Source: Thermoplasmatales archaeon SG8-52-3 (lineage in GTDB: Archaea > Thermoplasmatota > E2 > DHVEG-1). Taken from it: a DNA stretch of 64,000 bases. This document shows, piece by piece, positions 1 to 64,000 of the stretch; positions within the stretch are counted from its first letter, which is position 1, and every line of letters starts with the position of its first letter. The position numbers and the translations under genes are program-made. The stretch lies in assembly GCA_001595915.1 (NCBI GenBank), contig LSSG01000032.1:23142-87141 (forward strand). Direction: 5' to 3'. Below the pieces are notes generated by a model, which was not told where the DNA came from, did not search any database, and saw only the letters and a list, made by a program, of their open reading frames with translations.

Positions 1-554
1 AAAGATTTGAAAATATAATTTTTATTTCTAATCTCAAGCATTAGATATTTTTTAGTAATTCTTGATATCTCTGTAATTGCTTTGTATAAATCATTCTTAT
101 GAATATGATGCAAGGTGTTCAGGCATACTGAAAAGTCAAAACTCTTATCAATAAATGGTAGATTTAATAAATCGCCCTGTAAAAATGTAACATTTTTGAA
201 TAAATTCTTATTTTTTCTAGCAATATCAATAGTTTCTTTTAGAAAATCAATTCCAACAATATTTTTATAATTATTATTTTTTGCAATTTCAAAAGTAAAA
301 TTTCCAATTCCACATGCTATATCAATAACATTTGAGATTTCAGAATCTTTTTTAATAATTTTATCTAAGATTGATGTGTAAATTTTCCACATTCTACGTT
401 TTTTTATCTGTTTTTCAACATCATCTTTATTTTTTAAACTGTAAAATTTTTTGTTTTCCTCAGCACTTTTTTTAAAATAATTTTTTACAAACTCGTAATG
501 TGCTTCTTTTTCATTTTCAGACTTAATAATATCTTCCTCTTCTACATTTTTCAA
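1..554 (-). CDS. Class I SAM-dependent methyltransferase (partial, 3' end runs off the window)
   Basis: Absent from the ORF track because there is no stop inside the window. Minus-strand translation from TTG at 554 (an in-frame TAA at 567-569 limits the start) reads MKNVEEEDIIKSENEKEAHYEF...VIDIACGIGNFTFEIAKNNNYKNIVGIDFLKETIDIARKN...LQGDLLNLPFIDKSFDFSVCLNTLHHI. This contains Rossmann SAM-binding motif I (DxACGxGN), the post-I acidic residue and a motif II/III region. Confidence 0.7.
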   Translation of the reverse strand, partial: MKNVEEEDIIKSENEKEAHYEFVKNYFKKSAEENKKFYSLKNKDDVEKQIKKRRMWKIYTSILDKIIKKDSEISNVIDIACGIGNFTFEIAKNNNYKNIVGIDFLKETIDIARKNKNLFKNVTFLQGDLLNLPFIDKSFDFSVCLNTLHHIHKNDLYKAITEISRITKKYLMLEIRNKNYIFKS

Positions 555-579
555 TAGGTTTATTTCTTAAAATTTATCT

Positions 580-1545
580 TTATCTTTCTTTAAACGAAAA
601 AAACATTCCTAATAAAGTTGGAATTATCATTTTTACTATATAACCACATAATGATATAACAAAAGCAATTTCTGCTTCCACTCCAAATGGTAGTAATAAA
701 AACACAAATGCCCCTTCTCTAACACCTAAACCTCCTATTGAAATGGGTATTAAAGAATAAGCAATAACTGATAAGGTATGCAACATTAAAAATGTTAAAT
801 ATGGAATATCAACAGAAAATCCTATTGCAATTATATACACTTGGGTACCAATTATAATCCAAGTAATAAGATCAAAAAAAACAGGAACTATCATTTCCCT
901 AATTCTAGGCATATCCTTATATAATAATTCAACAGATTGATCAATTCCTACTCTATATTTTATTGGTATTAACGGTCTAATAAAAATCTTGAAAAATTTA
1001 CTTCCACCACTTTTTTTCATAAAAATGACTAACAATGAAATATGAAGAAGAAACAGTAATATTATTAATGGAAGAAGTCCAGGATAATAATTAAAAAGAT
1101 ATATAGTTCCAATAAGACCTATAAAAATACCTGTTATAATAGCTAATTCAAAATCTATAATTGAATTTGCAAGTAGTTTACCGATTGATTCTTTAGACTT
1201 CTTTTTCAAATAAAAAATTCTTAAATGTAAACCAATTGCACCAGGTGTTAAATTGCCATAGAAAATCCCAATCAAGTAGATTTTTACTAAATTAAAGTAG
1301 TCAATATTTATCTTCATTTTTTTACAAATATAACCCCATTTATAAGAATAAACAAATATTCTAAGAAAAACAATCAGAAGCGCAAGAATAAAATATTGAA
1401 TTGGAATTGAAAAAAAAGCATCTGCGATTTTTCCCACTCCAATCTCATATACTATATAAATGAATATTATTACACCAATTATTGGTAGAAATTTTACCAA
1501 TTTTTTAAGATTATTTTTTTCCATCAAATATGAAAGGTGTAACAT
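580..1545 (-). CDS. Polytopic membrane protein, UPF0104 / LPG_synthase_TM (flippase-like) family
   Basis: 321 aa with about 8 hydrophobic helices. The C-proximal GGLGVREGAFVFLL motif and the overall layout are typical of the flippase-like domain found in MprF/AglD-type proteins. Confidence 0.6.
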   Translation of the reverse strand: MLHLSYLMEKNNLKKLVKFLPIIGVIIFIYIVYEIGVGKIADAFFSIPIQYFILALLIVFLRIFVYSYKWGYICKKMKINIDYFNLVKIYLIGIFYGNLTPGAIGLHLRIFYLKKKSKESIGKLLANSIIDFELAIITGIFIGLIGTIYLFNYYPGLLPLIILLFLLHISLLVIFMKKSGGSKFFKIFIRPLIPIKYRVGIDQSVELLYKDMPRIREMIVPVFFDLITWIIIGTQVYIIAIGFSVDIPYLTFLMLHTLSVIAYSLIPISIGGLGVREGAFVFLLLPFGVEAEIAFVISLCGYIVKMIIPTLLGMFFSFKER

Positions 1546-1704
1546 TTATTCAATTAATAATTTCCCCTAAAAAAGTAAATATTTTCAATATATTACTTAA
1601 AATTGCATTTGATTTTTTCCAAGTTATTTTAATAAAAAGAGCCTAAAATAGAACTTTCAATTTTCCACAAGAATAAAAAAAGATAATTACTTACTCCCTA
1701 CTCA

Positions 1705-2709
1705 TTGAAAATTGATATTTTTGAAAAAGCAAAAAAATTTCTACCATTGTTAGGACTTGTAGTACTAATAATAATAATTTTTAATCTGGATGTAAATAAG
1801 ATTATAGATGCTTTCTTTTTAATAAATCCAATTTACATATTATTAGCATTATCCTTAACAATTCCAAGAGTACTAATTAGAAATTATAGTTGGCAACTAA
1901 TACAAAAAGAGCAAAAAATCAAAATTAGCTACTTTCAGTCTTTAAAGTGTTTCATGATAGGATATTTTTATGCAAGCTGGACTCCAGGATTTATTGGACA
2001 GTTAATGAGAGTTCCTTATATGAAAGAAAAAACAGGGGAACCTTATGGTAAACTATTTGTTAACACATTTATTGAAGTAACAGTTCGTCAAGTAGCAATA
2101 TATACAATGATAGTTGGTGGATTATTAATTATACTTGATCAGTTTTCAGATCTTGAGATAACAAGAATACTTCCAATTATTATTGCTATTCTGATAGGAA
2201 TCCAAGCAATAATCATAATTTATTTTATTAAAAAAGAACGTGGTGAAAAATTCTTCAACATATTTGTTAAATATTTAATTCCAAAAAAGCTAAAAGACCC
2301 TTCTTCAAAATTTGTAGATACCTTTTACAAAGATTTTCCTAGAATTAGTCGTTTAATTATACCACTATTACTTGGTTTTATATGTTGGATACTTATTTTT
2401 TCTCAAGAATATATAATTGTCTATGCATTAGGAGCAAATATTCCATATCTAAGCTTCATCTTACTTTATCCTGTTGCAAATATTGCTGGATATATCCCTG
2501 TAACATTTGCCGGTCTTGGTTTTCGTGAATTAACATCTATAATAATATTTTCAACACTTTTTGGAGTGGGTGAAGAAATAGTATTAGTATTTACTCTTCT
2601 AGGATTTATTATCACAGATGTTGTTACCGGTTTTGCAGGGTTTTTAGTATCTTTAACAGAAGCAAGAAAAACAGATGTTACAGGTTTTAAAAAGATGTTA
2701 TCAAAATGA
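1705..2709 (+). CDS. Polytopic membrane protein, UPF0104 / LPG_synthase_TM (flippase-like) family, paralog of 580..1545
   Basis: 334 aa with the same architecture as its neighbour and the equivalent motif AGLGFRELTSIIIF. TTG start. Divergently arranged from the paralog across a 159-nt AT-rich spacer. Confidence 0.6.
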   Translation: MKIDIFEKAKKFLPLLGLVVLIIIIFNLDVNKIIDAFFLINPIYILLALSLTIPRVLIRNYSWQLIQKEQKIKISYFQSLKCFMIGYFYASWTPGFIGQLMRVPYMKEKTGEPYGKLFVNTFIEVTVRQVAIYTMIVGGLLIILDQFSDLEITRILPIIIAILIGIQAIIIIYFIKKERGEKFFNIFVKYLIPKKLKDPSSKFVDTFYKDFPRISRLIIPLLLGFICWILIFSQEYIIVYALGANIPYLSFILLYPVANIAGYIPVTFAGLGFRELTSIIIFSTLFGVGEEIVLVFTLLGFIITDVVTGFAGFLVSLTEARKTDVTGFKKMLSK

Positions 2710-3345
2710 TTAATTATTTTTTATTAAATAAAAAGATTCCCATCTTGAAGTTGGAAATGGATTATTTCCTATTCTTTTTATAATCTTGATATTTTTATGG
2801 AGTTTTATACAATCCTCAACTGCTTTACTTGCTCCATATATTTCTCTAACAATAATTTTACTATTGGTTTTTGCTGTTTTAAAAATATGATGCAATATAT
2901 CGATTTTTGGAATTGAACAGCTTGATATTATAATTGTATCAAATTCTTTTAAAGGATAGTTTCTTCCATCTCCAAGGTCAACTGATATTTTGTTCTGTAA
3001 ATTTTTTCTTTCAATTACCTTAACGGCTCGCTTAATTGCTCTTGGGTCAATATCAATTGCAACAACCTTGCCACCATTGTATTTAGCAAGAGAAATTGCT
3101 GTTACTGGATATGAACCACATCCTATGTGTAAAATTTTTTTTGAGTCAGAAATGTTGAAAAGATTTCCCTCCTTTTCATATTCCTTTGACAATGTATTTT
3201 CATATAATAATGCAAATCTTTTTATTTTACAGGCAATAAAATCAATTGCTTTCCAAAAATAAGTGAACCTGGATATGTTAAATCTTGTTTTAAATGAATA
3301 TTTAGAAACCGAACAAATCTTTTCAGAATTAGTATCTTTATTCAT
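2710..3345 (-). CDS. SAM-dependent methyltransferase-fold protein (weakly nicotianamine-synthase-like)
   Basis: 211 aa. ILHIGCGSYPVTAISLA...KVVAIDIDPRAI...FDTIIISS supplies motif I, the post-I acidic residue and motif II. The GxGxxPxTxIxLA spelling recalls NAS-like aminoalkyl transferases, but this is a weak assignment. Confidence 0.5.
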   Translation of the reverse strand: MNKDTNSEKICSVSKYSFKTRFNISRFTYFWKAIDFIACKIKRFALLYENTLSKEYEKEGNLFNISDSKKILHIGCGSYPVTAISLAKYNGGKVVAIDIDPRAIKRAVKVIERKNLQNKISVDLGDGRNYPLKEFDTIIISSCSIPKIDILHHIFKTAKTNSKIIVREIYGASKAVEDCIKLHKNIKIIKRIGNNPFPTSRWESFYLIKNN

Positions 3346-3493
3346 TATATTTCTTCAACCTAATTAACACCCATTAACTTAGTTAAGAATTAAATAATTT
3401 TCTAATATATATTAGTTATACCACAATTAATAAAAACATTTAATAATTATGGTATCTCAAGCTGAATAAACTGGTAAATACTATGTGATGTAA

Positions 3494-4438
3494 ATGTCGG
3501 GCGAGGGCATTGGTTTTGGTAAGGCTATTTTATTTAATGAACATTTTGTGGTATATGGAGTACCAGCGATAGTTTCTGCAATTGGAAAATATACTGTTGC
3601 AAAACTTAATCAAATCGATAAACCTGGTTGGACACTTATCGATGAAAGAAAAGCAACTCCAAACTATAAGGAAGAAAAAATTGATCAGCAAAAAGATTCA
3701 ATAAATCGAATTTTGAAAAAAATGGATATTGATTTATCAAAAAAAGGACTGGAGATAACACTTGATGGAACATTGTATTGTGCAAGTGGAATAGGTGCAA
3801 GCGCAGCTTCATGTGTTGCAATTGCTAGAGCCCTATCTGAACATTTTAATCTAAATTTATCTGATGAAGAAATAAATGAAGCTGCATTTGAAGGTGAAAA
3901 AGGATATCATGGAAGTCCATCTGGAATAGATAATACAGCATCAACCTTTGGTGGTCTCATATGGTTTGAGAAAGGTGAAAATCAGGTTATGGATAAAATC
4001 TCTATTCCTGCTCCTATTGAAATAGTAATGGGTAATACCGGTAAGGTAGCAAATACAGCCGCAGCGGTTGCAGGTGTGCGTGAGAGAAGAGAAAGAAATC
4101 CTGAAAAATACAAAGAAATATTTGATAGGGCTGAAAATATCGCTTATTTAGCTAGAAATGCTCTTAAAAATGAGGATCACAAAGAGCTTGGTAAATTAAT
4201 GAATGAGAATCATAAGCTTCTTCAACAAATAGAGGTTTCTTCAAGAGAACTTGATTTCATTGTAAAACTTGCAAGGGATAATGGTGCATTTGGCGCTAAA
4301 CTTACTGGTGGTGGACTTGGTGGTAGTATAATTGCACTTACTCCTGATAAAAAGATACAGGAAGAAGTTGCAAATGCTATTGAAAAAGAAGGATTCCAAA
4401 CTTTACAAACTGTTATAGGTGCATCTAGAGAGAGGTAA
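3494..4438 (+). CDS. mvk: Mevalonate kinase
   Basis: 314 aa with GHMP-kinase motifs: GKAILFNEHFVVYG (N-terminal MVK motif), GIGASAASCVAIARA (phosphate-binding motif 2) and KLTGGGLGGSIIAL (motif 3). Confidence 0.9.
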   Translation: MSGEGIGFGKAILFNEHFVVYGVPAIVSAIGKYTVAKLNQIDKPGWTLIDERKATPNYKEEKIDQQKDSINRILKKMDIDLSKKGLEITLDGTLYCASGIGASAASCVAIARALSEHFNLNLSDEEINEAAFEGEKGYHGSPSGIDNTASTFGGLIWFEKGENQVMDKISIPAPIEIVMGNTGKVANTAAAVAGVRERRERNPEKYKEIFDRAENIAYLARNALKNEDHKELGKLMNENHKLLQQIEVSSRELDFIVKLARDNGAFGAKLTGGGLGGSIIALTPDKKIQEEVANAIEKEGFQTLQTVIGASRER

Positions 4439-4443
4439 TAATT

Positions 4444-5754
4444 ATGAATCTTCGTAGTTTTCTTACTAAACTTGAAAATGAAAGTAAACTTGTTCGGATA
4501 AAAAGAGAAGTATCTGTTAGAAATGAGATTGCAGATGTTATTTATTCTCTAAATGAGCAACCCGTTATTTTTGAAAAAGTTAAGAGTTATCCTTATCCAA
4601 TTTTTGCAGGAATTACTTCAAATCGTGATATTATTGCTGATGGACTTGGCACTATAAAGGATAAGCTTTTGTTTAAACTAGTAGATGCTTTACGTAATCC
4701 TTCTGAACCAAATTTAATTGATAAGGCACCATGTCAAGAAGTTATTATAAAAAATCCAGATATTAGCAAACTTCCACTTTTATATCATCTTAATGGAGAT
4801 GGTGGCAGGTATGCTACTGCAACAGTTGCAACAATAAAAGATCCAGATACTGGACGTAATGTTTCTTATCATCGTTTAATGGAGATAGGAAAAAACAAAT
4901 TTACAGCCCGTCTTATTCAAAAAAGGCAGACTCGTACCACTTATGATAAAATTAAGGGTGATCTTGAGATGGCAGTTTGTATTGGTAATTCGGTACCTGT
5001 TATGATTGCAGCATCTTTAGGTCCCCCATCTGGCGTTGATGAGTTCAGTATTGCCAACTCACTTGATAAAACTGATTTAGTAAAATGTATCACAAAAGAC
5101 CTTGAAGTTCCAGCTGAATCTGAATTTGTTATAGAGGGTAGACTTACCCGAGATCTTGATCGTGAGGGGCCATTTGTTGATCTTACTGAAACAAGAGATT
5201 TTGAAAGACAGGAACCTGTTTTTGAGGTTGATTGTATAACACATAGAAAGGATGCAATGTATCAAGCCTTACTACCTGGAAAATTTGAACATAAGTTACT
5301 TATGGGGATGCCTAAGGAACCAACAATTTATGATGAAGTAAGTAAGGTTGCTGATTGTAAAAATGTTTATGTAACAATGGGTGGGGGTTCTTGGCTACAT
5401 GGTATTGTTCAAATTAAAAAGAAAAATCCTGATGATGGTAAAAAGGCAATTGAAGCTGCTTTCAATGGTCATAAGAGTATGAAACACGTGACAATTGTAG
5501 ATGAGGATGTAGATATTTTCAACCCTATTGCTGTTGAATGGGCAATGGCTACTAGATTTCAGGGAGATAAAGACATGATAGTAAAACCCGATCAATCAGG
5601 TAGTTCTCTTGATCCATCTGGAAAACATGAACCTGGTAAAAAAACACTAACAACCAAGATTGGATTTGATGCAACAATACCTTTTGATGTTGATAAGAAC
5701 AAATATGAGGTTGTTAAATATAGAGAAGTTGATTCAAATGATTACCTCAGGTGA
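4444..5754 (+). CDS. UbiD-family decarboxylase, candidate trans-anhydromevalonate-5-phosphate decarboxylase of the archaeal mevalonate pathway
   Basis: 436 aa, full-length collinear with UbiD-type (prenylated-FMN dependent) decarboxylases. It starts 5 nt after mvk and sits upstream of both AcnX-type dehydratase subunits, which is the gene context that defines the archaeal modified mevalonate route. Confidence 0.75.
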   Translation: MNLRSFLTKLENESKLVRIKREVSVRNEIADVIYSLNEQPVIFEKVKSYPYPIFAGITSNRDIIADGLGTIKDKLLFKLVDALRNPSEPNLIDKAPCQEVIIKNPDISKLPLLYHLNGDGGRYATATVATIKDPDTGRNVSYHRLMEIGKNKFTARLIQKRQTRTTYDKIKGDLEMAVCIGNSVPVMIAASLGPPSGVDEFSIANSLDKTDLVKCITKDLEVPAESEFVIEGRLTRDLDREGPFVDLTETRDFERQEPVFEVDCITHRKDAMYQALLPGKFEHKLLMGMPKEPTIYDEVSKVADCKNVYVTMGGGSWLHGIVQIKKKNPDDGKKAIEAAFNGHKSMKHVTIVDEDVDIFNPIAVEWAMATRFQGDKDMIVKPDQSGSSLDPSGKHEPGKKTLTTKIGFDATIPFDVDKNKYEVVKYREVDSNDYLR

Positions 5755-6055
5755 GGGAAAATATAAGGTTTTTATTAAAAAAATCAAAAATGGAGACGAC
5801 CTCATTTATATTCTAGGTGGAGGAGAACGTTCTCATATCGGTGGAGTTGTTATCTGTGAACCTGGAATTAAAACAAATTCTATTCGAATAAAAGGGCATT
5901 ATGATGATATCGTTCTTAAACCAATAGCTGAGGTAGCTTGTGAAAAATATAATAAAAAGGTTGTTGCAATTGGGGGAGTTCATGTAGATAATGCTTCAAA
6001 AGAAGAAATAGATATATTGGTAAAAAATTGTAAGGAGTTGGTAAAATACATTTAA
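5738..6055 (+). CDS. Small LpdD-like protein (putative UbiD-associated / prenylated-flavin chaperone-like subunit)
   Basis: 105 aa counted from ATG 5738; the track ORF starts at 5660 but would overlap the UbiD gene by 95 nt. The segments GGGERSHIGGVV, KGHYDDIVLKPIAEVA and VAIGGVHVDNASKEEI line up with my recollection of Lactobacillus LpdD (GGTNPHIGDV, GRFHKDNFISERMAKRI, TAGIHVNQITKAQI). Confidence 0.5.
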   Translation: MITSGEGKYKVFIKKIKNGDDLIYILGGGERSHIGGVVICEPGIKTNSIRIKGHYDDIVLKPIAEVACEKYNKKVVAIGGVHVDNASKEEIDILVKNCKELVKYI

Positions 6056-6099
6056 CAAATGAACAAGAAAAGATACTTAAAGGTGAAAAAGGCGAAGTA

Positions 6100-7230
6100 A
6101 TGGAAAGACTTTTTAGATTGCTAGTCCGACTGGGAGAAATATACAATGCAGATAGTATGATTCCTGTTGGTTCTGTTCAAGTTGCAGGAGTGTCATATAA
6201 GTCAATTGGTGACCCAGGCATGGAATTTTTAGAAGACATTGCTTCAAAAGGAGCAAAAGTAAAAGTTCTAACTTATCTAAATCCAGCAGGAATGGATCTT
6301 GAAAACTGGAAGAAACTTGGTTTTCCAGAGGATTTTGCAAAAAATCAACTTCGAATTATAAATGCTTTTAAAAAAATGGGAATCGTGGTAACCTCCACTT
6401 GTACACCATATTTAGCAGGAAACCTTCCACGTTTCAGGGAACATATTGCTTGGTCAGAATCATCAGCTGTATCATTTTCAAATTCTGTTATTGGCGCAAG
6501 AACAAATAGGGAGGGAGGACCTTCTGCTCTTGCAGCAGCTATCTGTGGAGTTACACCAAATTATGGATTACATTTGTGGGAAAATAGACAGCCAAATGTA
6601 AAAGTTAAAGTAAATTTTAATTTGAATTATAATTCTGATTTCGGCGCTCTAGGTTGGTATGTTGGTAAGCAGGTAAAAAATAAAATCCCTTATTTTACAG
6701 GTATAAAAGATGCAAACACTGATCAACTCAAAGCACTTGGCGCTGCAATGGCTGCATCTGGTGCTGTGGCATTATATCATGTAGAAGGAATTACTCCTGA
6801 GGCTGATAATGTTAAAAAAGAAGGACTTGAGACAATTTCTGTTGGAAAAAAAGAAATCAAGGAAACATATGATAAACTTAACACTGGAAAAAAACCGGAT
6901 ATAGTAATTTTTGGCTGTCCTCATGCATCATTGCGTGAAATTTCACTTCTTGCTGATAAACTTGAAGGTAAACATTTGAAAAGACCAGTTTGGATATGTA
7001 CTTCAAGAATGGTAAAAGAAGCTGCAGAAAGAATGGGCTATAATGAAATAATTGCAAAAGCAGGTGGAAGTATTGTTGCTGATACCTGTATGGTTGTCTC
7101 ACCAATTGAGAAGATGGGATACAAAACAACAGGGGTGAATTCTGGAAAAGCAGCAAATTATCTACCTGGCTTTTGTAAACAAGAAGTGTGTTTTGCAAAT
7201 ATTGATGATCTTGTGGAGGCGCAATTATGA
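6100..7230 (+). CDS. AcnX-type (DUF521) large subunit, candidate phosphomevalonate dehydratase large subunit
   Basis: 376 aa from the first ATG. It belongs to the aconitase-X family (VAGVSYKSIGDPGMEFLEDIA..., CTPYL, GCPHAS) and is followed by the DUF126 small subunit with a 4-nt overlap. The conserved N-terminal segment appears to be encoded upstream of this ATG (see findings). Confidence 0.8.
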   Translation: MERLFRLLVRLGEIYNADSMIPVGSVQVAGVSYKSIGDPGMEFLEDIASKGAKVKVLTYLNPAGMDLENWKKLGFPEDFAKNQLRIINAFKKMGIVVTSTCTPYLAGNLPRFREHIAWSESSAVSFSNSVIGARTNREGGPSALAAAICGVTPNYGLHLWENRQPNVKVKVNFNLNYNSDFGALGWYVGKQVKNKIPYFTGIKDANTDQLKALGAAMAASGAVALYHVEGITPEADNVKKEGLETISVGKKEIKETYDKLNTGKKPDIVIFGCPHASLREISLLADKLEGKHLKRPVWICTSRMVKEAAERMGYNEIIAKAGGSIVADTCMVVSPIEKMGYKTTGVNSGKAANYLPGFCKQEVCFANIDDLVEAQL

Positions 7231-7610
7231 AAGGAAGAACAATATCTCCTGGTAAAGCAGAAGGTGAGGCAATAGTTAGCCCTGAACCTATTGGTTTCTA
7301 TGGCGGAATTGACATAAATACCGGTATTGTAATTGAAAAAGGTCATCCACTTGAAGGACGATGTGTAACAGGTAAGATACTTGTATTTCCTTGTGGTAAA
7401 GGCTCAACAGTCGGGTCCTATGTAATATATGGTCTTAAAAAAAATGACGTTGCACCAGCAGGAATAATAAATAAGGAAACAGAAACAATTGTTGCAACAG
7501 GTGTGATACTTGCAGGTATTCCTTGTATTGATAAAATTGAAATTGAAAAAATAAAAGATGGCAATAAAATATTTTTAGATGCAGACAAAGGAATTGTAGA
7601 GATTAAATAA
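7227..7610 (+). CDS. AcnX-type (DUF126) small subunit, candidate phosphomevalonate dehydratase small subunit
   Basis: 127 aa. GEAIVSPEPIGFYGGID...GKILVFPCGKGSTVGSYVIYGLKKNDVAPAGII is the characteristic DUF126 swivel-domain pattern. ATGA overlap with the large subunit. Confidence 0.8.
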   Translation: MKGRTISPGKAEGEAIVSPEPIGFYGGIDINTGIVIEKGHPLEGRCVTGKILVFPCGKGSTVGSYVIYGLKKNDVAPAGIINKETETIVATGVILAGIPCIDKIEIEKIKDGNKIFLDADKGIVEIK

Positions 7611-9062
7611 TTAAAAATTCCTCATATTCCACACACTACCAATACCAATAAGTTTTACATCATGATTTCCATCTTCATCTTGCCAAGATATTTTTCCATC
7701 GATGTTACTTAGCCCTATCTTCATTCCAACATATGTTGGGAATTTCCATATCTTTTCATATGTGTTATCTTCTTCGATATCAAGATCAAGACGGATATTA
7801 TATTTCTTTAACAGAATCTGAGATATTGGATTTGGTTTTCCCCTTATATTTAATTCAGTGGGCATTTTCAATAATAAAAATAATTTATCTGATTTTCTGA
7901 CTGTTATATCAAGATCTTCTAAGAGAGTGAGAGTATCACCTTGATCTGTTGTAATAACTAGTGAAGCAATTGGGTTAAATCTTGTTGTTCTTGCTTCTAG
8001 TAATTGGTTCCTAAAATAATATTTGTTATAGTAAATATTCCAACCGTTCTCTAATCTAATATGACACCAATCCCATCCTTTAATATTCCACTTTATAAAA
8101 CCAGATGACCAAGAGTGTTCATGATGTCCAATACCTGTTACTTTGAATTCTTGCCCATTCAATTTAATTGTACCAGAAACTTCACAACCTGTAAACATAT
8201 ATGTTGCAAGTCTAGCTTCTCCCTTATCAATTATCCTATTGCTATATATCCATAATGGTGAGGACGGTGCAAAATAGTCAAAATCTACAATTATTTCATT
8301 TTCTTTGTCAATTTCTTTATCCTCTGCATGTACGTGCCAAATAGGAGCTTCTCCTTTGGCCCATGAGTCTTCAAATTTTAAATCAACACCGGGTGTTGAT
8401 GCATCCAATCCCGAGGTCCCCAATATTCCAAGTCCAAGTATTCCTCCTCGCTTTTTGTTTATTATACCACCAAATTCTTCCCCTTCAGGACTATGGAGTG
8501 TTATTATCAAAATATCTGGTTTCATTGTTAATCTTAAATCACCCCATGCCATATGACAGAAACCAATTGTAGCAGACCAACCTGGTAGTTCACTTTCGTC
8601 ATCAAAAATTACAGTATAATACCACCATTCTCTTGTATTTGTAATTTTATTGAAATGAGCGCCTTCATCTTGTGGAGAAACATCTCTCATATTACCAGTA
8701 ACAATAGAATATGGAAGATTTTCAATTGCTGAAAACTTCCAGGTTGACAGTATTGTTTTTGTTGGAACATGCCTTATTGTTATTGTTCCTTCACATTGTG
8801 TAATTTGATCTCCTTCTGTAACAAATCTACCTAGAGTTGATGTGTCACAATCACCAATAATTTCGATATCTTTCCATAATACCTCATCTGACAATGATAC
8901 TACTGTAAGAGTTTTTTCTCTATCATCTTTTTTGAATTGAATATCAGGTATATCTGGTCCATCGTAGTCAAAGATGTAACCTAATCTATAGAAAATAAAA
9001 CCAGCTATAATTATCATAGCTATTATGATTATTGCATCAATCTTTCTCGTTCGTGTACTCAT
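7611..9062 (-). CDS. Membrane-anchored AttH/CrtC-like (lipocalin-like, carotenoid-1,2-hydratase family) protein
   Basis: 483 aa with an N-terminal TM anchor. TREWWYYTVIF...GFCHMAWGDL resembles the EWWY signature of the AttH/CrtC N-terminal domain, and a second half contains GIGHHEHSWS / WDWCHIRL. Confidence 0.45.
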   Translation of the reverse strand: MSTRTRKIDAIIIIAMIIIAGFIFYRLGYIFDYDGPDIPDIQFKKDDREKTLTVVSLSDEVLWKDIEIIGDCDTSTLGRFVTEGDQITQCEGTITIRHVPTKTILSTWKFSAIENLPYSIVTGNMRDVSPQDEGAHFNKITNTREWWYYTVIFDDESELPGWSATIGFCHMAWGDLRLTMKPDILIITLHSPEGEEFGGIINKKRGGILGLGILGTSGLDASTPGVDLKFEDSWAKGEAPIWHVHAEDKEIDKENEIIVDFDYFAPSSPLWIYSNRIIDKGEARLATYMFTGCEVSGTIKLNGQEFKVTGIGHHEHSWSSGFIKWNIKGWDWCHIRLENGWNIYYNKYYFRNQLLEARTTRFNPIASLVITTDQGDTLTLLEDLDITVRKSDKLFLLLKMPTELNIRGKPNPISQILLKKYNIRLDLDIEEDNTYEKIWKFPTYVGMKIGLSNIDGKISWQDEDGNHDVKLIGIGSVWNMRNF

Positions 9063-9237
9063 TTTGATCGCTGGTGTTTTCTTTTTAATTATATATTTCT
9101 TAAAATTATATTTTTAAATGTTGTTTTACAATTCTTACCTGAATTAAAAATGTAAAATAATTGGAAAGATTTTTTAGTAAACTTAGTGTTACCGTTTTTT
9201 TAAAAAGATTTACTAAATTTAAAAGAGGGGACTATAT

Positions 9238-10314
9238 TTGATGGATATTACAACTTCTAAGTCACGGCTGATTTTAGAGGATGGTTCAATTTTTTATGGA
9301 TATTCGTTTGGTTCGAAAAAATCAGTATCTGGTGAAGTTGTATTTAATACGGGGATGGTAGGTTATCCAGAAAGTTTGACTGATGCTTCATATAGGGGAC
9401 AAATCTTAGTTTTAACATATCCCTTGATAGGTAATTATGGGATTCCAGGTTATGATAAAGAAGACAATTTATTGAGATATTTTGAATCAGATAGAATACA
9501 AGTCAAAGGTTTAGTTATTGCAGATTATTCTGATAGATATTCTCATTGGAATGCTAAAAAATCCCTTTCTGAATGGCTAATAGAGCATGATATTCCAGGC
9601 TTATTTGGAGTAGATACAAGAGAACTAACAAAAAAACTAAGAAAAAAGGGAACAATGCTTGGAAAAGTATTATGCAATAGCAATAATATTTCATTGGATA
9701 ATCCAAATAAAAAAAATTTAATGAAAGAAGTAAGCATCAAAAAACCAATTATTTATAAAAAAGGCAATAAGAAAATTATTCTTGTTGACTGTGGTACAAA
9801 AAATAATATTATTAGAGCATTTCTTAGAAGAAATTTTTCAGTTATACGTGTACCTTGGGATTATAATTTTTTAGATGAAAAAGCAGATGGCATTATTATT
9901 TCAAATGGTCCTGGTAACCCTAAAAAATGTAGACAAACAATAAAAAATGTTAAAGAAGCATTATCAAAAGATACACCGATTTTAGGTATTTGTCTTGGAT
10001 CTCAAATTTTAGCCCTTTCAACTGGAGCAAACACTTACAAATTAAAATATGGACATCGAGGTCATAATCAACCTTGTATTGAAACTGGAACAAAAAGATG
10101 TTACATAACTTCTCAAAATCATGGTTATGCAGTTGAAGCTGAAACATTACCAGAGGATTGGCGTGAGTGGTTTTACAATAGTAATGATGGCACAAATGAA
10201 GGAATTATTCATATATCAAAGCCTTTCTTTGGAACTCAATTTCATCCAGAGGCATCCCCTGGTCCTGATGATACTGAATTTTTATTTGATATGTTCGTTC
10301 GGTCGATTAAATGA
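9238..10314 (+). CDS. carA: Carbamoyl-phosphate synthase small (glutaminase) subunit
   Basis: 358 aa. It has the CPSase small-chain N-domain (EVVFNTGMVGYPESLTD) and a class-I amidotransferase domain with nucleophile elbow GICLGSQILA and FHPEASPGP. The start is probably ATG 9241. Confidence 0.92.
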   Translation: MMDITTSKSRLILEDGSIFYGYSFGSKKSVSGEVVFNTGMVGYPESLTDASYRGQILVLTYPLIGNYGIPGYDKEDNLLRYFESDRIQVKGLVIADYSDRYSHWNAKKSLSEWLIEHDIPGLFGVDTRELTKKLRKKGTMLGKVLCNSNNISLDNPNKKNLMKEVSIKKPIIYKKGNKKIILVDCGTKNNIIRAFLRRNFSVIRVPWDYNFLDEKADGIIISNGPGNPKKCRQTIKNVKEALSKDTPILGICLGSQILALSTGANTYKLKYGHRGHNQPCIETGTKRCYITSQNHGYAVEAETLPEDWREWFYNSNDGTNEGIIHISKPFFGTQFHPEASPGPDDTEFLFDMFVRSIK

Positions 10315-13300
10315 TAAATAGAAGAAATAGAAAGATCAAAAAGATTTTACTCTTAGGTTCAGGGGCTATAAGAATTGGACAAGCCGGTGAGTTTGATTAC
10401 TCTGGTAGTCAAGCAATTAAAGCTTTGAAAGAGGAAGGAATAAAAACTATACTTGTCAATCCAAATATTGCAACTATTCAAACTTCTGACTATCTAGCTG
10501 ATAAAGTGTATTTCTTGCCAATTGATACTTTTTTTGTAGAAAAAGTTATTAAAAAAGAGAAACCTGATGGTATTTTACTTGGATTTGGTGGTCAAACTGC
10601 TTTGAATGTAGGTGTTGATTTAGCAAAAAAGGGTATTTTAAAAAAATATAATGTAGAGGTTCTTGGTACTCCTATAGATTCAATTTTAAGTACTGAGGAT
10701 AGAGATCTTTTTGTAAAAAAGATTAAGGAGATTAATTTAAAGGTACCCATTTCAAAAGCTGTTATAAGTGTTGATGAGGCAGTAAAAGTTGCAAAGAAAA
10801 TAGGATATCCTGTAATGTGTAGAATTGCCTATGCTCTTGGAGGTTTAGGTTCTGGAGTTGCTTATAATAAAAAACAATTAATTGAATTAACAAAAAAAGC
10901 ATTTTCTTATACAAATCAGATTTTAATTGAAGAATATTTAAGTGGCTGGAAGGAACTTGAATACGAAGTTGTAAGGGACCGGTATAATAATTGTATTGTA
11001 GTATGCTCTATGGAAAATTTTGATCCTATGGGCATACATACTGGTGAAAGTATAGTTGTTGCCCCTGTTCAAACATTAACTTCTTCTGAAAATTTCAAAT
11101 TAAGATCAATTGCTATTCAAGTAATTAGGCATCTTAAAGTTATTGGAGAATGTAATATTCAATTTGCTCTTGACCCTAAATCAGAGGATTACAGAATAAT
11201 TGAAGTTAATGCAAGACTTAGTAGAAGTTCTGCACTTGCTTCAAAGGCAACAGGTTATCCTTTGGCTTTTATTGCATCTAAGCTTGCACTAGGTTATAGC
11301 CTAATAGAAATTGAAAATATTATTACAAAAGAAACATCAGCTTGTTTTGAACCAGCTTTGGATTATGTTGTTTTAAAGTTTCCTCGATGGGATTTACAAA
11401 AATTCAGGAAAGTAAGTTCTAGTTTAGGTTCTGAAATGAAATCAGTTGGAGAAGTAATGGCAATAGGAAGAACTTATGAGGAAGCATTGCAAAAGGCAAT
11501 AAGAATGCTTGATGTTGGTATGAAGGGTCTTGTTTGTAATGATTTAATTTTTAATGATTTAGAAAAGGAACTAAAGGAACCAACTGACAAAAGAATGTTT
11601 GCTATAACTGAAGCAATTAAAAAGGGGTATTCAATTGAAAAAATCAATGAACTTACTAAAGTAGATAGCTGGTTTCTTTATAAGATTAAAAATATTGTTG
11701 AAATTGAAAAGAAATTACAATCTAATAGTTTAATAAAAATCTCATCATCTCTACTTAAAGATGCTAAGCAGAAAGGATTTTCAGATCTTCAAATAGCAAT
11801 ATTAACAAATTGTAAAGAACTTGATATTAGAAGTAAAAGAAAGAAACTTGGTATTGTTCCTTGTGTAAAGCAAATAGATACTCTTGCAGCAGAATATCCT
11901 GCTAAGACAAACTATCTATATCTTACATATAATGGTAATTTTGATGATATTTTTTCTAAAGAAAAAAACCAGGTTATAGTTTTAGGGGGTGGAGCTTATA
12001 GAATCGGGTCTTCAGTTGAGTTTGATTGGTGTTGTGTTAATTCGATTTCAACATTGAGGAATTTAAAGTATAAAACTATAATGATTAATTGTAATCCTGA
12101 AACTGTTAGTACTGATTATGATATATGTGATAAACTCTATTTTGATGAACTGACATTTGAAAGGGTACTTGATATTTGTGATAAAGAAAATCCTTTAGGT
12201 GTTATTATATCAATGGGTGGGCAGATTCCAAATAATCTTGCCTTGCCATTACATAATTCTAATGTTAAAATATTAGGCACATCCCCAATAAATATTGATA
12301 ATGCAGAAGATAGACATAAGTTTTCAAAGTTACTTGATGAACTTAATATCGATCAACCCGAATGGAAGGAATTAAGTAGTATTGAAGCAGCTGAGGAATT
12401 TGCAAAAAAAGTTGGGTACCCAGTTCTTGTTAGACCTAGTTATGTACTTTCTGGTGCGGCAATGAGTATTGCTCTTAGTAGTCATGAATTAAAAAAATAT
12501 CTTAAGAAGGCATCTGAAATAAATAAAGAGCATCCAGTTGTTATAAGTAAATTTATCACTGGTGCTAAAGAAATTGAAATTGATGCTGTAGCAAAAAAAG
12601 GGATTCTTTATTGTTATGCCATATCTGAACATGTTGAGAATGCAGGGGTACATTCTGGTGATGCAACAATGGTTCTTCCGCCGCAAAGAACATATCTAGA
12701 GACCATGAGAAGAATTAAGATAATTGCAAAAAAAACTGCTAAATCCTTGGATATAACAGGTCCATTTAACATTCAGTTTATTGCAAAAGATAATGATGTA
12801 AAAGTAATTGAATGTAATTTGCGTGCATCAAGAAGTTTTCCATTTGTATCTAAGGTTTTTAAAATAAATTTTGTTGATTTGGCTACAAAAATTATTATGG
12901 GTAAACGTGTAAATAATATTGATAGGTCATCTTTTGATCTTGATTATGTTGGAATAAAGGCTCCTCAGTTCTCATTTACTAGGTTAAAAGGCTCTGATCC
13001 GGTTTTAGGAGTAGAGATGGCTTCTACTGGTGAAGTTGCTTGTTTAGGCGATGATTTTAATGAGGCATTTATTAAAAGCCTGATATCTGTTGGATTTAAA
13101 CTTCCACAGAAAACAATTTTACTTTCTACTGGACCTATTGATAGTAAGATGGAATTTTTAGAAAGTTCAAAAAAATTAAGTGAGTTGGGATTTAAATTTT
13201 ATGCAACAAAAGGTACTGCTGATTTTTTGAAAGAAAATGGATTAGATGCAGATATATTACATTGGCCTTTGGATAAAATTGAGCCTAACACTTTATCTTA

Positions 13301-13511
13301 TATTTCTAATAAAAAAATTGATTTAGTAATAAATATTCCTAAAAATATTGAAAAAGAAGAGCTTGACAATGATTATCTTATAAGGAGAAAAGCAGTGGAT
13401 TTTGACGTTCCTTTGATTACAAATCTTCAACTAGCAAAGAGATTTGTTGAATCAATTTCTAAGGTTTCATCTGATGATATAAAGGTAAAGAGTTGGGATG
13501 AATATAATTAA
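10311..13511 (+). CDS. carB: Carbamoyl-phosphate synthase large subunit
   Basis: 1066 aa with duplicated ATP-grasp halves (LLLGSGAIRIGQAGEFDYSGSQA and VIVLGGGAYRIGSSVEFDWCCV) and a C-terminal MGS-like domain. ATGA overlap with carA. Confidence 0.95.
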   Translation: MINRRNRKIKKILLLGSGAIRIGQAGEFDYSGSQAIKALKEEGIKTILVNPNIATIQTSDYLADKVYFLPIDTFFVEKVIKKEKPDGILLGFGGQTALNVGVDLAKKGILKKYNVEVLGTPIDSILSTEDRDLFVKKIKEINLKVPISKAVISVDEAVKVAKKIGYPVMCRIAYALGGLGSGVAYNKKQLIELTKKAFSYTNQILIEEYLSGWKELEYEVVRDRYNNCIVVCSMENFDPMGIHTGESIVVAPVQTLTSSENFKLRSIAIQVIRHLKVIGECNIQFALDPKSEDYRIIEVNARLSRSSALASKATGYPLAFIASKLALGYSLIEIENIITKETSACFEPALDYVVLKFPRWDLQKFRKVSSSLGSEMKSVGEVMAIGRTYEEALQKAIRMLDVGMKGLVCNDLIFNDLEKELKEPTDKRMFAITEAIKKGYSIEKINELTKVDSWFLYKIKNIVEIEKKLQSNSLIKISSSLLKDAKQKGFSDLQIAILTNCKELDIRSKRKKLGIVPCVKQIDTLAAEYPAKTNYLYLTYNGNFDDIFSKEKNQVIVLGGGAYRIGSSVEFDWCCVNSISTLRNLKYKTIMINCNPETVSTDYDICDKLYFDELTFERVLDICDKENPLGVIISMGGQIPNNLALPLHNSNVKILGTSPINIDNAEDRHKFSKLLDELNIDQPEWKELSSIEAAEEFAKKVGYPVLVRPSYVLSGAAMSIALSSHELKKYLKKASEINKEHPVVISKFITGAKEIEIDAVAKKGILYCYAISEHVENAGVHSGDATMVLPPQRTYLETMRRIKIIAKKTAKSLDITGPFNIQFIAKDNDVKVIECNLRASRSFPFVSKVFKINFVDLATKIIMGKRVNNIDRSSFDLDYVGIKAPQFSFTRLKGSDPVLGVEMASTGEVACLGDDFNEAFIKSLISVGFKLPQKTILLSTGPIDSKMEFLESSKKLSELGFKFYATKGTADFLKENGLDADILHWPLDKIEPNTLSYISNKKIDLVINIPKNIEKEELDNDYLIRRKAVDFDVPLITNLQLAKRFVESISKVSSDDIKVKSWDEYN

Positions 13512-13575
13512 ACAATTTGATACTAATTCTTTAAAATAAATGTAGATAGGATGTGATGTGCACACACATATACAT

Positions 13576-13623
13576 ATTCAACTGCGAAAAAGACACTTAA
13601 ATAGTTGAATAATTTATTTTTTA
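13576..13623 (+). terminator. Candidate carB terminator: weak hairpin followed by a T-run
   Basis: attcaact (13576-13583) pairs with agttgaat (13603-13610) around a 19-nt loop, followed by tttttt at 13617-13622. Confidence 0.3.
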
Positions 13624-14064
13624 TCAACAATGTGGGAAGGGATGAAGCCCATATTTTCGATATTTGAGAAAACCCATCCAATTACCCCTCAAAATTCACC
13701 TCTTCTTCCCTCCCATTATGTTGGTATTTTTTTTCAAAATTTATTTCTAAATGTAATTTTAACAAATTTATCCATTTTCATAATGACATTATATCCCAAA
13801 ATCTTTAAATAACATCATTTACAGAATATAACATTGTGAGTGGTGTAATTAAATGAGGATTGTAAGTGAAATAAATAACAAACAAGAACTCGAAGATATG
13901 AAACTTATTATGGAAATCTTTGTAGTAAATAATAGAATAAGACAACTTGCAGAAGAAGCATAATTCACAATATCTGAATTTATAATTTTTTTTTAAGCTA
14001 TTTCAATGGGAATGTTAATAATATTGTTGTAGATTACTGACCAGCTATCCATAGGGGGTAGATT

Positions 14065-14586
14065 ATGGTAGAGAGAAGTGATATTGAAGCTGTTTTTTCA
14101 AAGGAATTACAATGGATAAAAGACGATTTTTTAAAAAATAAAGTTGTTGACGTTTGGAAAGAAGCAGCTTATCGGGGATGCTGGAAATCTCTTGATGATG
14201 CACCTTTTACTCTTCTTATTAAAGACTCTGGAAAACTTACTGATCATACAAAAAGGATTACAAATCTTGCAAAAGTAATATATGATCAAAGACAAGAAAA
14301 TATTAATTTAGATTTTTTAATTGCTGGTGCTCTTCTACATGATGTGGGAAAACTCTTAGAATATGAATATAAAGATGGAGAATTTGTAAAGTGTGATTAT
14401 GGTAAGAAATTTCGTCATCCAGTATCTGGAGCACTTCTTGCAAAAGAATTAGGCTTACCTGATGAAGTTGTTCTGATTATATATGCTCATTCCCATGAGG
14501 GGGACAATCTTAAAAGGTCACCTGAGGCAGTAATAGTTAATCATAGTGATTTTATTGATTTTGAAATAAAAAAAGCATTGGTGTAA
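14065..14586 (+). CDS. HD-domain metal-dependent phosphohydrolase
   Basis: 173 aa with the LLHDVGKLLEYE (HD motif) and AHSHEGD histidine cluster. First gene of a four-gene plus-strand operon with gaps of 3, 6 and 18 nt. Confidence 0.65.
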   Translation: MVERSDIEAVFSKELQWIKDDFLKNKVVDVWKEAAYRGCWKSLDDAPFTLLIKDSGKLTDHTKRITNLAKVIYDQRQENINLDFLIAGALLHDVGKLLEYEYKDGEFVKCDYGKKFRHPVSGALLAKELGLPDEVVLIIYAHSHEGDNLKRSPEAVIVNHSDFIDFEIKKALV

Positions 14587-14589
14587 TAA

Positions 14590-16077
14590 ATGAAAGTTAG
14601 GAATGCTGCTGGTAGGGAAATAGAAACAGAAATTGCTGGCAGGACTCTTAAACCATTTTTAGGTGCAAAAAAGCATACCTATCATTCAAAGATTACAAAT
14701 CTTTCAAATGCATTAAAAAAATGTGGAATAAAGGATGGCGATACTCTTTCTTTTCATCATCAACTGCGTAATGGTGATTTTGTAGTAAATATTACACTTG
14801 CTGCTGTTCGCGATTTAGGTATAAAAAATATTAGAATGGCACAAACTGCAATTTTCAATGTTCATGAACCTGTGATTGATTTTATAAAAGAAGGTGTTGT
14901 AAATCGAATCGAAGGAAGCATAAATGGAATTGTTGGAGATTTTATTTCTAAAAATCCACTTTCTTATCCAGTAGTGCTTAGATCGCATGGTGGAAGGTGG
15001 GCTGCCGTAAAGACTGGCGAATTGCATCCAAATATAGCAATAATTGCTGCATCAACATCTGATGAATGTGGAAATTGTACAGGTGTTCTTGGAGATAGTG
15101 CATTTGGGCCTATTTCTTATTCACAAGTTGATGCACTATATGCAGATCATGTTATTGTTGTAACTGATAATATTGTTGGTTATCCATGTAAATTTCAAGA
15201 GATACAAGAAAGAAATGTCGATTGTGTTGCACAAGTCGATCATATTGGTGATCCAAAAAACATCATGTCTGGTACTACAAAAATCACAGAAGACCCAATG
15301 AAATTGCAGATTGCTCGTGACTGTGTAGACCTTATGGATGCTGCAGGTCTTATAAAGGATGGAATGGTTTTTCAGTCAGGGGCAGGTGGAATATCACTTG
15401 CAGCAATGAAATTTCTTGGAGAAAGACTCGAGGAGAAAGATGTGGTTGCTTCAACAGCAACAGGTGGTCTTACTCGACTTATAGTTGATATTTACAAAGC
15501 TGGAAGAGTTAAAAATATTTATTACTCCCAGGTATTTGATGATTATTCTGTAAAATTTATTCAGGAGGATATTGGTCTTCCAGCAGATATTGGTCATTAT
15601 GCTGATCCAACATCAAAAGGGAGAACAATTGATGGACTTGATACAGTTGTTCTTGGTGCTACAGAAGTTGATATAAATTTCAATGTAAATGTAAATACCC
15701 ATAGTGATGGTAGAATGCTTCATGGAATTGGTGGTCATCAGGATACTGCTGCAGGATCATCTTTATGCATTGTTACTTGCCCTGTTTTTAGAAAAACAAA
15801 TCCAATAGTAAAAGAGAAAGTAACAACAATTTCAACTCCTGGTGATGTAGTTGATGCAATAGTAACAGATAAAGGAACTGCAATAAATCCTAAAAGAAAA
15901 GACCTTATTGAAAAAGTAAAGGGAAGAATTAAAATTGTTCCAATTGAAGATTTAAAACAATTAGCATATGATGCAACTGGAGGTCCCCAAGAATTGCATT
16001 TTACCGATGAAATTGTTGGTATGACCAAATGGTTTGATGGAACAGTTTTGGATAATATTTGGAAAGTAAAGGAGTGA
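14590..16077 (+). CDS. citF: Citrate lyase alpha-subunit-like CoA/ACP transferase (CitF family)
   Basis: 495 aa. LSNALKKCGIKDGDTLSFHHQLRNGDFVVNITLAAVRDLGIKNI is collinear with the E. coli CitF N-terminal region (LEEAIRRSGLQDGMTVSFHHAFRGGDLTVNMVM...GFKNL, as I recall it), and the size matches. Confidence 0.75.
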   Translation: MKVRNAAGREIETEIAGRTLKPFLGAKKHTYHSKITNLSNALKKCGIKDGDTLSFHHQLRNGDFVVNITLAAVRDLGIKNIRMAQTAIFNVHEPVIDFIKEGVVNRIEGSINGIVGDFISKNPLSYPVVLRSHGGRWAAVKTGELHPNIAIIAASTSDECGNCTGVLGDSAFGPISYSQVDALYADHVIVVTDNIVGYPCKFQEIQERNVDCVAQVDHIGDPKNIMSGTTKITEDPMKLQIARDCVDLMDAAGLIKDGMVFQSGAGGISLAAMKFLGERLEEKDVVASTATGGLTRLIVDIYKAGRVKNIYYSQVFDDYSVKFIQEDIGLPADIGHYADPTSKGRTIDGLDTVVLGATEVDINFNVNVNTHSDGRMLHGIGGHQDTAAGSSLCIVTCPVFRKTNPIVKEKVTTISTPGDVVDAIVTDKGTAINPKRKDLIEKVKGRIKIVPIEDLKQLAYDATGGPQELHFTDEIVGMTKWFDGTVLDNIWKVKE

Positions 16078-16083
16078 TATTTT

Positions 16084-16854
16084 ATGAAATGGACTACTAA
16101 AATTACCAAGGTAGAGCCCAATCATCTAGTAACAAAAGGATATAGACAAGAAGATCTTATAGGAAATGTCCCCTATTCCCATGTAGTTTATCTTCTTCTA
16201 AAAGGTGAACTGCCATCAGATGAGCATGGAAAAATGATGGATGCAATTCTTACTGCATGTATTGATCATGGAGTTACTCCTCCTTCTTCAATTGCTTCTA
16301 GAGTAGTTGCCTCAGGAGGGGTTCCTCTTCCAACTGCTGTTGCAGCAGGGATATTATCTATCGGTGATGCACATGGTGGAGCAATAGAAAAAGGTGCAAA
16401 ATTCTTACAGGATGGAATTTATAGAATGGTGCATGAAGGAAAAACAATAGGTGAAATTGCAAAGATTCTAGTAGCAGAATCAAGAGATAAAAAGAAAAGA
16501 ATATTAGGTTTTGGTCATAGAGTTCATACAAAAGATCCTCGTACTAAAAAATTGTTCATCCTTGCTGATGAATTAAAAATCTCTGGTAGTCACATTGCTC
16601 TTTCTAAAGCAATACAAAAAGAACTTCCCAAACAAACCGGTAAAAATCTTCCAATTAATGTTGATGGTGCAATTGCAGCAATTTCTTCTGATATGGGTTT
16701 TGATTGGAAACTTGGAAAAGCATTCTTTTTACTTGGAAGAGTTGCAGGTCTAACCGCTCATGTTTATGAAGAACAAACTGAGCAGAAACCAATGAGAAAA
16801 ATGTTTAATGATGAAAGTGAGTATGAAGGTCCTGTGGAGAGAAATTTACCATAA
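16084..16854 (+). CDS. Short citrate-synthase-fold protein, citryl-CoA lyase-like
   Basis: 256 aa. It has the citrate-synthase catalytic-core motifs GFGHRVHTKDPRTKKL, DHG and NVDG...GRVAGLTAHVYEE but lacks the N-terminal part of a full citrate synthase. Size and layout resemble the Hydrogenobacter-type citryl-CoA lyase / ACL C-terminal domain. Confidence 0.7.
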   Translation: MKWTTKITKVEPNHLVTKGYRQEDLIGNVPYSHVVYLLLKGELPSDEHGKMMDAILTACIDHGVTPPSSIASRVVASGGVPLPTAVAAGILSIGDAHGGAIEKGAKFLQDGIYRMVHEGKTIGEIAKILVAESRDKKKRILGFGHRVHTKDPRTKKLFILADELKISGSHIALSKAIQKELPKQTGKNLPINVDGAIAAISSDMGFDWKLGKAFFLLGRVAGLTAHVYEEQTEQKPMRKMFNDESEYEGPVERNLP

Positions 16855-16872
16855 TTTTGAGGAGAAGAAAAC

Positions 16873-18633
16873 ATGGGTAAAACAATAATTCAAAAGATTT
16901 TTGAGAATCATTCAAAGCAATCTGCTGTTGTCGGTGAAATAATTGATATTGATATCGATGTAAGAGTTGCTAGAGATTTTGGTGGAGCAAACGTTGTAAA
17001 AAATCTTGAGGAAAATAACCTAAAATTAGATGATCCTGATAAGACATATTTTACATTTGATTGCAATCCTGGTGGTTGTGATCAGAAATATGCCACAAAT
17101 CAACACATTTGCAGGATTTTTGCAAGAAAAAATAATGTAAAAATTTTTGATATCAGTAGTGGAATAGGAACTCACTTGGTAATTGATGAGAAAATTGCAA
17201 AACCTGGTGGAACAATAGTTTCCACTGATTCTCATGCAAATATTCTTGGAGCAATTGGAGCCTTTGGTCAAGGTATGGGTGACAAAGATATTGCTCATGC
17301 ATTTGCCTATGGAAAAGTCTGGTTTAAGGTTCCTCCGACAATTAAAATAGAGCTTAAGGGTAGACCTTCTAATATTACAACTCCAAAGGATGTAGCGCTC
17401 AAACTATTGCAAGAGTTTGGTGCAAACGGACTATTAGGTTTTTCTGCTGAAATCTATGGTGATTATGTTGATATGTTACCACTAGATGCAAGAATTACTA
17501 TAGCATCAATGGCAACTGAAATGGGTGGAATAATTATTCTTTTTCCTTTCAAAAAAGCAATTACTGCTGATTCAGATGCAGATTATGAAGATGCTGTTAA
17601 AGTTGATATTGAAGGTCTTAAACCAATGGTTTCCCTACCTGGTCATCCTGAGGATGTAGTTAGTATTGATGAATTAGATAATGTTAAGGTAGATTCAGGG
17701 TTCATTGGTTCATGTACAAATGGACGAATTTCTGATATGAGAGCCGCTGCTAAAATTATGAAGGACAGAAAGATTGCACCTGGTAGGGTTCTAAAAATTG
17801 TTCCTTCCACTGATGATGTATGGAAGAAATGCCTCGAAGGAGGATTAATTAAAATATTTAAGGATGCAGGTGCCCTTTTTGGGTCAGCAGGTTGTGCTGG
17901 TTGTGCAGCAGGTCAGATTGGACAGACTGGAACAGGCGAGATTGCGATTTCTTCAGGAAATAGAAATTTTGTAGGTAAACAGGGTAAAGGAGACACATAT
18001 CTTGCAAGCCCTGAAACGGTTGCAGCTTCTCTTATTGCAGGATACATTACATCTATTGACGAAATCCCTGATAAACCAGTTTCAATAAATGTTCCAGAAT
18101 CTTCTCATAAAATATCACATTTAAAAAAAGATTTGAAAATATCCAGACTTACAAGTGTTGAAGGTAAAGCATGGGTAATTAAGAAAGACAATATTGATAC
18201 AGATATGATTTTTCATAATAGATATCTAGCGATAACAGACATAAATGAGATGGGGCAATATACTTTTGATAACCTAGAAGGTTATGAAAATTTTTCAAAA
18301 AAGGCTAATCCTGGCGATATTGTAATTGCTGGCAAGAACTTTGGAGCAGGAAGCTCAAGACAACAGGCTGTAGATTGCTTTAAGTCATTAAAAATAAGTG
18401 TAATCATCGCTGAATCTTTTGGAGCAATTTATGAGCGTAATGCAATCAATAGTGCTATGCCTATTTTAATTGCAAGGGATATCACAAGCAAGGTAAGTGA
18501 TGGAGATATATTATCTGTTGATTTCACTACCGGTAAAATTATAAACAAAACAAAAAACACAGGAATAAATGTAAAACCATTTTCAAAATCTCAACTTGAT
18601 ATTTATAAAAATGGTGGATTGTTAAAAAAATAA
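16873..18633 (+). CDS. Aconitase-family hydro-lyase, fused large (LeuC/HacA-like) and small (LeuD-like) domains
   Basis: 586 aa. It shows TDSHAN, GSCTNGRISD and GCAGCAAGQIG (Fe-S ligand region), then a swivel domain with GKNFGAGSSRQQAVDCF. The substrate cannot be assigned from sequence. Confidence 0.75.
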   Translation: MGKTIIQKIFENHSKQSAVVGEIIDIDIDVRVARDFGGANVVKNLEENNLKLDDPDKTYFTFDCNPGGCDQKYATNQHICRIFARKNNVKIFDISSGIGTHLVIDEKIAKPGGTIVSTDSHANILGAIGAFGQGMGDKDIAHAFAYGKVWFKVPPTIKIELKGRPSNITTPKDVALKLLQEFGANGLLGFSAEIYGDYVDMLPLDARITIASMATEMGGIIILFPFKKAITADSDADYEDAVKVDIEGLKPMVSLPGHPEDVVSIDELDNVKVDSGFIGSCTNGRISDMRAAAKIMKDRKIAPGRVLKIVPSTDDVWKKCLEGGLIKIFKDAGALFGSAGCAGCAAGQIGQTGTGEIAISSGNRNFVGKQGKGDTYLASPETVAASLIAGYITSIDEIPDKPVSINVPESSHKISHLKKDLKISRLTSVEGKAWVIKKDNIDTDMIFHNRYLAITDINEMGQYTFDNLEGYENFSKKANPGDIVIAGKNFGAGSSRQQAVDCFKSLKISVIIAESFGAIYERNAINSAMPILIARDITSKVSDGDILSVDFTTGKIINKTKNTGINVKPFSKSQLDIYKNGGLLKK

Positions 18634-18649
18634 AGGAAAAGTGAAATTT

Positions 18650-19099
18650 TTAAATTAATTCTTTTGCTTTACCTATTAGAAAATATCTCGTTGCATCTAT
18701 AACATGTCCTATATGTATGTAATTTATAAATCCTAATCCTTTAAAATATTGTAAAGTGAATTCCTTAGGCAGAATATCTTTTGAATATAATACATTTGAA
18801 GCTTTATCAAAGATGCAAAATGAATAATTTTCTGGAGCATTCCATCCTGGGTAATTTTTAACATTCATCTCTCCGATTAATATACCAAATTTTGTTGTTT
18901 TATTATTGATTAAAATTTCGTGTATGAATCCCATTCCAAATATTAGGTAATTATATTGTGGTTTTTTTTCATTTTCATTTACTAAATAATGTTGATCTGG
19001 TACTGCATATACATTTGTTGCCAGTAATAATATTACTATTATTATTGCTACAGCTTCAAATATTATTTTTTTATTTTTGTTATTAACCATTATTATCAC
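18650..19099 (-). CDS. Hypothetical secreted or membrane-anchored protein
   Basis: 149 aa with an N-terminal hydrophobic signal/anchor (AVAIIIVILLLATNVYA). No recognisable motif. Confidence 0.4.
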   Translation of the reverse strand: MIIMVNNKNKKIIFEAVAIIIVILLLATNVYAVPDQHYLVNENEKKPQYNYLIFGMGFIHEILINNKTTKFGILIGEMNVKNYPGWNAPENYSFCIFDKASNVLYSKDILPKEFTLQYFKGLGFINYIHIGHVIDATRYFLIGKAKELI

Positions 19100-19166
19100 T
19101 TTATAGGTTTATATCTAAATAATTATTTATTTTATATAGTAACCTTTAAAACATTTTGAGTCAATT

Positions 19167-19769
19167 ATGTTCTATATGAGTCAAAATAAATATATAATTT
19201 CAAAGGAAGTAATGATTTACCTTAAACAAAAACCATTTGTGCTTGAAGCTCTAGAACAAGAAATAATAAATTACAGTGCTCTTGCAAGGAAAATCAAAAA
19301 AGATCTTGGTAATGTTAATTTTGAGGCAGTCAAAACAACAGTTATTCGAATTGCAAAAGATTTAAGAAGTAAAAAAAAGCAAAGGGAATTAAAAATAATA
19401 AGTCTTCTAAAAAAAGCTGATTTTTCAATTAATAACAAAATTGCTACAATTCATCATATATCTCCACTAAATATAGAATCAATTGCGTTTTCTAAAACAC
19501 CTAGTGGTTACATGTATTTTGTAAAGGAAAATATCGCAGAGAAATCAACCTTTAAAAAAATAGATTATGGCTATGCAATCATTCATATAAAAAGTCCAAA
19601 AGAAATTGAAGATACCCCTGGAGTTGCTGCATTTTTACTTTCAACTCTTGCCTCAGAAAATATAAATGTAGTTCATCTTATGGATTGCAGAGAAGATACT
19701 TTTTTAGTAATAAAAGAGTTTGATGCACCTCTCTCTTTTAGAGTTTTATCTGAAGCATTAAGGATTTAA
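19167..19769 (+). CDS. ACT-domain-containing putative regulator
   Basis: 200 aa. The C-terminal PGVAAFLLSTLASENINVVHLMDCREDTFLVIKE is a typical ACT ligand-binding fold pattern. The N-terminal half looks helix-turn-helix-like. Confidence 0.45.
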   Translation: MFYMSQNKYIISKEVMIYLKQKPFVLEALEQEIINYSALARKIKKDLGNVNFEAVKTTVIRIAKDLRSKKKQRELKIISLLKKADFSINNKIATIHHISPLNIESIAFSKTPSGYMYFVKENIAEKSTFKKIDYGYAIIHIKSPKEIEDTPGVAAFLLSTLASENINVVHLMDCREDTFLVIKEFDAPLSFRVLSEALRI

Positions 19770-19793
19770 TAAAACAAAAGAAAGAAGATAAGG

Positions 19794-21095
19794 TTATCTT
19801 CTTCTTATAAGATTTAATAACAGAGGTTGTCTTAGGTTTATTTTCCTTTTTTTAGTACTACCAGTAAGCAATCTATCGGTTTTGAAGACCCATACAACTA
19901 TAATAATCATTATTGATGCAAAGATAGAAACATAGATTATTCCGCTTATTACAAACATATAGTTTTCAAATATTAGTGCACGAGAGGCCATCATCGGATG
20001 GGAAAATGGTATTGCAAAGACAATTCCTTTCAGAGCTAATGGTAGAGTATCAAAATCAGCAAAAATAGTAAGAAACATTGGTATTAGAGCAAGCATTGTT
20101 ACTGGAAATGTAAGTGTTTGAGCGCTTTTATAATTTTTAGCAAATGTTCCAAGTAGCATACATAAGGAAAGCCCTGCGATGAGGGTGACAAATAGTGATA
20201 TACCTATAAAGAGGAAGTCTTGTGAATCAAGAACTAAACCATATTCAGCAAGGCTAATTCCACCTTCTGAAAATTGCAGACCTTGAAAATAAAAACTCAT
20301 ACCGATCATATAAATAATTGCAAGAATAAGACCTATTCCTGCAGCTGCAATAATTTTTCCAGTTACAATACTAGTTCGTTTTACAGGGAGTGTAAGCAGT
20401 GTTTCAAGTGTTTTATTTTCTTTTTCAAGTGCCATGGATGTAATTACTATACCTCCCGCCATTATTATAATCATCATTATTACAATTGGAATAAGCATTG
20501 ATTGAGATGATAACATACTAACAATAATATCTGGGGTGAGTCCTTTGAATTCACGATCTTTAAAATATGTAGTTTCAATATTTTTAGTTGGATTTAAAAC
20601 AAATGATGAATTAACAGATGAATTATCCTGTATTAATTCCTTTGAAAGGTTAGTATTGATATAATTAATTAAATACTGTAAAACTCCCGATGAAATCGTA
20701 TCCATTACTCCAGCACCTTTCATAATCCAATAGATTTCAATTTCACCAGGCGACTCATTTCGCATTTGCTTAGTAAAATTTTTCGGGATCACTATAAGCG
20801 CAACTCCATCTTTTTGTTTTAATTCATCTATTGCAATTTGTTTGTCATCAATTGATGTTGAATTAAAAATCACCTTTGAATTGTTATATAGAATTGAAGA
20901 AGTAATTGTAGCTAAAGTATCATCGTCTTCATTTATTAAACCAATAATTGGTTTTTCTTTTGCTTGTTCTTGAATTCCTTGTATACTATTTCCCATAGTT
21001 CCAAAAATAAGAGCAACTAAAATTATTGGTACAAATGTAGCTGGTGTAAATAATTCTTTAAATTCTTTTTTTATTATATTCCCTAGTCCACTCAT
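19794..21095 (-). CDS. ABC-2 type exporter permease
   Basis: 433 aa with an N-terminal TM, a large extracytoplasmic loop and a C-terminal bundle of 5-6 TM helices. 4-nt overlap with the upstream ATPase gene. Confidence 0.7.
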   Translation of the reverse strand: MSGLGNIIKKEFKELFTPATFVPIILVALIFGTMGNSIQGIQEQAKEKPIIGLINEDDDTLATITSSILYNNSKVIFNSTSIDDKQIAIDELKQKDGVALIVIPKNFTKQMRNESPGEIEIYWIMKGAGVMDTISSGVLQYLINYINTNLSKELIQDNSSVNSSFVLNPTKNIETTYFKDREFKGLTPDIIVSMLSSQSMLIPIVIMMIIIMAGGIVITSMALEKENKTLETLLTLPVKRTSIVTGKIIAAAGIGLILAIIYMIGMSFYFQGLQFSEGGISLAEYGLVLDSQDFLFIGISLFVTLIAGLSLCMLLGTFAKNYKSAQTLTFPVTMLALIPMFLTIFADFDTLPLALKGIVFAIPFSHPMMASRALIFENYMFVISGIIYVSIFASIMIIIVVWVFKTDRLLTGSTKKRKINLRQPLLLNLIRRR

Positions 21096-21808
21096 TGCTT
21101 CACCACCTTTGTAAAAACCTCTTCTATGTTATTTGCATTATATTTATTCATCAAATCCTTTGGTTTTCCTCCTTCTACGATTTTTCCTTCAGATATGAGA
21201 GCAATACGTTCACAGAGATACTCAACTTCTAACATATTATGAGAGGAAAGCAAAATGGTTGTTCCAGCCTGAGCAGTATTTTTTACAAGTTTTCTTATCT
21301 CTTGGGCATTGATTACATCAAGTCCTGATGTGGGTTCATCAAGAATAGCAAGTTTTGGATTTATCATTAAAGCTCTGCCAACAAGAAGTCTCCGCATCAT
21401 ACCTTTGCTATATGTGTCAACTCTATCATCGATTCTCTCATCAAGATCGGCTATTTCAATTCCTTTTTCAACCATCTGTTGATTTTTTTTAGGATCAAAA
21501 AAATTTGCTATAAATTGTAGATATGATCTGCCTGTTAGATTCTTATATGCACCAGCATCCTCCGGGAGGTAGCTTATAATTTTCCGTATCTTATCAGCAT
21601 CTTTTTCAATATCATAATCCATAATTTTAATAGAACCAGAATTTATCTTAAGTAAAGTTGAAATAATTCTTAATACCGTTGTTTTTCCTGCACCATTTGG
21701 TCCAATTAAACCAAAAATTTCCCCTTCATTAACATTAAATGATATACCTTTAACAGCTTCAATCTTACCATAATTTTTTACGAGATTTTTTACCTCAATA
21801 GTTATCAT
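21092..21808 (-). CDS. ABC transporter ATP-binding protein
   Basis: 238 aa with Walker A GPNGAGKTT, signature YSKGMMRRL, Walker B ILDEPTSGLD and an H-loop SSHNM. Confidence 0.9.
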   Translation of the reverse strand: MITIEVKNLVKNYGKIEAVKGISFNVNEGEIFGLIGPNGAGKTTVLRIISTLLKINSGSIKIMDYDIEKDADKIRKIISYLPEDAGAYKNLTGRSYLQFIANFFDPKKNQQMVEKGIEIADLDERIDDRVDTYSKGMMRRLLVGRALMINPKLAILDEPTSGLDVINAQEIRKLVKNTAQAGTTILLSSHNMLEVEYLCERIALISEGKIVEGGKPKDLMNKYNANNIEEVFTKVVKQ

Positions 21809-21830
21809 AAATTTTTTTCACCTTTTATTC

Positions 21831-22145
21831 TTAATGTGTTTTTACAGCTGTCCCAAAGGCAATAATTTCAGCAGCACTTCCCATAGTTTGGGCTGTTGCA
21901 AATCTCATACAAATTACTGCATCCGCATCTAGATTTTTTGCATCATCAATCATTCTTTGCATAGCAGTTCTTCTTGCCTCTTCCATAAGTTCAGTATAAG
22001 GCTTGCTTTCACCACCAATAATTGTTCTTCCAGCTGCTCTTAAATCCTTTCCTATATGCTTCATTTGTACGCAGCAGCCAAAAACAATTCCTAATACTTC
22101 TTTTGCCTCTCTTCCAGGTATATTTTCAGTTGTTGTAACCATCAT
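21831..22145 (-). CDS. YbjQ/UPF0145 family protein (copy 1)
   Basis: 104 aa. TTENIPGREAKEVLGIVFG...DADAVICMRFATAQTMGSAAEIIAFGTAVK is the canonical YbjQ_1 pattern. Confidence 0.8.
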   Translation of the reverse strand: MMVTTTENIPGREAKEVLGIVFGCCVQMKHIGKDLRAAGRTIIGGESKPYTELMEEARRTAMQRMIDDAKNLDADAVICMRFATAQTMGSAAEIIAFGTAVKTH

Positions 22146-22156
22146 ATTTTATACCT

Positions 22157-22333
22157 TCACTTTTTATTTTTAAACTTATTTTTAATATATTCTTTTTGAA
22201 TCTCATCAGCAATTTTTCCATCATCGATAATAAATGCACCAAAATAACCACAATCCTTGCATTCATATTTTTGCATATCTTGAGGTATTGGACTATAAAT
22301 TCTTTTTGAACCACATTTTGGACAAAACTTCAT
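22157..22333 (-). CDS. Small zinc-ribbon protein (58 aa, not in the ORF track)
   Basis: Hand translation codon by codon gives MKFCPKCGSKRIYSPIPQDMQKYECKDCGYFGAFIIDDGKIADEIQKEYIKNKFKNKK, stop TGA at 22157-22159. It has two CxxC pairs (CPKCG, CKDCG). It replaces the implausible track ORF 22126..22314, which is in another frame. Confidence 0.6.
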   Translation of the reverse strand: MKFCPKCGSKRIYSPIPQDMQKYECKDCGYFGAFIIDDGKIADEIQKEYIKNKFKNKK

Positions 22334-22408
22334 TTCTCTATCATCACCTTTTTATTTTGTTCTAATATTATTCTTTATTACATTGTATTTTTTTTCTATC
22401 CTTATTAC

Positions 22409-22636
22409 CTATTTATATGCAAATCCACATTTTGCGCAACTATATGTTTTTCCATCAAATCGAAGTTTTTCACTTCCACAGTCAGGGCATGTCCCTAATA
22501 CTCGTTCTTCAAGTGCTTTCAATCTATTTAATTCCCTTTCAGCAAGTTGTGATAGATTTATCCAAGGATTTTCTTTCCACCATTTCCAGATTTCATCACT
22601 TATTGTTATAGTTACCTTTTTCATCCTAGGTTTCAC
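22409..22636 (-). CDS. Small ribbon-helix-helix-like plus zinc-ribbon protein
   Basis: 75 aa. The N-terminal KKVTITISDEIWKWWKE...NLSQLAERELNRL looks like a beta-strand/helix/helix (CopG-like) unit, and the C-terminal CPDCGS...CAKCG is a zinc ribbon. The start may be the internal ATG at 22624, which removes the overlap with the upstream gene. Confidence 0.55.
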   Translation of the reverse strand: MKPRMKKVTITISDEIWKWWKENPWINLSQLAERELNRLKALEERVLGTCPDCGSEKLRFDGKTYSCAKCGFAYK

Positions 22637-23960
22637 CTTTTATAAATTCTATCATATCCATGATTACTTCTTCTGCTACATGACCTTCAATTAAATATTC
22701 AGTATTTGTGGGAGTTCCAACACCCGCAATAAATAAATGATTTAGATTTTCATATGTTTTTAAAAATACATTTAAATCATCTGAAAAAGTAGCGTTCCAA
22801 ATAGTAAAGTCATCTTCATAGGTAACTTGATAATCTCTAAGACCTTGAACAATCATAATTGGAATTGAAAGATTTTCTGCTGTATGTACTGGATCATAGC
22901 TTGATAAATACTCCCAATAAGACTTATAGGCTCCTAATACCAGTTCATCATCACTAATATTTAGTGACTTAATTTTAGCAATGGATTGATTAATCATGTT
23001 AATATTTTCTTGCTCTGTATTATCAATTACACCATCAAGTTCAGCTAGATATATCGTCTGATCATAGATTAGATCCTCAAGATTTCTTACTGGTGATGCA
23101 AGCATAATAATAGCTGAAACATCATAATTATTTAATGCAATTTGAGGAGCAGTCATTGCACCAAGACTATGACCTAAAACAAAAATCTTACTTTTATCTA
23201 CCTTTTCATAAGTTTTTAATAAATCAATTGCAGAATTAACATCATCAATTATTTCTTCTTCAAGAGTTAAATTCTTTAATGCCCCTGTCTCTTCAGGATA
23301 TACTTTTGTTCTTTTATCATATCTTAAAACAATAATATCATTAGATGCAAGACCCCAAGAAATATCCTTAAATGGTTTATTAACACCAATTGTTTCGTCT
23401 CTATCTGAAGGACCTGAACCTTGAACAAGAACAATACAGGGAAATGGTCCTTCATCATTTGGAATTGATATTGTTCCAGGAAGCTCCCAAGGATCTTCTC
23501 CAATTATTACCTCTGAATCTGTAAAGTTTGAAATATCTACATAGCTGGGTGTTGAGTAAGTTTTTATTGGTTCAATTTTTTCAGTCCAAAAACCAGATAT
23601 TTCTTTTGTTTGATCAAACACAATTTTGAAAATTATATAGTAATTACTTGAAAAAGTACAATTTGCAAAAATTATATTATAACCTTCTTCAATAGATTCT
23701 GAGGTGTCTTCTATTGATTGAAAATCACCATATAAATTCAAAATTGTGTTCCAAGTATTTTCAAATTGAATTAAACTAAATTGATTTTTCATTTCTGGAC
23801 TGAAATAAGTATAAGCAACATTCAATTTTTCCTGTTTAATTTCAGTTAAAAATTCTATTGCAATTTCTGAAATTGTTTTTTCTTCTTGTTCTTCAATACA
23901 TCCTGAGAATAATGATACTATAGCAAGTATTACAATTATTATTATAATTGCTTTTTTCAT
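22626..23960 (-). CDS. Lipoprotein-like alpha/beta hydrolase
   Basis: 444 aa with a signal plus lipobox-like SLFSGC. The C-terminal half has the nucleophile elbow LGHSLGAM and the later acid/His region of an alpha/beta-hydrolase fold. The N-terminal domain has unknown function. Confidence 0.65.
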   Translation of the reverse strand: MKKAIIIIIVILAIVSLFSGCIEEQEEKTISEIAIEFLTEIKQEKLNVAYTYFSPEMKNQFSLIQFENTWNTILNLYGDFQSIEDTSESIEEGYNIIFANCTFSSNYYIIFKIVFDQTKEISGFWTEKIEPIKTYSTPSYVDISNFTDSEVIIGEDPWELPGTISIPNDEGPFPCIVLVQGSGPSDRDETIGVNKPFKDISWGLASNDIIVLRYDKRTKVYPEETGALKNLTLEEEIIDDVNSAIDLLKTYEKVDKSKIFVLGHSLGAMTAPQIALNNYDVSAIIMLASPVRNLEDLIYDQTIYLAELDGVIDNTEQENINMINQSIAKIKSLNISDDELVLGAYKSYWEYLSSYDPVHTAENLSIPIMIVQGLRDYQVTYEDDFTIWNATFSDDLNVFLKTYENLNHLFIAGVGTPTNTEYLIEGHVAEEVIMDMIEFIKGET

Positions 23961-23972
23961 TTTATTTTCCTC

Positions 23973-24164
23973 TTAATTTGGAACCCTATATATTAAACTC
24001 AAAATCATCAATATTATTCCAACAATAATAGCAATTATTGCTTTAAATCTTGGACTGCCGGGTGCATTAATCCATCTGGCAAAATTTGGATTTAAAAATG
24101 CACCAATTCCAAATAATAATACGATGAGTCCAATAATAATAAGAACTATATTTACTGTTTCCAT
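23973..24164 (-). CDS. Small 2-TM membrane protein
   Basis: 63 aa with two hydrophobic helices flanking a NPNFARWINAPGSPRFK loop. It sits between the hydrolase and YbjQ copy 2 with gaps of 12 and 5 nt. Confidence 0.45.
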   Translation of the reverse strand: METVNIVLIIIGLIVLLFGIGAFLNPNFARWINAPGSPRFKAIIAIIVGIILMILSLIYRVPN

Positions 24165-24169
24165 TGTAT

Positions 24170-24484
24170 CTATTTAAGTTTTACAGCAGTTCCATATGCA
24201 AGAATTTCTGCAGCACCGCCCATTATCGAGGAGGTCATAAAACGAACATTTATTACTGCATCAGCACCCATTTTTTTTGCTTTATCTTCCATTCTTTTTA
24301 ATGCGATTTCTCTAGATTCAGCAAGCATCTCAGTATATTCCTTAATTTCACCACCTACCATATGTCGAAAACCTGCTTTTATGTCTTTACCTATACTTTT
24401 TGCTTGAATAGTATTTCCTCTTACTAAACCTAAAATTTCCTTTATTTCTTTACCAATTACAAAATCAGTATTTACTATTATCAT
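24170..24484 (-). CDS. YbjQ/UPF0145 family protein (copy 2)
   Basis: 104 aa, the same length as copy 1 and alignable throughout (GADAVINVRFMTSSIMGGAAEILAYGTAVK). Confidence 0.8.
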   Translation of the reverse strand: MIIVNTDFVIGKEIKEILGLVRGNTIQAKSIGKDIKAGFRHMVGGEIKEYTEMLAESREIALKRMEDKAKKMGADAVINVRFMTSSIMGGAAEILAYGTAVKLK

Positions 24485-24720
24485 GGTTCTAAATCCTCCT
24501 TTTTGATTTCTTCTTTCATTTTTTTTGTATCTCTTCGTTGTTCAAATATAATTGAAACAATTAGTACTATTAGACCAATTATAATCAGCCCTGCGACAAA
24601 TCCTGTCACAATGTCTATTGCTTGCATTATTTCTTCAAAACCTAGGTATAATCCATATCCAATCCATATAATTATACCAGCTACCAACAAAATCAATCCA
24701 ATTGTGGATCCTTTTTTCAT
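24481..24720 (-). CDS. Small 2-TM membrane protein with a charged C-terminal tail
   Basis: 79 aa with two hydrophobic helices followed by EQRRDTKKMKEEIKKEDLEP. ATGA overlap with YbjQ copy 2. First gene of the array. Confidence 0.45.
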   Translation of the reverse strand: MKKGSTIGLILLVAGIIIWIGYGLYLGFEEIMQAIDIVTGFVAGLIIIGLIVLIVSIIFEQRRDTKKMKEEIKKEDLEP

Positions 24721-24732
24721 ATATTCACATCC

Positions 24733-24762
24733 TAAATACGTTTTAATACGTGTTAATACGTA
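24733..24762 (-). promoter_or_regulatory. Three direct 10-bp repeats (core AATACGT), candidate operator between the TATA-like box and the start codon
   Basis: AATACGT occurs at 24735-24741, 24745-24751 and 24755-24761, exactly 10 bp apart. This is 15-41 nt upstream of the ATG at 24720 (minus-strand gene). An A/T-rich TATA-like tatttaaaa lies further upstream at 24774-24782. Confidence 0.4.
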
Positions 24763-24869
24763 TATATTATGTGTATTTAAAATTATCGATTAAGATGGCT
24801 TTGCAAAATAAAAACATATTTAGCACTTTTATTCATTTTCTATCTTAATTTAAAAGTTAATTTAACCAA

Positions 24870-25946
24870 TTAATTGGTATTTATAATCTTAAAACAGTCA
24901 GCCTGAGTAAATCCTGGAATACTTTGGAGATTACTTCCAATAAAAGGTAAACTTGTTATTTCACTCTTAAATAAACGTGGAATTACTATATTCTTAAACG
25001 GTAAATGATTGTAAATTTTTGATAAAATAAACATTCTACTCAAATCTCTTGTGAATCGTTTAAATTCTTGCATTCCTCTTTTTTTAGAAACTATTGTCAT
25101 AGCAGCAATCTTTCCTGAAATTAATGCACTGTTTACTCCAAAACCAAAGAAAGGATCATGAAAACCACTTAATGCACCAGCTAAAACAAAAGTTTTTCCA
25201 TGAATCTTTTTTAATAAACAAATTTTTTCTGGAATATTATCATTAATTATAAACCATTTATTAAACTCCAAATTTTGAGTTTCTTTAAGCTTTTTTTTAA
25301 ATTTTTTAAAATATCTTTCATACGGCTGATTCAGAAAAAAATCTATTTCGGCTGAAACTAAATTTTCTTTTGCAGCAATATATGCATAGCCATAACCGCC
25401 AATATAAGAATCAAAATATGCAAGACAAAAATTTTCCTTATTTCCTTTTTTAATGCAACTATCATAATGAATGAATGGAATATGGCGAAGTTTCAAATGC
25501 TTACTTAAACCTGAAGGATTTCCTGTTGCAATAATTGAATTATCAGGAATTGATTTTATTATATTTGGGTTCAATTGATAAGAAAATTCAAAGTTCACTC
25601 CTTCTCTTTTAGCAATTTTAAATAAATAATAATCAAGCGATGTTTTATTAGGACCACGTTCAGTTAAATAAAGATATTTTGGATCAAATTGGACAATTTT
25701 TGAATATATATATGCTTTAAATTTTTTCAATTCTGAAAAACATGGTTCAACATCAAATCCAATATATTCTTTCATTTTTTTAAAATGAATTGGAGTCATA
25801 TGTACAGATGGGTTACATTTTTCAAGTCCCCCAATTCTTTTCTCTTTTTCAAATACAGTAACGTTATAGCCTTTTCTAGCAAGATTTATTGCAGCAGTTA
25901 AACCAGATAATCCTGCCCCATAAATGTTAATAAATTTTTCCTCCAA
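24870..25946 (-). CDS. FAD/NAD(P)-dependent oxidoreductase (geranylgeranyl-reductase-like fold)
   Basis: 358 aa with an N-terminal dinucleotide-binding motif IYGAGLSGLTAAINLARKGYNVTVFEKE. Confidence 0.6.
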   Translation of the reverse strand: MEEKFINIYGAGLSGLTAAINLARKGYNVTVFEKEKRIGGLEKCNPSVHMTPIHFKKMKEYIGFDVEPCFSELKKFKAYIYSKIVQFDPKYLYLTERGPNKTSLDYYLFKIAKREGVNFEFSYQLNPNIIKSIPDNSIIATGNPSGLSKHLKLRHIPFIHYDSCIKKGNKENFCLAYFDSYIGGYGYAYIAAKENLVSAEIDFFLNQPYERYFKKFKKKLKETQNLEFNKWFIINDNIPEKICLLKKIHGKTFVLAGALSGFHDPFFGFGVNSALISGKIAAMTIVSKKRGMQEFKRFTRDLSRMFILSKIYNHLPFKNIVIPRLFKSEITSLPFIGSNLQSIPGFTQADCFKIINTN

Positions 25947-26068
25947 CTATCATTAAGTTATTATGTTATTATTATTAAAAACCTCTTTAAATAAAAAAAT
26001 TTACATTAACTTATTTTTTTCATTATTAAACAAATGCTTATATCGATGTAATATTTACTTCTAAGATT

Positions 26069-26935
26069 ATGAAGGATAGAAATTCTGAAGATTTCTACCT
26101 AAAAAATTGGACACTTTTAGTAAAATTATTGAGGGTGGATAAAACCAATTGTATACATCATGGTTATTACGAAAAAGGAATTCGAACTCATATACAATCC
26201 GTTCTAAACATGAATGATTTTATAGCTCGCCTTCTTGAAATTAATTCAAATGATAAACAAACTAAAAAGATATTGGATGCAGGATGTGGAATTGGTGGAA
26301 CCGCAATATATCTAGCAAAAAAATATTCTCATATTAATTTTATAGGGATAACAAATGTCTCAAAACATATTGAAATGGCAAAAATTCTTGCAAAAGAAAA
26401 CAATGTAATTTTTAACACAGATTTTATTTTAAAGGATTTTATTAAAACTGGTTTTCCATCTAATCAATTTGATGCAATATATTTACTTGAGTCTTCTTGT
26501 TATGCTTTTAATAAAAACATTTTACTCCACGAAATGTATCGCATTTTAAAACCCGGAGGTGTTCTTGTAATTATTGATGTTTTTCTTACCAATGTTAAGT
26601 TTAATCCGTTTCTTAAGATAATTTATATATGGTTTTGTAAAGGATGGGGGCTTAAAAATCTTATAAAATTAGTGAAATTTAGCGACTCTTTAACAACCGA
26701 GGGTTTTCAAAACATAGAAACTATAGATCTAACAAAGAATGTAATGCGTACAATATTACGAGGAGATATTATTAGTATACCCTATCTATTTTCAACTATA
26801 ATAAATAAAATTATTCAAGGAAAAAATTACCAAATTGAAAAAGACTCAAATTTCCTTGCTATAGTACCAGTTTTAACTTCAATCCTTGGAATTAAAAAAG
26901 CTATTTCATATAATGCTATTACTGCAATTAAATAA
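26069..26935 (+). CDS. Class I SAM-dependent methyltransferase (gamma-tocopherol/sarcosine MTase-like)
   Basis: 288 aa with an HHGYY segment, motif I ILDAGCGIGGTAIYLA, and LKPGGVLVIID. Confidence 0.7.
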   Translation: MKDRNSEDFYLKNWTLLVKLLRVDKTNCIHHGYYEKGIRTHIQSVLNMNDFIARLLEINSNDKQTKKILDAGCGIGGTAIYLAKKYSHINFIGITNVSKHIEMAKILAKENNVIFNTDFILKDFIKTGFPSNQFDAIYLLESSCYAFNKNILLHEMYRILKPGGVLVIIDVFLTNVKFNPFLKIIYIWFCKGWGLKNLIKLVKFSDSLTTEGFQNIETIDLTKNVMRTILRGDIISIPYLFSTIINKIIQGKNYQIEKDSNFLAIVPVLTSILGIKKAISYNAITAIK

Positions 26936-27128
26936 AAAAGGGAATTATAATTTTATCAGTAGAGATGGATTTTTAATCAATTCTAATTGTTTAAAGCAAT
27001 ACTTCTCTTTTAAAATAAGATATATAATTCAAAACAGAGTTAGTTTAAAACTCTAAACAATTGATTTTAACTTATTTTACAATTTTTATTTTTTACAATA
27101 CATTTAAATTTGATTATCCTATTATTAT

Positions 27129-28817
27129 ATGAATATTAAGGGAGGAATAAAAGTGGAAAAAATTATTTCACAAAAGATATTAATTTTTGGAATAATATTG
27201 ATGCTGATATTTTCTTTTGGACCAATGATATCTTCTGGTAATTCAAATATCATTAATAGCAAACAACCAGATATTACCACTAATTTGAATGAAAAAAAAC
27301 AAATTTATTTTTTTGAGGAATCCCAAAATCAGAATGGAGGTTCATTTGAAAAAAAGATAAAAACAGGATATAATTATCCTGAAACCGCCTTTGTATGTGG
27401 ATTTGTATCTGACAAAGACACAGATTTACCTATTGAAAATGTAGAAGTTTTCCTTTTTGGAGAAGATGATGAAGGTAATTATTGGTATAATTATTCATAC
27501 ACAAACACATCTGGGTATTATGGAATGCATACATCAGCAGGATATATTTACTTGAGTTTTTATAGAAATGAATATTTTAGTGAATACATAGACAATATAG
27601 TTATAGATCCTTATGATATATTATGGTTTAATGTTTCTCTAACTCCAATTCCTCCAGTAACGGTTACAGTCTGTGGTTATATTAAAAACAAGATAACCGA
27701 AGAACCTATTCCAAATGTATTTGTAGATCTAGATTGGTATGACGATTATGGGCATTCGTGGGACAATGACTCATATACAAATATTTCTGGATTTTATAAG
27801 ATGGGTGCTCCAGCTGGGGATATTAAAATTGATGCTCATCCAGATGGATATTATTATTGTGAATCAGATTGGTATAATGCTAATGAGAATCAAACAATTT
27901 GGATTAATCTATCATTACAACCAATACCTCCTCAGACTGCTATTGTTTTTGGCTATATTACAGATAAGATGAGTGGTGAACCGATTGAGGATGCTGATAT
28001 TCAACTTTATTGGCGAGATGAAGAAGGTAATTATGATTATAATTATACTGATACAGATGGTTGGGGATTTTATAAAATTTATACCAATCCTGGAAGAATT
28101 AGAATTCGTGCATATAAAACAAATTATGAATATGAATATTCTGAATATTATTGGATTGAAGATAATCAAACAATCTGGATTAATCTCTCATTAAATTTCG
28201 AACCTGATGAAACATTGGCCGCTTGTGGATATGTTGTTGATACTGTTACCCTTGCACCTGTAAAATATGCTTATGTTAGATATGATTGGAAAGATGATGA
28301 AGGTCATATGTACAGTAAATATACACATTGTGATAAAGCAGGATATTATTTTATCAATGTACCTCCTGGCTCAGCACAGTTCCTAATTACAAGTTTTGGT
28401 TACGAAGAATTTGAAACATCTTGGTTTGATTTTAATGAATCAAAAGCTATAACATGGATTAATATCTCAATTTCGCCCCAAATTACAATTCAAATAGATA
28501 AGCCATTACCTGGTCTATATATCAATAATAATCTCAAAACACCATTTCTTTCAAAGATTTTTAAATTTTTAATACCAAATATTAAACCATTAATTATTGG
28601 ACCTATAACAATTGAAGCAAATATAACTAAGAATACTTCAGGTGTTAACCGAGTTGATTTTTATATTGATGGTGTCTTTCAGAAATCAGATAATATTGAA
28701 CCGTACAATTTTACCTGGAATAAAACTGCATTATTTACCCATACGATAAAAGTGATAGCATATGATAATGCAGGTACAATTAATATCAAAACACTAAGGA
28801 TTAGAAGATTAACATAA
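27129..28817 (+). CDS. Secreted protein with four tandem carboxypeptidase-regulatory-like (beta-sandwich) repeats and a C-terminal Ig-like domain
   Basis: 562 aa with a signal/anchor. It has four ~90-aa repeats, each starting hhCGYh.D and ending in a W(I/F)N(L/V/I)S(L/I)xP-type motif (LWFNVSLTPIPP, IWINLSLQPIPP, IWINLSLNFEP, TWINISISP). Confidence 0.6.
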   Translation: MNIKGGIKVEKIISQKILIFGIILMLIFSFGPMISSGNSNIINSKQPDITTNLNEKKQIYFFEESQNQNGGSFEKKIKTGYNYPETAFVCGFVSDKDTDLPIENVEVFLFGEDDEGNYWYNYSYTNTSGYYGMHTSAGYIYLSFYRNEYFSEYIDNIVIDPYDILWFNVSLTPIPPVTVTVCGYIKNKITEEPIPNVFVDLDWYDDYGHSWDNDSYTNISGFYKMGAPAGDIKIDAHPDGYYYCESDWYNANENQTIWINLSLQPIPPQTAIVFGYITDKMSGEPIEDADIQLYWRDEEGNYDYNYTDTDGWGFYKIYTNPGRIRIRAYKTNYEYEYSEYYWIEDNQTIWINLSLNFEPDETLAACGYVVDTVTLAPVKYAYVRYDWKDDEGHMYSKYTHCDKAGYYFINVPPGSAQFLITSFGYEEFETSWFDFNESKAITWINISISPQITIQIDKPLPGLYINNNLKTPFLSKIFKFLIPNIKPLIIGPITIEANITKNTSGVNRVDFYIDGVFQKSDNIEPYNFTWNKTALFTHTIKVIAYDNAGTINIKTLRIRRLT

Positions 28818-28839
28818 AAATCCTTTTTTTTCTTTTATT

Positions 28840-30630
28840 TTAAAAATAGAGATAAAAAATTTTTTTAAGAATTTGAAATCTATCAAGTAAGTTTAAGAAA
28901 GGATTGAAATTTGTTGCTCTATTTCTAAGTGTTTTTAGATAAACTGGTATTATCTCCCAATCTGTAGAATTATCAATATTTTTAATTCTTATAGAACCAA
29001 TAAATTCTTCATTTTTTTTATTAGGTGAAACAACACTTACTTCTACGGTTACTACCCCATCCTCAGGAGTTAGATTTATACCTGATGAAGGATTAATTGA
29101 CCATGTCCCCCAATTAGGTAAAAATTCAATTTCCCAATTAAGTAATGAATCAGAATCACCAATATTCTGGACCTGGAAATAACCATTTGCTATCTCCCCT
29201 GCCTTAATCTCAGTCCATTTTAACAAACCCTCGCAATCAAGATTTGCCCCTATTTCTGGATTACCTGGCGGATAATGCTGTATTGTGAAAACATCATTAG
29301 TAACAAGATTTGGAAATGGATTTTCGTATTGCCAAATTGTTTCTTTATTTGGTGTTACTTCAAAAAAAGTACCTGAAGGACCATTACAAATTAAGGTATT
29401 TCCATTGTATAATCTTTGAGCACCAGATATATGACTTGCAAAAAAGTCAGGGGGATTTTCAGCAGTATATATCCAAACTTGTTCTTCTGGACCATAAGGC
29501 AAACCAGGTTCCAGATAATAAAAACCATTGATATCTACTGGTGGCTCTATTTCATCTACAGAAGAATATTTTGGTTCAGGACGAGTATTACCATTACTAA
29601 AAACAAGAATATTTCCTTGACCTGGATAATTTTTTTCTATCCATCGTGCATCATGTTGATCAAATAGCTTTTGATCTGATTTATTACCTGCATAATATAC
29701 TCTTGGATTGCCCCATCGATATAAAAGATCGCCACCTTTTCCATATCTACCTCCGGTGTGTCCAGTTGATTCCTCAATAGTAGTACTATGGTCAATCACC
29801 CAAATCTCACTAAAACCTCTAACACTCAAAAGTATCTGGTCAAATTCTTTGTTATAATCTATAGAATTTATATGATTCCAGTCACCTGGAACTGGAATTT
29901 GCGGATAATTTATATTAATTAATTCAGGATGATTTGATACATTACCAAAGTTATCCTTTGATGGATCAAAATCCTGAATTAAATGATCCCACACATGCCA
30001 TTCCCATACAATATTACCACCAAAAGGTTCTGTTGGTTCAACTTCAATTATAAAGTCTGGCCAAAGATAATTAAACATTAAATAATTTGGATTTCTTCCT
30101 GCTTCAATAGCCTCATCCCGAGTTTTATACTCCCATGCAGTCATAAGAATATTTCCATTGGGCAATATTTCAATATCATGATGCAAGCAATAAACTTCAT
30201 TAGAATATTCAAATTCCCATAGCAGTGATCCATTCCAGCTGAATTTCTCAACACGTCCAGTAATTCCACCACCCCAAAATGTTGGACTTGTAAAAGGAAG
30301 ATCAGAGCGTAAAATATCTCCATTATCTAATAAATAAACAGACATTCCTTGAATATAATCACTTTTCCACATTTGAAGGATTTCTTCATTGTTATTAATT
30401 AAATATGACATTTTTGAATATTCTGGAGTATACAGAATATATCCGTCAAAACTATCATTATTTAAATTTTCATAAACCATTTTCGCAGAAATATTAGTTG
30501 ATGAATTTGAAAAACTTGATAAGAAGAAAATAAATATTATTCCGATAGTTAAAAATTTCAATATTTTATTCATTAATACAAATTTATCTCCCTTTTTTAT
30601 ATTTATCAATAGTAATATAATTATTAACAA
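28840..30630 (-). CDS. Secreted arylsulfotransferase (ASST)-like beta-propeller protein with a C-terminal beta-sandwich domain and shared tail motif
   Basis: 596 aa; the start is likely ATG 30573 (MNKILKFLTIGIIF...). HHDIEILPNGN, WEWHVWDHL and NHINSIDY are ASST-family hallmarks. It ends ...NFNPFLNLLDRFQILKKIFYLYF. Confidence 0.65.
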   Translation of the reverse strand: MLIIILLLINIKKGDKFVLMNKILKFLTIGIIFIFFLSSFSNSSTNISAKMVYENLNNDSFDGYILYTPEYSKMSYLINNNEEILQMWKSDYIQGMSVYLLDNGDILRSDLPFTSPTFWGGGITGRVEKFSWNGSLLWEFEYSNEVYCLHHDIEILPNGNILMTAWEYKTRDEAIEAGRNPNYLMFNYLWPDFIIEVEPTEPFGGNIVWEWHVWDHLIQDFDPSKDNFGNVSNHPELININYPQIPVPGDWNHINSIDYNKEFDQILLSVRGFSEIWVIDHSTTIEESTGHTGGRYGKGGDLLYRWGNPRVYYAGNKSDQKLFDQHDARWIEKNYPGQGNILVFSNGNTRPEPKYSSVDEIEPPVDINGFYYLEPGLPYGPEEQVWIYTAENPPDFFASHISGAQRLYNGNTLICNGPSGTFFEVTPNKETIWQYENPFPNLVTNDVFTIQHYPPGNPEIGANLDCEGLLKWTEIKAGEIANGYFQVQNIGDSDSLLNWEIEFLPNWGTWSINPSSGINLTPEDGVVTVEVSVVSPNKKNEEFIGSIRIKNIDNSTDWEIIPVYLKTLRNRATNFNPFLNLLDRFQILKKIFYLYF

Positions 30631-30672
30631 TCTATTAATTAAAATAATTTTCTACTAATAATTGATATAATC

Positions 30673-31071
30673 TTAATTTAACTTATTAATCAATATCATA
30701 ATTTCGCTAACATGTTTTTTAATAATTTTTGGTCTTCTATAAATTGATGCAAAACTTTGAAGATTTTTAAGTACTAATAGTAAATTTTCTTTTGTTGGAT
30801 TGTTAAAATCTGCCTTAATCTTGACAAATATATCCTGTACTAATTCCTTTACATGTGATTTTTTCATTTTTTCAAATTTTTTCTCGGGCGGACGACCAAA
30901 AGTTTCTCTTGCTAGTTCAAGGACATTACAATGTGCCTCATAAAAGCATTGAATCATTGCATCTCTAACCAAGATTGGTGTAAAATTTTTTGTAATATCT
31001 ACACCATAAATTATATTTTTATTTTTAGCAGTTCTTTTACCTTCTCTCACAATAACCCCAATATTATACAA
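30673..31071 (-). CDS. Hypothetical protein
   Basis: 132 aa, soluble and helical-looking, with no motif recognised. Codon usage is consistent with its neighbours. Confidence 0.35.
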   Translation of the reverse strand: MYNIGVIVREGKRTAKNKNIIYGVDITKNFTPILVRDAMIQCFYEAHCNVLELARETFGRPPEKKFEKMKKSHVKELVQDIFVKIKADFNNPTKENLLLVLKNLQSFASIYRRPKIIKKHVSEIMILINKLN

Positions 31072-31171
31072 TTTAAATGGCTATATAAAAGTTTCATATT
31101 ACTTTTGTTTATTTAACATCAGAAATATCTAAGATTAAATATAAGTACAATAGATAGTATATATAGTTTCA

Positions 31172-31504
31172 ATGAAGCGTACTCCCTGTGAATACTTATT
31201 GTGGAATTTACTCCCTGCTATTAGAAGTGAAATTGCTAGAAGTATGGTTAATGATTTTGGATTAAATCAAAAAGAAGCAGCAGAGAAATTAGAAATCCAA
31301 CCTGCAGCAGTGTGTATGTATCTTTCTGACAAACGTGGAAAATCAAACATCAATGATAAATCTTTCTTAAAAGAAATTAAGATTTCTGCTGAAAAAATTA
31401 TTAAAAATCAAAATACAGATATTGTTAATGAAACTTGCAGACTCTGTAAAATTATTAGAGCTAAAGGTTTGTTTCCAAACTACCAAATTAAAATTAATGA
31501 TTAA
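31172..31504 (+). CDS. Small helix-turn-helix transcriptional regulator
   Basis: 110 aa. NQKEAAEKLEIQPAAVCMYLSDKRG is an HTH (helix, turn, recognition helix) segment, and there is a C-terminal CRLC pair. Confidence 0.45.
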   Translation: MKRTPCEYLLWNLLPAIRSEIARSMVNDFGLNQKEAAEKLEIQPAAVCMYLSDKRGKSNINDKSFLKEIKISAEKIIKNQNTDIVNETCRLCKIIRAKGLFPNYQIKIND

Positions 31505-31542
31505 AGATTTGGACAACACTTTTTAAAATTAAATTATCAATA

Positions 31543-31764
31543 TTATTTTTTCAGTAAAACAAATACAGCAATAAAATGAGCAATAATTCCTATACCCCAA
31601 CCTATCGTTGTTGTAATAGGCCAAGCAAAACCTTCTCCGTCTGTAATATACCACCATTGTGCATATATTCCAATATTTACTAATATGTAAATTATAAAAT
31701 GAATATAAAAACCTCTTTTTTCTTTAACAATTGTTTTTTCTCCTATCTTTTCTTCATTTAGCAT
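31543..31764 (-). CDS. 2TM-domain membrane protein
   Basis: 73 aa. KRGFYIHFIIYILVNIGIYAQWW...GWGIGIIAHFIAVF matches the 2TM-domain pattern (two Trp/His-rich helices). Confidence 0.5.
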   Translation of the reverse strand: MLNEEKIGEKTIVKEKRGFYIHFIIYILVNIGIYAQWWYITDGEGFAWPITTTIGWGIGIIAHFIAVFVLLKK

Positions 31765-32202
31765 AATTTATTAATTTTTTATTGCTATTTGAGTGTTACT
31801 ATATTTTTAATAAAAATAACATCTGAAAAATAGTTTTTTAAAAAATTATTTTTATAACTAAGTTACAAACTGTTTAAATACTATTAAACATAATTATACA
31901 AAGGTTCTAGTTGATGTAAAAGATTTTACAGATAAAATTAGTTTTTCTGAAATATTTAATTTGGTATCAAGGAATTTACCAAACATTATTAATTATAAAA
32001 TAAACAAGATAGCAATAGTTGATATTAAAGGTCATAGTTTTAATAAAGATTTTTTTGAAAATATTGTATTAAATAGAGGTCATAATGTAAAAATTTTTAC
32101 AGATATAAATAATGCAATTCAGTGGCTTTCTTAAATTTTTTTGTTTTAAATTATTTTTAACAAAATCTATATAATATCTTAATATATTCTCCCATTTAAG
32201 AG

Positions 32203-32628
32203 GTGGTTTCCACGAAAGATATTGTAGAGGAGTTTGGCATTAATGCAGGGAAGGTATGGAATGAGTTAAAAACTCATGGACCTCTAAATGAAAAAGAATT
32301 ATTAAAAAATACAAAACTTGCAAAGAATAATCTATATGCAGCGATAGGTTGGCTTGCCAGAGAAAATAAAATTCAATTAGAAAATAATTTGTATGTTCTT
32401 GGTGACACAAATTTAACAGAAGATATTGGTAAAAGTGCTGGTAAAATATGGCAAACAATTGAAAAACATAAAGAAATTGACGTATCATCTATTCCTAAGC
32501 TTGCAAAATTAAAAGAAATGAAAGTATATAATGCACTAGGTTGGCTTGCAAGAGAAGATAAAATTCAAGTTAAAAAGGGACTTTTAAATACAATGTACTA
32601 TAAAGTTCAATTAAAAAACTACCCTTAA
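32203..32628 (+). CDS. Tandem winged-helix protein (two DUF2582-like wHTH repeats)
   Basis: 141 aa with a GTG start. It has two ~65-aa repeats: GINAGKVWNELKTHGPLNEKELLKNTKL...AIGWLARENKIQL and GKSAGKIWQTIEKHKEIDVSSIPKLAKL...ALGWLAREDKIQV. Confidence 0.55.
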   Translation: MVSTKDIVEEFGINAGKVWNELKTHGPLNEKELLKNTKLAKNNLYAAIGWLARENKIQLENNLYVLGDTNLTEDIGKSAGKIWQTIEKHKEIDVSSIPKLAKLKEMKVYNALGWLAREDKIQVKKGLLNTMYYKVQLKNYP

Positions 32629-33086
32629 ACGATAGGATAGATATCAATTATAAAGAATTATTTATAATGTTTATTTTTACATTTTGACATTTTGTCTCAT
32701 ATATTATTTATAGTATGTTTTAGAAAGTATATCATATGAATAGCTATCATGAGTCGAATCTTGATAGAATTAAAAATACAAAAAAATACGATCCTGAATG
32801 GATTAAGGTGGTAGCTAACGCTCTTTTGGATATTAATATAAATAATTTGTCTGATAGACAGAAAAAGATCAATATTTAGACTATATTAGAGATGGATTAA
32901 AACCAAAAGATGCAATTGATAAAGCTTTACAAATTGTTTTATGTTTTAATAAATAGTATTTTTAAATTTGAAAAAATCCTTAATTTTTTGGATTTTTTTT
33001 TTTGAATTATAGAATATTGACGAATTTTTTTTAGATATTTATTTAAATCTTTCTGATTATAATATATTTATGGGAGTGATATTTGA

Positions 33087-35171
33087 ATGAAAATCTTAAA
33101 AGTTAGAAATGGAATTGTAATAATTATAGTTATTTTGTTTATAGCATCTAGTGTATTTTCAATCGGTAGTGCAAATTTAATAAAAAATGATATAATTTAT
33201 AATAAAAATATTGATTTTCTCTCTTTTCAAGTAAATCCAATATTTACAAAAGAAACCTATATGGTTGAAATGAGGGATGGTATTCATCTTGCAACAGATG
33301 TATATCTACCAGATAATATCTCTTCGCCTCATGGTGCAATTCTAGTACGTACACCTTATAATAAGAACGGTTCTGGTATGGGGGGATGGGCTAACAAAGG
33401 TTGGCCATCTATTGTTCAGGATACAAGAGGACGTTTTCAATCAGAGGGAATTGATACAATATTTAGAGATGCTCATACCGATGGACCTGATACCTTAGAA
33501 TGGATTTCTAGTCAGAATTGGTCAAATGGAAAAGTAGCCACAATAGGGGGGTCAGCTACAGGTATAGTTCAGTATTTAATGGCAGGTGCTGGTCCTGATC
33601 AACTTAAATGCCAATATATAGGAGCGGCGACTCCAAATTTATATACTACAGTTTATCCTGGTGGACAGTTTAGAAAAAATATGTTAGAAGCATGGCTTCA
33701 GAACCAAGGAAGTACATATGTTTTACCAGAATTATGGGCTCATGAGAATTATTCTTTAGAGTATTGGACAAATGTATCTTTAGAGGATAACTGGCAGGAT
33801 GTAAATGTTCCAGCAGTGCATCTCGGTGGATGGTATGATTGTTTTTGTCAGGGACTTATTGATGGTTTTATGGGATATCAATATGATGGTGGAACTGGTG
33901 CTGCTGGGAAGTCAAAGCTAATTGTTGGTCCATGGACGCATGCATTTTTTGGAGAGAGATTGCAGGGTGAACTTTTATATCCAGAAAATGCAAAAGACAC
34001 CTTTTCAGCTGAATATTGGGATGAAATACTTGAACAATACATATTAGGTGAATCTAATGACTTTGAAAATAGACCAAATGTTGTATATTATGTAATGGGA
34101 GATGTGACAAATAGCGAAGCACTTGGAAACTTCTGGAGATATACCGATAATTGGCCTCCAGAATATATTGAAGATGAATGGTATTTTCATGAAAATAAGA
34201 TTTTATCATTGGATAGTCCAGGAAGCTACAGTCCTTTAACTTATAGTTATAACCCAACAAACCCTGTCCCAACAAAAGGTGGAACAAATCTATATCCTCT
34301 TGCTCCAACCTGGGCAGGTCCTTATGATCAAAGATCAGTTGAAAATAGAGCCGATGTATTATTATTTACTAGTGATGTTTTAACAGAACCTTATGAAGCT
34401 ACTGGTCCAATAAAAGCAAGACTATATGTTTCATCAGATTGTCCAGATACTGATTTTACAGTAAAGCTCACAGATGTTTATCCAGATGGAAGATCAATGC
34501 TTATAACAGACGGAATACTACGAATGAGAAACCGCAATGGATGTGATCATTGGGAGTTTATGGAACCTGGTCAAGTATATGAAGTGGAAGTTGATTTGTG
34601 GAGTACCTCCTATGTTTGGAACACTGGTCATAAGATAAGAGTAGCAGTATCATCATCAAATTATCCAAGATTCTTAGCAAATCCTAATACCAAAGATGCA
34701 ATGAACCAAAATACAGAATCAAATATTGCAGAAAACACATTGTATCTTGATTCCTCTCATCCTTCTTGTATAATTCTCCCTCGTTATAATGACAATTATG
34801 CCCCTATTAAACCAACAATTTCTGGACCTACGAGAGGTGTACCTGGAATAAATTATTCATTTATTTTCAAAACAATAGATCCAGAAGGTGAAGATGTATA
34901 CTTGTATATCGATTGGGGAGATGGCACAAATACAAATTGGTTAGGACCATATAGTTCAGGTGAAGAAGTAACTCTTGAACATACTTGGAGTTCAACAAAA
35001 ATCTATACAATTAAAGCAAAGGCAAAAGATATAAATCAAGATGAATGTGAATTTAGCAGTCATAATATAAATATCCCAAGAACGAGATTGTTTAATAAAT
35101 TGGTTCTCACAAGGTTATTTGAGCAATTTCCAAATATCTTTACTATAATTAGATATCTATTGGGATTATAA
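33087..35171 (+). CDS. Secreted CocE/NonD-family (S15 X-Pro dipeptidyl-peptidase-like) hydrolase with a C-terminal PKD-like domain and shared tail motif
   Basis: 694 aa with a signal/anchor. YMVEMRDGIHLATDVYLP...ILVRTPYNK is the CocE/NonD N-terminus. A PKD-like module contains YIDWGDGT. It ends ...LFEQFPNIFTIIRYLLGL. Confidence 0.75.
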   Translation: MKILKVRNGIVIIIVILFIASSVFSIGSANLIKNDIIYNKNIDFLSFQVNPIFTKETYMVEMRDGIHLATDVYLPDNISSPHGAILVRTPYNKNGSGMGGWANKGWPSIVQDTRGRFQSEGIDTIFRDAHTDGPDTLEWISSQNWSNGKVATIGGSATGIVQYLMAGAGPDQLKCQYIGAATPNLYTTVYPGGQFRKNMLEAWLQNQGSTYVLPELWAHENYSLEYWTNVSLEDNWQDVNVPAVHLGGWYDCFCQGLIDGFMGYQYDGGTGAAGKSKLIVGPWTHAFFGERLQGELLYPENAKDTFSAEYWDEILEQYILGESNDFENRPNVVYYVMGDVTNSEALGNFWRYTDNWPPEYIEDEWYFHENKILSLDSPGSYSPLTYSYNPTNPVPTKGGTNLYPLAPTWAGPYDQRSVENRADVLLFTSDVLTEPYEATGPIKARLYVSSDCPDTDFTVKLTDVYPDGRSMLITDGILRMRNRNGCDHWEFMEPGQVYEVEVDLWSTSYVWNTGHKIRVAVSSSNYPRFLANPNTKDAMNQNTESNIAENTLYLDSSHPSCIILPRYNDNYAPIKPTISGPTRGVPGINYSFIFKTIDPEGEDVYLYIDWGDGTNTNWLGPYSSGEEVTLEHTWSSTKIYTIKAKAKDINQDECEFSSHNINIPRTRLFNKLVLTRLFEQFPNIFTIIRYLLGL

Positions 35172-35413
35172 TTTTTTTTTAAAAAAATATTACTCATTTC
35201 GATTATAGTATTTTACTTGGAAAGAGGGGTCTAGGGGGAGGTAAAATCGGAGCCATTCATGAAGCGAAGATATCATAACTTACCTTGCTAGACCAAATTA
35301 ACTATCATCTTATTATTTAATAAAGATAACGAAAATTATCACGTCATTTGTCGTAAAATAATGTAAAAATAGAATGAGCAAAGTATAATTATAATAATTT
35401 TAAATTGTAAAAA

Positions 35414-36103
35414 ATGATATATTTATTGGCGTTTGATATGTTACCATATATAATATTACACAATTCAATAAGTTTAGATGGCTCTTTGATAAATTTTAAT
35501 GTGAATATGGATATTCACTACCAAATTGCAAGTAGTTATAAACCAGATGCCCATTTAATAGGTTCAAAAACTATAAAAACTGGTATAGAACAATATGGTA
35601 GTGCACCACAAGAAGAGAGTAAGGATTTTATAAAACCAGAAAGGGATTCTAATCTTCCATATTGGATTATAATAGATACAAAAGGAACTCTCAAAGGATT
35701 ACTCCATGAAGTTAGAAGATTTGAATTTTGTAAAGATGTTGTTATCTTTATTTCACAAGATACTCCTAAAGATTATATTAATTATTTAGAAAAAAGAAAT
35801 TATGATTTTCATATTGTTGGAAAAAAGAACATAGATCTGGATACGTCCTTTAAAATACTTAGTGATAAATACAATGTGAAAAAAATTTTAACAGATACAG
35901 GAAAAATATTAGGTAATCTTTTAATAAATAATGGCTTTGTAAAAGAGATAAGTTTACTTGTTCATCCAGTAATTGTTGGTAAAAAATCATACAACATTTT
36001 TGAAAGCATCAATAAAAATATTGGTTTAAAGTTATTTAGATATGATATAATAGATAAGGATTTTATATGGCTTACATATAAGGTTGATAACACTAAAAAT
36101 TGA
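35414..36103 (+). CDS. RibD C-terminal-domain / dihydrofolate-reductase-family reductase
   Basis: 229 aa; the start is likely ATG 35438 (MLPYIILHNSISLDGSL). LIGSKTIKTG and the overall alternation are typical of the RibD_C/DHFR-like fold. Confidence 0.6.
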   Translation: MIYLLAFDMLPYIILHNSISLDGSLINFNVNMDIHYQIASSYKPDAHLIGSKTIKTGIEQYGSAPQEESKDFIKPERDSNLPYWIIIDTKGTLKGLLHEVRRFEFCKDVVIFISQDTPKDYINYLEKRNYDFHIVGKKNIDLDTSFKILSDKYNVKKILTDTGKILGNLLINNGFVKEISLLVHPVIVGKKSYNIFESINKNIGLKLFRYDIIDKDFIWLTYKVDNTKN

Positions 36104-36104
36104 T

Positions 36105-37082
36105 TTAAAATAATTCAGGTAACCATCGTTCTTTGTGAATCTCTCTTGCCATCCAAAAATTTGTTTTTCTTATAGCACCAGGAAATCTCTTGTCTATTTC
36201 ATCAATGATTTTTGTAAGTGAATTAAAATCCTTTACTAATAATTCAAAATTTAGATCACACCAGCCTATGGTCATATCCATTATATATCCTACATATGGA
36301 TTACCTTTCAAATAATCTTCTATCTTACTTCCTTTTGTGTGGTCTTTTAGATATATATCAATCATACAATTTTGAAGATTAAGCATCGATAAGTCAATAT
36401 CAACCCGAAATGCAAGAATTACATCTTTTTTTATCAAGCTTTTAATTCTATAATTAATAGTCTGTGAGGAACTATTCAGTTTTTCAGCAAGTTTTAATAG
36501 TGAAATCCTAGCATTATCTGCAATTTCATTTAGAAGCTGATAATCAAGCTTATCAATTTTTGCTGGTTCACCAACACAACTTATAGTATAAAACTCTCTA
36601 TCTGTTCTATCATAACCATCTTTTAGAAGATAAGATCTTTTAAGACAATTTACCTGGGTTAATATTGAAACTGAATATTTTTCAAAATAATTTCCATAAG
36701 TATCAAGAGTTTTATTCCAAAACTGATTAAATTTATAAACATCATCAACCCATAAAACTGCACTTAAATCAATAGGACCTTTTGCTGATTGTAATGTCCA
36801 AATATTCTTATAATTTTTAAAATAATTAATGATTTCTTCTTTGGTTTCGGGACTAACGTCTAAAAAATTAATATAGATTCTAAATGCATAATACCCGAGT
36901 TTCAATGAATTTATAGAAGTCCAAAAACATTTGATAACGCCAAGGTCCTGCATTCTTTTTATTCTATAGTTTACAACTTCTTTTGATAGACCTACCTTTC
37001 TTCCAATTTGATTATTTGATTGTCTACAATTAAGATCTAGCTGATATAAGATTTTTCTATCTTTTAGGTCAATTTTTAACAT
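36105..37082 (-). CDS. Tandem (double) Lrp/AsnC-family transcriptional regulator
   Basis: 325 aa with two HTH_AsnC modules (DRKILYQLDLNCRQSNNQIGRKVGLSKEVVNYRIKRMQDLGVI and LDYQLLNEIADNARISLLKLAEKLNSSSQTINYRIKSLIKKDVI), each followed by a RAM-like domain. Confidence 0.7.
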   Translation of the reverse strand: MLKIDLKDRKILYQLDLNCRQSNNQIGRKVGLSKEVVNYRIKRMQDLGVIKCFWTSINSLKLGYYAFRIYINFLDVSPETKEEIINYFKNYKNIWTLQSAKGPIDLSAVLWVDDVYKFNQFWNKTLDTYGNYFEKYSVSILTQVNCLKRSYLLKDGYDRTDREFYTISCVGEPAKIDKLDYQLLNEIADNARISLLKLAEKLNSSSQTINYRIKSLIKKDVILAFRVDIDLSMLNLQNCMIDIYLKDHTKGSKIEDYLKGNPYVGYIMDMTIGWCDLNFELLVKDFNSLTKIIDEIDKRFPGAIRKTNFWMAREIHKERWLPELF

Positions 37083-37217
37083 TTTACTTCCTTTGTTTAC
37101 TCAAAAGTAAATAATTTCATACTATTTTAGAATTTTGATAAAAAATACAGATATTGGATTTTATATTTGATATAGTCTATATAAACTCAAAAATTAGATA
37201 AAATTGGAGGAAAAAAA

Positions 37218-37487
37218 ATGTCACAATGTGAAGAATGTGGAAAGAAGCTAGGAATTTTTGAAGGATATAGACACCCAACCATGGGAAAGAAACATTTAGT
37301 ATGTAGCCCATGTTTTGAACATGTAGAAGAAAGTGTTGCAAAATGGAGAGAATTTGTAGTAAATAATTCATTTAATGTAAATACATCTGAAATACCTAAC
37401 CAAGTCAGCTGGAAAGAGAAAATGCCAGATTTCTCATCAATGAATATACCCCAACGCGTTCTTGCAGAGATCTTAGTCTATCTATAG
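37218..37487 (+). CDS. Small zinc-finger-like hypothetical protein
   Basis: 89 aa with CEECG...CSPC cysteine pairs near the N-terminus. Confidence 0.4.
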   Translation: MSQCEECGKKLGIFEGYRHPTMGKKHLVCSPCFEHVEESVAKWREFVVNNSFNVNTSEIPNQVSWKEKMPDFSSMNIPQRVLAEILVYL

Positions 37488-37506
37488 ATGTAATTCTATA
37501 GATAGA
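37477..37506 (+). terminator. Hairpin overlapping the stop codon of 37218..37487
   Basis: tctatctatag (37477-37487) pairs perfectly with ctatagataga (37496-37506) around an 8-nt loop, atgtaatt. Confidence 0.3.
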
Positions 37507-37540
37507 TCTTCAAAGCCAGTACTATAAGAGATATAGAATA

Positions 37541-37780
37541 TTGAATCTCAAAGGAGGCTTTATAATGATAGAAATAATGGAAAACGCAACAATTGTTTAT
37601 ACAGATGGGGTAAAGGAAAGATTTGAAGCAGTTTATTTAACAGATAAACGAGTGATAACAGGGAGAATCTATAGAACTAATGGAACTGAAGAGTTCAAAG
37701 AATATGGATTCATCTCAAGAAATAATGTAAAACATATTTATAATGGCTCAAAAAGAAAAGTAAAAAATTTAAGATCTTAA
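37541..37780 (+). CDS. Small hypothetical protein
   Basis: The start is likely ATG 37565 (MIEIMENATIVYTDG...), a few nt downstream of aaggagg. About 71 aa, no motif recognised. Confidence 0.35.
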   Translation: MNLKGGFIMIEIMENATIVYTDGVKERFEAVYLTDKRVITGRIYRTNGTEEFKEYGFISRNNVKHIYNGSKRKVKNLRS

Positions 37781-37853
37781 AACCTAATAGTTGACCATAC
37801 TTTATTTCCTTGAAAATAAGTATGATTTTTGATTTTAGGTCAACTTTTAGGTT
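37781..37853. repeat. Nested imperfect palindrome (possible bidirectional terminator or protein-binding site)
   Basis: The outer arms aacctaatagttgacc (37781-37796) and ggtcaacttttaggtt (37838-37853) match at 15 of 16 positions. The inner arms are catactttattt (37797-37808) and aaaataagtatg (37813-37824). Confidence 0.4.
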
Positions 37854-38098
37854 ATATCAATAAATAAGTTTGAATCATTGTGGTGAGGATTCACAAAAAA
37901 ATCATAAAAATGGTTAAATCTTAAAACAAAAAATAATTATTTTCACCATTTTAATTTTATTTAATCTTTTTATAAAAATAATTTTTGTAGTTAAATTTTT
38001 TTATCATTCTAAAAAAATGATTTTTTTTGCAAATTTTGGCAAATATTAATGTTTAAATACATTAAACTCTTTGTATTAAATTTGGTAGGTATTATATT

Positions 38099-39364
38099 AT
38101 GAAAAAGAATATAACTAGAATTTTTTTATCAATATTTCTTTTTATTTTACTATTAGGTATTGGATTTTCAAGCTCTATTGGAGAAGCATTTTCATATAAA
38201 TTAAATAAAACTGTTAATGGAAATATTCTTTATGTGGGTGGAACAGGTCCTGGTAACTATTCAGATATTCAAGAGGCAATAGATAATGCAGAGAATGGTG
38301 ACACAATTTTTGTGTATATTGGAGATTACCCTGCTGATATTGTAGTTGACAAATCTATAATACTTATTGGAGAAAATAGAGAAAAAACAATTATTCAGGA
38401 CGCAAGTGATGGAATATTTGTTTTTGCAGATAAAGTGACAATTACAAATTTCACAATTACACATTGTGGAGGTTTTTGGGATAAGGCTGGGATATTAATC
38501 CGCTCAAATGATAATACAATTTGCTATAATAATATTGTAAACAATGGAGTTTTGAATGGAATATATCTAGAATTTGCTTCTTTTAATAATGTTTTTAGCA
38601 ACCTAATAGAAAATTGTCAATACAATGGTATTAAACTTGCTTATTCAAATTATAATAATATCAGTGGAAATATGATATCAACAAACAATGGAATGGGGAT
38701 TATCTTTCATGATTCATCTAACAATAATATTTTATTAAATACCATATCGCAAAGCTATTGGGGTGGTATTCAGATTTATGATAATTCTAATAACAACTTA
38801 TTATACCATAATAATTTAATAGAAAATGAAATTGATAACGGATATGATATATGTGGTAATGTCTGGGATAATGGAGCAGAGGGAAACTACTGGGATGATT
38901 ACTCAGGAGTTGATAATGACGGTGATGGAATAGGTGATACTCCCTACATAATTGATGGTAACACAACCAATGATAATTATCCCTTAATGAACATATATGA
39001 AATACCTTCAACTCCAACAATAAATGGTCCAATAAACGGTAAAACTGATGAAATATATGATTACACCTTTTCTACAACTGATCCAAATAGTGATGATATT
39101 TTTTACTATATTGAATGGGGAGATAATTCAAATTCGGGTTGGATTGGTCCTTATCAGTCAGGCTCAGAAATAGAACTTCAACATTCTTGGTCTGAAAAGG
39201 GTACAAAATTAATAACTGCAAGAGCAAAGGATACTAATGGGTTATTAGGATTTTCAAATACAATTGAGGTCTATATACCAAAAAACAATGTAAATTATAA
39301 CTTATTATGCAAATGGTTTTTTGAAAGGTTTTTATTGTTCGAAAAATTATTATTGTTATTTTAA
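38099..39364 (+). CDS. Secreted right-handed beta-helix (NosD/pectate-lyase-like) protein with a PKD-like domain and shared tail motif
   Basis: 421 aa with a signal. It has repeated NN(I/V)xxN turns (ICYNNIVNN, NNVFSNLIEN, NNISGNMIS, NNILLNTIS, NNLLYHNNLIEN), a PKD-like module containing YIEWGDNS, and ends ...WFFERFLLFEKLLLLF. Confidence 0.65.
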   Translation: MKKNITRIFLSIFLFILLLGIGFSSSIGEAFSYKLNKTVNGNILYVGGTGPGNYSDIQEAIDNAENGDTIFVYIGDYPADIVVDKSIILIGENREKTIIQDASDGIFVFADKVTITNFTITHCGGFWDKAGILIRSNDNTICYNNIVNNGVLNGIYLEFASFNNVFSNLIENCQYNGIKLAYSNYNNISGNMISTNNGMGIIFHDSSNNNILLNTISQSYWGGIQIYDNSNNNLLYHNNLIENEIDNGYDICGNVWDNGAEGNYWDDYSGVDNDGDGIGDTPYIIDGNTTNDNYPLMNIYEIPSTPTINGPINGKTDEIYDYTFSTTDPNSDDIFYYIEWGDNSNSGWIGPYQSGSEIELQHSWSEKGTKLITARAKDTNGLLGFSNTIEVYIPKNNVNYNLLCKWFFERFLLFEKLLLLF

Positions 39365-39375
39365 AAAATATAATA

Positions 39376-40689
39376 TTAGTTTTCAATTCTTCTCTTATTT
39401 GTATAAGTCATACCTTGAAATGAAATAGAGGTAATTGTTATAAGTGGAAAAAGTCCTTTATTCACATTTCTTCCTATTATCCTTAAAATATTTGAAGGAT
39501 TATAAAATCCATTATACATCTTTTGTATACCATTCATCAAATCATCAGCTGTTAGATTTTTTGGCTTGTAAACAACATTTTTACCGTCATATTTGCTCCA
39601 ATCCTTAATTACAATTCGATTTTGTCTTTCATATTCATCAAATAATGGTGTCCCTGGAAATGGAGTTAATATATGAAACTCTGCTTTATCAATATCAGAT
39701 TTACAAATGAAATCAAGGGTACTATCAAAAATATCAGTTTTATCAGCATCAAAACCAAACATGAATGAACCTTCAACGTTCATACCAAAGTTATGAATTT
39801 TATTTATAACAGATAAATATTGTTCAGAAACATTTGTTTTTTTTCCAATTGAATCAAGAGACTTTTGAGATATTGAATCAAAACCTATTGTCCAAGAAAT
39901 GCAACCAGCCTCTTGTGCAAATCTTAAAAGTTCTTCATCCTTAAATAAAATATTTGCATTTCCATAACAATAAAACTTTTTACCTAAATCTTTCATATTT
40001 TTAAACAATTCTTTTGTATAATTAGTATTAATTGTTAAAGATGCATCACTAAAAAGTATATACTTTTGAGGAATTTTTTGAATTTCATTTATCACTTGAT
40101 CAATAGGTCTAACCCTAAACACTCTACGTCCGGGACTATGAGAAATCGCACAGAAGTTACAACCATGTGGACATCCTCTGGTAGCTTCTATTGCTACAGC
40201 AGAATTGATTCCTTTTTGCTTTATTCTTCCATTCCCATAATTTGGTAAAAGAGAAAGATCGACTGGTTTTTCTTGTCTATATATTTGTTTTAACTTATCT
40301 TCCTCAATATCTTTAAGTAACTGTGGCCAAAGCTCTTCAGCCTCCCCGATAACTATACTGTCAGCATGTTGTTTTGCTTCTTCTGGAAGAGCAGAAGGGT
40401 GCCAACCACCTAGAACAACCTTTTTTCCTCTTTTTCTAAAATTTTCAGATATCTCATATGCTTTTAGAGCTTGATTCGTCATTACAGATATCCCAATTAA
40501 ATCGTAGTTCTTTTCGTAATCAATATTTTCTAATCTTTCATCTATAATCTCAATCGAATTTTTTTCAGGAGTCATATTTGTAAGAGCCTTAAAAGCAGGA
40601 ATTATTGGATTTGAAAAAATACTAAAAAATTTAACAATAAATGAAGGTAAGGTCTTTACAGGATTTGGGTATATTAATAATATTTTCAT
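39376..40689 (-). CDS. B12-binding-domain radical SAM protein
   Basis: 437 aa with an N-terminal cobalamin-binding-like Rossmann region followed by EATRGCPHGCNFCAIS (the CxxxCxxC radical-SAM cluster motif). Confidence 0.8.
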   Translation of the reverse strand: MKILLIYPNPVKTLPSFIVKFFSIFSNPIIPAFKALTNMTPEKNSIEIIDERLENIDYEKNYDLIGISVMTNQALKAYEISENFRKRGKKVVLGGWHPSALPEEAKQHADSIVIGEAEELWPQLLKDIEEDKLKQIYRQEKPVDLSLLPNYGNGRIKQKGINSAVAIEATRGCPHGCNFCAISHSPGRRVFRVRPIDQVINEIQKIPQKYILFSDASLTINTNYTKELFKNMKDLGKKFYCYGNANILFKDEELLRFAQEAGCISWTIGFDSISQKSLDSIGKKTNVSEQYLSVINKIHNFGMNVEGSFMFGFDADKTDIFDSTLDFICKSDIDKAEFHILTPFPGTPLFDEYERQNRIVIKDWSKYDGKNVVYKPKNLTADDLMNGIQKMYNGFYNPSNILRIIGRNVNKGLFPLITITSISFQGMTYTNKRRIEN

Positions 40690-40819
40690 TTAACTTTCCG
40701 AAAATACACGCTCTATCTTAACTAATTTTCTACAATTCATTTAAATTTTTTATCTAATTTTAAAAAAAATTAAGGGGCGTTAATTTTATTATATACTTAA
40801 TGTTTATCTATAATTAATA

Positions 40820-42262
40820 TTGGGGAATTATATGTTTAATAAAATACAAAAAAGAATTTTGTTTACATTATTTACAGCCTCATTATTTATATTTAGTGTT
40901 GGTGCTAGTCCAACAGATAATGAGATGTCATTTGAAATAAATGGGCTTCAAGACCTTGACCCACTGGTCGATCTTGAAGTAACTGTGGAGATACAAGCAA
41001 TAAGATCTTTACAAAAATTTGAATATCCAAATCCAAAAACATTAGAGGCAATAGATTGGTTCAGCGATCCAGATTTTTTTGTTAAGGTCATAATTAATGA
41101 TCAAGAATTTGTAAGTGATATATGGTATGATACAAAATATATTTACAATCCTGATTTTTCCCCAACTCTTGATGTATCTGATGAGGAAGAGTTTGTTAAT
41201 ATAAAAATACAGTTGTATGATTGGAACGCTTTTGGTAATGTACTGTGTGACTTAAGTGCTAATGGTAAGGATGTAGAACTAACCTATAGCCTAAAAACAG
41301 GACATTGGTCTGGTGGAGACTTTCTAGAGGATTCGAGCGGATATGGTAGATTAAATGGATGTGCAGATGGTAGTATGTATAAACGTCAAAGAGATTGTGA
41401 ACTTTGGTTTAATATCTATCAAAATGATTTTGATGGGGATGGAATCCCTTACTGGACAGAGGTAAATGAATATGATACGGATCCATTGGTAGATAATACT
41501 GGTGAGGATTCAGATAAGGATGATGTTCCTATAGAATGGGAATGGAAATGGAATTATGATCCATTTAAGAAAGATAATCATTACTATTTAGACCCTGATG
41601 ATGATGGATTAGACAACCTAGAAGAGTATTTTGTCTCCAAATGGGGTTCTGATCCTTATAGAGCTGATGTTTTCATAGAGCTTGACTATATGGAGGAAAG
41701 TCCAGATGGTGTAAGCAGTGTTTTACCTGAGGGAGCAGATGAACTTCTCAGTACTGCATTTAATCGATTTGATAAGGTTTTCCATTTAGATGAGGGAGAA
41801 ATGGGTGGCGGTGGAGAAATAATACCATTTGATGATTATATTGGAGACCGTGATCTTGATAAGGTCTATGATGAGTATTTCCTTCATTATGATGATAATA
41901 ATTGGCGTAGAGGTGTTTTTAGATATAGTTTGATAATTTATGATCCAGGCAGAGCTGGATATAATTTTCGACGTGGTGCTTTTGTACTTAGTAGTAATCG
42001 TATAAAAGAAAAACCAACACCAGATATTCCAAGAACACGAGCTGTCGCATGGGCTAGTGTTTATATGCATGAGATGGGACATACATTTGATTTTCATAAC
42101 CCTGGAGTTGATAATCCAAACTTTTGGCAATATGTGAATTATAAAAGTTGTATGCTCTATCGCTATACATATAGACTAGTAGATTACTCTGATGGATCAC
42201 GTATAAATGATTTTAATGATTGGGAAGATATGGATCTTAAACATTTTCAAAGAGAATGGTAG
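40820..42262 (+). CDS. Secreted putative zinc metalloprotease with thrombospondin-type-3-like calcium-binding repeats
   Basis: The start is likely ATG 40832. It has a signal, Asp-rich repeats DFDGDGIPYWTEVNEYDTDP and DPDDDGLDNLEEY, and the HExxH motif in VYMHEMGHTFDF. Confidence 0.6.
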   Translation: MGNYMFNKIQKRILFTLFTASLFIFSVGASPTDNEMSFEINGLQDLDPLVDLEVTVEIQAIRSLQKFEYPNPKTLEAIDWFSDPDFFVKVIINDQEFVSDIWYDTKYIYNPDFSPTLDVSDEEEFVNIKIQLYDWNAFGNVLCDLSANGKDVELTYSLKTGHWSGGDFLEDSSGYGRLNGCADGSMYKRQRDCELWFNIYQNDFDGDGIPYWTEVNEYDTDPLVDNTGEDSDKDDVPIEWEWKWNYDPFKKDNHYYLDPDDDGLDNLEEYFVSKWGSDPYRADVFIELDYMEESPDGVSSVLPEGADELLSTAFNRFDKVFHLDEGEMGGGGEIIPFDDYIGDRDLDKVYDEYFLHYDDNNWRRGVFRYSLIIYDPGRAGYNFRRGAFVLSSNRIKEKPTPDIPRTRAVAWASVYMHEMGHTFDFHNPGVDNPNFWQYVNYKSCMLYRYTYRLVDYSDGSRINDFNDWEDMDLKHFQREW

Positions 42263-42333
42263 ATAAAAAATTCATTCCACCAATATAAATAATTTTTTAA
42301 TTTTTTTTCAAAAAAAGGGGGAGGGGAGTAATG

Positions 42334-42732
42334 TTATTTTCTAATTCTATAGCATATCATAATTATAGTAATTAGGCTAGCAATTGCTAAAATTATTAAT
42401 ACCGGGTGTTTTTCAATATCATTACTCCCATCTCTATTTAATTGATTCCCTAAGATAACCAGAGAATCCTTATATTCCTCCTCGGTATCTTTGAAATCTT
42501 CTTCCAAATCAATGGAAGATGTAATTTTGTCCTCACCGCCTTCATCTTTCTCAAATTTATTTTTTAAATTTTTATTTTGTGTAACAATTAGTGGTGCTTC
42601 AATTCCTTCTTTATTATCAATTATGTCAGTTTTTGATAGACTATCTTCTCTTGCAGTAGCAATAATGACAGATGAATAAAAAATGATTAATATTAAAAAT
42701 AAAACTATGCTCTTTCTATTAAAATTTTTCAT
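42334..42732 (-). CDS. Acidic type-I membrane protein (N-terminal signal, C-terminal TM)
   Basis: 132 aa with a signal, a Glu/Asp/Lys-rich ectodomain, and a C-terminal helix VLIILAIASLITIIMICY followed by RIRK. Confidence 0.4.
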   Translation of the reverse strand: MKNFNRKSIVLFLILIIFYSSVIIATAREDSLSKTDIIDNKEGIEAPLIVTQNKNLKNKFEKDEGGEDKITSSIDLEEDFKDTEEEYKDSLVILGNQLNRDGSNDIEKHPVLIILAIASLITIIMICYRIRK

Positions 42733-42832
42733 CTTGATTAAATATTTATACTTATTTATATACTGTTAGAAAATGTTTGGAAAAAACCAAACAATTTTAC
42801 TTATAAGTATGTATATATTATTGATTTGAGAT

Positions 42833-43840
42833 ATGATTACTTGGAAATCATTTTTGAAAAATGATTCAATAAATTGGTTATTGGAAAATAACAACCCTTC
42901 TGTTAGATATTTAACTTTAATGGATATTCTTAATAAATCTAATAAAAATTCTGAGGTTATTGAATCAAAAAAGAAAATAATGGAATCAGGATTGATTCAA
43001 AAAATTCTCTCAAAACAAAATTCTAAAGGTTATTGGTTCGAACCTGAAAATTTCTATATTAAAAGAAAATATAAGGGGACAGTTTGGAACTTAATAATAT
43101 TGGCTGAAATAGGTGCCGATGGAAATGATAAAAGAATAAAAAAAGCTTGTGAGTTTATTTTAAATAATTCTCAAAATAAAGAAAGTGGAGGATTTGCGTA
43201 TAGTGCTTTAAAAAGTGGAGGTGGAGCAGATTCAAAAGTGTTACCATGTTTATCAGGAAATATGGTATGGTCCTTAATCTGTTTTGGTTATATTGATGAT
43301 TTTAGAGTTCAAAAGGGGATTGAATGGATAACAAATTATCAAAGGTTTGATGATGGTATACAAGAATTACCTGAGAATTGGCCTTATAAAAAACATATAA
43401 ATTGTTTTGGAAAGCATTCTTGTCATATGGGAGTAGTTAAATCATTGAAAGCACTAGCAGAAATTCCTGAAGAAAAAAGATCAAAAATTGTCAAAATAAC
43501 AATTAAAAATGGTGTCGAATATTTACTAAAACATCATATTTACAAAAAAAGTCATGACTTAAATAAAGTCTCAAAACCTAGTTGGTTACAACTTAGTTTT
43601 CCACATATGTATCAAACAGACATATTAGAAATACTTGATATTTTAACTAGACTTTGGAATAAAGACAGACGGATGCAAGATGCAATTGATATTTTAATAT
43701 CAAAACAAAATGAAAATGGAACCTGGAATCTTGAAAGAACCTTTAATGGTCGTTTTATAACAAATATTGAAACTAAAGGAAAACCGAGTAAATGGATAAC
43801 TTTGAACGCTCTAAGGGTTTTGAAAAGGTATTATATCTAA
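42833..43840 (+). CDS. Alpha/alpha-toroid protein (prenyltransferase / squalene-oxidase-repeat-like)
   Basis: 335 aa with periodic motifs Q..KGYW, ESGGFAY, PCLSGNMVW, YQTDILE and QNENGTWN spaced as in terpenoid-cyclase/prenyltransferase repeats. No signal peptide. Confidence 0.45.
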   Translation: MITWKSFLKNDSINWLLENNNPSVRYLTLMDILNKSNKNSEVIESKKKIMESGLIQKILSKQNSKGYWFEPENFYIKRKYKGTVWNLIILAEIGADGNDKRIKKACEFILNNSQNKESGGFAYSALKSGGGADSKVLPCLSGNMVWSLICFGYIDDFRVQKGIEWITNYQRFDDGIQELPENWPYKKHINCFGKHSCHMGVVKSLKALAEIPEEKRSKIVKITIKNGVEYLLKHHIYKKSHDLNKVSKPSWLQLSFPHMYQTDILEILDILTRLWNKDRRMQDAIDILISKQNENGTWNLERTFNGRFITNIETKGKPSKWITLNALRVLKRYYI

Positions 43841-43922
43841 TTTCTTAACAATTGTAAATTATTTATATTAGAAAGTAATTATTGTATTTAAATAAGAATA
43901 TATTTATCGAAATATAAGGGAG

Positions 43923-44801
43923 GTGAAACATATGAAGAAAATCTTACTGGGTAGTATTATAGCATTAATGGTATTAATTCCAGTTGTAAGTGCTATAGAT
44001 GTCTCAATTGAAAATAAAACTGAAAAACCAATATCTATAATGCAGGATTTCACACATACTGTTTTTGTAGAATATGGATCTTTGACAACCTGTCCACCTT
44101 GTGTAACAGCATCTGCTCAATTATATAGTATTTATAATTCTGGTGATCTCGATTTTCATTATGCTACATTGGTTTGGGATGTTGCTAATGGAAATGTTCG
44201 TAGTAGACTCACAGAATTAGAAGTTGTTGGTGTACCAGATGTATTTTTTGATGGTGGATATAAGAGAATAATTGGTGGTCAAGGATCTGAAGCACCATAT
44301 AGAGGCGCAATTACACTAGCAGGAGAAAGAGAAGTCCCAGATATTGACATAGCATTAGATGTAACCTGGCTTGGTGGCGGAAAACTTAAAATCGAAGCGA
44401 CTGTCACAAACAATGAAGTTGAAGAGTTTAATGGTAATATTAGAACATATGTAGTTGAAAAAGAATCCAGGTGGAATGATTATTCTGGTAAACCATATCA
44501 TTATGCAGCTTTAGATATTCCAATAGATAAGAGTTTAGCAGTTGTTAACACTGAAGCCAAACCTCTTGGTGAATCTTATACATTTTCTAAAACCTGGAGA
44601 GGTTCAATTTATGGTTTTGGGGATATCACACAAGATAATACAATGGTAATAGTTGCAGTTTATGATAAGGAATCAGATTATGTTGTTCAAACAGCTGCAG
44701 CAAATCCAACCGGTAAAATTGGAAATTATAGACCAATAAATATTTTGTTTTATAAGATATTTGAACGATTTCAAGTACTAGAACAAATCCTAAACCTATA
44801 A
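43923..44801 (+). CDS. Secreted thioredoxin-like (CPPC) protein with shared tail motif
   Basis: The start is likely ATG 43932 (MKKILLGSIIALMVLIPVVSA). VEYGSLTTCPPCVTA carries a CxxC redox motif in a thioredoxin-like context. It ends ...ILFYKIFERFQVLEQILNL. Confidence 0.5.
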   Translation: MKHMKKILLGSIIALMVLIPVVSAIDVSIENKTEKPISIMQDFTHTVFVEYGSLTTCPPCVTASAQLYSIYNSGDLDFHYATLVWDVANGNVRSRLTELEVVGVPDVFFDGGYKRIIGGQGSEAPYRGAITLAGEREVPDIDIALDVTWLGGGKLKIEATVTNNEVEEFNGNIRTYVVEKESRWNDYSGKPYHYAALDIPIDKSLAVVNTEAKPLGESYTFSKTWRGSIYGFGDITQDNTMVIVAVYDKESDYVVQTAAANPTGKIGNYRPINILFYKIFERFQVLEQILNL

Positions 44802-44883
44802 TTAAAATCTAAAACTTTTTTTTTTTTATTTCTTTTTTTATTTCACATATCTTTTTAATTTTAAAGCTATTATCTCCTACGAA

Positions 44884-45585
44884 ATGATAATAGTCAATAA
44901 CGTTACAAAATCTTATGGTAAAATAATTGCACTAAAAAATGTAAATTTGAAATTTGAGGATTCACATGTAATTGCAATAATGGGCGAAAATGGGGCAGGA
45001 AAAACAACACTATTAAAACTATGTACAGGAATTTTACCGTTTGATAGCGGGGAAATCACTGTTGATGGTTATAATATCATTAATGATTCAATAAAAGCTA
45101 AGGAACAAATTGGATATCTCCCAGAAATGCCTTACATGTATGAAAGACTTACAGGTAGAGAGTTTCTTTTTTATATTGCTTCTCTTAGAAAAATTAAGGA
45201 TTCAGAAGAAAAAATAGATGAAATCACTAAAATGATTGGAATACATGATTTTCTTGATTATGAAATAGGCAGCTATTCAAAGGGTATGAAACAAAAGATA
45301 TCAGTAACATCTGCAATAATGCATAACCCAAAAAATCTATTATTAGATGAACCTGTCTACGGTCTTGATCCTTTAACATCAAGAGCAATTCAAAATTTTA
45401 TTAGAAATAAAAAAGGTAGTACGATAATTGCGACTCACTCATCGCAGTTAGTAGAACAAATTGCTGATCATGTTTATATAATAATGAGAGGTAAAGTTAT
45501 ATTATTTGATAAAGTTACAAGCATCTTAAAAAAACATGGTAGTGTCGAAGAAGCATATTTTCATATAAAGGATGAAAATGTTTGA
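44884..45585 (+). CDS. ABC transporter ATP-binding protein
   Basis: 233 aa with Walker A GENGAGKTT, signature YSKGMKQKI and Walker B LLDEPVYGLD. Confidence 0.88.
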   Translation: MIIVNNVTKSYGKIIALKNVNLKFEDSHVIAIMGENGAGKTTLLKLCTGILPFDSGEITVDGYNIINDSIKAKEQIGYLPEMPYMYERLTGREFLFYIASLRKIKDSEEKIDEITKMIGIHDFLDYEIGSYSKGMKQKISVTSAIMHNPKNLLLDEPVYGLDPLTSRAIQNFIRNKKGSTIIATHSSQLVEQIADHVYIIMRGKVILFDKVTSILKKHGSVEEAYFHIKDENV

Positions 45586-46960
45586 AACAACTAAAGTAAT
45601 ACTTACAGAAAATTCAAGAAGTCTAAAAAATAAAATGCGAGAAGCACCAATTCTTTATTTGTTATTTTCGGCAATGATTATTTTTTCGATTTTCATTTTT
45701 GCATACGCTACTTTTTTCTTCATAAACATAGATATAAATCTAAATATCAGTCTGGAAGATGTTTTTTTTACAGTTTTTTTTATGTTTTTATTAAAAACAG
45801 TAGCTGATTTTTATAACAATTTTATAAAGGCATCCCAGCTTTCATATTCACTTTCTACAAATGTTAAACAAACAAAGACTATTACTGAAGTTTTTATTGC
45901 AATTCTTCTAATTCAAATTACTATTTGGTTTTCATTTTCTATTTTATTTTTAATAGCTCTTGCAAGTTTTGGTGTAAATGTTATCTACGTATTTGAATAC
46001 ACAATTTTTACAATAGGAGTAATTGTAGCTGTCTGTTTAGGATGTGCAATCTCTATAAATTTTTTCTCACCTAAAAAATATAGACTTCTACCAATGTTAA
46101 TTTTATTAGGATTTTATTTTCAAATAAGAGAACCGCTTTATGTAATATTTACTCTCCCCTTAACCATAATTCATGTAACCTGGAGTATTAAAAACAGTAT
46201 GGAATCTCATCTTTATAGCACCAGAAAAGAAAGATTAAAAGACAAAACTCAGATAAAAATCCGTAACACTATAAAGACAATTTTTCATCGAGAAACAACA
46301 GTCCTATGGCGTGATAAACTATTATATAGTTTTGTTTTTACTTCTGTTTCAACTGGTATATTTAGTGGTTATCTTTTTTTATATGGTGATGAAATCCTAA
46401 TACCAGAAGCACTTAGAAATCAAATTGGTGGTCTTTTGCCATCAATGTTTCTGTTTCTTGGTATTTATGTTGTGATTATGTATACTGGCGTATTTCCTTC
46501 TTTGAATCTTTTTTTAAATGAAGAAAAAACAATGTGGATATTAAGACATATTCCTGTAAGAAACGATAAAATAATATTTGGTAAGGTATCCTCACTTTCT
46601 TTGTGTTTTCTTACTGCTATTCCATTTATACCATATATCACAATATTTACAGGAATTGAAAAAATCGGTTTCCTTATCTTTTTTCTGATTTTTTCCTATA
46701 TTGCAGGAATAATAATCTCTGTACCTTTGGGTGTTAAATATGTTGGAAAAAAGTCAGATATTATGTTGCTATATAGTGTATCCATGATACTTTTTGTAAT
46801 TCTTAGTTTTGCATCAGTTATTGTAAATATGATAGAACGATTATTTCCATATCCAATTATTTTATATATTTTGATTATTCTTTGTGAATTATTATTGCTT
46901 TATGCTTCTATAAAAATATCCTCACAAATATTATCATTGAAATACAAATCAGCTAGTTAG
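45572..46960 (+). CDS. Polytopic membrane protein, putative ABC exporter permease partner
   Basis: 462 aa with at least 10 hydrophobic helices. It overlaps the ATPase gene by 14 nt. Confidence 0.5.
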   Translation: MKMFETTKVILTENSRSLKNKMREAPILYLLFSAMIIFSIFIFAYATFFFINIDINLNISLEDVFFTVFFMFLLKTVADFYNNFIKASQLSYSLSTNVKQTKTITEVFIAILLIQITIWFSFSILFLIALASFGVNVIYVFEYTIFTIGVIVAVCLGCAISINFFSPKKYRLLPMLILLGFYFQIREPLYVIFTLPLTIIHVTWSIKNSMESHLYSTRKERLKDKTQIKIRNTIKTIFHRETTVLWRDKLLYSFVFTSVSTGIFSGYLFLYGDEILIPEALRNQIGGLLPSMFLFLGIYVVIMYTGVFPSLNLFLNEEKTMWILRHIPVRNDKIIFGKVSSLSLCFLTAIPFIPYITIFTGIEKIGFLIFFLIFSYIAGIIISVPLGVKYVGKKSDIMLLYSVSMILFVILSFASVIVNMIERLFPYPIILYILIILCELLLLYASIKISSQILSLKYKSAS

Positions 46961-47992
46961 AATTCCCAACTTCTTCATATTTTGAAGATTATCAGAATGT
47001 TTTTCAAAGTATTTGTGAACTGGTTCAAGTATCTTGTTAATATAATTTGATGCAGCATTTTTTAAATCAAGAGGATGAAGATCAAATGAATATGCTTTTT
47101 CAAGTTCAAAATATGTATCAAATTCAAGATTTCCTCCAAACTTTTCAGGTCTATTAATTAAAAATTTTTCACCTTTAAGTTCAGGAAAAATTACAAACTT
47201 ACATATCTCAAGAATAGGGTTGTCTTCAACCTGTTTTTCTGGGCAGAATGCTTTACTTATTTTTCTTTTCACTGTATCTGGCTCGTCGTGAATTGATATC
47301 ATGGAATCAGGTTTACTCTTGCTCATCTTAACTTCTAATGGATTCATTCTTCCCCCTGCTTGTAAACCAGTCAGTAGAGGAGTATGTATTGCAACGGGGG
47401 GTTTTCTACCAATTTTTTTAGAAACATCTCGGGCGAGCATATGAGCATGTCTTTGGTCCATACCTCCATATGCAACATCTATATTAAGATAAAATATATC
47501 AGACACCTGCATTGCAGGATAAAACAATTTAGATAAATCCTTATCTGCTTCTTTTTCATCTCTGCCCATAATATCCATTGCTCTTTTAACGCGGGCAATA
47601 GAGGTGGCTTTCGAGGTCCTTAAAACTAATTCCCAATATTTCGGGTCACCGACATAATCACTTGCATAGACAAATTTCACCTTTTCTTTTTCAATACCCA
47701 TTGCAGCAAAACAATCTTCCATGTATTTTCCACATAACTTTATCTTATCAATATCTCCACCCAGCTTATCATTTATATATGCATGCCAATCTGCTAAAAG
47801 AATAATAAAATCAAAACCACATTCGAGGAAATCCTTTATTTTATTTGAACAAATTTTCCATCCAAGATGAACTGTACCAGAGGGCTCAAAACCAATGTAA
47901 GCTTTTGGTTTATCTTTATCAATAATTGAATTCAGTTCTTCAATAGTTACAATTTCTTGTGAGTTTGCTGTTAGATTATCTAATTTATTCAT
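46949..47992 (-). CDS. tyrS: Tyrosine--tRNA ligase (archaeal/eukaryal type)
   Basis: 347 aa, collinear with Methanocaldococcus TyrRS as I recall it: AYIGFEPSGTVHLGW, GFDFIILLADWHAYIN, YPAMQVSDIFYLNIDVAYGGMDQRHAHMLARD, KMSKS, RPEKFGGNLEF and HPLDLKNA. Confidence 0.85.
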   Translation of the reverse strand: MNKLDNLTANSQEIVTIEELNSIIDKDKPKAYIGFEPSGTVHLGWKICSNKIKDFLECGFDFIILLADWHAYINDKLGGDIDKIKLCGKYMEDCFAAMGIEKEKVKFVYASDYVGDPKYWELVLRTSKATSIARVKRAMDIMGRDEKEADKDLSKLFYPAMQVSDIFYLNIDVAYGGMDQRHAHMLARDVSKKIGRKPPVAIHTPLLTGLQAGGRMNPLEVKMSKSKPDSMISIHDEPDTVKRKISKAFCPEKQVEDNPILEICKFVIFPELKGEKFLINRPEKFGGNLEFDTYFELEKAYSFDLHPLDLKNAASNYINKILEPVHKYFEKHSDNLQNMKKLGILTS

Positions 47993-47997
47993 ATTAT

Positions 47998-49356
47998 CTA
48001 TCTCTCAAGTCTTTTAATAACCCTATCAATAATTTTTTCAGTTGCTCCAAGATAGTTCTCAGGTTTTAGTGAATAATCTATTTCTTTTTCGGTGAGAATT
48101 TTTATTTTCTTATTTTCCTCAATAAAAATTTCCTTTAATGATTTATTTTCAGAAGCAGCTTTTAATGATATCTTTCTCATAAGCTCATGTGCGTCACCAC
48201 GACCTAAACCTTTTTCAATTAAAGTTGTCATTAGTGATTCAGCCATTGGTAATCCTTTAGAAATATCAAGATTTTTTTTCATCCTATCTGGAAAAACTTT
48301 TAGATTTGTGAATACAATGTTCATCTGAAACAAAATCCAATCAGTTAGAATTATAGAATGTGGAATAATGAAACGTTCTGATGATGAATTACAAAGGTCA
48401 CGTTCATGCCATTGTATAGAATTTTCATAAGTCGGGATAATAAATCCTCTAATTATTCTTGCAAGACCACAGATTTGTTCACATGTTATTGGATTTTTTT
48501 TATGAGGCATTGTTGAAGATCCAACTTGTTTTTTTGCTTCAAATGCTTCTGCAACTTCACCTATTTCATCTCTTTGTAAATTCCGAACCTCTGTTGCATA
48601 TTTTTCAATACTTGTTGAAATATTACATAAAACTCCTAATAATTCATTATAACGATCACGGCAAACAATTTGAGTTGCTACATCTTCTATTCCAAGTTTT
48701 AGCTCTTTAAGCATTTCCTCTTGTAGCTTAAATGCATTTTTCCCAAGAGCTGCACCAGTTCCTACAGCGCCTGATAATTTTCCAATTAAAAGTCTACTCT
48801 TTGATTCAAATAATCTTTCCATATGCCTCTCAATTTCCATTGCATAACCTGCCATTTTGAGACCGAAGGTTATTGGAATTGTATGTTGACCATGAGTTCT
48901 ACCAACCATTACTGTTTTTTTATATTTCTTTGCAAGGTTTAAAAGAGTGTTACGAAGATCTTTTAGACCTTTTCTAATGTACTCTGTAGATTCTGCAATT
49001 TGTAGGGCATTTGCAGTATCTACGATATCATAGCTTGTTGCTCCAAGATGAATGTACTTTCCAGCATCTCCAGAGCATACTTCAGCAAGAGCGCGGGTAA
49101 CAGCCATTATATCATGTTTAGTTTCTGCTTCAATTTTTTTTACCCTTTCGACTTTTACATATTTTACAGAAGCCTTTTTTGTTATTTCTTCAGCTGCATT
49201 TTTTGGAATATTACCAACTTTGGCATGAGCTCTAGCAAGTGCGGCTTCAACTTCCAGTAAATATTCAAGTCGGCGTTTCTCACCAAATATTTCTGTTAAC
49301 TCTTTTCTACCATAGCGGTAATCGAGGGGACATATTGGATCATCCATGATTTTCAC
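47998..49356 (-). CDS. purB: Adenylosuccinate lyase
   Basis: 452 aa with the N-terminal PLDYRYGR and the fumarate-lyase signature GSSTMPHKKNP. Confidence 0.9.
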   Translation of the reverse strand: MKIMDDPICPLDYRYGRKELTEIFGEKRRLEYLLEVEAALARAHAKVGNIPKNAAEEITKKASVKYVKVERVKKIEAETKHDIMAVTRALAEVCSGDAGKYIHLGATSYDIVDTANALQIAESTEYIRKGLKDLRNTLLNLAKKYKKTVMVGRTHGQHTIPITFGLKMAGYAMEIERHMERLFESKSRLLIGKLSGAVGTGAALGKNAFKLQEEMLKELKLGIEDVATQIVCRDRYNELLGVLCNISTSIEKYATEVRNLQRDEIGEVAEAFEAKKQVGSSTMPHKKNPITCEQICGLARIIRGFIIPTYENSIQWHERDLCNSSSERFIIPHSIILTDWILFQMNIVFTNLKVFPDRMKKNLDISKGLPMAESLMTTLIEKGLGRGDAHELMRKISLKAASENKSLKEIFIEENKKIKILTEKEIDYSLKPENYLGATEKIIDRVIKRLER

Positions 49357-49453
49357 AATCCGAGAATCCTTTTTTGCTTAATGTTTTTTTCTAAATGGAT
49401 TGAGTTTATAAATAAAAAGATATTATCTTAATGTAAATGCAGAGGGAGAGTAA

Positions 49454-49930
49454 ATGAATAATGAAGGTTATCCAAATCCATCAGGCTGGAGAATATCTTT
49501 ATCAATTGCAGTGGGTATAGGCTGGTTAATTTTTGTAATAATATGGCTGGCATTTTATGCAGGAGATTATACTCTTTATAGAAATATTGCAATCATCATT
49601 ATTTCAATTCTTGTAATATTCTTGATACTTGGGATTTCATGGGCATCATGGGGATTAAAATATATGCCAAAAGAAGGTAAAGAAATGATGAAAACTGAAG
49701 GATTTAGAAGTAGAATAATTGTATCGATTGTAATTCCTTTTTTGTTGATAATATTTATGATATATTGGTTTTATTTTCCTGCAGAAGATTTTGATGGCTA
49801 TCAAAATATTGCAATATTTTTAGTATCTCTATTAATCGTTGGAGGATTACTTGCTGGTATATGGGCTCCATGGGGGATGAAACACAGTAAAGATTTTGAA
49901 AAATTTGATTGTAAAGAAAAAAAAGATTAG
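49454..49930 (+). CDS. 4-TM membrane protein built from an internal 2-TM duplication
   Basis: 158 aa. The two halves align (GWRISLSIAVGIGWLIFVIIWLAFYAGDYTLYRNIAIIIISILVIFLILGISWASWGLKYMPKEG versus GFRSRIIVSIVIPFLLIIFMIYWFYFPAEDFDGYQNIAIFLVSLLIVGGLLAGIWAPWGMKHSKD). Confidence 0.45.
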   Translation: MNNEGYPNPSGWRISLSIAVGIGWLIFVIIWLAFYAGDYTLYRNIAIIIISILVIFLILGISWASWGLKYMPKEGKEMMKTEGFRSRIIVSIVIPFLLIIFMIYWFYFPAEDFDGYQNIAIFLVSLLIVGGLLAGIWAPWGMKHSKDFEKFDCKEKKD

Positions 49931-49944
49931 TATAAAATCATATT

Positions 49945-50676
49945 TTATTTAAATAATTCAACTTTCAAACTTTCAAGATTAATTCCTTGATACTGTCTAT
50001 TTGAAATCTCTTTATCTTCATCTATAATTTTATAGTTAAAACCTGCATTTAAAATAATATTAATATAATCTTCTTTAAGTAAAGCACCTCCAACACATCC
50101 AGCAATGAGTTCATCATCATTTTTTTGTTCTTCAGATAAATGACTTAATAAAACAATATCTGAAACATACATTCTTCCATCTTTTTTCAAAACTCTATAT
50201 GCTTCTTTGAAAACTTTCAGCTTATTGGGTGCAAGATTAATTACACAATTACTAATAATTACATCAAAATATTCATTTTTAAAAGGTAGATTATCAATAT
50301 CTCCTTTTCTGAATTCAACATTTTGATAGTTATATTTATCTGCAAGTTCTTTTGATTTTTTTATCATTTCATCAGTGAAGTCAATACCAACTACTTTACC
50401 GGTATTACCAACTTTTTTTGATGCTATAAATGCATCAAATCCCGCCCCTGAACCTAAATCCAATACTATATCTCCTTCTTTAATATTTGAAATTGCTACT
50501 GGATTACCACAACCAAGACCGAGATTTGCATCAGATGCTATTGAAATCTCCTCATTTGAATAGCCAATAGACCGTGCAATATCAACTTCATTTTGCTGTC
50601 CACAACAGCTACAACTTTTTTGTGCAACTTTACTATAGCAATTTTTTACAATTTTCTTAATATCTTTTTCTTTCAT
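49945..50676 (-). CDS. arsM: ArsM-like SAM-dependent methyltransferase (arsenite methyltransferase family)
   Basis: An N-terminal Cys cluster SCSCCG, motif I VLDLGSGAGFDAF, VVGIDFTDEM and SNCVINLAPNK are typical of ArsM. I place the start at ATG 50676, which forms an ATGA overlap with the folP stop; the track start at 50697 would overlap folP by 25 nt. Confidence 0.7.
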   Translation of the reverse strand: MKEKDIKKIVKNCYSKVAQKSCSCCGQQNEVDIARSIGYSNEEISIASDANLGLGCGNPVAISNIKEGDIVLDLGSGAGFDAFIASKKVGNTGKVVGIDFTDEMIKKSKELADKYNYQNVEFRKGDIDNLPFKNEYFDVIISNCVINLAPNKLKVFKEAYRVLKKDGRMYVSDIVLLSHLSEEQKNDDELIAGCVGGALLKEDYINIILNAGFNYKIIDEDKEISNRQYQGINLESLKVELFK

Positions 50677-51524
50677 GTTATCTGTCTCACAATACAATCA
50701 ATCATTTCTATACAACGTCTTGTTTCTTTTACATCATGGACCCTTATTATATCTGCACCATTCAATACTGCAACACAAGCAGCAGCTAAACTACCCTCTA
50801 ACCGATCTGTAATGGGTAATTGTTTCTTATATCCACAAACATTTCCTATAAAAGTCTTTCGAGAAGGACCTACTAGAATTGGATAACCAAGACTTTTAAA
50901 TTCCCCTAATCTAGCTAATATCTCGCAATTGTCCTCGATACCCTTACCAGTTCTTTTTCCAAAACCAAGCCCTGGATCAATGATTATATTTTCTTTTCTT
51001 ATTTCATTAAACATAGCATATTCAGCACGTTCTTTTAAGAAATAATATATCTCCATTACTATGTCATCATAATTTAGATTTTTCTGCATATTTCTTGGAT
51101 TTCCTTTCATATGCATCAAACATATAGGAACATCGTATTTAGCCACAATATTTACAAGTTTATTATCTCCTCTTAGAGCAGTTATATCATTTATCATACT
51201 TACACCAAGATCCAAAGCTTTCATTGCAACATCAGACTTGTAAGTGTCAATTGATATTGGGATTTTTATATTATCAACAAGTTCTTCAATTACTGGAATT
51301 ATTCTTTTTATTTCTTCATCTTTTGATATACTATCTGCACCAGGTCTTGTGGATTCTCCACCTATATCAATAATATCTGCTCCTTCTTTTTCCATTTTAA
51401 CTGCATGAGCAATGGCATCCTCTTTTTTTAAAAATTTTTTTCCATCAGAAAATGAATCTGGAGTAACATTCAAGATTCCCATTATAATAGTTTTTTTTCT
51501 GAATTCAATTTTTTGTCTTGGCAT
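50673..51524 (-). CDS. folP: Dihydropteroate synthase
   Basis: 283 aa with IMGILNVTPDSFSDG, DIGGESTRPGA, MINDI and DPGLGFGK pterin-binding motifs. Confidence 0.9.
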   Translation of the reverse strand: MPRQKIEFRKKTIIMGILNVTPDSFSDGKKFLKKEDAIAHAVKMEKEGADIIDIGGESTRPGADSISKDEEIKRIIPVIEELVDNIKIPISIDTYKSDVAMKALDLGVSMINDITALRGDNKLVNIVAKYDVPICLMHMKGNPRNMQKNLNYDDIVMEIYYFLKERAEYAMFNEIRKENIIIDPGLGFGKRTGKGIEDNCEILARLGEFKSLGYPILVGPSRKTFIGNVCGYKKQLPITDRLEGSLAAACVAVLNGADIIRVHDVKETRRCIEMIDCIVRQIT

Positions 51525-51526
51525 TC

Positions 51527-51892
51527 CTAATTTACTTCCCTCAGTAAAATATCTAGTTTGTTTGCGATATTTTTTAACCTTGAATAATGTCTTTTTAGTT
51601 TAATTACAAGTTCTTTTAGTTGTTTAAGATTTCCTATTATTAAAATATCGCCAGTTTTTTCGTGCAACTCAAAGGTATTTTTTGGAACAGCAACTTCACC
51701 ACCTATAGATAACATATCCTGTTTAATAATAATGGCATCCTGAAGAACTACATTTTCAAGTTTGATAACCTTTAAAATAGCCTTTGGAGCCATTATTTCA
51801 ATACTTTCAGGATCACTACCAATTTTACTAATTTCTTCTCTAGCATTTTGAAGTGTTTTTACTTCTATTATCCTTAGATTTTGTTCTGTCAC
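51527..51892 (-). CDS. Hypothetical protein co-transcribed with folP
   Basis: 121 aa, 2-nt gap to folP, no motif recognised. Confidence 0.4.
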   Translation of the reverse strand: MTEQNLRIIEVKTLQNAREEISKIGSDPESIEIMAPKAILKVIKLENVVLQDAIIIKQDMLSIGGEVAVPKNTFELHEKTGDILIIGNLKQLKELVIKLKRHYSRLKNIANKLDILLREVN

Positions 51893-51920
51893 GAAAATTA
51901 AGTAATAAAATCGTTCTATA

Positions 51921-52130
51921 TTATTTTTGACCTCTTTTGACTTTTAAAGGTAAATAAAGAATATAAAAAATACAGAAAAACTCAATATTTGCTGCAATAA
52001 TTATAAGAATAGGATCTTTTGGCCAAGCACTAATAGGAGAAAGATGGTATAAGGATAATATTATTGTGATTATCAATGCGATGAGTATATAGATTATTAT
52101 TAATTGTTTTTCACTTCGATTTTCAAACAT
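51921..52130 (-). CDS. Small 2-TM membrane protein
   Basis: 69 aa with two hydrophobic helices and a basic C-terminus. Confidence 0.35.
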   Translation of the reverse strand: MFENRSEKQLIIIYILIALIITIILSLYHLSPISAWPKDPILIIIAANIEFFCIFYILYLPLKVKRGQK

Positions 52131-52292
52131 TAATTTTTATATATAAGCGCTATTCTTTTTAGATTTTTGGTAATTTTTATCTATTTATTATTTTTTTTAT
52201 TATTTTTTATTAATTTTAATTAAAATATCTATATTTTTAAAAAAAGTTTATATCCTTGAACATATATTACAATAGTACGAAGGGGGAGCAAT

Positions 52293-53384
52293 ATGGAAAA
52301 AAATAAAAAATATACTATAAAAGGCGCAGGCGTTTTGCTGATTGCAGCAGCCCTCATATTAACATCCGTGGCTGTAACAGCAGATACAGTAAAAGAAAAA
52401 ATGAACCCAGCATTTTTAAGATCAACTGGTCCAAGTATTTCAATTGAAAACAGCCCAGCAACAACAGGTGCTGTAATTTTTGAACAATTACCGTACGAAC
52501 CAGAGGAATCCTGGATTTTTATGACTAGTGCTGCTAGTGCAGGATACCGTGTATGGGATGAATACTGGGAACTAAACGAACAGATTTGTGATATTCACTG
52601 GTGGGGTCTTAGCCTAGTTTATCCATGGGCAGCATGTGATCCTAGTGGAATGGTCTTTGAAATCATATTCTGGGATGCATTACTTGGAAATCCAGTATGT
52701 ACATACCAGGTAACACCAACAGGAGTATCAACTGGAAAATTCTACAGTGGATTTGAAATGTTCTATTGGGAAGCTATACTTGATCCATGTTGTGATTTAA
52801 TTCCAAATGGTTGGGTATCAATTCAAAGTGTACAAAGTCCAAATAATTGTTGGTTATTATGGGCAGGATCAGACGAAGGTGATCTATACTGTTATCAGGA
52901 AGGATCAACCACTCCAGATCAAGTTGACGATGCAGCATTCCAATTAACAGCAGAAGGAGAACCAGCATATCCAAAAATAATTTGTGACCCAGTAGGAATG
53001 AACTTCGGAAAAGCAGGTCCTGGAGCAACTGTTACTGGACAAATATATGTTTGTAACGGTGGAGATCCTGGATCATACTTAGACTGGTATGTTGACACAG
53101 CAGCTGTTCCAACATGGGGAACCTGGACATTTACACCTGCCGGTGGCACTGGTGTAGCAGAGGGTGACTGTGTTGTTGTTGATGTAACTTGTGTTGTAAC
53201 TGATACAACTGGTACATACAATGGTGAAATAACTGTTTACAATGCAAAAGATTCAACTGACTACTGTAAAATTGATACTTCAGTTGAAGTACCAAGAGCC
53301 AGATCACATAACGCATTGATGTGGAACTTATTCCAGCAATTCCCAGCGCTATACCAAATTGTAAAAATAATATTTGGGGCTTAA
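52293..53384 (+). CDS. Secreted/surface hypothetical protein with shared tail motif, compositionally atypical
   Basis: 363 aa with the signal GAGVLLIAAALILTSVAVTADT and several Cys pairs. The C-terminal beta-sandwich-like part is rich in T/G/V. It ends ...ALMWNLFQQFPALYQIVKIIFGA. The gene is visibly GC-richer than its flanks: three long antisense ORFs appear only here. Confidence 0.55.
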   Translation: MEKNKKYTIKGAGVLLIAAALILTSVAVTADTVKEKMNPAFLRSTGPSISIENSPATTGAVIFEQLPYEPEESWIFMTSAASAGYRVWDEYWELNEQICDIHWWGLSLVYPWAACDPSGMVFEIIFWDALLGNPVCTYQVTPTGVSTGKFYSGFEMFYWEAILDPCCDLIPNGWVSIQSVQSPNNCWLLWAGSDEGDLYCYQEGSTTPDQVDDAAFQLTAEGEPAYPKIICDPVGMNFGKAGPGATVTGQIYVCNGGDPGSYLDWYVDTAAVPTWGTWTFTPAGGTGVAEGDCVVVDVTCVVTDTTGTYNGEITVYNAKDSTDYCKIDTSVEVPRARSHNALMWNLFQQFPALYQIVKIIFGA

Positions 53385-53422
53385 TTTTTTAGCCCTTCTC
53401 TTTTTCTTTTTTATTAATTAGT

Positions 53423-53623
53423 TTATCGTCTTTTTAATTTTATATTTACTGAATGAAAAAGAAGCAATGCGATAAACAATGCAATAAAAGATAATGAAAA
53501 ATGAATTAGAGTTGAACGATAATTAATAAACATAATAACTTGCAATACTGCTATAAAAAGTAAAAGACTCATGAAAAATATTATTATTGATTTTAAACTC
53601 CAATTTCTAAACATGTATATCAA
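53423..53623 (-). CDS. Small 2-TM membrane protein
   Basis: 66 aa with two hydrophobic helices. It lies directly downstream of folC on the same strand (folC ends at 53631, a 7-nt gap). Confidence 0.3.
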   Translation of the reverse strand: MIYMFRNWSLKSIIIFFMSLLLFIAVLQVIMFINYRSTLIHFSLSFIALFIALLLFHSVNIKLKRR

Positions 53624-53630
53624 ACAATTT

Positions 53631-54899
53631 TCATAAGAGGTAATCTCTTGCCTCTCCTACTGTATAAAGAGACCCTGTTATACATATAAGGTCGTTATTT
53701 TCTGAAATTTTTTTTGCATGTTCTATTGCATCATTTATTCTTTCTTTTACAATAACTTTCTTAATACCAATCATATCTTTCAACAATAAAGGATTAAATG
53801 CTCTTTTATTCTGTGATTTGGTTACAATAATTATATCAGAGATAGGTGTTATTATATCTAAAATTTCTTGAATTTTCTTATCTGATAGAATGCCAATAAT
53901 AATTATTAACCTATTATAAATAAAATCTTCTTCTAATGTTCTTCTCAAAAGATTCATACCTGCAATATTGTGAGCTCCGTCAAGAAGTATTATTGGTTTA
54001 AGACCAATAATTTCCATTCTTCCAGGATTTTTTGTCCTTAAAAATGCTTCAATTATACTATCATCAGTTATGTAAACACCATTCATTTGAAGTGATTCAA
54101 TAGAAGCAATTGAAAGAGCAACATTTTCCCCTAGATATTTTCCTATCATTGAGGTTTTTATGTTATATTCTTTTAAAGATCCATTTACTTTATAATCTTG
54201 ATAATCAAATCCACCTCCAATTTTTTTCCAGGAATTGTTATTAATTATGGTTATTATTGAATTATTTTCTAAGGCTATCTTTTTTATTACTTCAAGTGCT
54301 TTTCCAGTAGCAGCAGTAATTATTGGAATCCCTTTTTTTATAATACCTGCTTTTTGAAAAGAAATATCCTCGATTTTATCACCAAGTATATTTTGGTGTT
54401 CAAATGTTACATTTGTAATTATTGTAAGTATTGGATTAACAATATTTGTAGCATCATATCGACCTCCTAAACCTACCTCAATTATTGCATAATCTACATT
54501 TTTTATCTTAAAATATTCAAAAGCCAAAGCTGTAACAATCTCAAAATATGTAGGAGTATTATTTTCATTTATCATCTCATTAATTATGGGTTTTATTTTT
54601 ACTAAAATTTTTACAATTTCCTTTTTTGAAATCTCTAAATTATTTACAATAAAACGCTCTGAAAACCTTTGAAGATGGGGTGAAGTGTAGGTTCCAACTT
54701 TATATCCATTATTGAAAAGAGTGGATTCTAAAAACCTACAAACAGAACCCTTTCCATTTGTTCCACCAACATGAATAATTTTGTAGTTATTTTGTGGATT
54801 ACCAAGTTTTTTACATATATGTGAAATTCTATCTAATCCTAGCTTAATTCCAAATTTTTCAAAAGAATCAATCCAATCAATACATTCTTTATAATTCAT
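53631..54899 (-). CDS. folC: Folylpolyglutamate synthase / dihydrofolate synthase
   Basis: 422 aa with the Mur-ligase P-loop HVGGTNGKGS and a FolC-type layout. Confidence 0.85.
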   Translation of the reverse strand: MNYKECIDWIDSFEKFGIKLGLDRISHICKKLGNPQNNYKIIHVGGTNGKGSVCRFLESTLFNNGYKVGTYTSPHLQRFSERFIVNNLEISKKEIVKILVKIKPIINEMINENNTPTYFEIVTALAFEYFKIKNVDYAIIEVGLGGRYDATNIVNPILTIITNVTFEHQNILGDKIEDISFQKAGIIKKGIPIITAATGKALEVIKKIALENNSIITIINNNSWKKIGGGFDYQDYKVNGSLKEYNIKTSMIGKYLGENVALSIASIESLQMNGVYITDDSIIEAFLRTKNPGRMEIIGLKPIILLDGAHNIAGMNLLRRTLEEDFIYNRLIIIIGILSDKKIQEILDIITPISDIIIVTKSQNKRAFNPLLLKDMIGIKKVIVKERINDAIEHAKKISENNDLICITGSLYTVGEARDYLL

Positions 54900-54905
54900 A
54901 AATCG

Positions 54906-55571
54906 CTAATATCCTTCAGAATAGAGCACATTTGGTAAAATTTTGTATTTATCCTTCCAACTATCTCCTTTTTTTATAATAACTCTTCTTCCATTGATTT
55001 TAAGACGTTTTTGAGCAAATAAATCAACTGTTCTAGGTAGAATTTGGTGTTCAACTTCAAGGATTCGATTAGCGAGTTTGTCCCTATCATCACCAGGCAT
55101 AATTTTTACAGCAGCTTGTAAAATTATTGGACCATGATCCATTTTTTCATCCATGAAATGAGTAGTACAACCCGATATCTTAACACCATAATTTATTGCA
55201 TCTAATTGGCCACTAACACCCTTAAATGATGGTAAAATTGCTGGATGAATATTGATTAATTTTCCATACCATTTTTTTACAAAACAGGAGCTTAGTATTT
55301 TCATATAACCTGCTCCAACAACTAGTTCAATTTTATTTTCCTCAAGTATTTTATTGATTTCCTTATCAAATTCCTCTTTTTCTTTTGGGTTAATATAAAA
55401 ACTTTTTATTTTATGTTTTTTTGCTCTTTCAAGTGCATATGCATCCTTGCAATCGCTTATTACAACTATAATCTCTGCTTCGATCATTTTTTTTTCGGAA
55501 GCATCGATAATACTTTGAAGATCAGTTCCTCCTCCAGATGCTAAAACACCAACTCTTAGTTTTTTAACCAT
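54906..55571 (-). CDS. purN: Phosphoribosylglycinamide formyltransferase
   Basis: 221 aa with VLASGGGTDLQSII, INIHPAILPSFKG and GCTTHFMDEKMDHGPIILQ. Confidence 0.9.
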   Translation of the reverse strand: MVKKLRVGVLASGGGTDLQSIIDASEKKMIEAEIIVVISDCKDAYALERAKKHKIKSFYINPKEKEEFDKEINKILEENKIELVVGAGYMKILSSCFVKKWYGKLINIHPAILPSFKGVSGQLDAINYGVKISGCTTHFMDEKMDHGPIILQAAVKIMPGDDRDKLANRILEVEHQILPRTVDLFAQKRLKINGRRVIIKKGDSWKDKYKILPNVLYSEGY

Positions 55572-55597
55572 TTACCCTCGTCCCTTAATAATGGATT

Positions 55598-56704
55598 TTA
55601 TTTATACACTTTTTCTATCTCTGATATTGTAGCATTTGTCTTAAATCCTGTAGAATTAAAATGGGTTCTATAAACAATATATCCTTTTTGTTTTAACCTT
55701 TCAAAAACCACCTCCATTTTAGGAGGGGATTTTTTTAATAGAGATGCCATTTTATCTGTTGTATAGAAGAAATTAGGTGCATCTGCTTCTTCTTCTAATA
55801 AATCTAATAATTTCCATAATTCCTTTTTAGTGTTTAACTTCCTTTCAAAAAGCATTGTTATTAGTTTAGTTATAATTTTTTTATTTTCAAGCTTACCAGT
55901 CCAAAGAGGGCCAATATCTATATTTTCATTTTTTGGAGAAAAAAGATTTTTAGATTTAATAATTTTAAAATTTTTCATCGAATCATTTGCTCTACCTGTT
56001 CCATTCAAGATTTGAACATATATTCTAAAATAATGATCTGTACAATAGCATACCAAGGGTTTGATACTTTTATCATATTTACCTGCTTCTCTACAGATTA
56101 ACCCAAGAAGTATACGCAGTCCGATTTCTTTCATTACAATAGAGTGATATGAAATTGCGCCATATCTACGTAAGCAGACCTTAGGATACGTGCCACAAAG
56201 AGCAGCAGTATCAGTTGCTGTGCAAGCAATAATTCCCTCGTTACAAATACTTCGAATTGCTGAATCAATAAAATAAACAGGTGACCCAAAAGGATCTATA
56301 TCTATGTAATCATATTTGTTATCTGAAAGTAAAGAATTTAGATTTCTATTAAAAGCAACAATATTTTTTAGATTTAAATTTTTAATATTTTTTTTTGCTA
56401 AATCATACGCTTTAGGATTCCAATCATTAACAATTATATTAAATTCTCCACAAACCTCATTAGCAATTCTCAGACCACGAATTCCAGAGGCAGCTAGACC
56501 GTCTAATATATTTAGTTTTTTTTTACTATTATCTATAAGCCATTGACAAATAAGTATTGATAAATCTCTATTTAGTTCCATAGCAGGATTATAAAAAGGA
56601 AAATCATCCTTTAATCCTGGACCTTTTTTTGATTTTTTACTTTTATAAACTAAAATATTAGTGCCACCTTCAACAACATTTTCAATTAATTGATTTTTAT
56701 TCAT
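55598..56704 (-). CDS. trm1: tRNA (guanine(26)-N2)-dimethyltransferase
   Basis: 368 aa with FYNPAMELNRDLS, LDGLAASGIRGLR and DIDPFGSP. Confidence 0.88.
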   Translation of the reverse strand: MNKNQLIENVVEGGTNILVYKSKKSKKGPGLKDDFPFYNPAMELNRDLSILICQWLIDNSKKKLNILDGLAASGIRGLRIANEVCGEFNIIVNDWNPKAYDLAKKNIKNLNLKNIVAFNRNLNSLLSDNKYDYIDIDPFGSPVYFIDSAIRSICNEGIIACTATDTAALCGTYPKVCLRRYGAISYHSIVMKEIGLRILLGLICREAGKYDKSIKPLVCYCTDHYFRIYVQILNGTGRANDSMKNFKIIKSKNLFSPKNENIDIGPLWTGKLENKKIITKLITMLFERKLNTKKELWKLLDLLEEEADAPNFFYTTDKMASLLKKSPPKMEVVFERLKQKGYIVYRTHFNSTGFKTNATISEIEKVYK

Positions 56705-56706
56705 AT

Positions 56707-57276
56707 TTAAAATAAGGGTGGTAATTTTTCTTCCATTATCTTTTCTATTTTATAAGGAAGCAAATTACGGTTAACTGGTGTAACTTCTAAAATTCTAATA
56801 TCATCACGACGGCGAACATCCTGTAGAAGCGGAGTTCTTGATTTCTTGTGAAGTGTAACCATTATTGGTTTATCGGAGTCCAAAGCTTCGATAACCATCA
56901 TACAAAACTTTTCAGAAAGCATCTCCATTTTTCCAATTTCGTCAATGACAATGATATTAACATTTTCATCAACAATAGCGTTTTCTATAGCAGGTACACC
57001 GATTCTTTCTAATGCGCCAATATCTACACCATACTTTCCAACTTTTTCTTTCATATCATAATCAAGGTGAGCAAAAACTTCACGTTCTTTAGTTTGCCAA
57101 TTTGTTACATAAAAACCGACACGTTTTTTCTTCTCAATAATTGGTTCAGTTAACATCCCTTGAACTGTATAACCATGTTCTTCAAGAGATTTTATTATTT
57201 TTAAAAGTGTATCGGTTTTACCAACATTAGGCATTCCAGTGATACCAATCTTTGGTATATCGTCCATAAATAGCAA
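56707..57276 (-). CDS. THEP1-type nucleoside-triphosphatase (NTPase_1 family)
   Basis: 189 aa with the P-loop ITGMPNVGKTD and Walker B region IIVIDEIGKMEM. Confidence 0.7.
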   Translation of the reverse strand: MLFMDDIPKIGITGMPNVGKTDTLLKIIKSLEEHGYTVQGMLTEPIIEKKKRVGFYVTNWQTKEREVFAHLDYDMKEKVGKYGVDIGALERIGVPAIENAIVDENVNIIVIDEIGKMEMLSEKFCMMVIEALDSDKPIMVTLHKKSRTPLLQDVRRRDDIRILEVTPVNRNLLPYKIEKIMEEKLPPLF

Positions 57277-57365
57277 TAGGTAATGTGTTTTCTACGGTTA
57301 AATATTTCTACTTTTAAAAAAAGCTATAAAAAAAGAAGAAAGTAGAAAAAATATTAAGAAAATTT

Positions 57366-58037
57366 TTGGATTTCTTTATTTTTATATACTTTATTTCAAA
57401 TACTAAATCTGAGTTATTAATGAAAAATAAAAAAGAAAAAATCAGAAAATATCTAATATTATTTTTTGCAAATTATGTTATTAGATATTACCAATATATT
57501 CATCATTTAGTAATTCCTTATTTTAAAAAAGAAAATAATCCTAAGATTTTTTGTATCGGTTATGTAAAAACCGGAACTACTTCTTTGTACAAGGCATTGT
57601 CAATACTTGGTTATAGATCAGTCAAAATGCTGAGAGGTTGTGTAAAACCAAAGGAAGGATGGATTAAATATATTAAAAGTTGTAAATATGATGCTTATAC
57701 TGATTATCCAATGTTTGTAGATAATTTTTTTAAAGAGATCGATAAAGCATATCCAAATAGTAAATTTATTCTAACAATAAGAGACATTAATTCTTGGTTA
57801 AAAAGTTATACAAATTATTATTTTGTGTCTTCAGATTTATCAAAAAATGAAGGAAAACAAAAACTAAATGAGCATAATAAAAAAGTAATCGCATATTTTA
57901 AAGATAAACCATCTAAATTATTAGTAATGAATATTATAGATGGAGATGGATGGGAAAAACTATGTAAATTTTTAAATAAACCCGTTCCAAATAAACCATT
58001 TCCTCATAAAAATATTGGAAAATACAAAAAATTTTGA
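57366..58037 (+). CDS. Sulfotransferase-family protein
   Basis: The start is likely ATG 57420. It has the PAPS 5'-phosphosulfate-binding-loop-like segment GYVKTGTTSL and RDINSWLKS. Confidence 0.55.
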   Translation: MDFFIFIYFISNTKSELLMKNKKEKIRKYLILFFANYVIRYYQYIHHLVIPYFKKENNPKIFCIGYVKTGTTSLYKALSILGYRSVKMLRGCVKPKEGWIKYIKSCKYDAYTDYPMFVDNFFKEIDKAYPNSKFILTIRDINSWLKSYTNYYFVSSDLSKNEGKQKLNEHNKKVIAYFKDKPSKLLVMNIIDGDGWEKLCKFLNKPVPNKPFPHKNIGKYKKF

Positions 58038-58039
58038 AA

Positions 58040-58750
58040 TTATTTTATTGTATTTTTAGTAAATATTTTTCTATAAATAGGTCCACCTAATGAATAAATA
58101 ACAATAGCTATTATTAGAAAAATTGGAGCAAAACCATAAAACTCTTTTCCTAAAATTATAGTCAAAATAATAAGAGCTGCAGCTGTAGCATTAACTTTTA
58201 AAGAGGGTTTAGGGAACTTAATATTTGTAATCATTGCTATTGAGATTAAAAAAATTGCTAATAATATTAAGAAAAAATTATTTTCAAAATATGAAAGTAT
58301 TATTAATATGATAGTGCTAGCTGATGCAGGAAGACCAAGAAAGAATTTTTTATTTTTCATTTTATGAAAAGAAGAAAGTCTAACTGCTCCAAGTAATAGA
58401 AATAAAACAAGAGCTATCAATAGATAAATATGATTATAAATGCTAGATAATAAAAAATCATGGTAAACAAAGTAAATAAAAATCGCAGGAGCAATAATTA
58501 GTGATGTCATATCTGAAATTGATTCTAAATATTCTCCAATCTCACTAATTCTTGTTTTTCTTGCAATAACACCATCTAAACCGTCTGCAAGAAGAGCAAG
58601 TAGTATAAGCGAAAAGGATACTCTAATCTTCAATTCCTCATTTGGAATTAAATCTGAAAATAAGATAAGAATAGCAAGAAAACCAAAAATTGCATTTGTA
58701 AGTGAAATTAAATCGGCAAGTGAAATTAGTTTAATCATTGATTTTTGCAA
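58040..58750 (-). CDS. pssA: CDP-alcohol phosphatidyltransferase, archaetidylserine-synthase-like
   Basis: 236 aa with about 6 TM helices and the CDP-alcohol motif DGLDGVIARKTRISEIGEYLESISDMTS (DGx2ARx8Gx3Dx3D). Confidence 0.8.
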   Translation of the reverse strand: MQKSMIKLISLADLISLTNAIFGFLAILILFSDLIPNEELKIRVSFSLILLALLADGLDGVIARKTRISEIGEYLESISDMTSLIIAPAIFIYFVYHDFLLSSIYNHIYLLIALVLFLLLGAVRLSSFHKMKNKKFFLGLPASASTIILIILSYFENNFFLILLAIFLISIAMITNIKFPKPSLKVNATAAALIILTIILGKEFYGFAPIFLIIAIVIYSLGGPIYRKIFTKNTIK

Positions 58751-59381
58751 TTGTCTTCTCCCCTGCCTTTACCATTTCTCCTCTTTTAACTAAGATTTTT
58801 TTTATTTTTTTTATTGGTAAATACACATCTACCCTAGAACCAAATTTTATTATTCCTATCTTTTCACCCTTTTTCACCTTGTTTCCTTTTTCAATATATG
58901 GAACAATACGACGAGCTAATGTCCCTGCAATCTGTATTATTTTTATTAAGCCAATTTTTGTTTCAGCTATAATTATTACTCTTTCATTTTTTTCTGATTC
59001 TTTTTTAAATGCAGGAAGATGAAATCCAGATTTATGAACAATATTTTTAATATTACCATCCATGGGCATTCGATTAACATGAACATTATATACATTCATA
59101 AATGTAGAAATTCTGGTACATTCTCCAACATCGCTATCTTTTAAGTTGCAGGTTTCTCTAATTCTTCCATCAGCACATGCAACAATATCTGGTCCGATAA
59201 ACCTGTCAGGATCTCTGAAAAAGATTATCATAAGAATTGTTATTAGAAAAGTAATCAATGATAAAAAAAGAAATATCGCACTAGTAACCTTATCTGTGAT
59301 AAAAATAAATAAGATTAAAAAAAAGATAAATAGAATAAAAGGACTAAGAATCCAAAACTTTGAACCTTTAGCAATATTCAT
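58731..59381 (-). CDS. psd: Phosphatidyl/archaetidylserine decarboxylase-related proenzyme (short type)
   Basis: 216 aa with an N-terminal membrane anchor and the self-cleavage-site region IIKFGSRVDVYLP (GS motif). It overlaps pssA. Confidence 0.75.
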   Translation of the reverse strand: MNIAKGSKFWILSPFILFIFFLILFIFITDKVTSAIFLFLSLITFLITILMIIFFRDPDRFIGPDIVACADGRIRETCNLKDSDVGECTRISTFMNVYNVHVNRMPMDGNIKNIVHKSGFHLPAFKKESEKNERVIIIAETKIGLIKIIQIAGTLARRIVPYIEKGNKVKKGEKIGIIKFGSRVDVYLPIKKIKKILVKRGEMVKAGEKTIAKIND

Positions 59382-59382
59382 A

Positions 59383-60312
59383 TTATATTTTTCTCCAAAC
59401 TTTTTCTAATAATCTTTCAAATGGTCCTTTTCTTTTGTAAAGGTCTGTAATACTTATTATTTCATCAAAAATCTCAGGAAGGATTTTAATGACTATGAAC
59501 AATAAGATAATCAATGCAATAAGGCTTCCTCCTTTTCCAATTATATTATGTGCTGTACTAAAAAATTCGGTACCATATTCACCTGTCAGATAAATTACAA
59601 GCGCATTTCTTATTAAATTCAAAAAGTATATTGGTAAAACTGTTACTAAAAGTCCATATGATTTCCTGGTTATACTTACATTTGAAAGTGGTAGTATCAT
59701 ACCAACAAAAAGTACTATTGACTGAACTGCTGTGCATGCAAATATTAGTGATATAACAGCTTCTTTGTAGCTAATGTATACTCCCTCTATAATCACTCCA
59801 CCTGTGAAAAAATTAAGTAGTCCTCCACTTTGAGAAGCAACAATTAATCTTAATTCCATTGCTAACGGTGTTAATTCAATACCAAAATAAATTATTCCAG
59901 CAATTGCTGCAACTCCGGCTGCCCAATTCAAACAATTTAATTCTTTAAATCCTTTTATTGATAACCATTCATGATAAGCTAAATAAAAAAGTATAAAAAC
60001 CCCAATAATTGCAATAAAAGCATTAACAAAGTCTCCGTCTTCACCAAAATAAAGTGTATTAGGTTGAGTAGACCAGTAAAATGCAAAAAGAAACCATCCT
60101 GATATTTTTATCGTACTGCTCAATTTTTTCTTTTTTATTAAAAATCCTATTAATAAAATTACTAGACTACTAAATAGAGGAATTGATAAAAAAAACTCAG
60201 TATCTTCTGATAAAGGATAATTAAATAAAAAAATTCCAAAAATTACAAGAATTAATGGAATTATAAAAAATAATGATGATATAATCTTATCTAAAGTATT
60301 AAATTTCTCCAT
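59383..60312 (-). CDS. Archaeosortase/exosortase-family polytopic membrane protein
   Basis: 309 aa with about 7-8 TM helices. The candidate catalytic Cys is in LIFACTAVQSIVLF (Cys193). Arg is in VLPIYFLNLIRNALVI (Arg235, 42 residues later) and His in STAHNIIGKGG, which is the Cys/Arg/His layout of archaeosortases. Its stop is 1 nt from the psd start. Confidence 0.6.
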   Translation of the reverse strand: MEKFNTLDKIISSLFFIIPLILVIFGIFLFNYPLSEDTEFFLSIPLFSSLVILLIGFLIKKKKLSSTIKISGWFLFAFYWSTQPNTLYFGEDGDFVNAFIAIIGVFILFYLAYHEWLSIKGFKELNCLNWAAGVAAIAGIIYFGIELTPLAMELRLIVASQSGGLLNFFTGGVIIEGVYISYKEAVISLIFACTAVQSIVLFVGMILPLSNVSITRKSYGLLVTVLPIYFLNLIRNALVIYLTGEYGTEFFSTAHNIIGKGGSLIALIILLFIVIKILPEIFDEIISITDLYKRKGPFERLLEKVWRKI

Positions 60313-60372
60313 AACTTAATCTAGCTCCCTTGAATGATAAAATCATTTAAGTTTGTTATGTTATTGATTTCT

Positions 60373-61461
60373 TTAGATAAAACCAAGTAACTCTGCTATC
60401 TTAGGCCACCCATAGCTCTCCATCATTGTTCCATCCCACATTATACATATCAACCCAACAAGAGCAATAAGTGTTAAAGGAACCCAATAAGTATATACTA
60501 TCTGATCAATTTTTAAACGTGCGACTGCAACTCGAATGAGGGTCACTGAAAATATTATTATTATAAGTATCTTAATCAGGAAGAATGTGAAATCTATTAT
60601 GTATGCAGGGTAGCTTTCTAAACCAAATAACGGTGATAGATTATATGGGAAAAACAATGCAACAATAATTGATGCCATAACTACTGTTTTTACAGCATCC
60701 GTAAGATAAAACATTGCCAGATTTCTACCTGAATATTCCACAAGTAAACCACCACCTATCTCGGTTTCAGCTTCTGGAGCATCAAAAGGAATTTTTGAAA
60801 GTTCAGCAGGAGTCACGACAATCAATACAATTAATAATAGTATCAATCCAATTAATCCAAGAGGACCAACTGCATTCCAAATTGGATTTGCTGTAATTGC
60901 TGTTAAGGTAAATGCATTTTCAACACCTAATCCACCTGCGGCAAAGCTACCTAATTTCCAAGCAACTGTTATTATTATTATTGCAAGAGGAAATTCATAA
61001 GCAATCATTGTTGCCATCTCTCTTTGTGCACCTACTGTTGCATATGGTGAACCAGAGGCAAAACCACCAATAACAAGAGCAAGTGATGGAATCATTAGAA
61101 GATATAATATTAAAATTAGATCACCAAATATGATTTCTCCCTCAACAGATGCCAATGGTTGAAAACCACCTATAGGAAGATAAAGAAGAATTGATATTGT
61201 ACCTACAAGACCAATGAGTGGCGCAAGGTTAAACACCCAGGGAACTGCATTTTCTGGAATTATATTTTCCTTTGTAAATAACTTTCCAACGTCTCTGAAT
61301 GGTTGACGTAATGGAGGTCCAATTCTACCTTGCATGTGTGCAGATATTTTTCTGTCTATACCTTTATATATTAGACCAAAGAAAATCCCAAAAAAAGCAA
61401 GAGCAACTGTACTAAGTATAATAATCATTACCGTTCTAATTATTTGTTCTAACTCAAGCAC
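60373..61461 (-). CDS. NuoH/HycD/MbhM-like membrane subunit (complex-I subunit-1 family)
   Basis: 362 aa. HMQGRIGPPLRQPFRDVGKLFTKE is the hallmark loop of NuoH-type subunits, and there are about 8 TM helices. Confidence 0.75.
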   Translation of the reverse strand: MLELEQIIRTVMIIILSTVALAFFGIFFGLIYKGIDRKISAHMQGRIGPPLRQPFRDVGKLFTKENIIPENAVPWVFNLAPLIGLVGTISILLYLPIGGFQPLASVEGEIIFGDLILILYLLMIPSLALVIGGFASGSPYATVGAQREMATMIAYEFPLAIIIITVAWKLGSFAAGGLGVENAFTLTAITANPIWNAVGPLGLIGLILLLIVLIVVTPAELSKIPFDAPEAETEIGGGLLVEYSGRNLAMFYLTDAVKTVVMASIIVALFFPYNLSPLFGLESYPAYIIDFTFFLIKILIIIIFSVTLIRVAVARLKIDQIVYTYWVPLTLIALVGLICIMWDGTMMESYGWPKIAELLGFI

Positions 61462-61818
61462 TTAGATCACCCCCAGTATTATAAAGAAAATTCCAAGTAT
61501 AATAACAAACCATAGGATGTAATCACTAACATTTCCCGTATGCATCTTTTCAAGTCCGTTATATAGCCATTTAAATGATTCCATAAATCCCCAGTATACA
61601 TTACTTGCCTTGACATGCATTTCTTCCTTTTCTAGCTCTGGATTTCCAGATAAAAAGACCTTTGTTTGTTCAGTTTGTTTTTTATATTCTTTTTTACCCC
61701 GACCACGAATAATATAAGCAATTAAAAGAGCAATAAAAATTATTATACCCCATATTAATGGATTCCAAAAACCACTATTGGTTGCTAATGTTCTTAGGAA
61801 ATCTTGAATCTCTATCAT
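61462..61818 (-). CDS. Small 2-TM membrane subunit at the position of MbhI
   Basis: 118 aa with an N- and a C-terminal TM helix joined by a long charged/amphipathic linker. There is no gap to the flanking subunit genes. Confidence 0.35.
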   Translation of the reverse strand: MIEIQDFLRTLATNSGFWNPLIWGIIIFIALLIAYIIRGRGKKEYKKQTEQTKVFLSGNPELEKEEMHVKASNVYWGFMESFKWLYNGLEKMHTGNVSDYILWFVIILGIFFIILGVI

Positions 61819-61820
61819 GG

Positions 61821-63425
61821 TTAAATTCCTCCTATAACATTACTTATATAATTCGAGTTATTAGTAAGGGCATTGACCGCTGGTTGTACAATGTAATTAA
61901 CAACCATATCTGGGAATAAACCAATAAATATTATTATAGTTGCAATAATTCCCATAGCAAGAAGCATGCTTTTTGGTACTTCCTTTACATTGTCAAATTT
62001 AGGTAATTTTGGCCCTAAAAATGCTGAATGAAATACTTTTACAAATACTGCAAGAAGAAGTATACTGCATAAAATGGCTATAATTGATAAGATAGGATTT
62101 ACTTGATAAGTGGATTCATAAATTATTAATTTGGAAGCAAAACCATTCATTGGTGGCATGCCTGAAACAGCAAGAAGACCTATCAAGAAAAATATTGTTG
62201 TGTATTTCATATTTCTTGCAAGACCTCCTAGTTGGTTTAATGATGTTTCCTTTGTTGCATAATAAATTGCTCCAGCTACGAGAAACAGAAGTCCAACATC
62301 AAGTGCATCGTTTAATATATGAAATACTCCACCTTTCAATGCCATCATTCCAGTTCCAGCATCGTTTGTTGAAAACACTGTTGTTAGAGCTGCACCAATT
62401 GCAAGAATCATATAGCCGATTTCAGCTACTGCTGCAAAGGCTATCATCCTTTTGAAATTGTTTTCTTTAAGAGCCATCAATACTCCAATAAATATTGTGA
62501 GAAGAGCAAGTCCAACAATAAATATCCCTAAAACTAGGTTAAGATCTATACTCACATCTCCAATTTGGTTCATGGTGGTTGTAAGCTTCCCTCCGTATAA
62601 TGTAAAAATCATTCTTAATGCACCATATAGGCTTGCTTGAGTAACACCTACTAATATTAGGGTAACTGATGCTGGAGCACGACCGTATGCATCCGGAAGC
62701 CACATATGCATAGGTACAATTCCTGCCTTCATTGCAAGACCTGAAATAAGAATTACAAGTGCTATTTTATCCAAGAATGAAAACTGGATTTTACTAGCTA
62801 GCACTGCCATATTTAATGCATTATATTGTCCATAAAGTATAGCAATTGCAAATAAAACAAAGAGAGCGCCAGTTGCACTTACTACAATATATTTAAACCC
62901 TGCATCAATAGCCTTTCCCTTATTTGTCCAAAATGCAATAAGAGCACAGGATGCAATTGATGTAATTTCAAGAAATACAAAGAAGTTGAACATATCACCA
63001 GTTAGAATCATACCATACATCCCTGCAATCATTAGAAGGTAAAGAGTATAGTATTTGTCAAGTCCAGTGTTTTCTTTCATAAAAGCCCAGGAATAAATTA
63101 CTCCTGCTATAGCTAAAATTGTGGCAATTAATGCCATGAAGATGTTTAGACCATCAACTTCAAAAAGAATTCTTATTGCAAAACCACCTTCTGTAATTGG
63201 TGCATTTCCACCAAATACATAGGTATGAATTTTTCCGCATACTAAATAAATGTCATTTGCCAGAAGTAGAACAATTGCACTAGTGAAAAGTACAATAAAA
63301 ATCACAAAAATATTTCTTAATTTATCATTTATTTTACTTACTAGTGGTGTTAGAAAAGCGCCAAGTAGAGGAATAGCAACTATTAATGCTGGGGAATGAA
63401 GAATTATATCATCAATTATGTTCAT
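61821..63425 (-). CDS. Mrp antiporter subunit D / MbhH / NuoN-like proton-conducting membrane subunit
   Basis: 534 aa with about 14 TM helices. It has the conserved layout of the NuoL/M/N-MnhD family (LEITSIASCALIAFW, MKAGIVPMHMWLPDAY). Confidence 0.8.
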   Translation of the reverse strand: MNIIDDIILHSPALIVAIPLLGAFLTPLVSKINDKLRNIFVIFIVLFTSAIVLLLANDIYLVCGKIHTYVFGGNAPITEGGFAIRILFEVDGLNIFMALIATILAIAGVIYSWAFMKENTGLDKYYTLYLLMIAGMYGMILTGDMFNFFVFLEITSIASCALIAFWTNKGKAIDAGFKYIVVSATGALFVLFAIAILYGQYNALNMAVLASKIQFSFLDKIALVILISGLAMKAGIVPMHMWLPDAYGRAPASVTLILVGVTQASLYGALRMIFTLYGGKLTTTMNQIGDVSIDLNLVLGIFIVGLALLTIFIGVLMALKENNFKRMIAFAAVAEIGYMILAIGAALTTVFSTNDAGTGMMALKGGVFHILNDALDVGLLFLVAGAIYYATKETSLNQLGGLARNMKYTTIFFLIGLLAVSGMPPMNGFASKLIIYESTYQVNPILSIIAILCSILLLAVFVKVFHSAFLGPKLPKFDNVKEVPKSMLLAMGIIATIIIFIGLFPDMVVNYIVQPAVNALTNNSNYISNVIGGI

Positions 63426-63766
63426 TCTTGTTCCCTCCCAATTTTATGTGCATCTAATGTGTTGTAATGTCTATATAAATGAATAATAAGTGACAACATT
63501 AAGGCAAGAACAGCGACACCAATAACAATACTTGTTAGTGTTAATGCATGGGGAACAGGTAGAGACATAATTTGATTTTGACCTTCACGATAGATTGGTG
63601 CTATGCTACCTTCTCTAAAAGCAAGTGTGATTAAAAAAAGGTTTACACCATTTTCAATAAGTGTGATACCAATTACAATTTTTATTAGATTTCGCTTAAA
63701 TATTACAGCGTAAAGACCAATTAATATCAATGCAGCTACTGCAATGTAGGGAATATTATAAATCAT
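63422..63766 (-). CDS. Mrp antiporter subunit C / MbhG / NuoK-like subunit
   Basis: 114 aa. LIGLYAVIFKRNLIKIVIGITLIENGVNLFLI and PHALTLTSIVIGVAV are typical of MnhC. Confidence 0.75.
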   Translation of the reverse strand: MIYNIPYIAVAALILIGLYAVIFKRNLIKIVIGITLIENGVNLFLITLAFREGSIAPIYREGQNQIMSLPVPHALTLTSIVIGVAVLALMLSLIIHLYRHYNTLDAHKIGREQE

Positions 63767-63767
63767 T

Positions 63768-64000
63768 TTATTTTCCCTCCTTTATTCTTGTTGCATATGC
63801 CATAACAAGAACGATTGCAAAAAGTCCTGCAATAACCTTCAATCCAACTGCAAAGTTCATAAGAGGTATAACTCCCGCTGTATTGATATTTGCAAGTCCA
63901 GCACCTATTTCATTAAATAATGGGATTTCATTTTGATTTATTAAAAAATTATTGAAGAAATTTCCTTGAAAACTTGAGTAAATAAAGACCATTAATATAC
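63768..64000 (-). CDS. MnhB/MbhF-like membrane subunit (possibly truncated by the window edge)
   Basis: The reading frame stays open from ATG 63992 up to the window end, so the 74-aa track ORF may be only a C-terminal part. It has hydrophobic C-terminal helices and is tightly coupled to the MnhC-like gene. Confidence 0.35.
   Translation of the reverse strand, partial: ILMVFIYSSFQGNFFNNFLINQNEIPLFNEIGAGLANINTAGVIPLMNFAVGLKVIAGLFAIVLVMAYATRIKEGK

Follow-up and report, generated by a model that had tools for sequence, protein, structure and literature searches.

Citrate is cleaved in bacteria by a complex that depends on an acyl carrier protein and in Hydrogenobacter thermophilus by an ATP-dependent synthetase coupled to a lyase. 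A gene cluster of Thermoplasmatales archaeon SG8-52-3 (MBG-D/Thermoprofundales) raises the question of whether a citrate CoA-transferase of the CitF type and a citrate-synthase-fold citryl-CoA lyase (CCL) can do so together, employing neither. The cluster, located in a 64-kb stretch of DNA (hereafter, the window), consists of four co-directional genes (Table 1). The first-pass annotation of the sequence proposed that CitF makes free citryl-CoA for the lyase without ACP and without ATP. The arrangement is confirmed, and the tests that could be run are consistent with this interpretation, which is further strengthened by the gene content of syntenic loci in close relatives. No description of this pairing was found in the literature searched.

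Table 1. Genes of the cluster, with positions in the window
Position	Strand	Length (aa)	Gap to next gene (nt)	Accession	Database annotation	Assignment
14065..14586	+	173	3	KYK33155.1	hypothetical	HD-domain metalloprotein
14590..16077	+	495	6	KYK33156.1	hypothetical protein	CitF-type citrate CoA-transferase
16084..16854	+	256	18	KYK33157.1		Short citrate-synthase-fold citryl-CoA lyase
16873..18633	+	586		KYK33158.1	homoaconitate hydratase	Fused LeuC/LeuD-type Fe-S hydro-lyase

Family assignments and conserved residues

Profile searches assign CitF to PF04223 (443 bits), while its score against TIGR01584 (491.5 bits) is just under the cut-off of 501.45, which is passed by the ortholog at locus L076 (504.6 bits). 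The protein is 38% identical to E. coli CitF and scores 370 bits against Salmonella CitF (1XR4) over residues 21-494. Moreover, the motifs SFHHQLRNGD, (A/L)-E-(V/I)-D-x-NFNVNV, and GIGGHQD are conserved across 76 orthologs, and the latter two are shared with bacterial CitF.

The CCL contains the Citrate_synt C-terminal domain and scores 298 bits with the NCBIfam citryl-CoA lyase subfamilies NF004866 and NF004869, above their cut-offs of 245 and 212. It aligns over its full length with the characterised H. thermophilus CCL (6HXP; 241 bits, 49.6% identity), and it lacks about 100 residues of full-length citrate synthases. Notably, the His/His/Asp triad and the oxaloacetate-binding arginines are invariant in 69 orthologs, the invariant residues being H62 (DHG), H97 (HGGA), H145/R146 (GHR), R153 (DPR), D194 (NVDG), R219 (GRvAG), and R238.

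The two outer genes are less readily interpreted. The HD protein matches PF01966 (44.8 bits) and the TIGR00277 HDIG domain, and its AlphaFold model (pLDDT 95) is most similar to the HD domain of YhaM (TM 0.71), followed by generic HD phosphohydrolases. Its invariant residues H61, H92-D93, H118, H142, and D162 form a six-ligand set that is inferred to be typical of dinuclear HD sites, although its function is unresolved. The hydro-lyase carries Aconitase and Aconitase_C domains with LeuC/LeuD-type best hits. Specifically, its best NCBIfam score (362.5 bits) is below the 385 cut-off of the large-subunit family NF001614, and its large-subunit and full-length matches are below every equivalog cut-off, only the LeuD-type small-subunit subfamily TIGR02087 being passed (138.3 versus 108.95). 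The closest solved structures are the M. jannaschii homoaconitase and IPM/citramalate isomerase subunits. The Cys ligand motifs SCTNGR and GCAGCA are invariant, whereas the specificity loop, YL[S/H/A/T][I/V]T, matches neither the YLRT of homoaconitase nor the YLVY of IPM isomerase; the substrate is not established.

Conservation of the cluster and replacement of CitF in related loci

Among 80 species-representative Thermoplasmatota genomes, CCL follows CitF in 65 of the 68 loci that extend far enough, and HD precedes CitF in 65 of 72, on the same strand and with tiny gaps, far more than expected by chance. The hydro-lyase follows CCL in 36 of 61 loci and is an accessory member of the cluster. 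The HD-CitF-CCL trio also occurs in unrelated genomic contexts (loci L015, L064, L076, and L082) and thus behaves as a unit, although three CitF paralogs or relatives (L054, L069, L084) stand alone without HD or CCL. Conversely, the partners of bacterial CitF were not found: E. coli CitC, CitD, CitE, CitX, CitG, and CitT give no hit in any frame of the window at E<=10, a succinyl-CoA-synthetase/CCS-like probe gives none either, and no CitC/D/E/X/G or succinyl-CoA-synthetase-like gene was detected in the 80 flanks of up to 20 kb, which does not extend to an absence from the whole genomes.

Interestingly, CitF partners two different lineages of citrate-synthase-fold lyases, one short and Aquificae-like and the other long and ACL-like; locus L050, for example, encodes a CitF 76% identical to that of the window next to a 360-aa lyase. 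The most decisive evidence comes from the syntenic loci of close relatives in which CitF, with or without a separate lyase gene, is replaced by an ATP-citrate-lyase-type synthetase fused to the same kind of lyase domain. Specifically, the metagenome contig L098 reads HD, a SucC-like subunit (427 aa), a SucD-like subunit fused to a citrate-synthase-like domain (715 aa, with a GHAG phospho-His motif), the fused hydro-lyase, a small ORF, an ACT protein, ABC2, and ABC. The order matches that of the window, and the flanking genes are 68, 76, 47, 75, 69, and 84% identical, the hydro-lyase being retained at 76%. This is the ATP-citrate-lyase architecture, although the synthetase parts are closer to succinyl-CoA synthetase than to characterised ACL or CCS, and the substrate of the L098 enzyme is therefore inferred from architecture. 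Moreover, the standalone long lyase that partners CitF at locus L095 is 79% identical to the lyase domain fused to the synthetase in L098, and the two are sisters in a distance tree. HD is also found upstream of the ACL-type variant at locus L100; since it stays in place when CitF is swapped for the synthetase, it is not CitF-specific.

A probable route of citrate cleavage and its alternatives

Taken together, HD-CitF-CCL is a conserved operon of Thermoprofundales (MBG-D) archaea that probably encodes a two-enzyme citrate lyase working through free citryl-CoA, although substrate, CoA donor, and direction are all inferred without biochemical evidence. In the proposed route, CitF transfers CoA from an acyl-CoA donor, most simply acetyl-CoA, to citrate, giving (3S)-citryl-CoA and the free acid, which is the EC 2.8.3.10 half-reaction that the isolated alpha subunit of bacterial citrate lyase is known to perform. 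This step is inferred from family membership and synteny, and efficient use of free acetyl-CoA is assumed, as the native thiol of CitF in bacteria is an ACP-bound dephospho-CoA derivative. The lyase would then cleave citryl-CoA to oxaloacetate and acetyl-CoA (EC 4.1.3.34), regenerating the donor, as inferred from its identity to the characterised enzyme and its fully conserved active-site residues. The net reaction is the conversion of citrate to oxaloacetate and acetate, whose equilibrium constant should be about 1 M, so that cleavage is strongly favoured at cellular concentrations. With acetyl-CoA as donor, the module yields acetate and not net acetyl-CoA, and on its own it is not a full functional equivalent of ACL; if acetate is re-activated by an ADP-forming acetyl-CoA synthetase, the system equals an ATP-citrate lyase. 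HD and the hydro-lyase, which travel with both versions of the locus, probably serve the same pathway, for example by supplying citrate from isocitrate or 2-oxoglutarate, although their reactions are not established. Loci L076 and L100 place the module next to LeuCD-type isomerases and an Iso_dh gene, but the accompanying hydro-lyase and dehydrogenase are LeuCD/LeuB-like rather than canonical aconitase and IDH. In the published reconstruction of Thermoprofundales, this CCL is the only gene listed as citrate synthase for SG8-52-3, SG8-52-4, SM1-50, and others, and aclAB were reported absent (PMC6461988). The first-pass annotation suggested that the hydro-lyase could convert aconitate/isocitrate to citrate; however, it is not needed as the cell's aconitase, since SG8-52-3 has a separate gene annotated as AcnA-type aconitase (KYK34852.1; PMC6461988).

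Alternatively, the same enzymes may run in the opposite direction as a thioester-conserving split citrate synthase, in which CCL condenses acetyl-CoA and oxaloacetate and CitF passes the CoA to acetate instead of letting it be hydrolysed, activating acetate without ATP; the ACL-type version of sister lineages would then make ATP. This reading is possible but unlikely. In the published tables, this CCL is the only citrate-synthase-family gene in most Thermoprofundales MAGs, which also list genes annotated as aconitase and LeuB-type dehydrogenase, and the cycle was read as oxidative (PMC6461988). In addition, L076 reads like an oxidative branch (lyase, isomerase, dehydrogenase), and a CoA-transferase that saves a thioester in an oxidative TCA cycle has a precedent in Desulfurella (PMC9768450). 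Nevertheless, with an equilibrium constant that is probably near 1 M, synthesis would need nanomolar citrate at micromolar oxaloacetate and millimolar acetate, which is implausible for the downstream enzymes, and bacterial CitDEF, with the same net chemistry, works as a lyase.

A role in the metabolism of a citrate analogue, such as citramalate (giving pyruvate and acetate; this substrate was also considered in the first-pass annotation), 2-methylcitrate, or homocitrate, is more doubtful still. In this view, the LeuCD-type hydro-lyase and the LeuB-type dehydrogenase would be the real partners in a 2-oxoacid chain-elongation or degradation route. It is in line with the specificity loop of the hydro-lyase, which lacks the arginine that homoaconitase uses for a gamma-carboxylate, with the L076 dehydrogenase scoring best with homoisocitrate/isopropylmalate dehydrogenase models, with the separate aconitase gene, and with the alpha subunit of citramalate lyase being a CitF homolog. 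However, the CCL keeps every arginine and histidine that binds both carboxylates of oxaloacetate in citrate synthases, the CitF scores lie close to the citF equivalog cut-off, the displacement partner has the ATP-citrate-lyase architecture, and the hydro-lyase is absent from about 40% of loci. The least likely explanation is that the adjacency does not reflect a shared intermediate, with CitF working with CitD/CitE/CitX/CitG encoded elsewhere, or in another role, and with CCL being a minimal citrate synthase, as the KEGG-based annotation called it (PMC6461988). Orphan CitF copies exist, and the other cit genes could lie beyond the regions examined; yet citCDEFXG are contiguous in bacteria, as in E. 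coli, and none of these genes appears within 10 kb of CitF in 80 genomes. Moreover, the CitF-lyase pairing survives both relocation of the cluster and replacement of the lyase lineage, and the in situ replacement of CitF by a citryl-CoA-synthetase-like module makes sense only if CitF supplies the substrate of the lyase.

Comparison with known citrate-cleaving systems

The bacterial citrate lyase complex CitDEF (EC 4.1.3.6), with CitC, CitG, and CitX, shares with the archaeal module the enzyme family of the first half-reaction and the net chemistry, through a citryl thioester that is regenerated as an acetyl thioester. In contrast, the archaeal module shows no ACP (CitD), HpcH-fold lyase (CitE), prosthetic-group enzymes (CitG, CitX), or ligase (CitC) in the window or in the 80 related loci, and the thioester carrier must therefore be free CoA or another soluble thiol. 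The CCS/CCL system of H. thermophilus has a lyase of the same family and free citryl-CoA as the intermediate, which is made there by an ATP-dependent succinyl-CoA-synthetase-like enzyme and here, as inferred, by a family I CoA-transferase. ATP-citrate lyase (AclAB/ACLY) has a homologous lyase domain, and its architecture occupies the slot in loci L096-L100, where HD and the fused hydro-lyase are kept, whereas the system of the window has no ATP-grasp or CoA-ligase domains and consumes no ATP. Citrate synthase, including its reversal in the roTCA cycle, has the same fold, catalytic triad, and oxaloacetate-binding arginines, but the protein of the window clusters with lyases rather than synthases and is paired with a transferase that would remove the need for thioester hydrolysis.

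Lastly, a similar logic recurs independently on proteobacterial plasmids, in two-gene modules for which no characterising study was found in the literature searched. In these modules, the transferase belongs to a different family (family III, PF02515, not CitF), and the short citrate-synthase-fold lyases (PRK06224 family), encoded directly downstream of it, are only 32-40% identical; they often sit next to tricarboxylate or DASS transporters (loci L086, L087, and L088).

Gene content and conservation of the CitF-lyase module

Four co-directional genes of Thermoplasmatales archaeon SG8-52-3, a White Oak River MBG-D/Thermoprofundales MAG, are separated by 3, 6 and 18 nt. Profile searches assign the first product to the HD domain family (PF01966), the second to CitF (PF04223 at 443 bits; TIGR01584 at 491.5 bits, marginally below the cut-off of 501.45, which is passed at 504.6 bits by the ortholog in L076, a related Thermoplasmatota locus), the third to the proteins with a citrate-synthase C-terminal domain, and the fourth to an Aconitase plus Aconitase_C fusion of the LeuC/LeuD type. 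CitF scores 370 bits against Salmonella CitF 1XR4, is 38% identical to E. coli CitF and shares the conserved E-(V/I)-D-x-NFNVNV and GGH-DTA motifs with the bacterial enzymes. The third protein, CCL, passes the NCBIfam 'citryl-CoA lyase' subfamily models NF004866 and NF004869 at 298 bits and aligns over its full length with the characterised Hydrogenobacter thermophilus citryl-CoA lyase 6HXP, at 241 bits and 49.6% identity. It lacks roughly 100 residues relative to B. subtilis citrate synthase and scores far below the cut-offs of all citrate synthase equivalog models, although hydrolytic activity cannot be judged from sequence. Across 69 orthologs, H62 (DHG), H97 (HGGA), H145/R146 (GHR), R153 (DPR), D194 (NVDG), R219 and R238 are invariant, and the established citrate synthase literature allows these motifs to be mapped to the His/His/Asp triad and the oxaloacetate-binding arginines.

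Coordinates of the features considered (positions without a locus handle are those of the window; L handles denote other loci)
Feature	Position	Strand	Size	Accession	NCBI name
HD-domain protein	14065-14586		173 aa	KYK33155.1	hypothetical
CitF homolog	14590-16077		495 aa	KYK33156.1	hypothetical
Citryl-CoA-lyase-type protein (CCL)	16084-16854		256 aa	KYK33157.1	citryl-CoA lyase
Fused LeuC/LeuD-type hydro-lyase	16873-18633		586 aa	KYK33158.1	homoaconitate hydratase
Archaeal mevalonate-pathway-type gene cluster	3494-7610	+
Membrane-anchored protein	7611-9062	-	483 aa
AT-rich intergenic region between carB and the HD gene	13512-14064		553 nt
Small ORF in the intergenic region	13853-13963		36 aa
YbjQ-family gene (PF01906)	21831-22145	-
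YbjQ-family gene (PF01906)	24173-24484	-
Homolog of the B12-binding radical SAM gene	39376-40689	-
ACL-architecture enzyme	L098:1210-4628
ACL-architecture enzyme	L100:5568-9074
Family III CoA-transferase plus short lyase (proteobacterial plasmid)	L086:4769-6780
Family III CoA-transferase plus short lyase (proteobacterial plasmid)	L087:4754-6798
Family III CoA-transferase plus short lyase (proteobacterial plasmid)	L088:1650-3786
Orphan CitF gene	L054:1806-3293
Orphan CitF gene	L069:3654-5147
Orphan CitF gene	L084:8772-10313
Genes following CCL where the hydro-lyase is absent	L002:12325-21403
Genes following CCL where the hydro-lyase is absent	L041:14376-16301
Remnant of the fused hydro-lyase after CCL (closed MAG CP070836.1)	L015:12279-12728		150 aa
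Open frame matching HD and CitF	L079:1881-3341

The canonical partners of CitF were searched for in all six frames of the window with the E. coli citCDEFXG-citT operon of MG1655, and only CitF matched, at 356 bits, whereas CitC, CitD, CitE, CitX, CitG and CitT gave nothing at E<=10. SucC/SucD-like probes derived from L098, a syntenic metagenome locus, also gave no hit in the window or in the 80 genome loci described below. The rest of the window encodes peptidases, ABC transporters, tRNA-related enzymes, PurB and complex-I-like subunits and holds no further TCA genes.

A scan of one genome per GTDB species with a CitF alignment returned 80 loci, all from Thermoplasmatota MAGs, at 61-93% identity plus one at 44%. 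CCL follows CitF in 65 of the 68 loci that extend far enough, HD precedes CitF in 65 of 72, and the fused hydro-lyase follows in 36 of 61. None of the E. coli Cit probes hits any flank (at E<=1e-4 for CitE), although the rest of each genome was not visible and a single-sequence probe could miss a very divergent 98-aa CitD. The three exceptions are orphan CitF genes without HD, CCL or any Cit partner (L054, L069, L084), two of which are second copies in genomes that also hold the full cluster (the genomes of L016 and L027); their neighbours are a sulfotransferase and peptidases. In L079, one open frame matches both HD and the C-terminal 280 residues of CitF, which could be a fusion, a deletion or an assembly artefact. 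Notably, the trio occurs in at least four different genomic contexts (L015, L064, L076, L082) and so behaves as a unit.

Locally, the module is not a CitDEF complex, because CitD, CitE, CitG, CitX and CitC were not found in the window or in the 80 loci, and it is not a CCS/CCL system or an ATP-citrate lyase (ACL), because no synthetase is present. Rather, it combines the transferase of the first with the lyase of the second. A similar logic occurs in Proteobacteria, where short citrate-synthase-fold (CS-fold) lyases at 32-40% identity sit directly downstream of family III CoA-transferases in 3 of 5 plasmid loci inspected (L086, L087, L088), next to TctABC or DASS carboxylate transporters and, in Agrobacterium, followed by an isocitrate-lyase/PEP-mutase family gene. 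No study characterising this widespread two-gene module was found, and full-text literature searches likewise found no description of a CitF-CCL pairing, although one preprint notes orphan CCLs in Methanobacteria.

Exchange of CitF for a synthetase in syntenic loci

The decisive evidence is comparative. Some relatives carry, after CitF, a 347-360-aa 'long' citrate-synthase-like protein instead of the 256-aa one (L050, L074, L076), and a metagenome scan with these sequences found both additional HD-CitF-long-lyase loci (L092-L095, L101) and five loci without CitF (L096-L100). In those five loci the slot is filled by a 427-433-aa protein with ATP-grasp_2 and CoA-ligase domains and by a 711-715-aa protein with CoA-binding, CoA-ligase and citrate-synthase domains, which is the two-subunit ATP-citrate-lyase architecture and is absent from the window. 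The synthetase parts are closest to succinyl-CoA synthetase, ahead of CCS and ACL, while the C-terminal domain is closest to Hydrogenobacter CCL; a GHAG phospho-histidine motif and the lyase motifs are present. These enzymes of Thermoplasmatota, fused to a full-length (about 360-aa) citrate-synthase-like domain, may be an independent or early-branching assembly of an ATP-citrate-lyase-type enzyme.

Specifically, L098 has the same gene order as the window, with HD, the swapped pair, the fused hydro-lyase, a small reverse ORF, an ACT-domain protein, and then an ABC2 permease and an ABC ATPase, at identities to the window's proteins of 68, 76, 47, 75, 69 and 84%. Moreover, the standalone long lyase that partners CitF in L095 is 79% identical to the fused lyase domain of L098. 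In a distance tree, the long-lyase clade mixes CitF-partnered and synthetase-fused members, the short CCL clade is sister to the Hydrogenobacter enzyme, and the proteobacterial short lyases lie outside both. CitF and an ATP-dependent citryl-CoA-synthetase-like module are therefore interchangeable partners of the same lyase in the same genomic slot, and CitF in turn partners two different lyase lineages, as expected if the job of CitF is to make, or to consume, the acyl-CoA substrate of the lyase. This in-situ alternation is also a natural experiment on how ATP-citrate lyase-type enzymes are assembled from modules.

Proposed reactions and alternative readings

In the best-supported reading, CitF converts citrate and acetyl-CoA to citryl-CoA and acetate, and CCL then cleaves citryl-CoA to oxaloacetate and acetyl-CoA, although there is no biochemical evidence, the substrate, the CoA donor and the direction of flux are all inferred, and citD, citE, citG and citX could be excluded only locally. 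Both half-reactions are known activities of isolated citrate lyase subunits and of CCL (EC 2.8.3.10 and EC 4.1.3.34), and what is new is the combination and the use of a free thioester. Citrate cleavage is the rarest and most diagnostic step of reductive TCA-type metabolism, for which two CoA-dependent solutions are recognised (ACL and CCS/CCL) in addition to the ACP-dependent fermentative CitDEF complex. A CitF plus CS-fold lyase system would be a fourth arrangement, recombining halves of two known systems and needing neither ATP nor a prosthetic-group machinery, in a module that is conserved across a globally abundant sediment lineage.

The net reaction probably has an equilibrium constant near 1 M, given the near-equal free energies of the citrate synthase reaction and of acetyl-CoA hydrolysis, and cleavage should therefore dominate in vivo. 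The reverse, thioester-conserving synthesis of citrate is considered unlikely but is not excluded; its main support comes from the published Thermoprofundales gene tables, in which this CCL is the only 'citrate synthase' of SG8-52-3, SG8-52-4, SM1-50 and other MAGs, while genes annotated as aconitase and a LeuB-type dehydrogenase are also listed (PMC6461988). That study did not list CitF in the supplementary gene tables that could be searched and concluded that only an oxidative cycle is possible because aclAB were missing. A citramalate lyase analog, put forward as an alternative in the first-pass annotation, is less likely, given the conserved oxaloacetate-binding residues and the ACL-type displacement. 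A link to the adjacent mevalonate-pathway genes, or an HMG-CoA-type substrate, was also considered; this neighbourhood is conserved in most loci, but CarAB or a C25 peptidase is inserted between the clusters in several lineages and the trio also occurs in the four unrelated contexts, and these genes are treated here as neighbours and not as part of the operon.

More tentatively, Thermoprofundales, which are among the most abundant archaea in marine sediments, might use a third, so far unrecognised type of citrate-cleaving system, in which a CitF transferase and a CS-fold lyase work through free citryl-CoA. Together with an ADP-forming acetyl-CoA synthetase, it would substitute for ATP-citrate lyase and would allow reductive flux from 2-oxoglutarate or glutamate to oxaloacetate and acetyl units, or even a complete reductive TCA cycle. 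Surveys of carbon fixation use only aclAB or ccs/ccl as markers and would miss it. In this reading, which remains doubtful, the linked HD protein and the fused LeuCD-type enzyme would be new dedicated components of the route, for example a new aconitase type.

Accessory and neighbouring genes

The fused hydro-lyase is highly conserved, with 261 of 586 positions invariant, including the SCTNGR and GCAGCA motifs of the Fe-S cluster cysteines, and is retained beside the ACL-type variant. In L100 it lies between an Iso_dh gene and the synthetase-lyase pair, and in L076 a split relative lies just upstream of HD while a second LeuCD pair plus Iso_dh lie downstream, which ties it to the pathway. Its large-subunit and full-length matches fall below every equivalog cut-off, and only the LeuD-type small-subunit subfamily TIGR02087 is passed. 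In 37 orthologs the specificity loop is YL[S/H/A/T][I/V]T, which matches neither the motif that appears to be diagnostic of homoaconitase (YLRT) nor that of isopropylmalate isomerase (YLVY). This atypical loop and a separate gene of SG8-52-3 annotated as AcnA-type aconitase, with a distinct accession (PMC6461988), weaken the possibility that the fused hydro-lyase is the aconitase of the cell. Interestingly, L015 keeps only a remnant of it after CCL. In about 20 loci in which it is absent, CCL is followed by a B12-binding radical SAM gene, an AMP-binding protein, a nicotianamine-synthase-like methyltransferase, two UbiA prenyltransferases and an NAD-dependent epimerase, which look like a separate, lipid-modification gene set.

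The HD protein gives a confident predicted model when an alignment is used (pLDDT 95, against an unusable 51 from the single sequence), with a generic HD fold whose best match is the YhaM HD domain at TM 0.71, and six invariant putative metal ligands (H61, H92, D93, H118, H142 and D162). Profile and fold searches and a PHROGs scan returned only the generic HD fold and did not resolve its function. As HD accompanies both the CitF and the synthetase versions, it is unlikely to be a CitF-specific cofactor-processing enzyme. The intergenic region that precedes it contains a small ORF that gene callers annotate in the ENA copy of the contig, and a GGGGG ribosome-binding-like motif sits just before the HD start codon.

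In about 40-46 of the related loci, the trio is preceded upstream by the mevalonate-pathway-type cluster, which comprises a GHMP kinase, a UbiD-like decarboxylase, a small LpdD-like gene (PF21758) and the large and small AcnX subunits; the LpdD-like gene, located between the decarboxylase and AcnX, may be an unrecognised accessory of the decarboxylase. In L100 the ACL-type version is followed by a thiolase and a 3-hydroxyacyl-CoA dehydrogenase/enoyl-CoA hydratase fusion, hinting at a link between citrate cleavage and acetyl-CoA-consuming biosynthesis. The membrane-anchored protein is divergently oriented to HD and conserved in 54 loci, and has an N-terminal anchor and only a weak CrtC-lipocalin match (18 bits). 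Lastly, two YbjQ-family genes with small unknown ORFs and an S9/DLH-type hydrolase are conserved downstream of the ABC2/ABC transporter pair that flanks the citrate module, and similar pairs are present in many loci.

Follow-up and report, generated by a model that had tools for sequence, protein, structure and literature searches.

The 64,000-nucleotide stretch of DNA from Thermoplasmatales archaeon SG8-52-3 analysed in this study (hereafter the window) raises the question of why five proteins with unrelated bodies should end in the same short peptide, and what that peptide does for them. An initial annotation had reported these tails on five exported proteins, and translation bears this out: all five open reading frames end in the quoted tails, with TAA directly after, and all five begin with a signal-peptide-like segment. 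The bodies are indeed unrelated, with three assigned to ASST (PF05935), CocE/NonD (TIGR00976) and NosD/beta-helix (PF05048) and two without a family. Carrier 1 (28840..30630, minus strand) consists of a signal peptide, an ASST-like beta-propeller (Pfam PF05935, 9.6e-23), an Ig-like domain and the most diverged tail in the window (28843..28926, minus strand; RNRATNFNPFLNLLDRFQILKKIFYLYF). The other four carriers and their tails lie on the plus strand. Carrier 2 (33087..35171) combines a signal peptide, a CocE/NonD (S15) hydrolase (TIGR00976, 8.3e-103; PF08530, PF02129), a PKD domain and the most canonical tail (35079..35168; (PR)TRLFNKLVLTRLFEQFPNIFTIIRYLLGL); the range first given for this tail translates to RLFNKLVLTRLFEQFPNIFTIIRYLLGL, and the TIGR00976 profile stops near residue 566 of 694. 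Carrier 3 (38099..39364) contains a signal peptide, a NosD-type parallel beta-helix (PF05048, 9.9e-26; PF13229), a PKD domain and a tail (39287..39361; NVNYNLLCKWFFERFLLFEKLLLLF), and its PKD and tail region aligns with that of Carrier 2 at 37% identity. The flavour of this tail, 'ERF-LLFEKLL', was also found in loci L045 and L046. Carrier 4 (43923..44801) has a signal peptide and a CPPC motif, matches no Pfam or NCBIfam family and ends in its tail (44724..44798; NYRPINILFYKIFERFQVLEQILNL), while Carrier 5 (52293..53384) is a Cys-rich protein of unknown family with a signal peptide, an Ig-like domain and a tail (53295..53381; RARSHNALMWNLFQQFPALYQIVKIIFGA) that is retained in its ortholog at L004 16235-17380. 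Tail-bearing proteins make up about 5/9 of the window's predicted exported, non-polytopic proteins.

Judged from sequence, all five tails represent diverged versions of a previously uncurated C-terminal domain of roughly 31 residues, here named the FERFP tail. A profile built from 147 database tails only, with the window tails left out, was run against 855 six-frame window segments, and the window's five tails were the best five of these segments, every one at the end of an open reading frame. The E-values were 1.7e-9 for Tail 2 (envelope 664-694 of 694), 1.5e-3 for Tail 5, 0.016 for Tail 3, 0.017 for Tail 4 and 0.35 for Tail 1, which ranked fifth; thus Tail 2 is strongly canonical and Tail 5 significant, whereas the other three are marginal singly and convincing only jointly. 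Seeded profiles gave 2.9e-7 for Tail 4 and, with profile A5, 3.2e-6 for Tail 1. The family consensus reads P-[KR]-N-[KR] or P-x-S-Y, about eight residues, and then [FW]-L-F-E-R-F-P-[NH]-A-F-P-I-L-R-x-L-L-G-[YL]-stop. The core originally proposed, [LF][FL][EDQ][RQ]F, therefore captured a real family but in the diverged flavour of the window copies, the consensus being longer and much sharper, whereas the proposed 'P-[RK]-x-[RN]' lead-in holds throughout, with Pro at position 1 in 100% of aligned database tails.

Searched against 1.84 billion protein representatives, the tail-only profile matched 738 clusters at E<=1e-3, and every match among the 150 listed lay at the extreme C-terminus, which is the large C-terminal family that had been predicted. 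The match ran through to the final residue in 124 of 147 hits (84%) and stopped 1-6 residues short in the other 23; likewise, a stop codon followed within six residues in 108 of 113 metagenomic tails (585 kb). More than 600 metagenome stretches, 529 of them confirmed, contained the core peptide [FL][EQ][RQ]FP[NH][AI]FP. The named carriers are Thermoprofundales (MBG-D), and the FERFP tail is both widespread among sediment Thermoplasmatota archaea (Thermoprofundales/MBG-D and relatives) and strongly conserved there. A few tails bear 11-21 extra residues, and in one family a whole DUF4382 domain follows the motif.

Selection acts on the tail at the peptide level, because codon-position entropy is far higher at the third position (0.69, 0.24 and 1.31 bits at positions 1, 2 and 3); synonymous codons are freely used across loci of 28-51% GC. 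Conservation was highest at P19 (.99), F22 (.98), P23 (.96), L25 (.96), R26 (.92), G30 (.89) and E16 (.83). With a window of about 30% GC and three tails that are singly marginal (E 0.016-0.35), it could be supposed that the likeness arose by chance, that it merely reflects the low-complexity sequence of an AT-rich genome, or that a DNA repeat rather than a functional peptide is conserved. However, we give this next to no credence: the window tails are the top five of the six-frame segments, all at the ends of signal-peptide reading frames, and the database matches, stop-codon positions and codon entropy join the independent profile in ruling it out. Tail identity was.685 within contigs and.554 between them, a within-contig value reached in 3 of 2000 permutations, which suggests that tail subtypes are genome-specific, on the basis of only 10 within-contig pairs.

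Outside the window as well, the tails sit on signal-peptide proteins with unrelated domains, as had been anticipated. A hydrophobic N-terminal signal was present in 71 of 88 full-length carriers, and 55 Pfam families were found among carriers, nearly all of them extracellular module types that include peptidases and other hydrolases. Tail genes are often clustered, and one genome tags many different hydrolases and binding modules. As a portable module, the tail follows immediately on the final folded domain of its carrier, which is usually a PKD or Ig-like domain. In the window proteins, the identity of the PKD domains rests on homology to PKD-annotated relatives, AlphaFold and PDB 4XED; Pfam made no PKD call at E<=0.01.

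The tail is distinct from classical tripartite signals, as first proposed, in having neither a transmembrane (TM) helix nor a terminal basic cluster. The best 19-residue Kyte-Doolittle window of the tails had a mean of 0.50 and a maximum of 1.05, and the last 22 positions held 4.7 charged or His residues; spanning a membrane would require a longer and less polar segment. AlphaFold predicted the same layout for a canonical tail and a window tail, in which a basic lead-in would be followed by an amphipathic helix of 12 residues, an F-P-x break and a helix of 8 residues (pLDDT 75-89; in Tail 2, helix 98-109, FPN break, helix 113-120). The hydrophobic moment of the tail was 0.38 versus 0.22±0.11 in shuffles, the Wimley-White dG was -2.6 versus +3.0 kcal/mol in internal windows, and aromatic content was 23% versus 13%, with a net charge of +1.6; these values are compatible with a place at a membrane interface. 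Nevertheless, the tail is no more than moderately amphipathic and moderately hydrophobic at the interface: it ranked within the top ~7% of windows and outscored every other window of its carrier in only 14 of 88 cases.

No NCBIfam or Pfam model matched the tail at E<=10 in a comparison in which a positive control was detected, which upholds its uncurated status. The Lokiarchaeal sorting-domain model mentioned in the initial annotation does exist in NCBIfam (Loki-CTERM, NF033507), but it describes a classical signal of PGF, TM helix and Arg cluster and misses these tails; the Lokiarchaeal connection is also off target, the source organism being an uncultured Thermoplasmatota archaeon. The archaeosortase-processed PGF-CTERM, PEF-CTERM, Loki-CTERM and Heimdall-CTERM (NF045529) signals resemble the FERFP tail in length (~25-31 residues), in lying at the extreme C-terminus of signal-peptide proteins, in occurring in many copies per genome on unrelated surface or extracellular proteins, and in coming from genomes with genes for ArtA, PssA and PssD. 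In contrast, the FERFP tail lacks both a TM-length hydrophobic segment and a terminal Arg/Lys cluster, carries its basic residues at the start rather than the end, and spreads its conserved residues over ~18 positions instead of having a three-residue motif abutting a TM helix.

The window itself encodes an archaeosortase A (ArtA; 59383..60312, minus strand) that scores 105.3 bits against TIGR04125 (cutoff 75) and has seven hydrophobic segments, with C193, R235 and H255 invariant in 18 relatives. Directly downstream is a PssD-like archaetidylserine decarboxylase gene (58731..59381, minus strand; NF003685, 194.5 bits, cutoff 183; NF038088, 173 bits, under the cutoff of 240), followed by a PssA-like archaetidylserine synthase gene (58040..58750, minus strand; NF038087, 102 bits, and NF038086, 97 bits, both below cutoffs). 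The operon is intact in the window and its synteny is kept in 18 of 19 loci; in Methanosarcina and Haloferax, the same gene order gave rise to the lipid-anchoring model (PMC7157517). It is therefore conceivable that ArtA recognises FERFP at the membrane surface as a non-canonical signal, cuts the tail and attaches an archaetidylethanolamine-type lipid, as proposed for Haloferax PGF-CTERM substrates. ArtA shares a contig with tails in the window, L004 and L018, the tail meets Haft's sorting-domain criteria 1, 2, 6 and 7, and 0.98 Mb of lineage DNA holds ~120 tails and one classical PGF-type signal, although this sample is biased toward tails. In addition, there is a precedent for ArtA processing of an internal signal (ref. 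12 in PMC7157517), which parallels the tail-DUF4382 fusions. However, the tail lacks the TM segment, abutted by the motif, and the terminal Arg cluster that are general features of archaeosortase and exosortase signals, and ArtA, PssA and PssD genes were absent from 80 tail neighbourhoods. Furthermore, 4 kb away from the L021 ArtA is a textbook protein with PGF, TM helix and RRRHR that exceeds the Heimdall-CTERM and Loki-CTERM cutoffs and was detected by the same library that found no match for the tail, so the enzyme family already has conventional substrates in this lineage. This weakens the link between tail and archaeosortase, which remains unproven; ArtA is context rather than a demonstrated part, and processing by it seems unlikely. 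Because an intact lipid-anchoring operon occurs in the same genomes, covalent processing cannot be excluded.

The explanation we favour, tentatively and with a probability of about 0.45, is that the FERFP tail is a non-tripartite cell-surface retention tag on Sec-exported proteins whose partner is unidentified, an inference made without processing, lipidation, membrane-association or binding data. The carrier would first be exported via Sec, after which the aromatic-rich, net-positive helix-kink-helix would lie on the outer face of the cytoplasmic membrane, dock non-covalently onto a conserved, lineage-specific surface partner, or both; the tail would not be a membrane-spanning signal that is removed and replaced by lipid as in PGF-CTERM. 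The C-terminal amphipathic-helix peripheral anchors of the Escherichia coli low-molecular-weight penicillin-binding proteins PBP5 and PBP6 offer a likeness, since these Sec-exported soluble domains also end in a short, non-spanning amphipathic helix that would sit at the outside of the cytoplasmic membrane without covalent modification. Those anchors, however, are single helices of low conservation on one enzyme family, whereas the helix-kink-helix of the FERFP tail has near-invariant residues, some of them polar, occurs on at least 55 domain families and comes in genome-specific subtypes. A membrane-only version of surface retention is weak, because helices that only bind lipid seldom show conservation at the level of residue identity. 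We argue instead that a protein partner exists, because polar positions (E16, R17, R26, G30) are conserved residue by residue and subtypes are genome-specific; no recurring partner family was found in the 80 tail neighbourhoods.

Dockerins and the type IX secretion C-terminal domain, folded domains of ~70-100 residues whose partners are cohesins and the T9SS sortase PorU, likewise attach a single conserved module to the C-termini of dozens of unrelated hydrolases and binding proteins per genome, which implies a shared receptor or machinery; the FERFP tail differs in being ~31 residues long, helical and archaeal, with no known partner. It is possible that the helix-kink-helix units of different exoproteins pack against one another or against a scaffold to form multi-enzyme surface complexes, similar to a cellulosome but with a much smaller module. 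Heptad-like hydrophobic spacing in the two short helices, the clustered genes for many different tagged hydrolases and binding modules, and the genome-specific subtypes would fit, but direct evidence is lacking and no scaffold candidate was found in the 80 neighbourhoods, so we regard such assembly as improbable. Only slightly less doubtful is a free C-terminus read by a dedicated enzyme or receptor, such as a PDZ-type C-terminal processing protease, with the tail a removable latency or sorting peptide clipped after export. Residue-level conservation is strong, the match ends exactly on the last residue in 84% of cases with hydrophobic-x-hydrophobic endings (L-G-Y, L-G-L, L-G-F), many carriers are hydrolases or peptidases, where latency peptides are common, and, in one anecdotal case, L105, a PDZ_2 gene is found 2 kb away from a tail gene. 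However, non-enzymes also bear the tail, 16% of tails have 1-6 extra residues, a few have the longer extensions and one family has the DUF4382 fusion, and no PDZ or processing-protease gene was found among the scanned window proteins, nor does any recur across the 80 neighbourhoods.

The partner of the FERFP tail may be sought as it was for GlyGly-CTERM (rhombosortase) and MYXO-CTERM (myxosortase), bacterial C-terminal tags that differ in being tripartite, with a TM helix and Arg cluster, and whose cognate enzymes were found by co-occurrence rather than homology. Under the surface-retention reading, exoenzymes would be kept on the cell and not released; if that reading is true, it is the tail that decides whether exported enzymes stay cell-bound.

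The FERFP tail, as the C-terminal tail of approximately 31 residues is called in this analysis, closes five ORFs of the window: an arylsulfotransferase-type propeller (28840-30630, minus strand; PF05935), a CocE/NonD hydrolase (33087-35171, plus strand; TIGR00976, 8.3e-103), a NosD-type beta-helix protein (38099-39364, plus strand; PF05048), and two proteins without a Pfam or NCBIfam family (43923-44801 and 52293-53384, both plus strand, the latter a 363-aa protein). Both the ORF listing and the translated nucleotide ranges place a TAA codon immediately after each tail, and the bodies of the carriers are unrelated, as the initial annotation had described. An N-terminal signal-peptide-like segment, also part of that description, is present in five of five. 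The five copies lie within 25 kb, and the tail is found on approximately five of the nine predicted exported, non-polytopic proteins of the window. Two further signal-peptide proteins located among the tail genes (40820-42262 and 27129-28817, both plus strand) lack the tail; one contains HEMGH, a metalloprotease-like motif, and belongs to no Pfam family, and the other has CarboxypepD_reg repeats and a Big_7 domain. Genes for a B12-binding radical SAM enzyme (39376-40689, minus strand) and a cytoplasmic prenyltransferase/squalene-cyclase-like alpha-alpha toroid protein (42833-43840, plus strand) are also interspersed among the tail genes, with no link to the tail established.

The size of the family to which these tails belong was assessed with several searches. 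A query consisting of a PKD domain plus tail returned 53 proteins from a word-indexed database of 5.8 billion proteins, approximately 38 of which terminate in a much sharper form of the motif, while a tail-only query of the same database gave three candidates, none of them scored, the index being unsuited to a short degenerate motif. When a tail profile of 34 sequences and 31 positions (A5) was run exhaustively with HMMER against 1.84 billion representatives, 738 clusters matched at E<=1e-3 (best E 6e-10). Among the matches listed, the tail was at the extreme C-terminus in 150 of 150 proteins, whose lengths ranged from 30 to 1212 aa; in 124 of 147 matches the envelope reached the last residue, and in the other 23 it stopped one to six residues short. 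The earlier inference that five copies imply a large family is therefore upheld. Across JGI metagenomes, more than 600 stretches contained an exact match to the pattern [FL][EQ][RQ]FP[NH][AI]FP, and 529 of these were confirmed. The 80 metagenome loci retrieved (585 kb) contained 113 tails, with a stop codon no more than six residues away in 108; 23 of the 80 loci held two or more tails, and a single locus (20 kb at most) held as many as four. The C-terminal position is not universal: a few tails are followed by extensions of 11-21 residues, and in one orthologous group the tail is internal, the order being signal peptide, optional PKD, tail, and DUF4382 (PF14321). Members of this group were found in three metagenome loci (L027 96-1064, L033 1128-2510, and L086 4263-4982), where the tail-DUF4382 module is common to three different N-terminal architectures.

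The tail consensus begins with P-[KR]-N-[KR] or P-x-S-Y, followed by approximately eight variable residues and [FW]-L-F-E-R-F-P-[NH]-A-F-P-I-L-R-x-L-L-G-[YL]. Conservation by alignment column is highest at P19 (99%), F22 (98%), P23 (96%), and L25 (96%), followed by R26 (92%), G30 (89%), F18 (89%), and E16 (83%). Codon-position entropies of the tail core are 0.69, 0.24, and 1.31 bits, and synonymous Phe and Pro codons are used freely across loci of 28-51% GC, indicating that the peptide is under selection and that the tail is not a DNA repeat. The idea that the resemblance reflects chance or a repeated DNA element can hardly be entertained, as it is refuted by this codon usage, by the 738 database clusters (C-terminal in all 150 listed), by the 108 of 113 metagenome tails near a stop, and by the ranking of the window tails within their own sequence context. 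The last of these rests on an independent profile. An HMM built from the five window tails recovered nothing beyond those five when all six frames of the window were searched, a circular test, but a profile built from 147 independent database tails placed them in the first five positions among 855 segments, each of the five at an ORF end, with E-values of 1.7e-9 (CocE/NonD), 1.5e-3 (the 363-aa protein), 0.016, 0.017, and 0.35. This ranking, with its range of E-values, indicates that the window holds a diverged flavour of the larger family.

Carriers in the database are heterogeneous. Fifty-five Pfam families were represented among 88 full-length carriers, 71 of which have a hydrophobic N-terminal signal according to a hydrophobicity heuristic. 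PKD (48) and NosD/beta-helix (12) head the tally, and further types include FG-GAP, PQQ propellers, metallophosphoesterase, CBM96, BACON, clostripain C11, cadherin-like, lectin-like, and other domains. A C1A cysteine protease and an M12B reprolysin-like peptidase are among the named carriers; NCBI and JGI labels for carriers read only 'PKD domain-containing protein' or 'hypothetical protein'. The named carriers come from Thermoplasmatales archaeon SCGC AB-540-F20 (EMR74854.1), SM1-50 (KYK22303.1), and MAGs labeled 'Thermoplasmata archaeon'; AB-540-F20 and SM1-50 both belong to Thermoprofundales/MBG-D. The relatives of the window archaeosortase (46-84% identity) were likewise all found in Thermoplasmatota MAGs. 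One protein 62% identical to it (P0293) is labeled 'archaeosortase A [Petrotogales bacterium]' by NCBI, and its source is probably a mis-binned archaeal contig. A Lokiarchaeal origin of the window was considered and rejected, since both the archaeosortase relatives and the named carriers are all Thermoplasmatota.

No match to the tail was found at E<=10 in NCBIfam release 20 or Pfam, whether whole proteins or isolated tails, from the window or canonical, were searched. This includes PGF-CTERM (TIGR04126), Loki-CTERM (NF033507), and Heimdall-CTERM (NF045529), whose cutoffs were not reached. The initial annotation had mentioned a Lokiarchaeal sorting-domain model; such a model does exist (NF033507), yet what it captures is a tripartite signal of the classical type, and it gives the tails no match, so that the Lokiarchaeal lead proved wrong for a Thermoplasmatota lineage. 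As a positive control, a 398-aa protein of a Thermoplasmatota MAG (L021 7059-8255, minus strand) with a classical PGF + TM + RRRHR signal scored 27.9 bits with Heimdall-CTERM (cutoff 24), and its isolated tail scored 23.4 bits with Loki-CTERM (cutoff 19.9); PGF_CTERM was not passed. Models named after Asgard archaea thus fit proteins of Thermoplasmatota too. A separate 132-aa signal-peptide protein of the window (42334-42732, minus strand), which ends in EKHPVLIILAIASLITIIMICYRIRK (TM segment and basic end), remained below the Loki-CTERM threshold (11.8 vs 19.9 bits); a type I membrane protein and an atypical sortase-type substrate are both possible. Literature searches found no occurrence of the tail motif strings, no report of an archaeosortase in MBG-D/Thermoprofundales or of PGF-CTERM in Thermoplasmat*, and nothing on C-terminal amphipathic anchors in archaea or on Loki-CTERM. 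A PDB sequence search with the tail profile returned only noise. The PKD module of AB-540-F20 has been crystallized as the PKD domain of an M14-like peptidase (PDB 4XED; 55% identity, RMSD 0.5 Å), in a construct that stops at ...TLEVTMP, the exact start boundary of FERFP tails, and the tail itself has no solved structure. Taken together, the FERFP tail family is real, large, and uncurated, and it tags extracellular proteins that sediment Thermoplasmatota export through Sec and that are otherwise unrelated.

C-terminal tags for sorting and anchoring are already known as a class. The FERFP tail was benchmarked against the Haft criteria for tripartite C-terminal sorting domains, in which criterion 5 calls for two to five basic residues clustered at the end, criterion 6 for an N-terminal signal peptide on most carriers, criterion 7 for many carrier pairs similar in the signal alone, and criterion 8 for homologs in other lineages that lack the signal or have a different one (bioRxiv 10.1101/2023.06.07.544157). 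Criterion 1 is met by the database envelopes that end on the last residue (124/147), the metagenome tails near a stop (108/113), and the window tails preceding TAA (5/5), and criterion 2 is met at the locus level, with five copies in 25 kb of the window and two or more in 23 of 80 loci. Criteria 6 (71 of 88 carriers by the heuristic and five of five in the window) and 7 (55 Pfam families among 88 carriers, and unrelated bodies in the window) are met as well. Criterion 8 is met on limited evidence: the TIGR00976 profile stops near residue 566 of the 694-aa window CocE/NonD protein, which suggests that PKD and tail are an add-on to it. With regard to criterion 3, the near-invariant positions P1, F18, P19, F22, P23, L25, R26, and G30 all lie, except for P1, in the middle or at the end of the tail and not at its start. 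Criterion 4 is not met, as there is no TM helix (Kyte-Doolittle peak 1.05; AlphaFold helices of 12 and 8 residues), nor is criterion 5, as the tail ends in L-L-G-[YL] and carries its basic residues in the opening P-[KR]-x-[KR] patch. In contrast to the tripartite class, then, the FERFP tail lacks two defining features and matches no curated model, in agreement with the difference from classical signals already pointed out in the initial annotation.

The physical chemistry of the tail was examined as well. Over the last 30 residues, the best 19-residue Kyte-Doolittle window has a mean of 0.50, and the last 22 residues contain 4.7 charged or His residues. AlphaFold runs with an alignment of 37-38 sequences predicted a PKD sandwich (pLDDT ~97-98), a loop, a 12-residue helix, a three-residue F-P-x break, and an 8-residue helix, with tail pLDDT values of 82-87 for a canonical tail and 75-89 for that of the window CocE/NonD protein. 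The FERFP tail is a non-spanning element, with a predicted helix-kink-helix fold, that has been selected at the peptide level. Its amphipathicity is moderate (muH 0.38 vs 0.22+-0.11 for shuffles), its aromatic content is elevated (23% vs 13%), and its net charge is +1.6; the Wimley-White interfacial dG is favorable, at -2.6 kcal/mol against a mark of +3.0 kcal/mol for internal windows, so that the tail ranks among the top ~7%. In a comparison with PBP5/6-type peripheral anchors, which are non-spanning amphipathic helices that have an affinity for the membrane interface and stay uncleaved, the evidence consists of these muH, dG, and charge values, and retention and membrane binding can only be inferred. 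Tails of one contig share a subtype (identity 0.685 within vs 0.554 between contigs, a value reached by 3 of 2000 permutations, with only 10 within-contig pairs), and the upstream 100 residues differ little (0.44 within vs 0.39 between). Such genome-specific subtypes, along with polar positions conserved down to residue identity, argue for a protein partner, although none was found.

The favored interpretation, inferred and assigned a probability of about 0.45, is that the FERFP tail is a non-covalent surface-retention tag. Sec-exported carriers would be held at the cell surface by a tail located at the outer membrane interface, docked onto a conserved, lineage-specific partner, or both. The proposal of a candidate new C-terminal sorting or anchoring signal is supported insofar as the tail is uncurated, C-terminal, and found on signal-peptide carriers, with sorting or anchoring itself remaining an inference. 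A different gene of the window, encoding a protein with DUF3887 and an S9-type peptidase (22626-23960, minus strand), has a signal peptide ending in a lipobox-like LFSGC, which suggests a second, lipoprotein-type anchoring route in the same genome.

It is also possible that the tail is a non-canonical signal cleaved by archaeosortase A (ArtA) and followed by lipidation, although this is considered unlikely. The ORF at 59383-60312 (minus strand) is identified from its sequence as archaeosortase A, with 105.3 bits to TIGR04125 (cutoff 75), seven hydrophobic segments, and residues Cys193, Arg235, and His255 invariant in 18 sequences. It belongs to an artA-pssD-pssA operon (58040-60312, minus strand) with genes for a PssD-like archaetidylserine decarboxylase and a PssA-like archaetidylserine synthase, and pssD and pssA follow artA in 18 of 19 Thermoplasmatota relatives (L004-L021, L103). 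An Mrp/Mbh-like antiporter and NuoH-like cluster always adjoins the operon (60373-63766 in the window). This trio, whose synteny was earlier known from Methanosarcina, is the basis of the lipid-anchoring model for PGF-CTERM proteins (PMC7157517). Elsewhere in the window, two divergently oriented paralogs with a lysyl-phosphatidylglycerol synthase TM region (PF03706; 580-1545, minus strand, and 1705-2709, plus strand) are possible membrane-lipid modifying or flippase proteins. Cleavage by ArtA is compatible with the presence of ArtA and tails within one lineage and, in the window, L004, and L018, on a single contig, and with the tail's agreement with Haft criteria 1, 2, 6, and 7. However, the tail fails criteria 4 and 5, no ArtA, PssA, or PssD genes were found in the 80 short tail loci, and the textbook PGF-type protein of L021 lies 4 kb from the ArtA gene of that MAG, indicating that conventional substrates exist in the lineage; it is the only classical PGF-type signal identified in 0.94 Mb by a relaxed scan and NCBIfam. 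The link of the FERFP tail to archaeosortase is consequently unproven and somewhat weakened.

Guilt by association across the 80 tail neighborhoods revealed no recurrent partner family of any kind. Just one cluster, an ORF 'family' with 16 members, recurred in many loci (13), and judging from the single example inspected (L025 1108-1794, minus strand, antisense to a PKD- and tail-bearing gene) it is apparently an artefact, with ORFs running antisense across PKD-coding sequence. The free C-terminus of the tail, hydrophobic-x-hydrophobic, is of the ligand type bound by PDZ domains. That another enzyme recognizes and clips the tail through this free C-terminus seems quite unlikely and gained no support: no C-terminal-recognition protein of the PDZ type was found among the window proteins scanned, and a small PDZ_2-domain gene approximately 2 kb downstream of a tail-bearing gene (L105 12320-12634, plus strand) is an anecdotal neighbor. 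Use of the tail as an assembly tag for multi-enzyme complexes is quite unlikely as well.

Surface retention aside, a broader reading can be offered only tentatively: the FERFP tail may represent a new archaeal sorting system, either recognized at the membrane surface by a dedicated machine, which could be the lineage's ArtA, if it accepts substrates that have no TM helix, or an unknown enzyme or receptor, or docking dozens of exoenzymes into a cell-bound 'exoenzyme coat'. Since this multi-copy C-terminal tag fulfils half of the criteria by which sorting domains are recognized but has neither the TM helix nor the basic cluster, it would either extend the archaeosortase substrate range or indicate another principle of anchoring. 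Its conservation is high enough for use as an annotation marker, one that current pipelines miss, and the HMM seed (A5 plus 147 database tails) is ready, making a partner search by phylogenetic profiling feasible. Thermoprofundales (MBG-D), which rank with the most widespread archaea in marine and estuarine sediments, are thought to live on detrital protein via highly expressed extracellular PKD-bearing peptidases (PMC6461988). The tail sits on exactly this MBG-D exoenzyme class, including C1A, C11, and M12B peptidases, CocE/NonD hydrolases, and carbohydrate-binding modules. If either version of a new sorting system is correct, MBG-D extracellular peptidases would be tethered to the cell and not freely released; whether enzymes are released or retained decides who obtains the products of hydrolysis and also bears on how extracellular enzyme activity in sediments is read.

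Follow-up and report, generated by a model that had tools for sequence, protein, structure and literature searches.

The 64-kb window (the whole stretch of DNA that was analysed) carries on its minus strand three packed ORFs, artA, psd, and pssA, and elsewhere five genes for secreted proteins that end in a similar C-terminal tail (Table 1). An earlier reading of this DNA, made from the letters alone (the sequence-only reading), had described the trio as one unit with a 1-nt gap between artA and psd and an overlap between psd and pssA, and both the ORFs and direct reading of the sequence confirmed this layout. The end of artA and the start of psd read AAA ATA TAA T ATG. The start of pssA picked by gene callers, the ATG at 58738, gives a protein of 232 aa and an overlap of 8 nt with psd, and the TTG at 58750 gives 236 aa and an overlap of 20 nt.

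Table 1. Location and characteristics of the features discussed in the text, numbered within the window.
Feature	Positions	Strand	Characteristics
artA	59383..60312	-	309-aa polytopic membrane protein assigned to archaeosortase A; invariant Cys193, Arg235, His255
psd (pssD)	58731..59381	-	Archaetidyl/phosphatidylserine decarboxylase, 216 aa; FGSR self-cleavage site at residues 179-182
pssA	58040..58750 (TTG start) or 58040..58738 (ATG start)	-	CDP-alcohol phosphatidyltransferase, serine-synthase type
artA-psd junction	59379..59385	-	TAA, single T, ATG; read directly from the sequence
psd-pssA overlap	58731..58738	-	ATGATTAA; read directly from the sequence
NuoH/MbhM-like subunit gene of Mrp/Mbh cluster	60373..61461	-	PF00146 and adjoining Mrp/Mbh genes
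Arylsulfotransferase-like protein with tail	gene 28840-30630, tail 28843..28938	-	..LRNRATNFNPFLNLLDRFQILKKIFYLYF; tail detected only by window-seeded HMM
S15 peptidase/PKD protein with tail	gene 33087-35171, tail 35070..35168	+	..IPRTRLFNKLVLTRLFEQFPNIFTIIRYLLGL; canonical-tail HMM E 2e-12, 45 bits
NosD/beta-helix protein with tail	gene 38099-39364, tail 39272..39361	+	..IPKNNVNYNLLCKWFFERFLLFEKLLLLF; canonical-tail HMM E 5e-6
292-aa secreted protein with tail	gene 43923-44801, tail 44712..44798	+	..INILFYKIFERFQVLEQILNL; tail detected only by window-seeded HMM
363-aa secreted protein with tail	gene 52293-53384, tail 53286..53381	+	..VPRARSHNALMWNLFQQFPALYQIVKIIFGA; ortholog with the same tail in L001 and L161

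The NuoH/MbhM-like gene lies 60 nt upstream of artA on the same strand and is conserved context, outside the sorting system. The gene order mbhM-artA-psd-pssA is kept in approximately 70 genomes of Thermoplasmatota of the MBG-D type, across which the identity of ArtA ranges from 46 to 84%. In essentially all of the 74 Thermoplasmatota loci collected, the trio is retained with tight spacing, and most of these loci also keep the mbhM-artA order. Its surroundings are housekeeping genes (mbh, NTPase, trm1, and folate genes) that are conserved across the lineage.

The archaeosortase and the lipid enzymes

By its sequence, the 309-aa enzyme is an archaeosortase A. It scores 105.3 bits against TIGR04125, above the curated NCBI cutoff of 75, and 59.8 bits against TIGR04178, for the exosortase/archaeosortase signature region (cutoff of 23), while the runner-up models ArtE (39.5 bits, cutoff of 95) and ArtH (27.8 bits, cutoff of 200) stay below their cutoffs. 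Public database records also give the name archaeosortase A to relatives of this enzyme. Cys193, which had been proposed as the catalytic cysteine, is invariant in an alignment of 24 relatives, as are Arg235 and His255, and the three residues align with the ACTAIQS, LNILRN, and AH of the ArtA from ANME archaea, the motifs ACTA[VI]QS, LNxxRN, and AH being common to the window enzyme and the ANME/Methanosarcinales ArtA. The ACTAVQS motif, which the sequence-only reading took to be atypical, is not so, given that ILACTAIQSMVLF is found at the same place in ArtA homologs from Methanosarcinales and Methanophagales that score 203-218 bits on TIGR04125. Where the ANME enzymes have a further aligned Arg, the window enzyme has Lys260, which may take the place of the second catalytic Arg of HvArtA (R253).

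On the ArtA model, the Thermoplasmatota enzymes score 105-135 bits, versus approximately 200 or more for those of ANME/Methanosarcinales, and on sequence grounds the window enzyme belongs to this lineage-specific, lower-scoring clade. The earlier proposal of a divergent archaeosortase subfamily therefore stands as far as the clade is concerned, but not as a departure from ArtA, given that the protein scores above the ArtA cutoff. The low scores, together with the conserved extension at the C terminus and the additional N-terminal helix of this clade, make an altered specificity possible. The enzyme has seven to eight hydrophobic segments, and its AF2 model (pLDDT of 88.8, pTM of 0.83) is an all-helical bundle with a small beta-sheet ahead of Cys193. 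Neither by sequence nor by fold was a homolog of ArtA found in the PDB, and a tblastn search with ArtA against plasmids, looking for haloarchaeal ArtA, returned nothing.

The other two genes of the trio look functional from their motifs, namely the FGSR self-cleavage site and the CDP-alcohol motif. The psd product matches PF02666 (135.9 bits) and NF003685 (194.5 bits, cutoff of 183), and the G[ST][RT] site is retained in 71 of 72 orthologs. The pssA product matches PF01066 (42.8 bits, cutoff of 22), and the motif DGVIAR..G..xE...D is retained in 67 of 71 orthologs. Its best NCBIfam matches are all serine synthases, each under its cutoff (NF038087, 101.8 of 240 bits; NF038086, 96.6 of 200; TIGR00473, 88.2 of 107). 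Against the sorting-specific model NF038088 (anchor_synt_D), psd scores 173.2 bits, under the cutoff of 240; thus, the generic families are reached by both proteins, while the curated cutoffs of the sorting-specific sub-models NF038088 (psd) and NF038086 (pssA) are not.

PssA and PssD are needed for the processing and lipidation of ArtA substrates, and an artA/pssD/pssA cluster has been published for Methanosarcina (PMC7157517). The three enzyme families found here are those of the Haloferax volcanii ArtA-HvPssA/HvPssD system and of the Methanosarcina cluster (PMC7157517; PMC6098224), the ArtA enzymes share their Cys, Arg, and His motifs, and the genes for ArtA and for the PS-decarboxylase and PS-synthase homologs are clustered as in Methanosarcina. 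Unlike those systems, the host is a Thermoplasmatota of the MBG-D type, the order is artA-psd-pssA with junctions of the translational-coupling type, and the lower-scoring ArtA carries, besides the additional helix at its N terminus, a conserved cytoplasmic helix at the C terminus (DLYKRxGPxE).

To the gene identities, conserved residues, and synteny observed here, a chemistry can be added by analogy with the Haloferax work, and it would be the same in all of these systems. PssA would convert CDP-archaeol and serine to archaetidylserine, which Psd, a pyruvoyl enzyme expected to cleave itself at FG|SR, would decarboxylate to archaetidylethanolamine. ArtA would cut a C-terminal signal made of three parts, a PGF-type motif, a TM helix, and a basic cluster, through a thioester on Cys193, and the amine of ethanolamine would resolve this thioester, leaving a surface protein anchored to lipid. 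The supply of lipid by psd and pssA, as the sequence-only reading had supposed, is thus in keeping with the functional-looking motifs of both enzymes, and their fixed position beside artA in approximately 70 genomes fits the published ArtA/PssA/PssD model (PMC7157517), while the chemistry itself is carried over from Haloferax.

It could also be that psd and pssA serve mainly as a housekeeping route to archaetidylserine and archaetidylethanolamine lipids and lie beside artA and the Mbh/Mrp genes for historical or regulatory reasons, with ArtA drawing on the general pool or being of minor importance. This would agree with scores that favor the generic PS decarboxylase and serine synthase models over the sorting-specific ones, with the housekeeping neighborhood of the block, and with the haloarchaeal case, where the three genes are unclustered and still work together (PMC7157517). 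Nonetheless, the overlapping or 1-nt spacing and the order fixed across genomes with such a spread of ArtA identity argue for co-expression and a functional link, and this cluster also arose in Methanosarcina (PMC7157517). We therefore regard a mainly housekeeping role as unlikely, and it would not in any case conflict with archaetidylethanolamine (AE) as co-substrate of ArtA.

The locus is probably a standard archaeosortase A system, encoded by a tight artA-psd-pssA unit in a sediment archaeon of the Thermoplasmatota (MBG-D or 'Thermoprofundales' type). It would be an already known system, new only in its lineage. The published arrangement of artA with pssD and pssA is in this way extended to these archaea as a tightly coupled operon, and the fact that this operon is fixed in so many genomes is useful independent support for the use of archaetidylethanolamine by ArtA.

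PGF-type signals and C-terminal tails

In no ORF of the 64-kb window does a TM helix with a basic tail come after a PGF-like motif, in agreement with what had been noted before. The ORF at 42334-42732, with a C-terminal TM helix and YRIRK, was considered as a degenerate PGF-CTERM protein and rejected, given that it is without the motif and matches no model. Genomes with ArtA may encode as few as one substrate (PMC6098224), and for this reason the count of zero in 64 kb means little. Signals of the PGF-CTERM (TIGR04126), Heimdall-CTERM (NF045529), and Loki-CTERM (NF033507) kind, the substrate type expected for ArtA, do occur in relatives. The protein L067_7059_8234 has a PGF-type tripartite signal (...IPGFELLTILFAFVVILFIVRRRHR; 27.9 bits on the Heimdall-CTERM model, cutoff of 24) and is encoded 4 kb from an ArtA operon, and L149_1621_2151 has a PGF-type signal (...TPGFELLVFIISIIAIILFIKKR; 18.8 bits) and its gene adjoins a tail gene. 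These are the only two PGF-type proteins found in approximately 1.8 Mb of lineage sequence. Most likely, the substrates of the window enzyme are a few such proteins ('PGFELL...RRR', Heimdall-CTERM-like) encoded outside the window.

A further match of the PGFE type (P0289) was set aside, given that its contig, which has arrestin-like genes, is quite possibly not from Thermoplasmatota. A homolog search with the first PGF-type protein, a GLUG protein, was dominated by bacterial GLUG-repeat proteins.

The five secreted proteins with a tail of the F-[EQ]-[RQ]-F type, described in the sequence-only reading, were found again as signal-peptide proteins that end in [FL]-[EQD]-[RQ]-F plus 9-13 residues. 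Searched against NCBIfam, including the three CTERM models named above, these tails gave no match at E<=10. An HMM of the canonical tail, built without window sequences, hits the tails of the S15 peptidase/PKD and NosD/beta-helix proteins, and the other three are recognized by the window-seeded HMM alone. Much of the FPNAFPILR core is lost in the window copies. The window tails have no TM helix and no basic residues after the hydrophobic part, and their maximal hydropathy over 19 aa is 0.72-1.26, to be compared with 0.61 +/- 0.26 for 150 canonical tails and 2.55 for the PGF-type signal of L067.

The tail module and its proposed relation to ArtA

A profile search with the tail alignment in an index of 5.8 billion proteins gave 12 candidates and 4 short fragments, and revealed the canonical tail, LFERFPNAFPILRHLLGL, with which many secreted MBG-D hydrolases end. 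The window tails are a diverged form of this common C-terminal module (...MPKNK..LLSWLFERFPNAFPILRHLLGL-end), which is found in 1515 protein clusters and is covered by no Pfam or NCBIfam model. All three tail proteins with a named taxon are from Thermoplasmatales, their sources being MAGs or a single-cell genome. With the module as it stands in secreted PKD-domain proteins of MBG-D Thermoplasmatales (EMR74854.1, UCD13133.1, and UCF13722.1), the window tails share the extreme C-terminal position, a P-[KR]-x-[KR] just past the last beta-strand, and an F-E/Q-R/Q-F core that is usually 9-13 residues from the end. The module is conserved residue by residue over approximately 30 aa. It is predicted to be a non-transmembrane helix-kink-helix, although from a weak model, given that the single-sequence AF2 prediction of the tail region is poor overall (pLDDT of 50.7) and only the two-helix tail alone reaches 71-82. 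No homolog of the tail was found in the PDB. In the literature, the tail sequence was not found and no publication connected archaeosortase with MBG-D, and the Thermoprofundales paper mentions PKD/C25 exoenzymes while the tail is absent from it.

The five window tails are candidate ArtA substrates only under the hypothesis of the sequence-only reading that the tail is the cognate signal of this enzyme. In its full form, the specificity of the MBG-D ArtA clade would have shifted or broadened to the FERFP-type tail, a non-tripartite helix-kink-helix signal (LFERFPNAFPILRHLLGL and its diverged forms), which the enzyme would cleave, attaching archaetidylethanolamine from Psd/PssA and so lipid-anchoring dozens of secreted hydrolases per genome. 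If true, archaeosortase signals would gain a new class. The divergence of the clade, the fact that tails are far more numerous than PGF-type proteins in the lineage sequence sampled, and the fact that they are without a curated model all count in its favor. In addition, clustering of the neighbors of 80 tail genes showed no recurrent membrane enzyme as a dedicated sorting partner. As to co-occurrence, which the sequence-only reading had proposed to check, tail and ArtA clade are found in the same lineage and sometimes on the same contig: a tail gene lies within 10 kb on 8 of the 74 ArtA contigs, and the complete genome CP070798.1 has a tail protein (P0129) as well as the ArtA trio (L034). Approximately 35 tail proteins were found without being selected for, 8 in ArtA loci and 27 extra in tail loci.

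This co-occurrence is nonetheless at the level of the lineage and could reflect shared ancestry. Moreover, a TM helix and a basic cluster are present in all described signals of sortases, exosortases, archaeosortases, and rhombosortases (PMC6098224), and both are missing from the tail, whose basic residues (PKNK/PRTR) come before and not after the hydrophobic part. The tail is also residue-specific, while the TM part of cleaved signals is conserved in composition only, and its FPNAFP core varies inside this one genome, with Pro kept in two of the five window tails. Finally, PGF-type signals coexist in the lineage with the ArtA operon and with tail genes. Recognition of the tail by this ArtA is thus unsupported, and we consider it very improbable. 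The tail is probably separate from the ArtA system, and nothing found ties it to this enzyme; it is more likely a retained module for interaction or surface association than a cleaved signal.

With respect to the standard archaeosortase A reading, the points against it are the lack of a PGF-type substrate in the window, the few PGF-type proteins versus the many tails, the low ArtA score, the position of psd and pssA under the sorting sub-model cutoffs, and the lineage shared by tail and clade.

The tail is the more interesting item, being a highly conserved, uncurated module at the C terminus of secreted proteins in more than 1500 clusters. MBG-D is among the most abundant groups of archaea in sediments. 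How its cells hold exoenzymes at the surface is a question worth a study of its own whether or not ArtA is involved. Among the bearers of the tail are the peptidase/PKD proteins regarded as drivers of protein breakdown in marine sediments.

The artA-psd-pssA operon

The three minus-strand genes read as one tightly packed unit from the sequence alone are indeed so arranged in this AT-rich window (GC about 29%), which is archaeal in character. Direct reading of the sequence gives a 1-nt spacer between artA and psd (...AAA ATA TAA T ATG...), and psd and pssA overlap at ATGATTAA, by 8 nt with an ATG start or by 20 nt with an upstream TTG start; gene calls in public assemblies use the ATG, giving a PssA of 232 aa. 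The end of a NuoH/MbhM-like gene lies 60 nt upstream of artA on the same strand.

The artA product scores 105.3 bits on TIGR04125, the NCBI archaeosortase A model (curated cutoff 75), and 59.8 bits on the exosortase/archaeosortase signature, with each of the other Art/Xrt subfamily models far under its own cutoff. This classification places the enzyme in ArtA and not in the divergent subfamily proposed earlier. The psd product is a phosphatidyl/archaetidylserine decarboxylase (PF02666, 135.9 bits; NF003685, 194.5 bits, cutoff 183) with the self-cleavage site FGSR, kept in 71/72 orthologs, and the pssA product is a CDP-alcohol phosphatidyltransferase, with top matches that are all serine synthases and with the motif DGxxAR..GxxxExxxD, kept in 67/71 orthologs. 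Neither reaches the cutoff of its sorting-specific sub-model (NF038088 for Psd, NF038086 for PssA).

Cys193, Arg235 and His255 are invariant in an alignment of 24 relatives. The sequence-only reading had regarded the Cys motif ACTAVQS as atypical, expecting a Gly in ArtA. However, the matching stretches of Methanosarcinales and Methanophagales ArtA homologs, which score 203-218 bits on TIGR04125, read ILACTAIQSMVLF, LNILRN and AH; ACTAVQS is therefore the normal ArtA motif, and the expected Gly is no rule for ArtA. An Arg that follows the His in the ANME sequences (AHGVIARIG) is Lys260 in the window protein (AHNIIGKGGS), which is the one possible difference left. The AF2 model is confident (pLDDT 88.8, pTM 0.83) and predicts a bundle of membrane helices in which a small sheet precedes Cys193; neither sequence nor fold searches of the PDB returned an ArtA counterpart.

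Homologs annotated as archaeosortase A come from Thermoplasmata/Thermoplasmatales MAGs, and a scan of GTDB species representatives gave 74 Thermoplasmatota ArtA loci (46-84% identity, SM1-50 and the complete genome CP070798.1 among them) together with six Methanosarcinales/Methanophagales loci (29-38%). Essentially all 74 have the order mbhM-artA-psd-pssA, with genes that abut or overlap, usually followed by an NTPase gene and trm1. Given their 105-135 bits on the ArtA model, an N-terminus longer by about 45 residues and a DLYKRxGPxE helix conserved at the C-terminus, the Thermoplasmatota proteins form a distinct lower-scoring clade; the suggested divergence holds as far as the clade, which still lies inside ArtA, above the TIGR04125 cutoff.

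The grouping of the window trio resembles that published for Methanosarcina, where artA lies near pssA with pssD in between (Pohlschroder group, PMC7157517), and is therefore a known arrangement. In Haloferax, ArtA-dependent cleavage and lipidation require HvPssA and HvPssD, and a Cys thioester resolved by archaetidylethanolamine has been proposed (PMC7157517). The trio is best described as an ordinary operon for ArtA/Psd/PssA lipid anchoring, here in a lineage from which none had been described; by analogy with Haloferax its products would anchor proteins to lipid.

A Sulfotransfer_4-like gene sits on the opposite strand between pssA and the NTPase gene, also in the exact-match contigs L161 and L162. 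In the 74 related loci, where the NTPase gene usually sits close after pssA, phmmer (E<=1e-5) detected no homolog up to 6 kb from artA. The gene may be a recent insertion. Past the artA-side end of the window, L161 (1-1859) encodes a PolD large subunit with an intein (Intein_splicing and LAGLIDADG) and the PolD small subunit.

Coordinates of window features
Feature	Position	Strand	Remarks
artA	59383-60312	minus	309 aa; ORF call
psd	58731-59381	minus	216 aa; ORF call
pssA	58040-58750	minus	236 aa; ORF call
Sulfotransfer_4-like gene	57366-58037	plus	
Tail	28843-28938		diverged copy of canonical module
Tail	35070-35168		diverged copy of canonical module
Tail	39272-39361		diverged copy of canonical module
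Tail	44712-44798		diverged copy of canonical module
Tail	53286-53381		diverged copy of canonical module
ORF with Ig-like ending	27129-28817		
Double Lrp/AsnC-type HTH regulator	36105-37082	minus	among tail genes
NosD/beta-helix protein	38099-39364		ends in FERF tail
B12-binding radical SAM protein	39376-40689	minus	interleaved with tail genes
Acidic protein	42334-42732	minus	132 aa
Prenyltransferase/squalene-cyclase-like alpha-toroid protein	42833-43840	plus	interleaved with tail genes
ABC ATPase and large membrane protein	44884-46960	plus	interleaved with tail genes

A C-terminal tail on secreted proteins

As noted earlier, five signal-peptide proteins of the window share a tail, here [FL]-[EQD]-[RQ]-F followed by 9-13 residues, behind unrelated domains (arylsulfotransferase; S15 peptidase with PKD; NosD beta-helix; two without a recognised domain). 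Of 1.84 billion representative proteins, a profile built from these tails and four database fragments matched 1515 with E<=1e-3, among them 228 with E<=1e-10. At least 1515 protein clusters bear the module, in most cases behind a PKD-like domain. Among the best 150 of the 1515 matches (P0125-P0274), nearly all carry it at the extreme C-terminus, and in 89/150 the protein ends exactly 13 residues past FERF. The canonical form, ...ESDWGTLEVTMPKNKxFNFNFxLLSWLFERFPNAFPILRHLLGL (or ..GY), directly follows a PKD-like domain. Two of the five window tails, with E 2e-12 and 5e-6, match an HMM made from canonical tails alone; the remaining three are tied to the canonical tail only by a window-seeded HMM. 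No Pfam or NCBIfam model was matched by the window or canonical tails, and a literature search found no published description; the tail is real, abundant and uncurated.

Among 30 tail proteins looked up, three carry a taxon name, and all three belong to Thermoplasmatales: two come from MAGs (UCD13133.1, on CP070798.1, and UCF13722.1, on CP070724.1) and one from a single-cell genome (EMR74854.1, SCGC AB-540-F20). These few taxon-named matches are from MBG-D Thermoplasmatales.

The tail as a candidate ArtA signal

The scan of window ORFs confirmed that in none does a PGF-like motif precede a TM helix with basic residues behind it. This is uninformative in 64 kb, since ArtA genomes hold 1 to 52 PGF-CTERM substrates (review, PMC6098224). 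It had been proposed that the tail is instead the signal processed by this ArtA clade. In favour of this, the two share a lineage, CP070798.1 encodes both, a tail gene lies within 10 kb on 8/74 ArtA contigs, about 35 unselected tail genes were seen in about 1.8 Mb of lineage DNA versus two PGF-type genes, and the neighbourhoods of tail genes show no other sorting enzyme that recurs. The co-occurrence is at lineage level only and could be explained by common descent. The architecture of the tail also speaks against this role. Hydropathy over the most hydrophobic 19 residues averages 0.61 +/- 0.26 in the tail (maximum 1.5) but is 2.55 in a PGF-type signal; the tail has conserved Glu, Arg and Arg/His, and basic residues stand before its hydrophobic part, with none after; and its position-specific conservation across about 30 residues is what one typically sees in a module that folds or binds, not in a cleaved membrane signal. 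A helix-kink-helix is predicted, in a model that is weak overall, and the FPNAFP core varies among tails of the window genome.

Moreover, tripartite signals do occur in the lineage. The protein L067_7059_8234, encoded 4 kb from an artA-psd-pssA operon, ends in ...IPGFELLTILFAFVVILFIVRRRHR and passes the Heimdall-CTERM cutoff of 24 (27.9 bits), and L149_1621_2151, whose gene converges on a neighbouring tail gene, ends in ...TPGFELLVFIISIIAIILFIKKR and falls below it (18.8 bits). Because the tail architecture is unfit and relatives have PGF-type signals, the pairing of ArtA with the tail is unsupported, and we consider it quite improbable that the tail is the cognate signal of this enzyme. By its sequence, the tail does not qualify as a sortase-type signal, and it deserves study of its own.

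Other C-terminal endings and tail-gene neighbours

Secreted proteins of tail-bearing organisms show further recurrent C-terminal endings (tail loci L085, L096, L097, L099, L100, L126 and others): '..NYWxRPRxLPKxIFG....INIDWxPAxEPYDI', '..GFVLLFFIKVNPGG', a C25-like '..GDPSLxIGGY' and an Ig-like '..AYDxAGN...IxVxKFF', the last also on a window ORF. Small Lrp/AsnC-like regulators similar to that of the window are found in 5/80 tail loci (L152_1530_2114 and similar).

The only small secreted window protein with a C-terminal TM anchor is the acidic protein, which begins with a signal anchor and ends in a TM helix followed by YRIRK; it showed no PGF motif and matched no sorting-domain model. The NosD/beta-helix secreted protein L123_10203_11081 ends in a TM helix and a basic tail and that of the window in the FERF tail, which hints that tail and TM anchor may be interchangeable as surface-holding devices. 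A GLUG protein (P0289, on L164-L166) has a PGFE-type tripartite C-terminus and shares its 83-kb contig with the gene for an arrestin-like protein; this contig is possibly Asgard, which fits the naming of Heimdall-CTERM.
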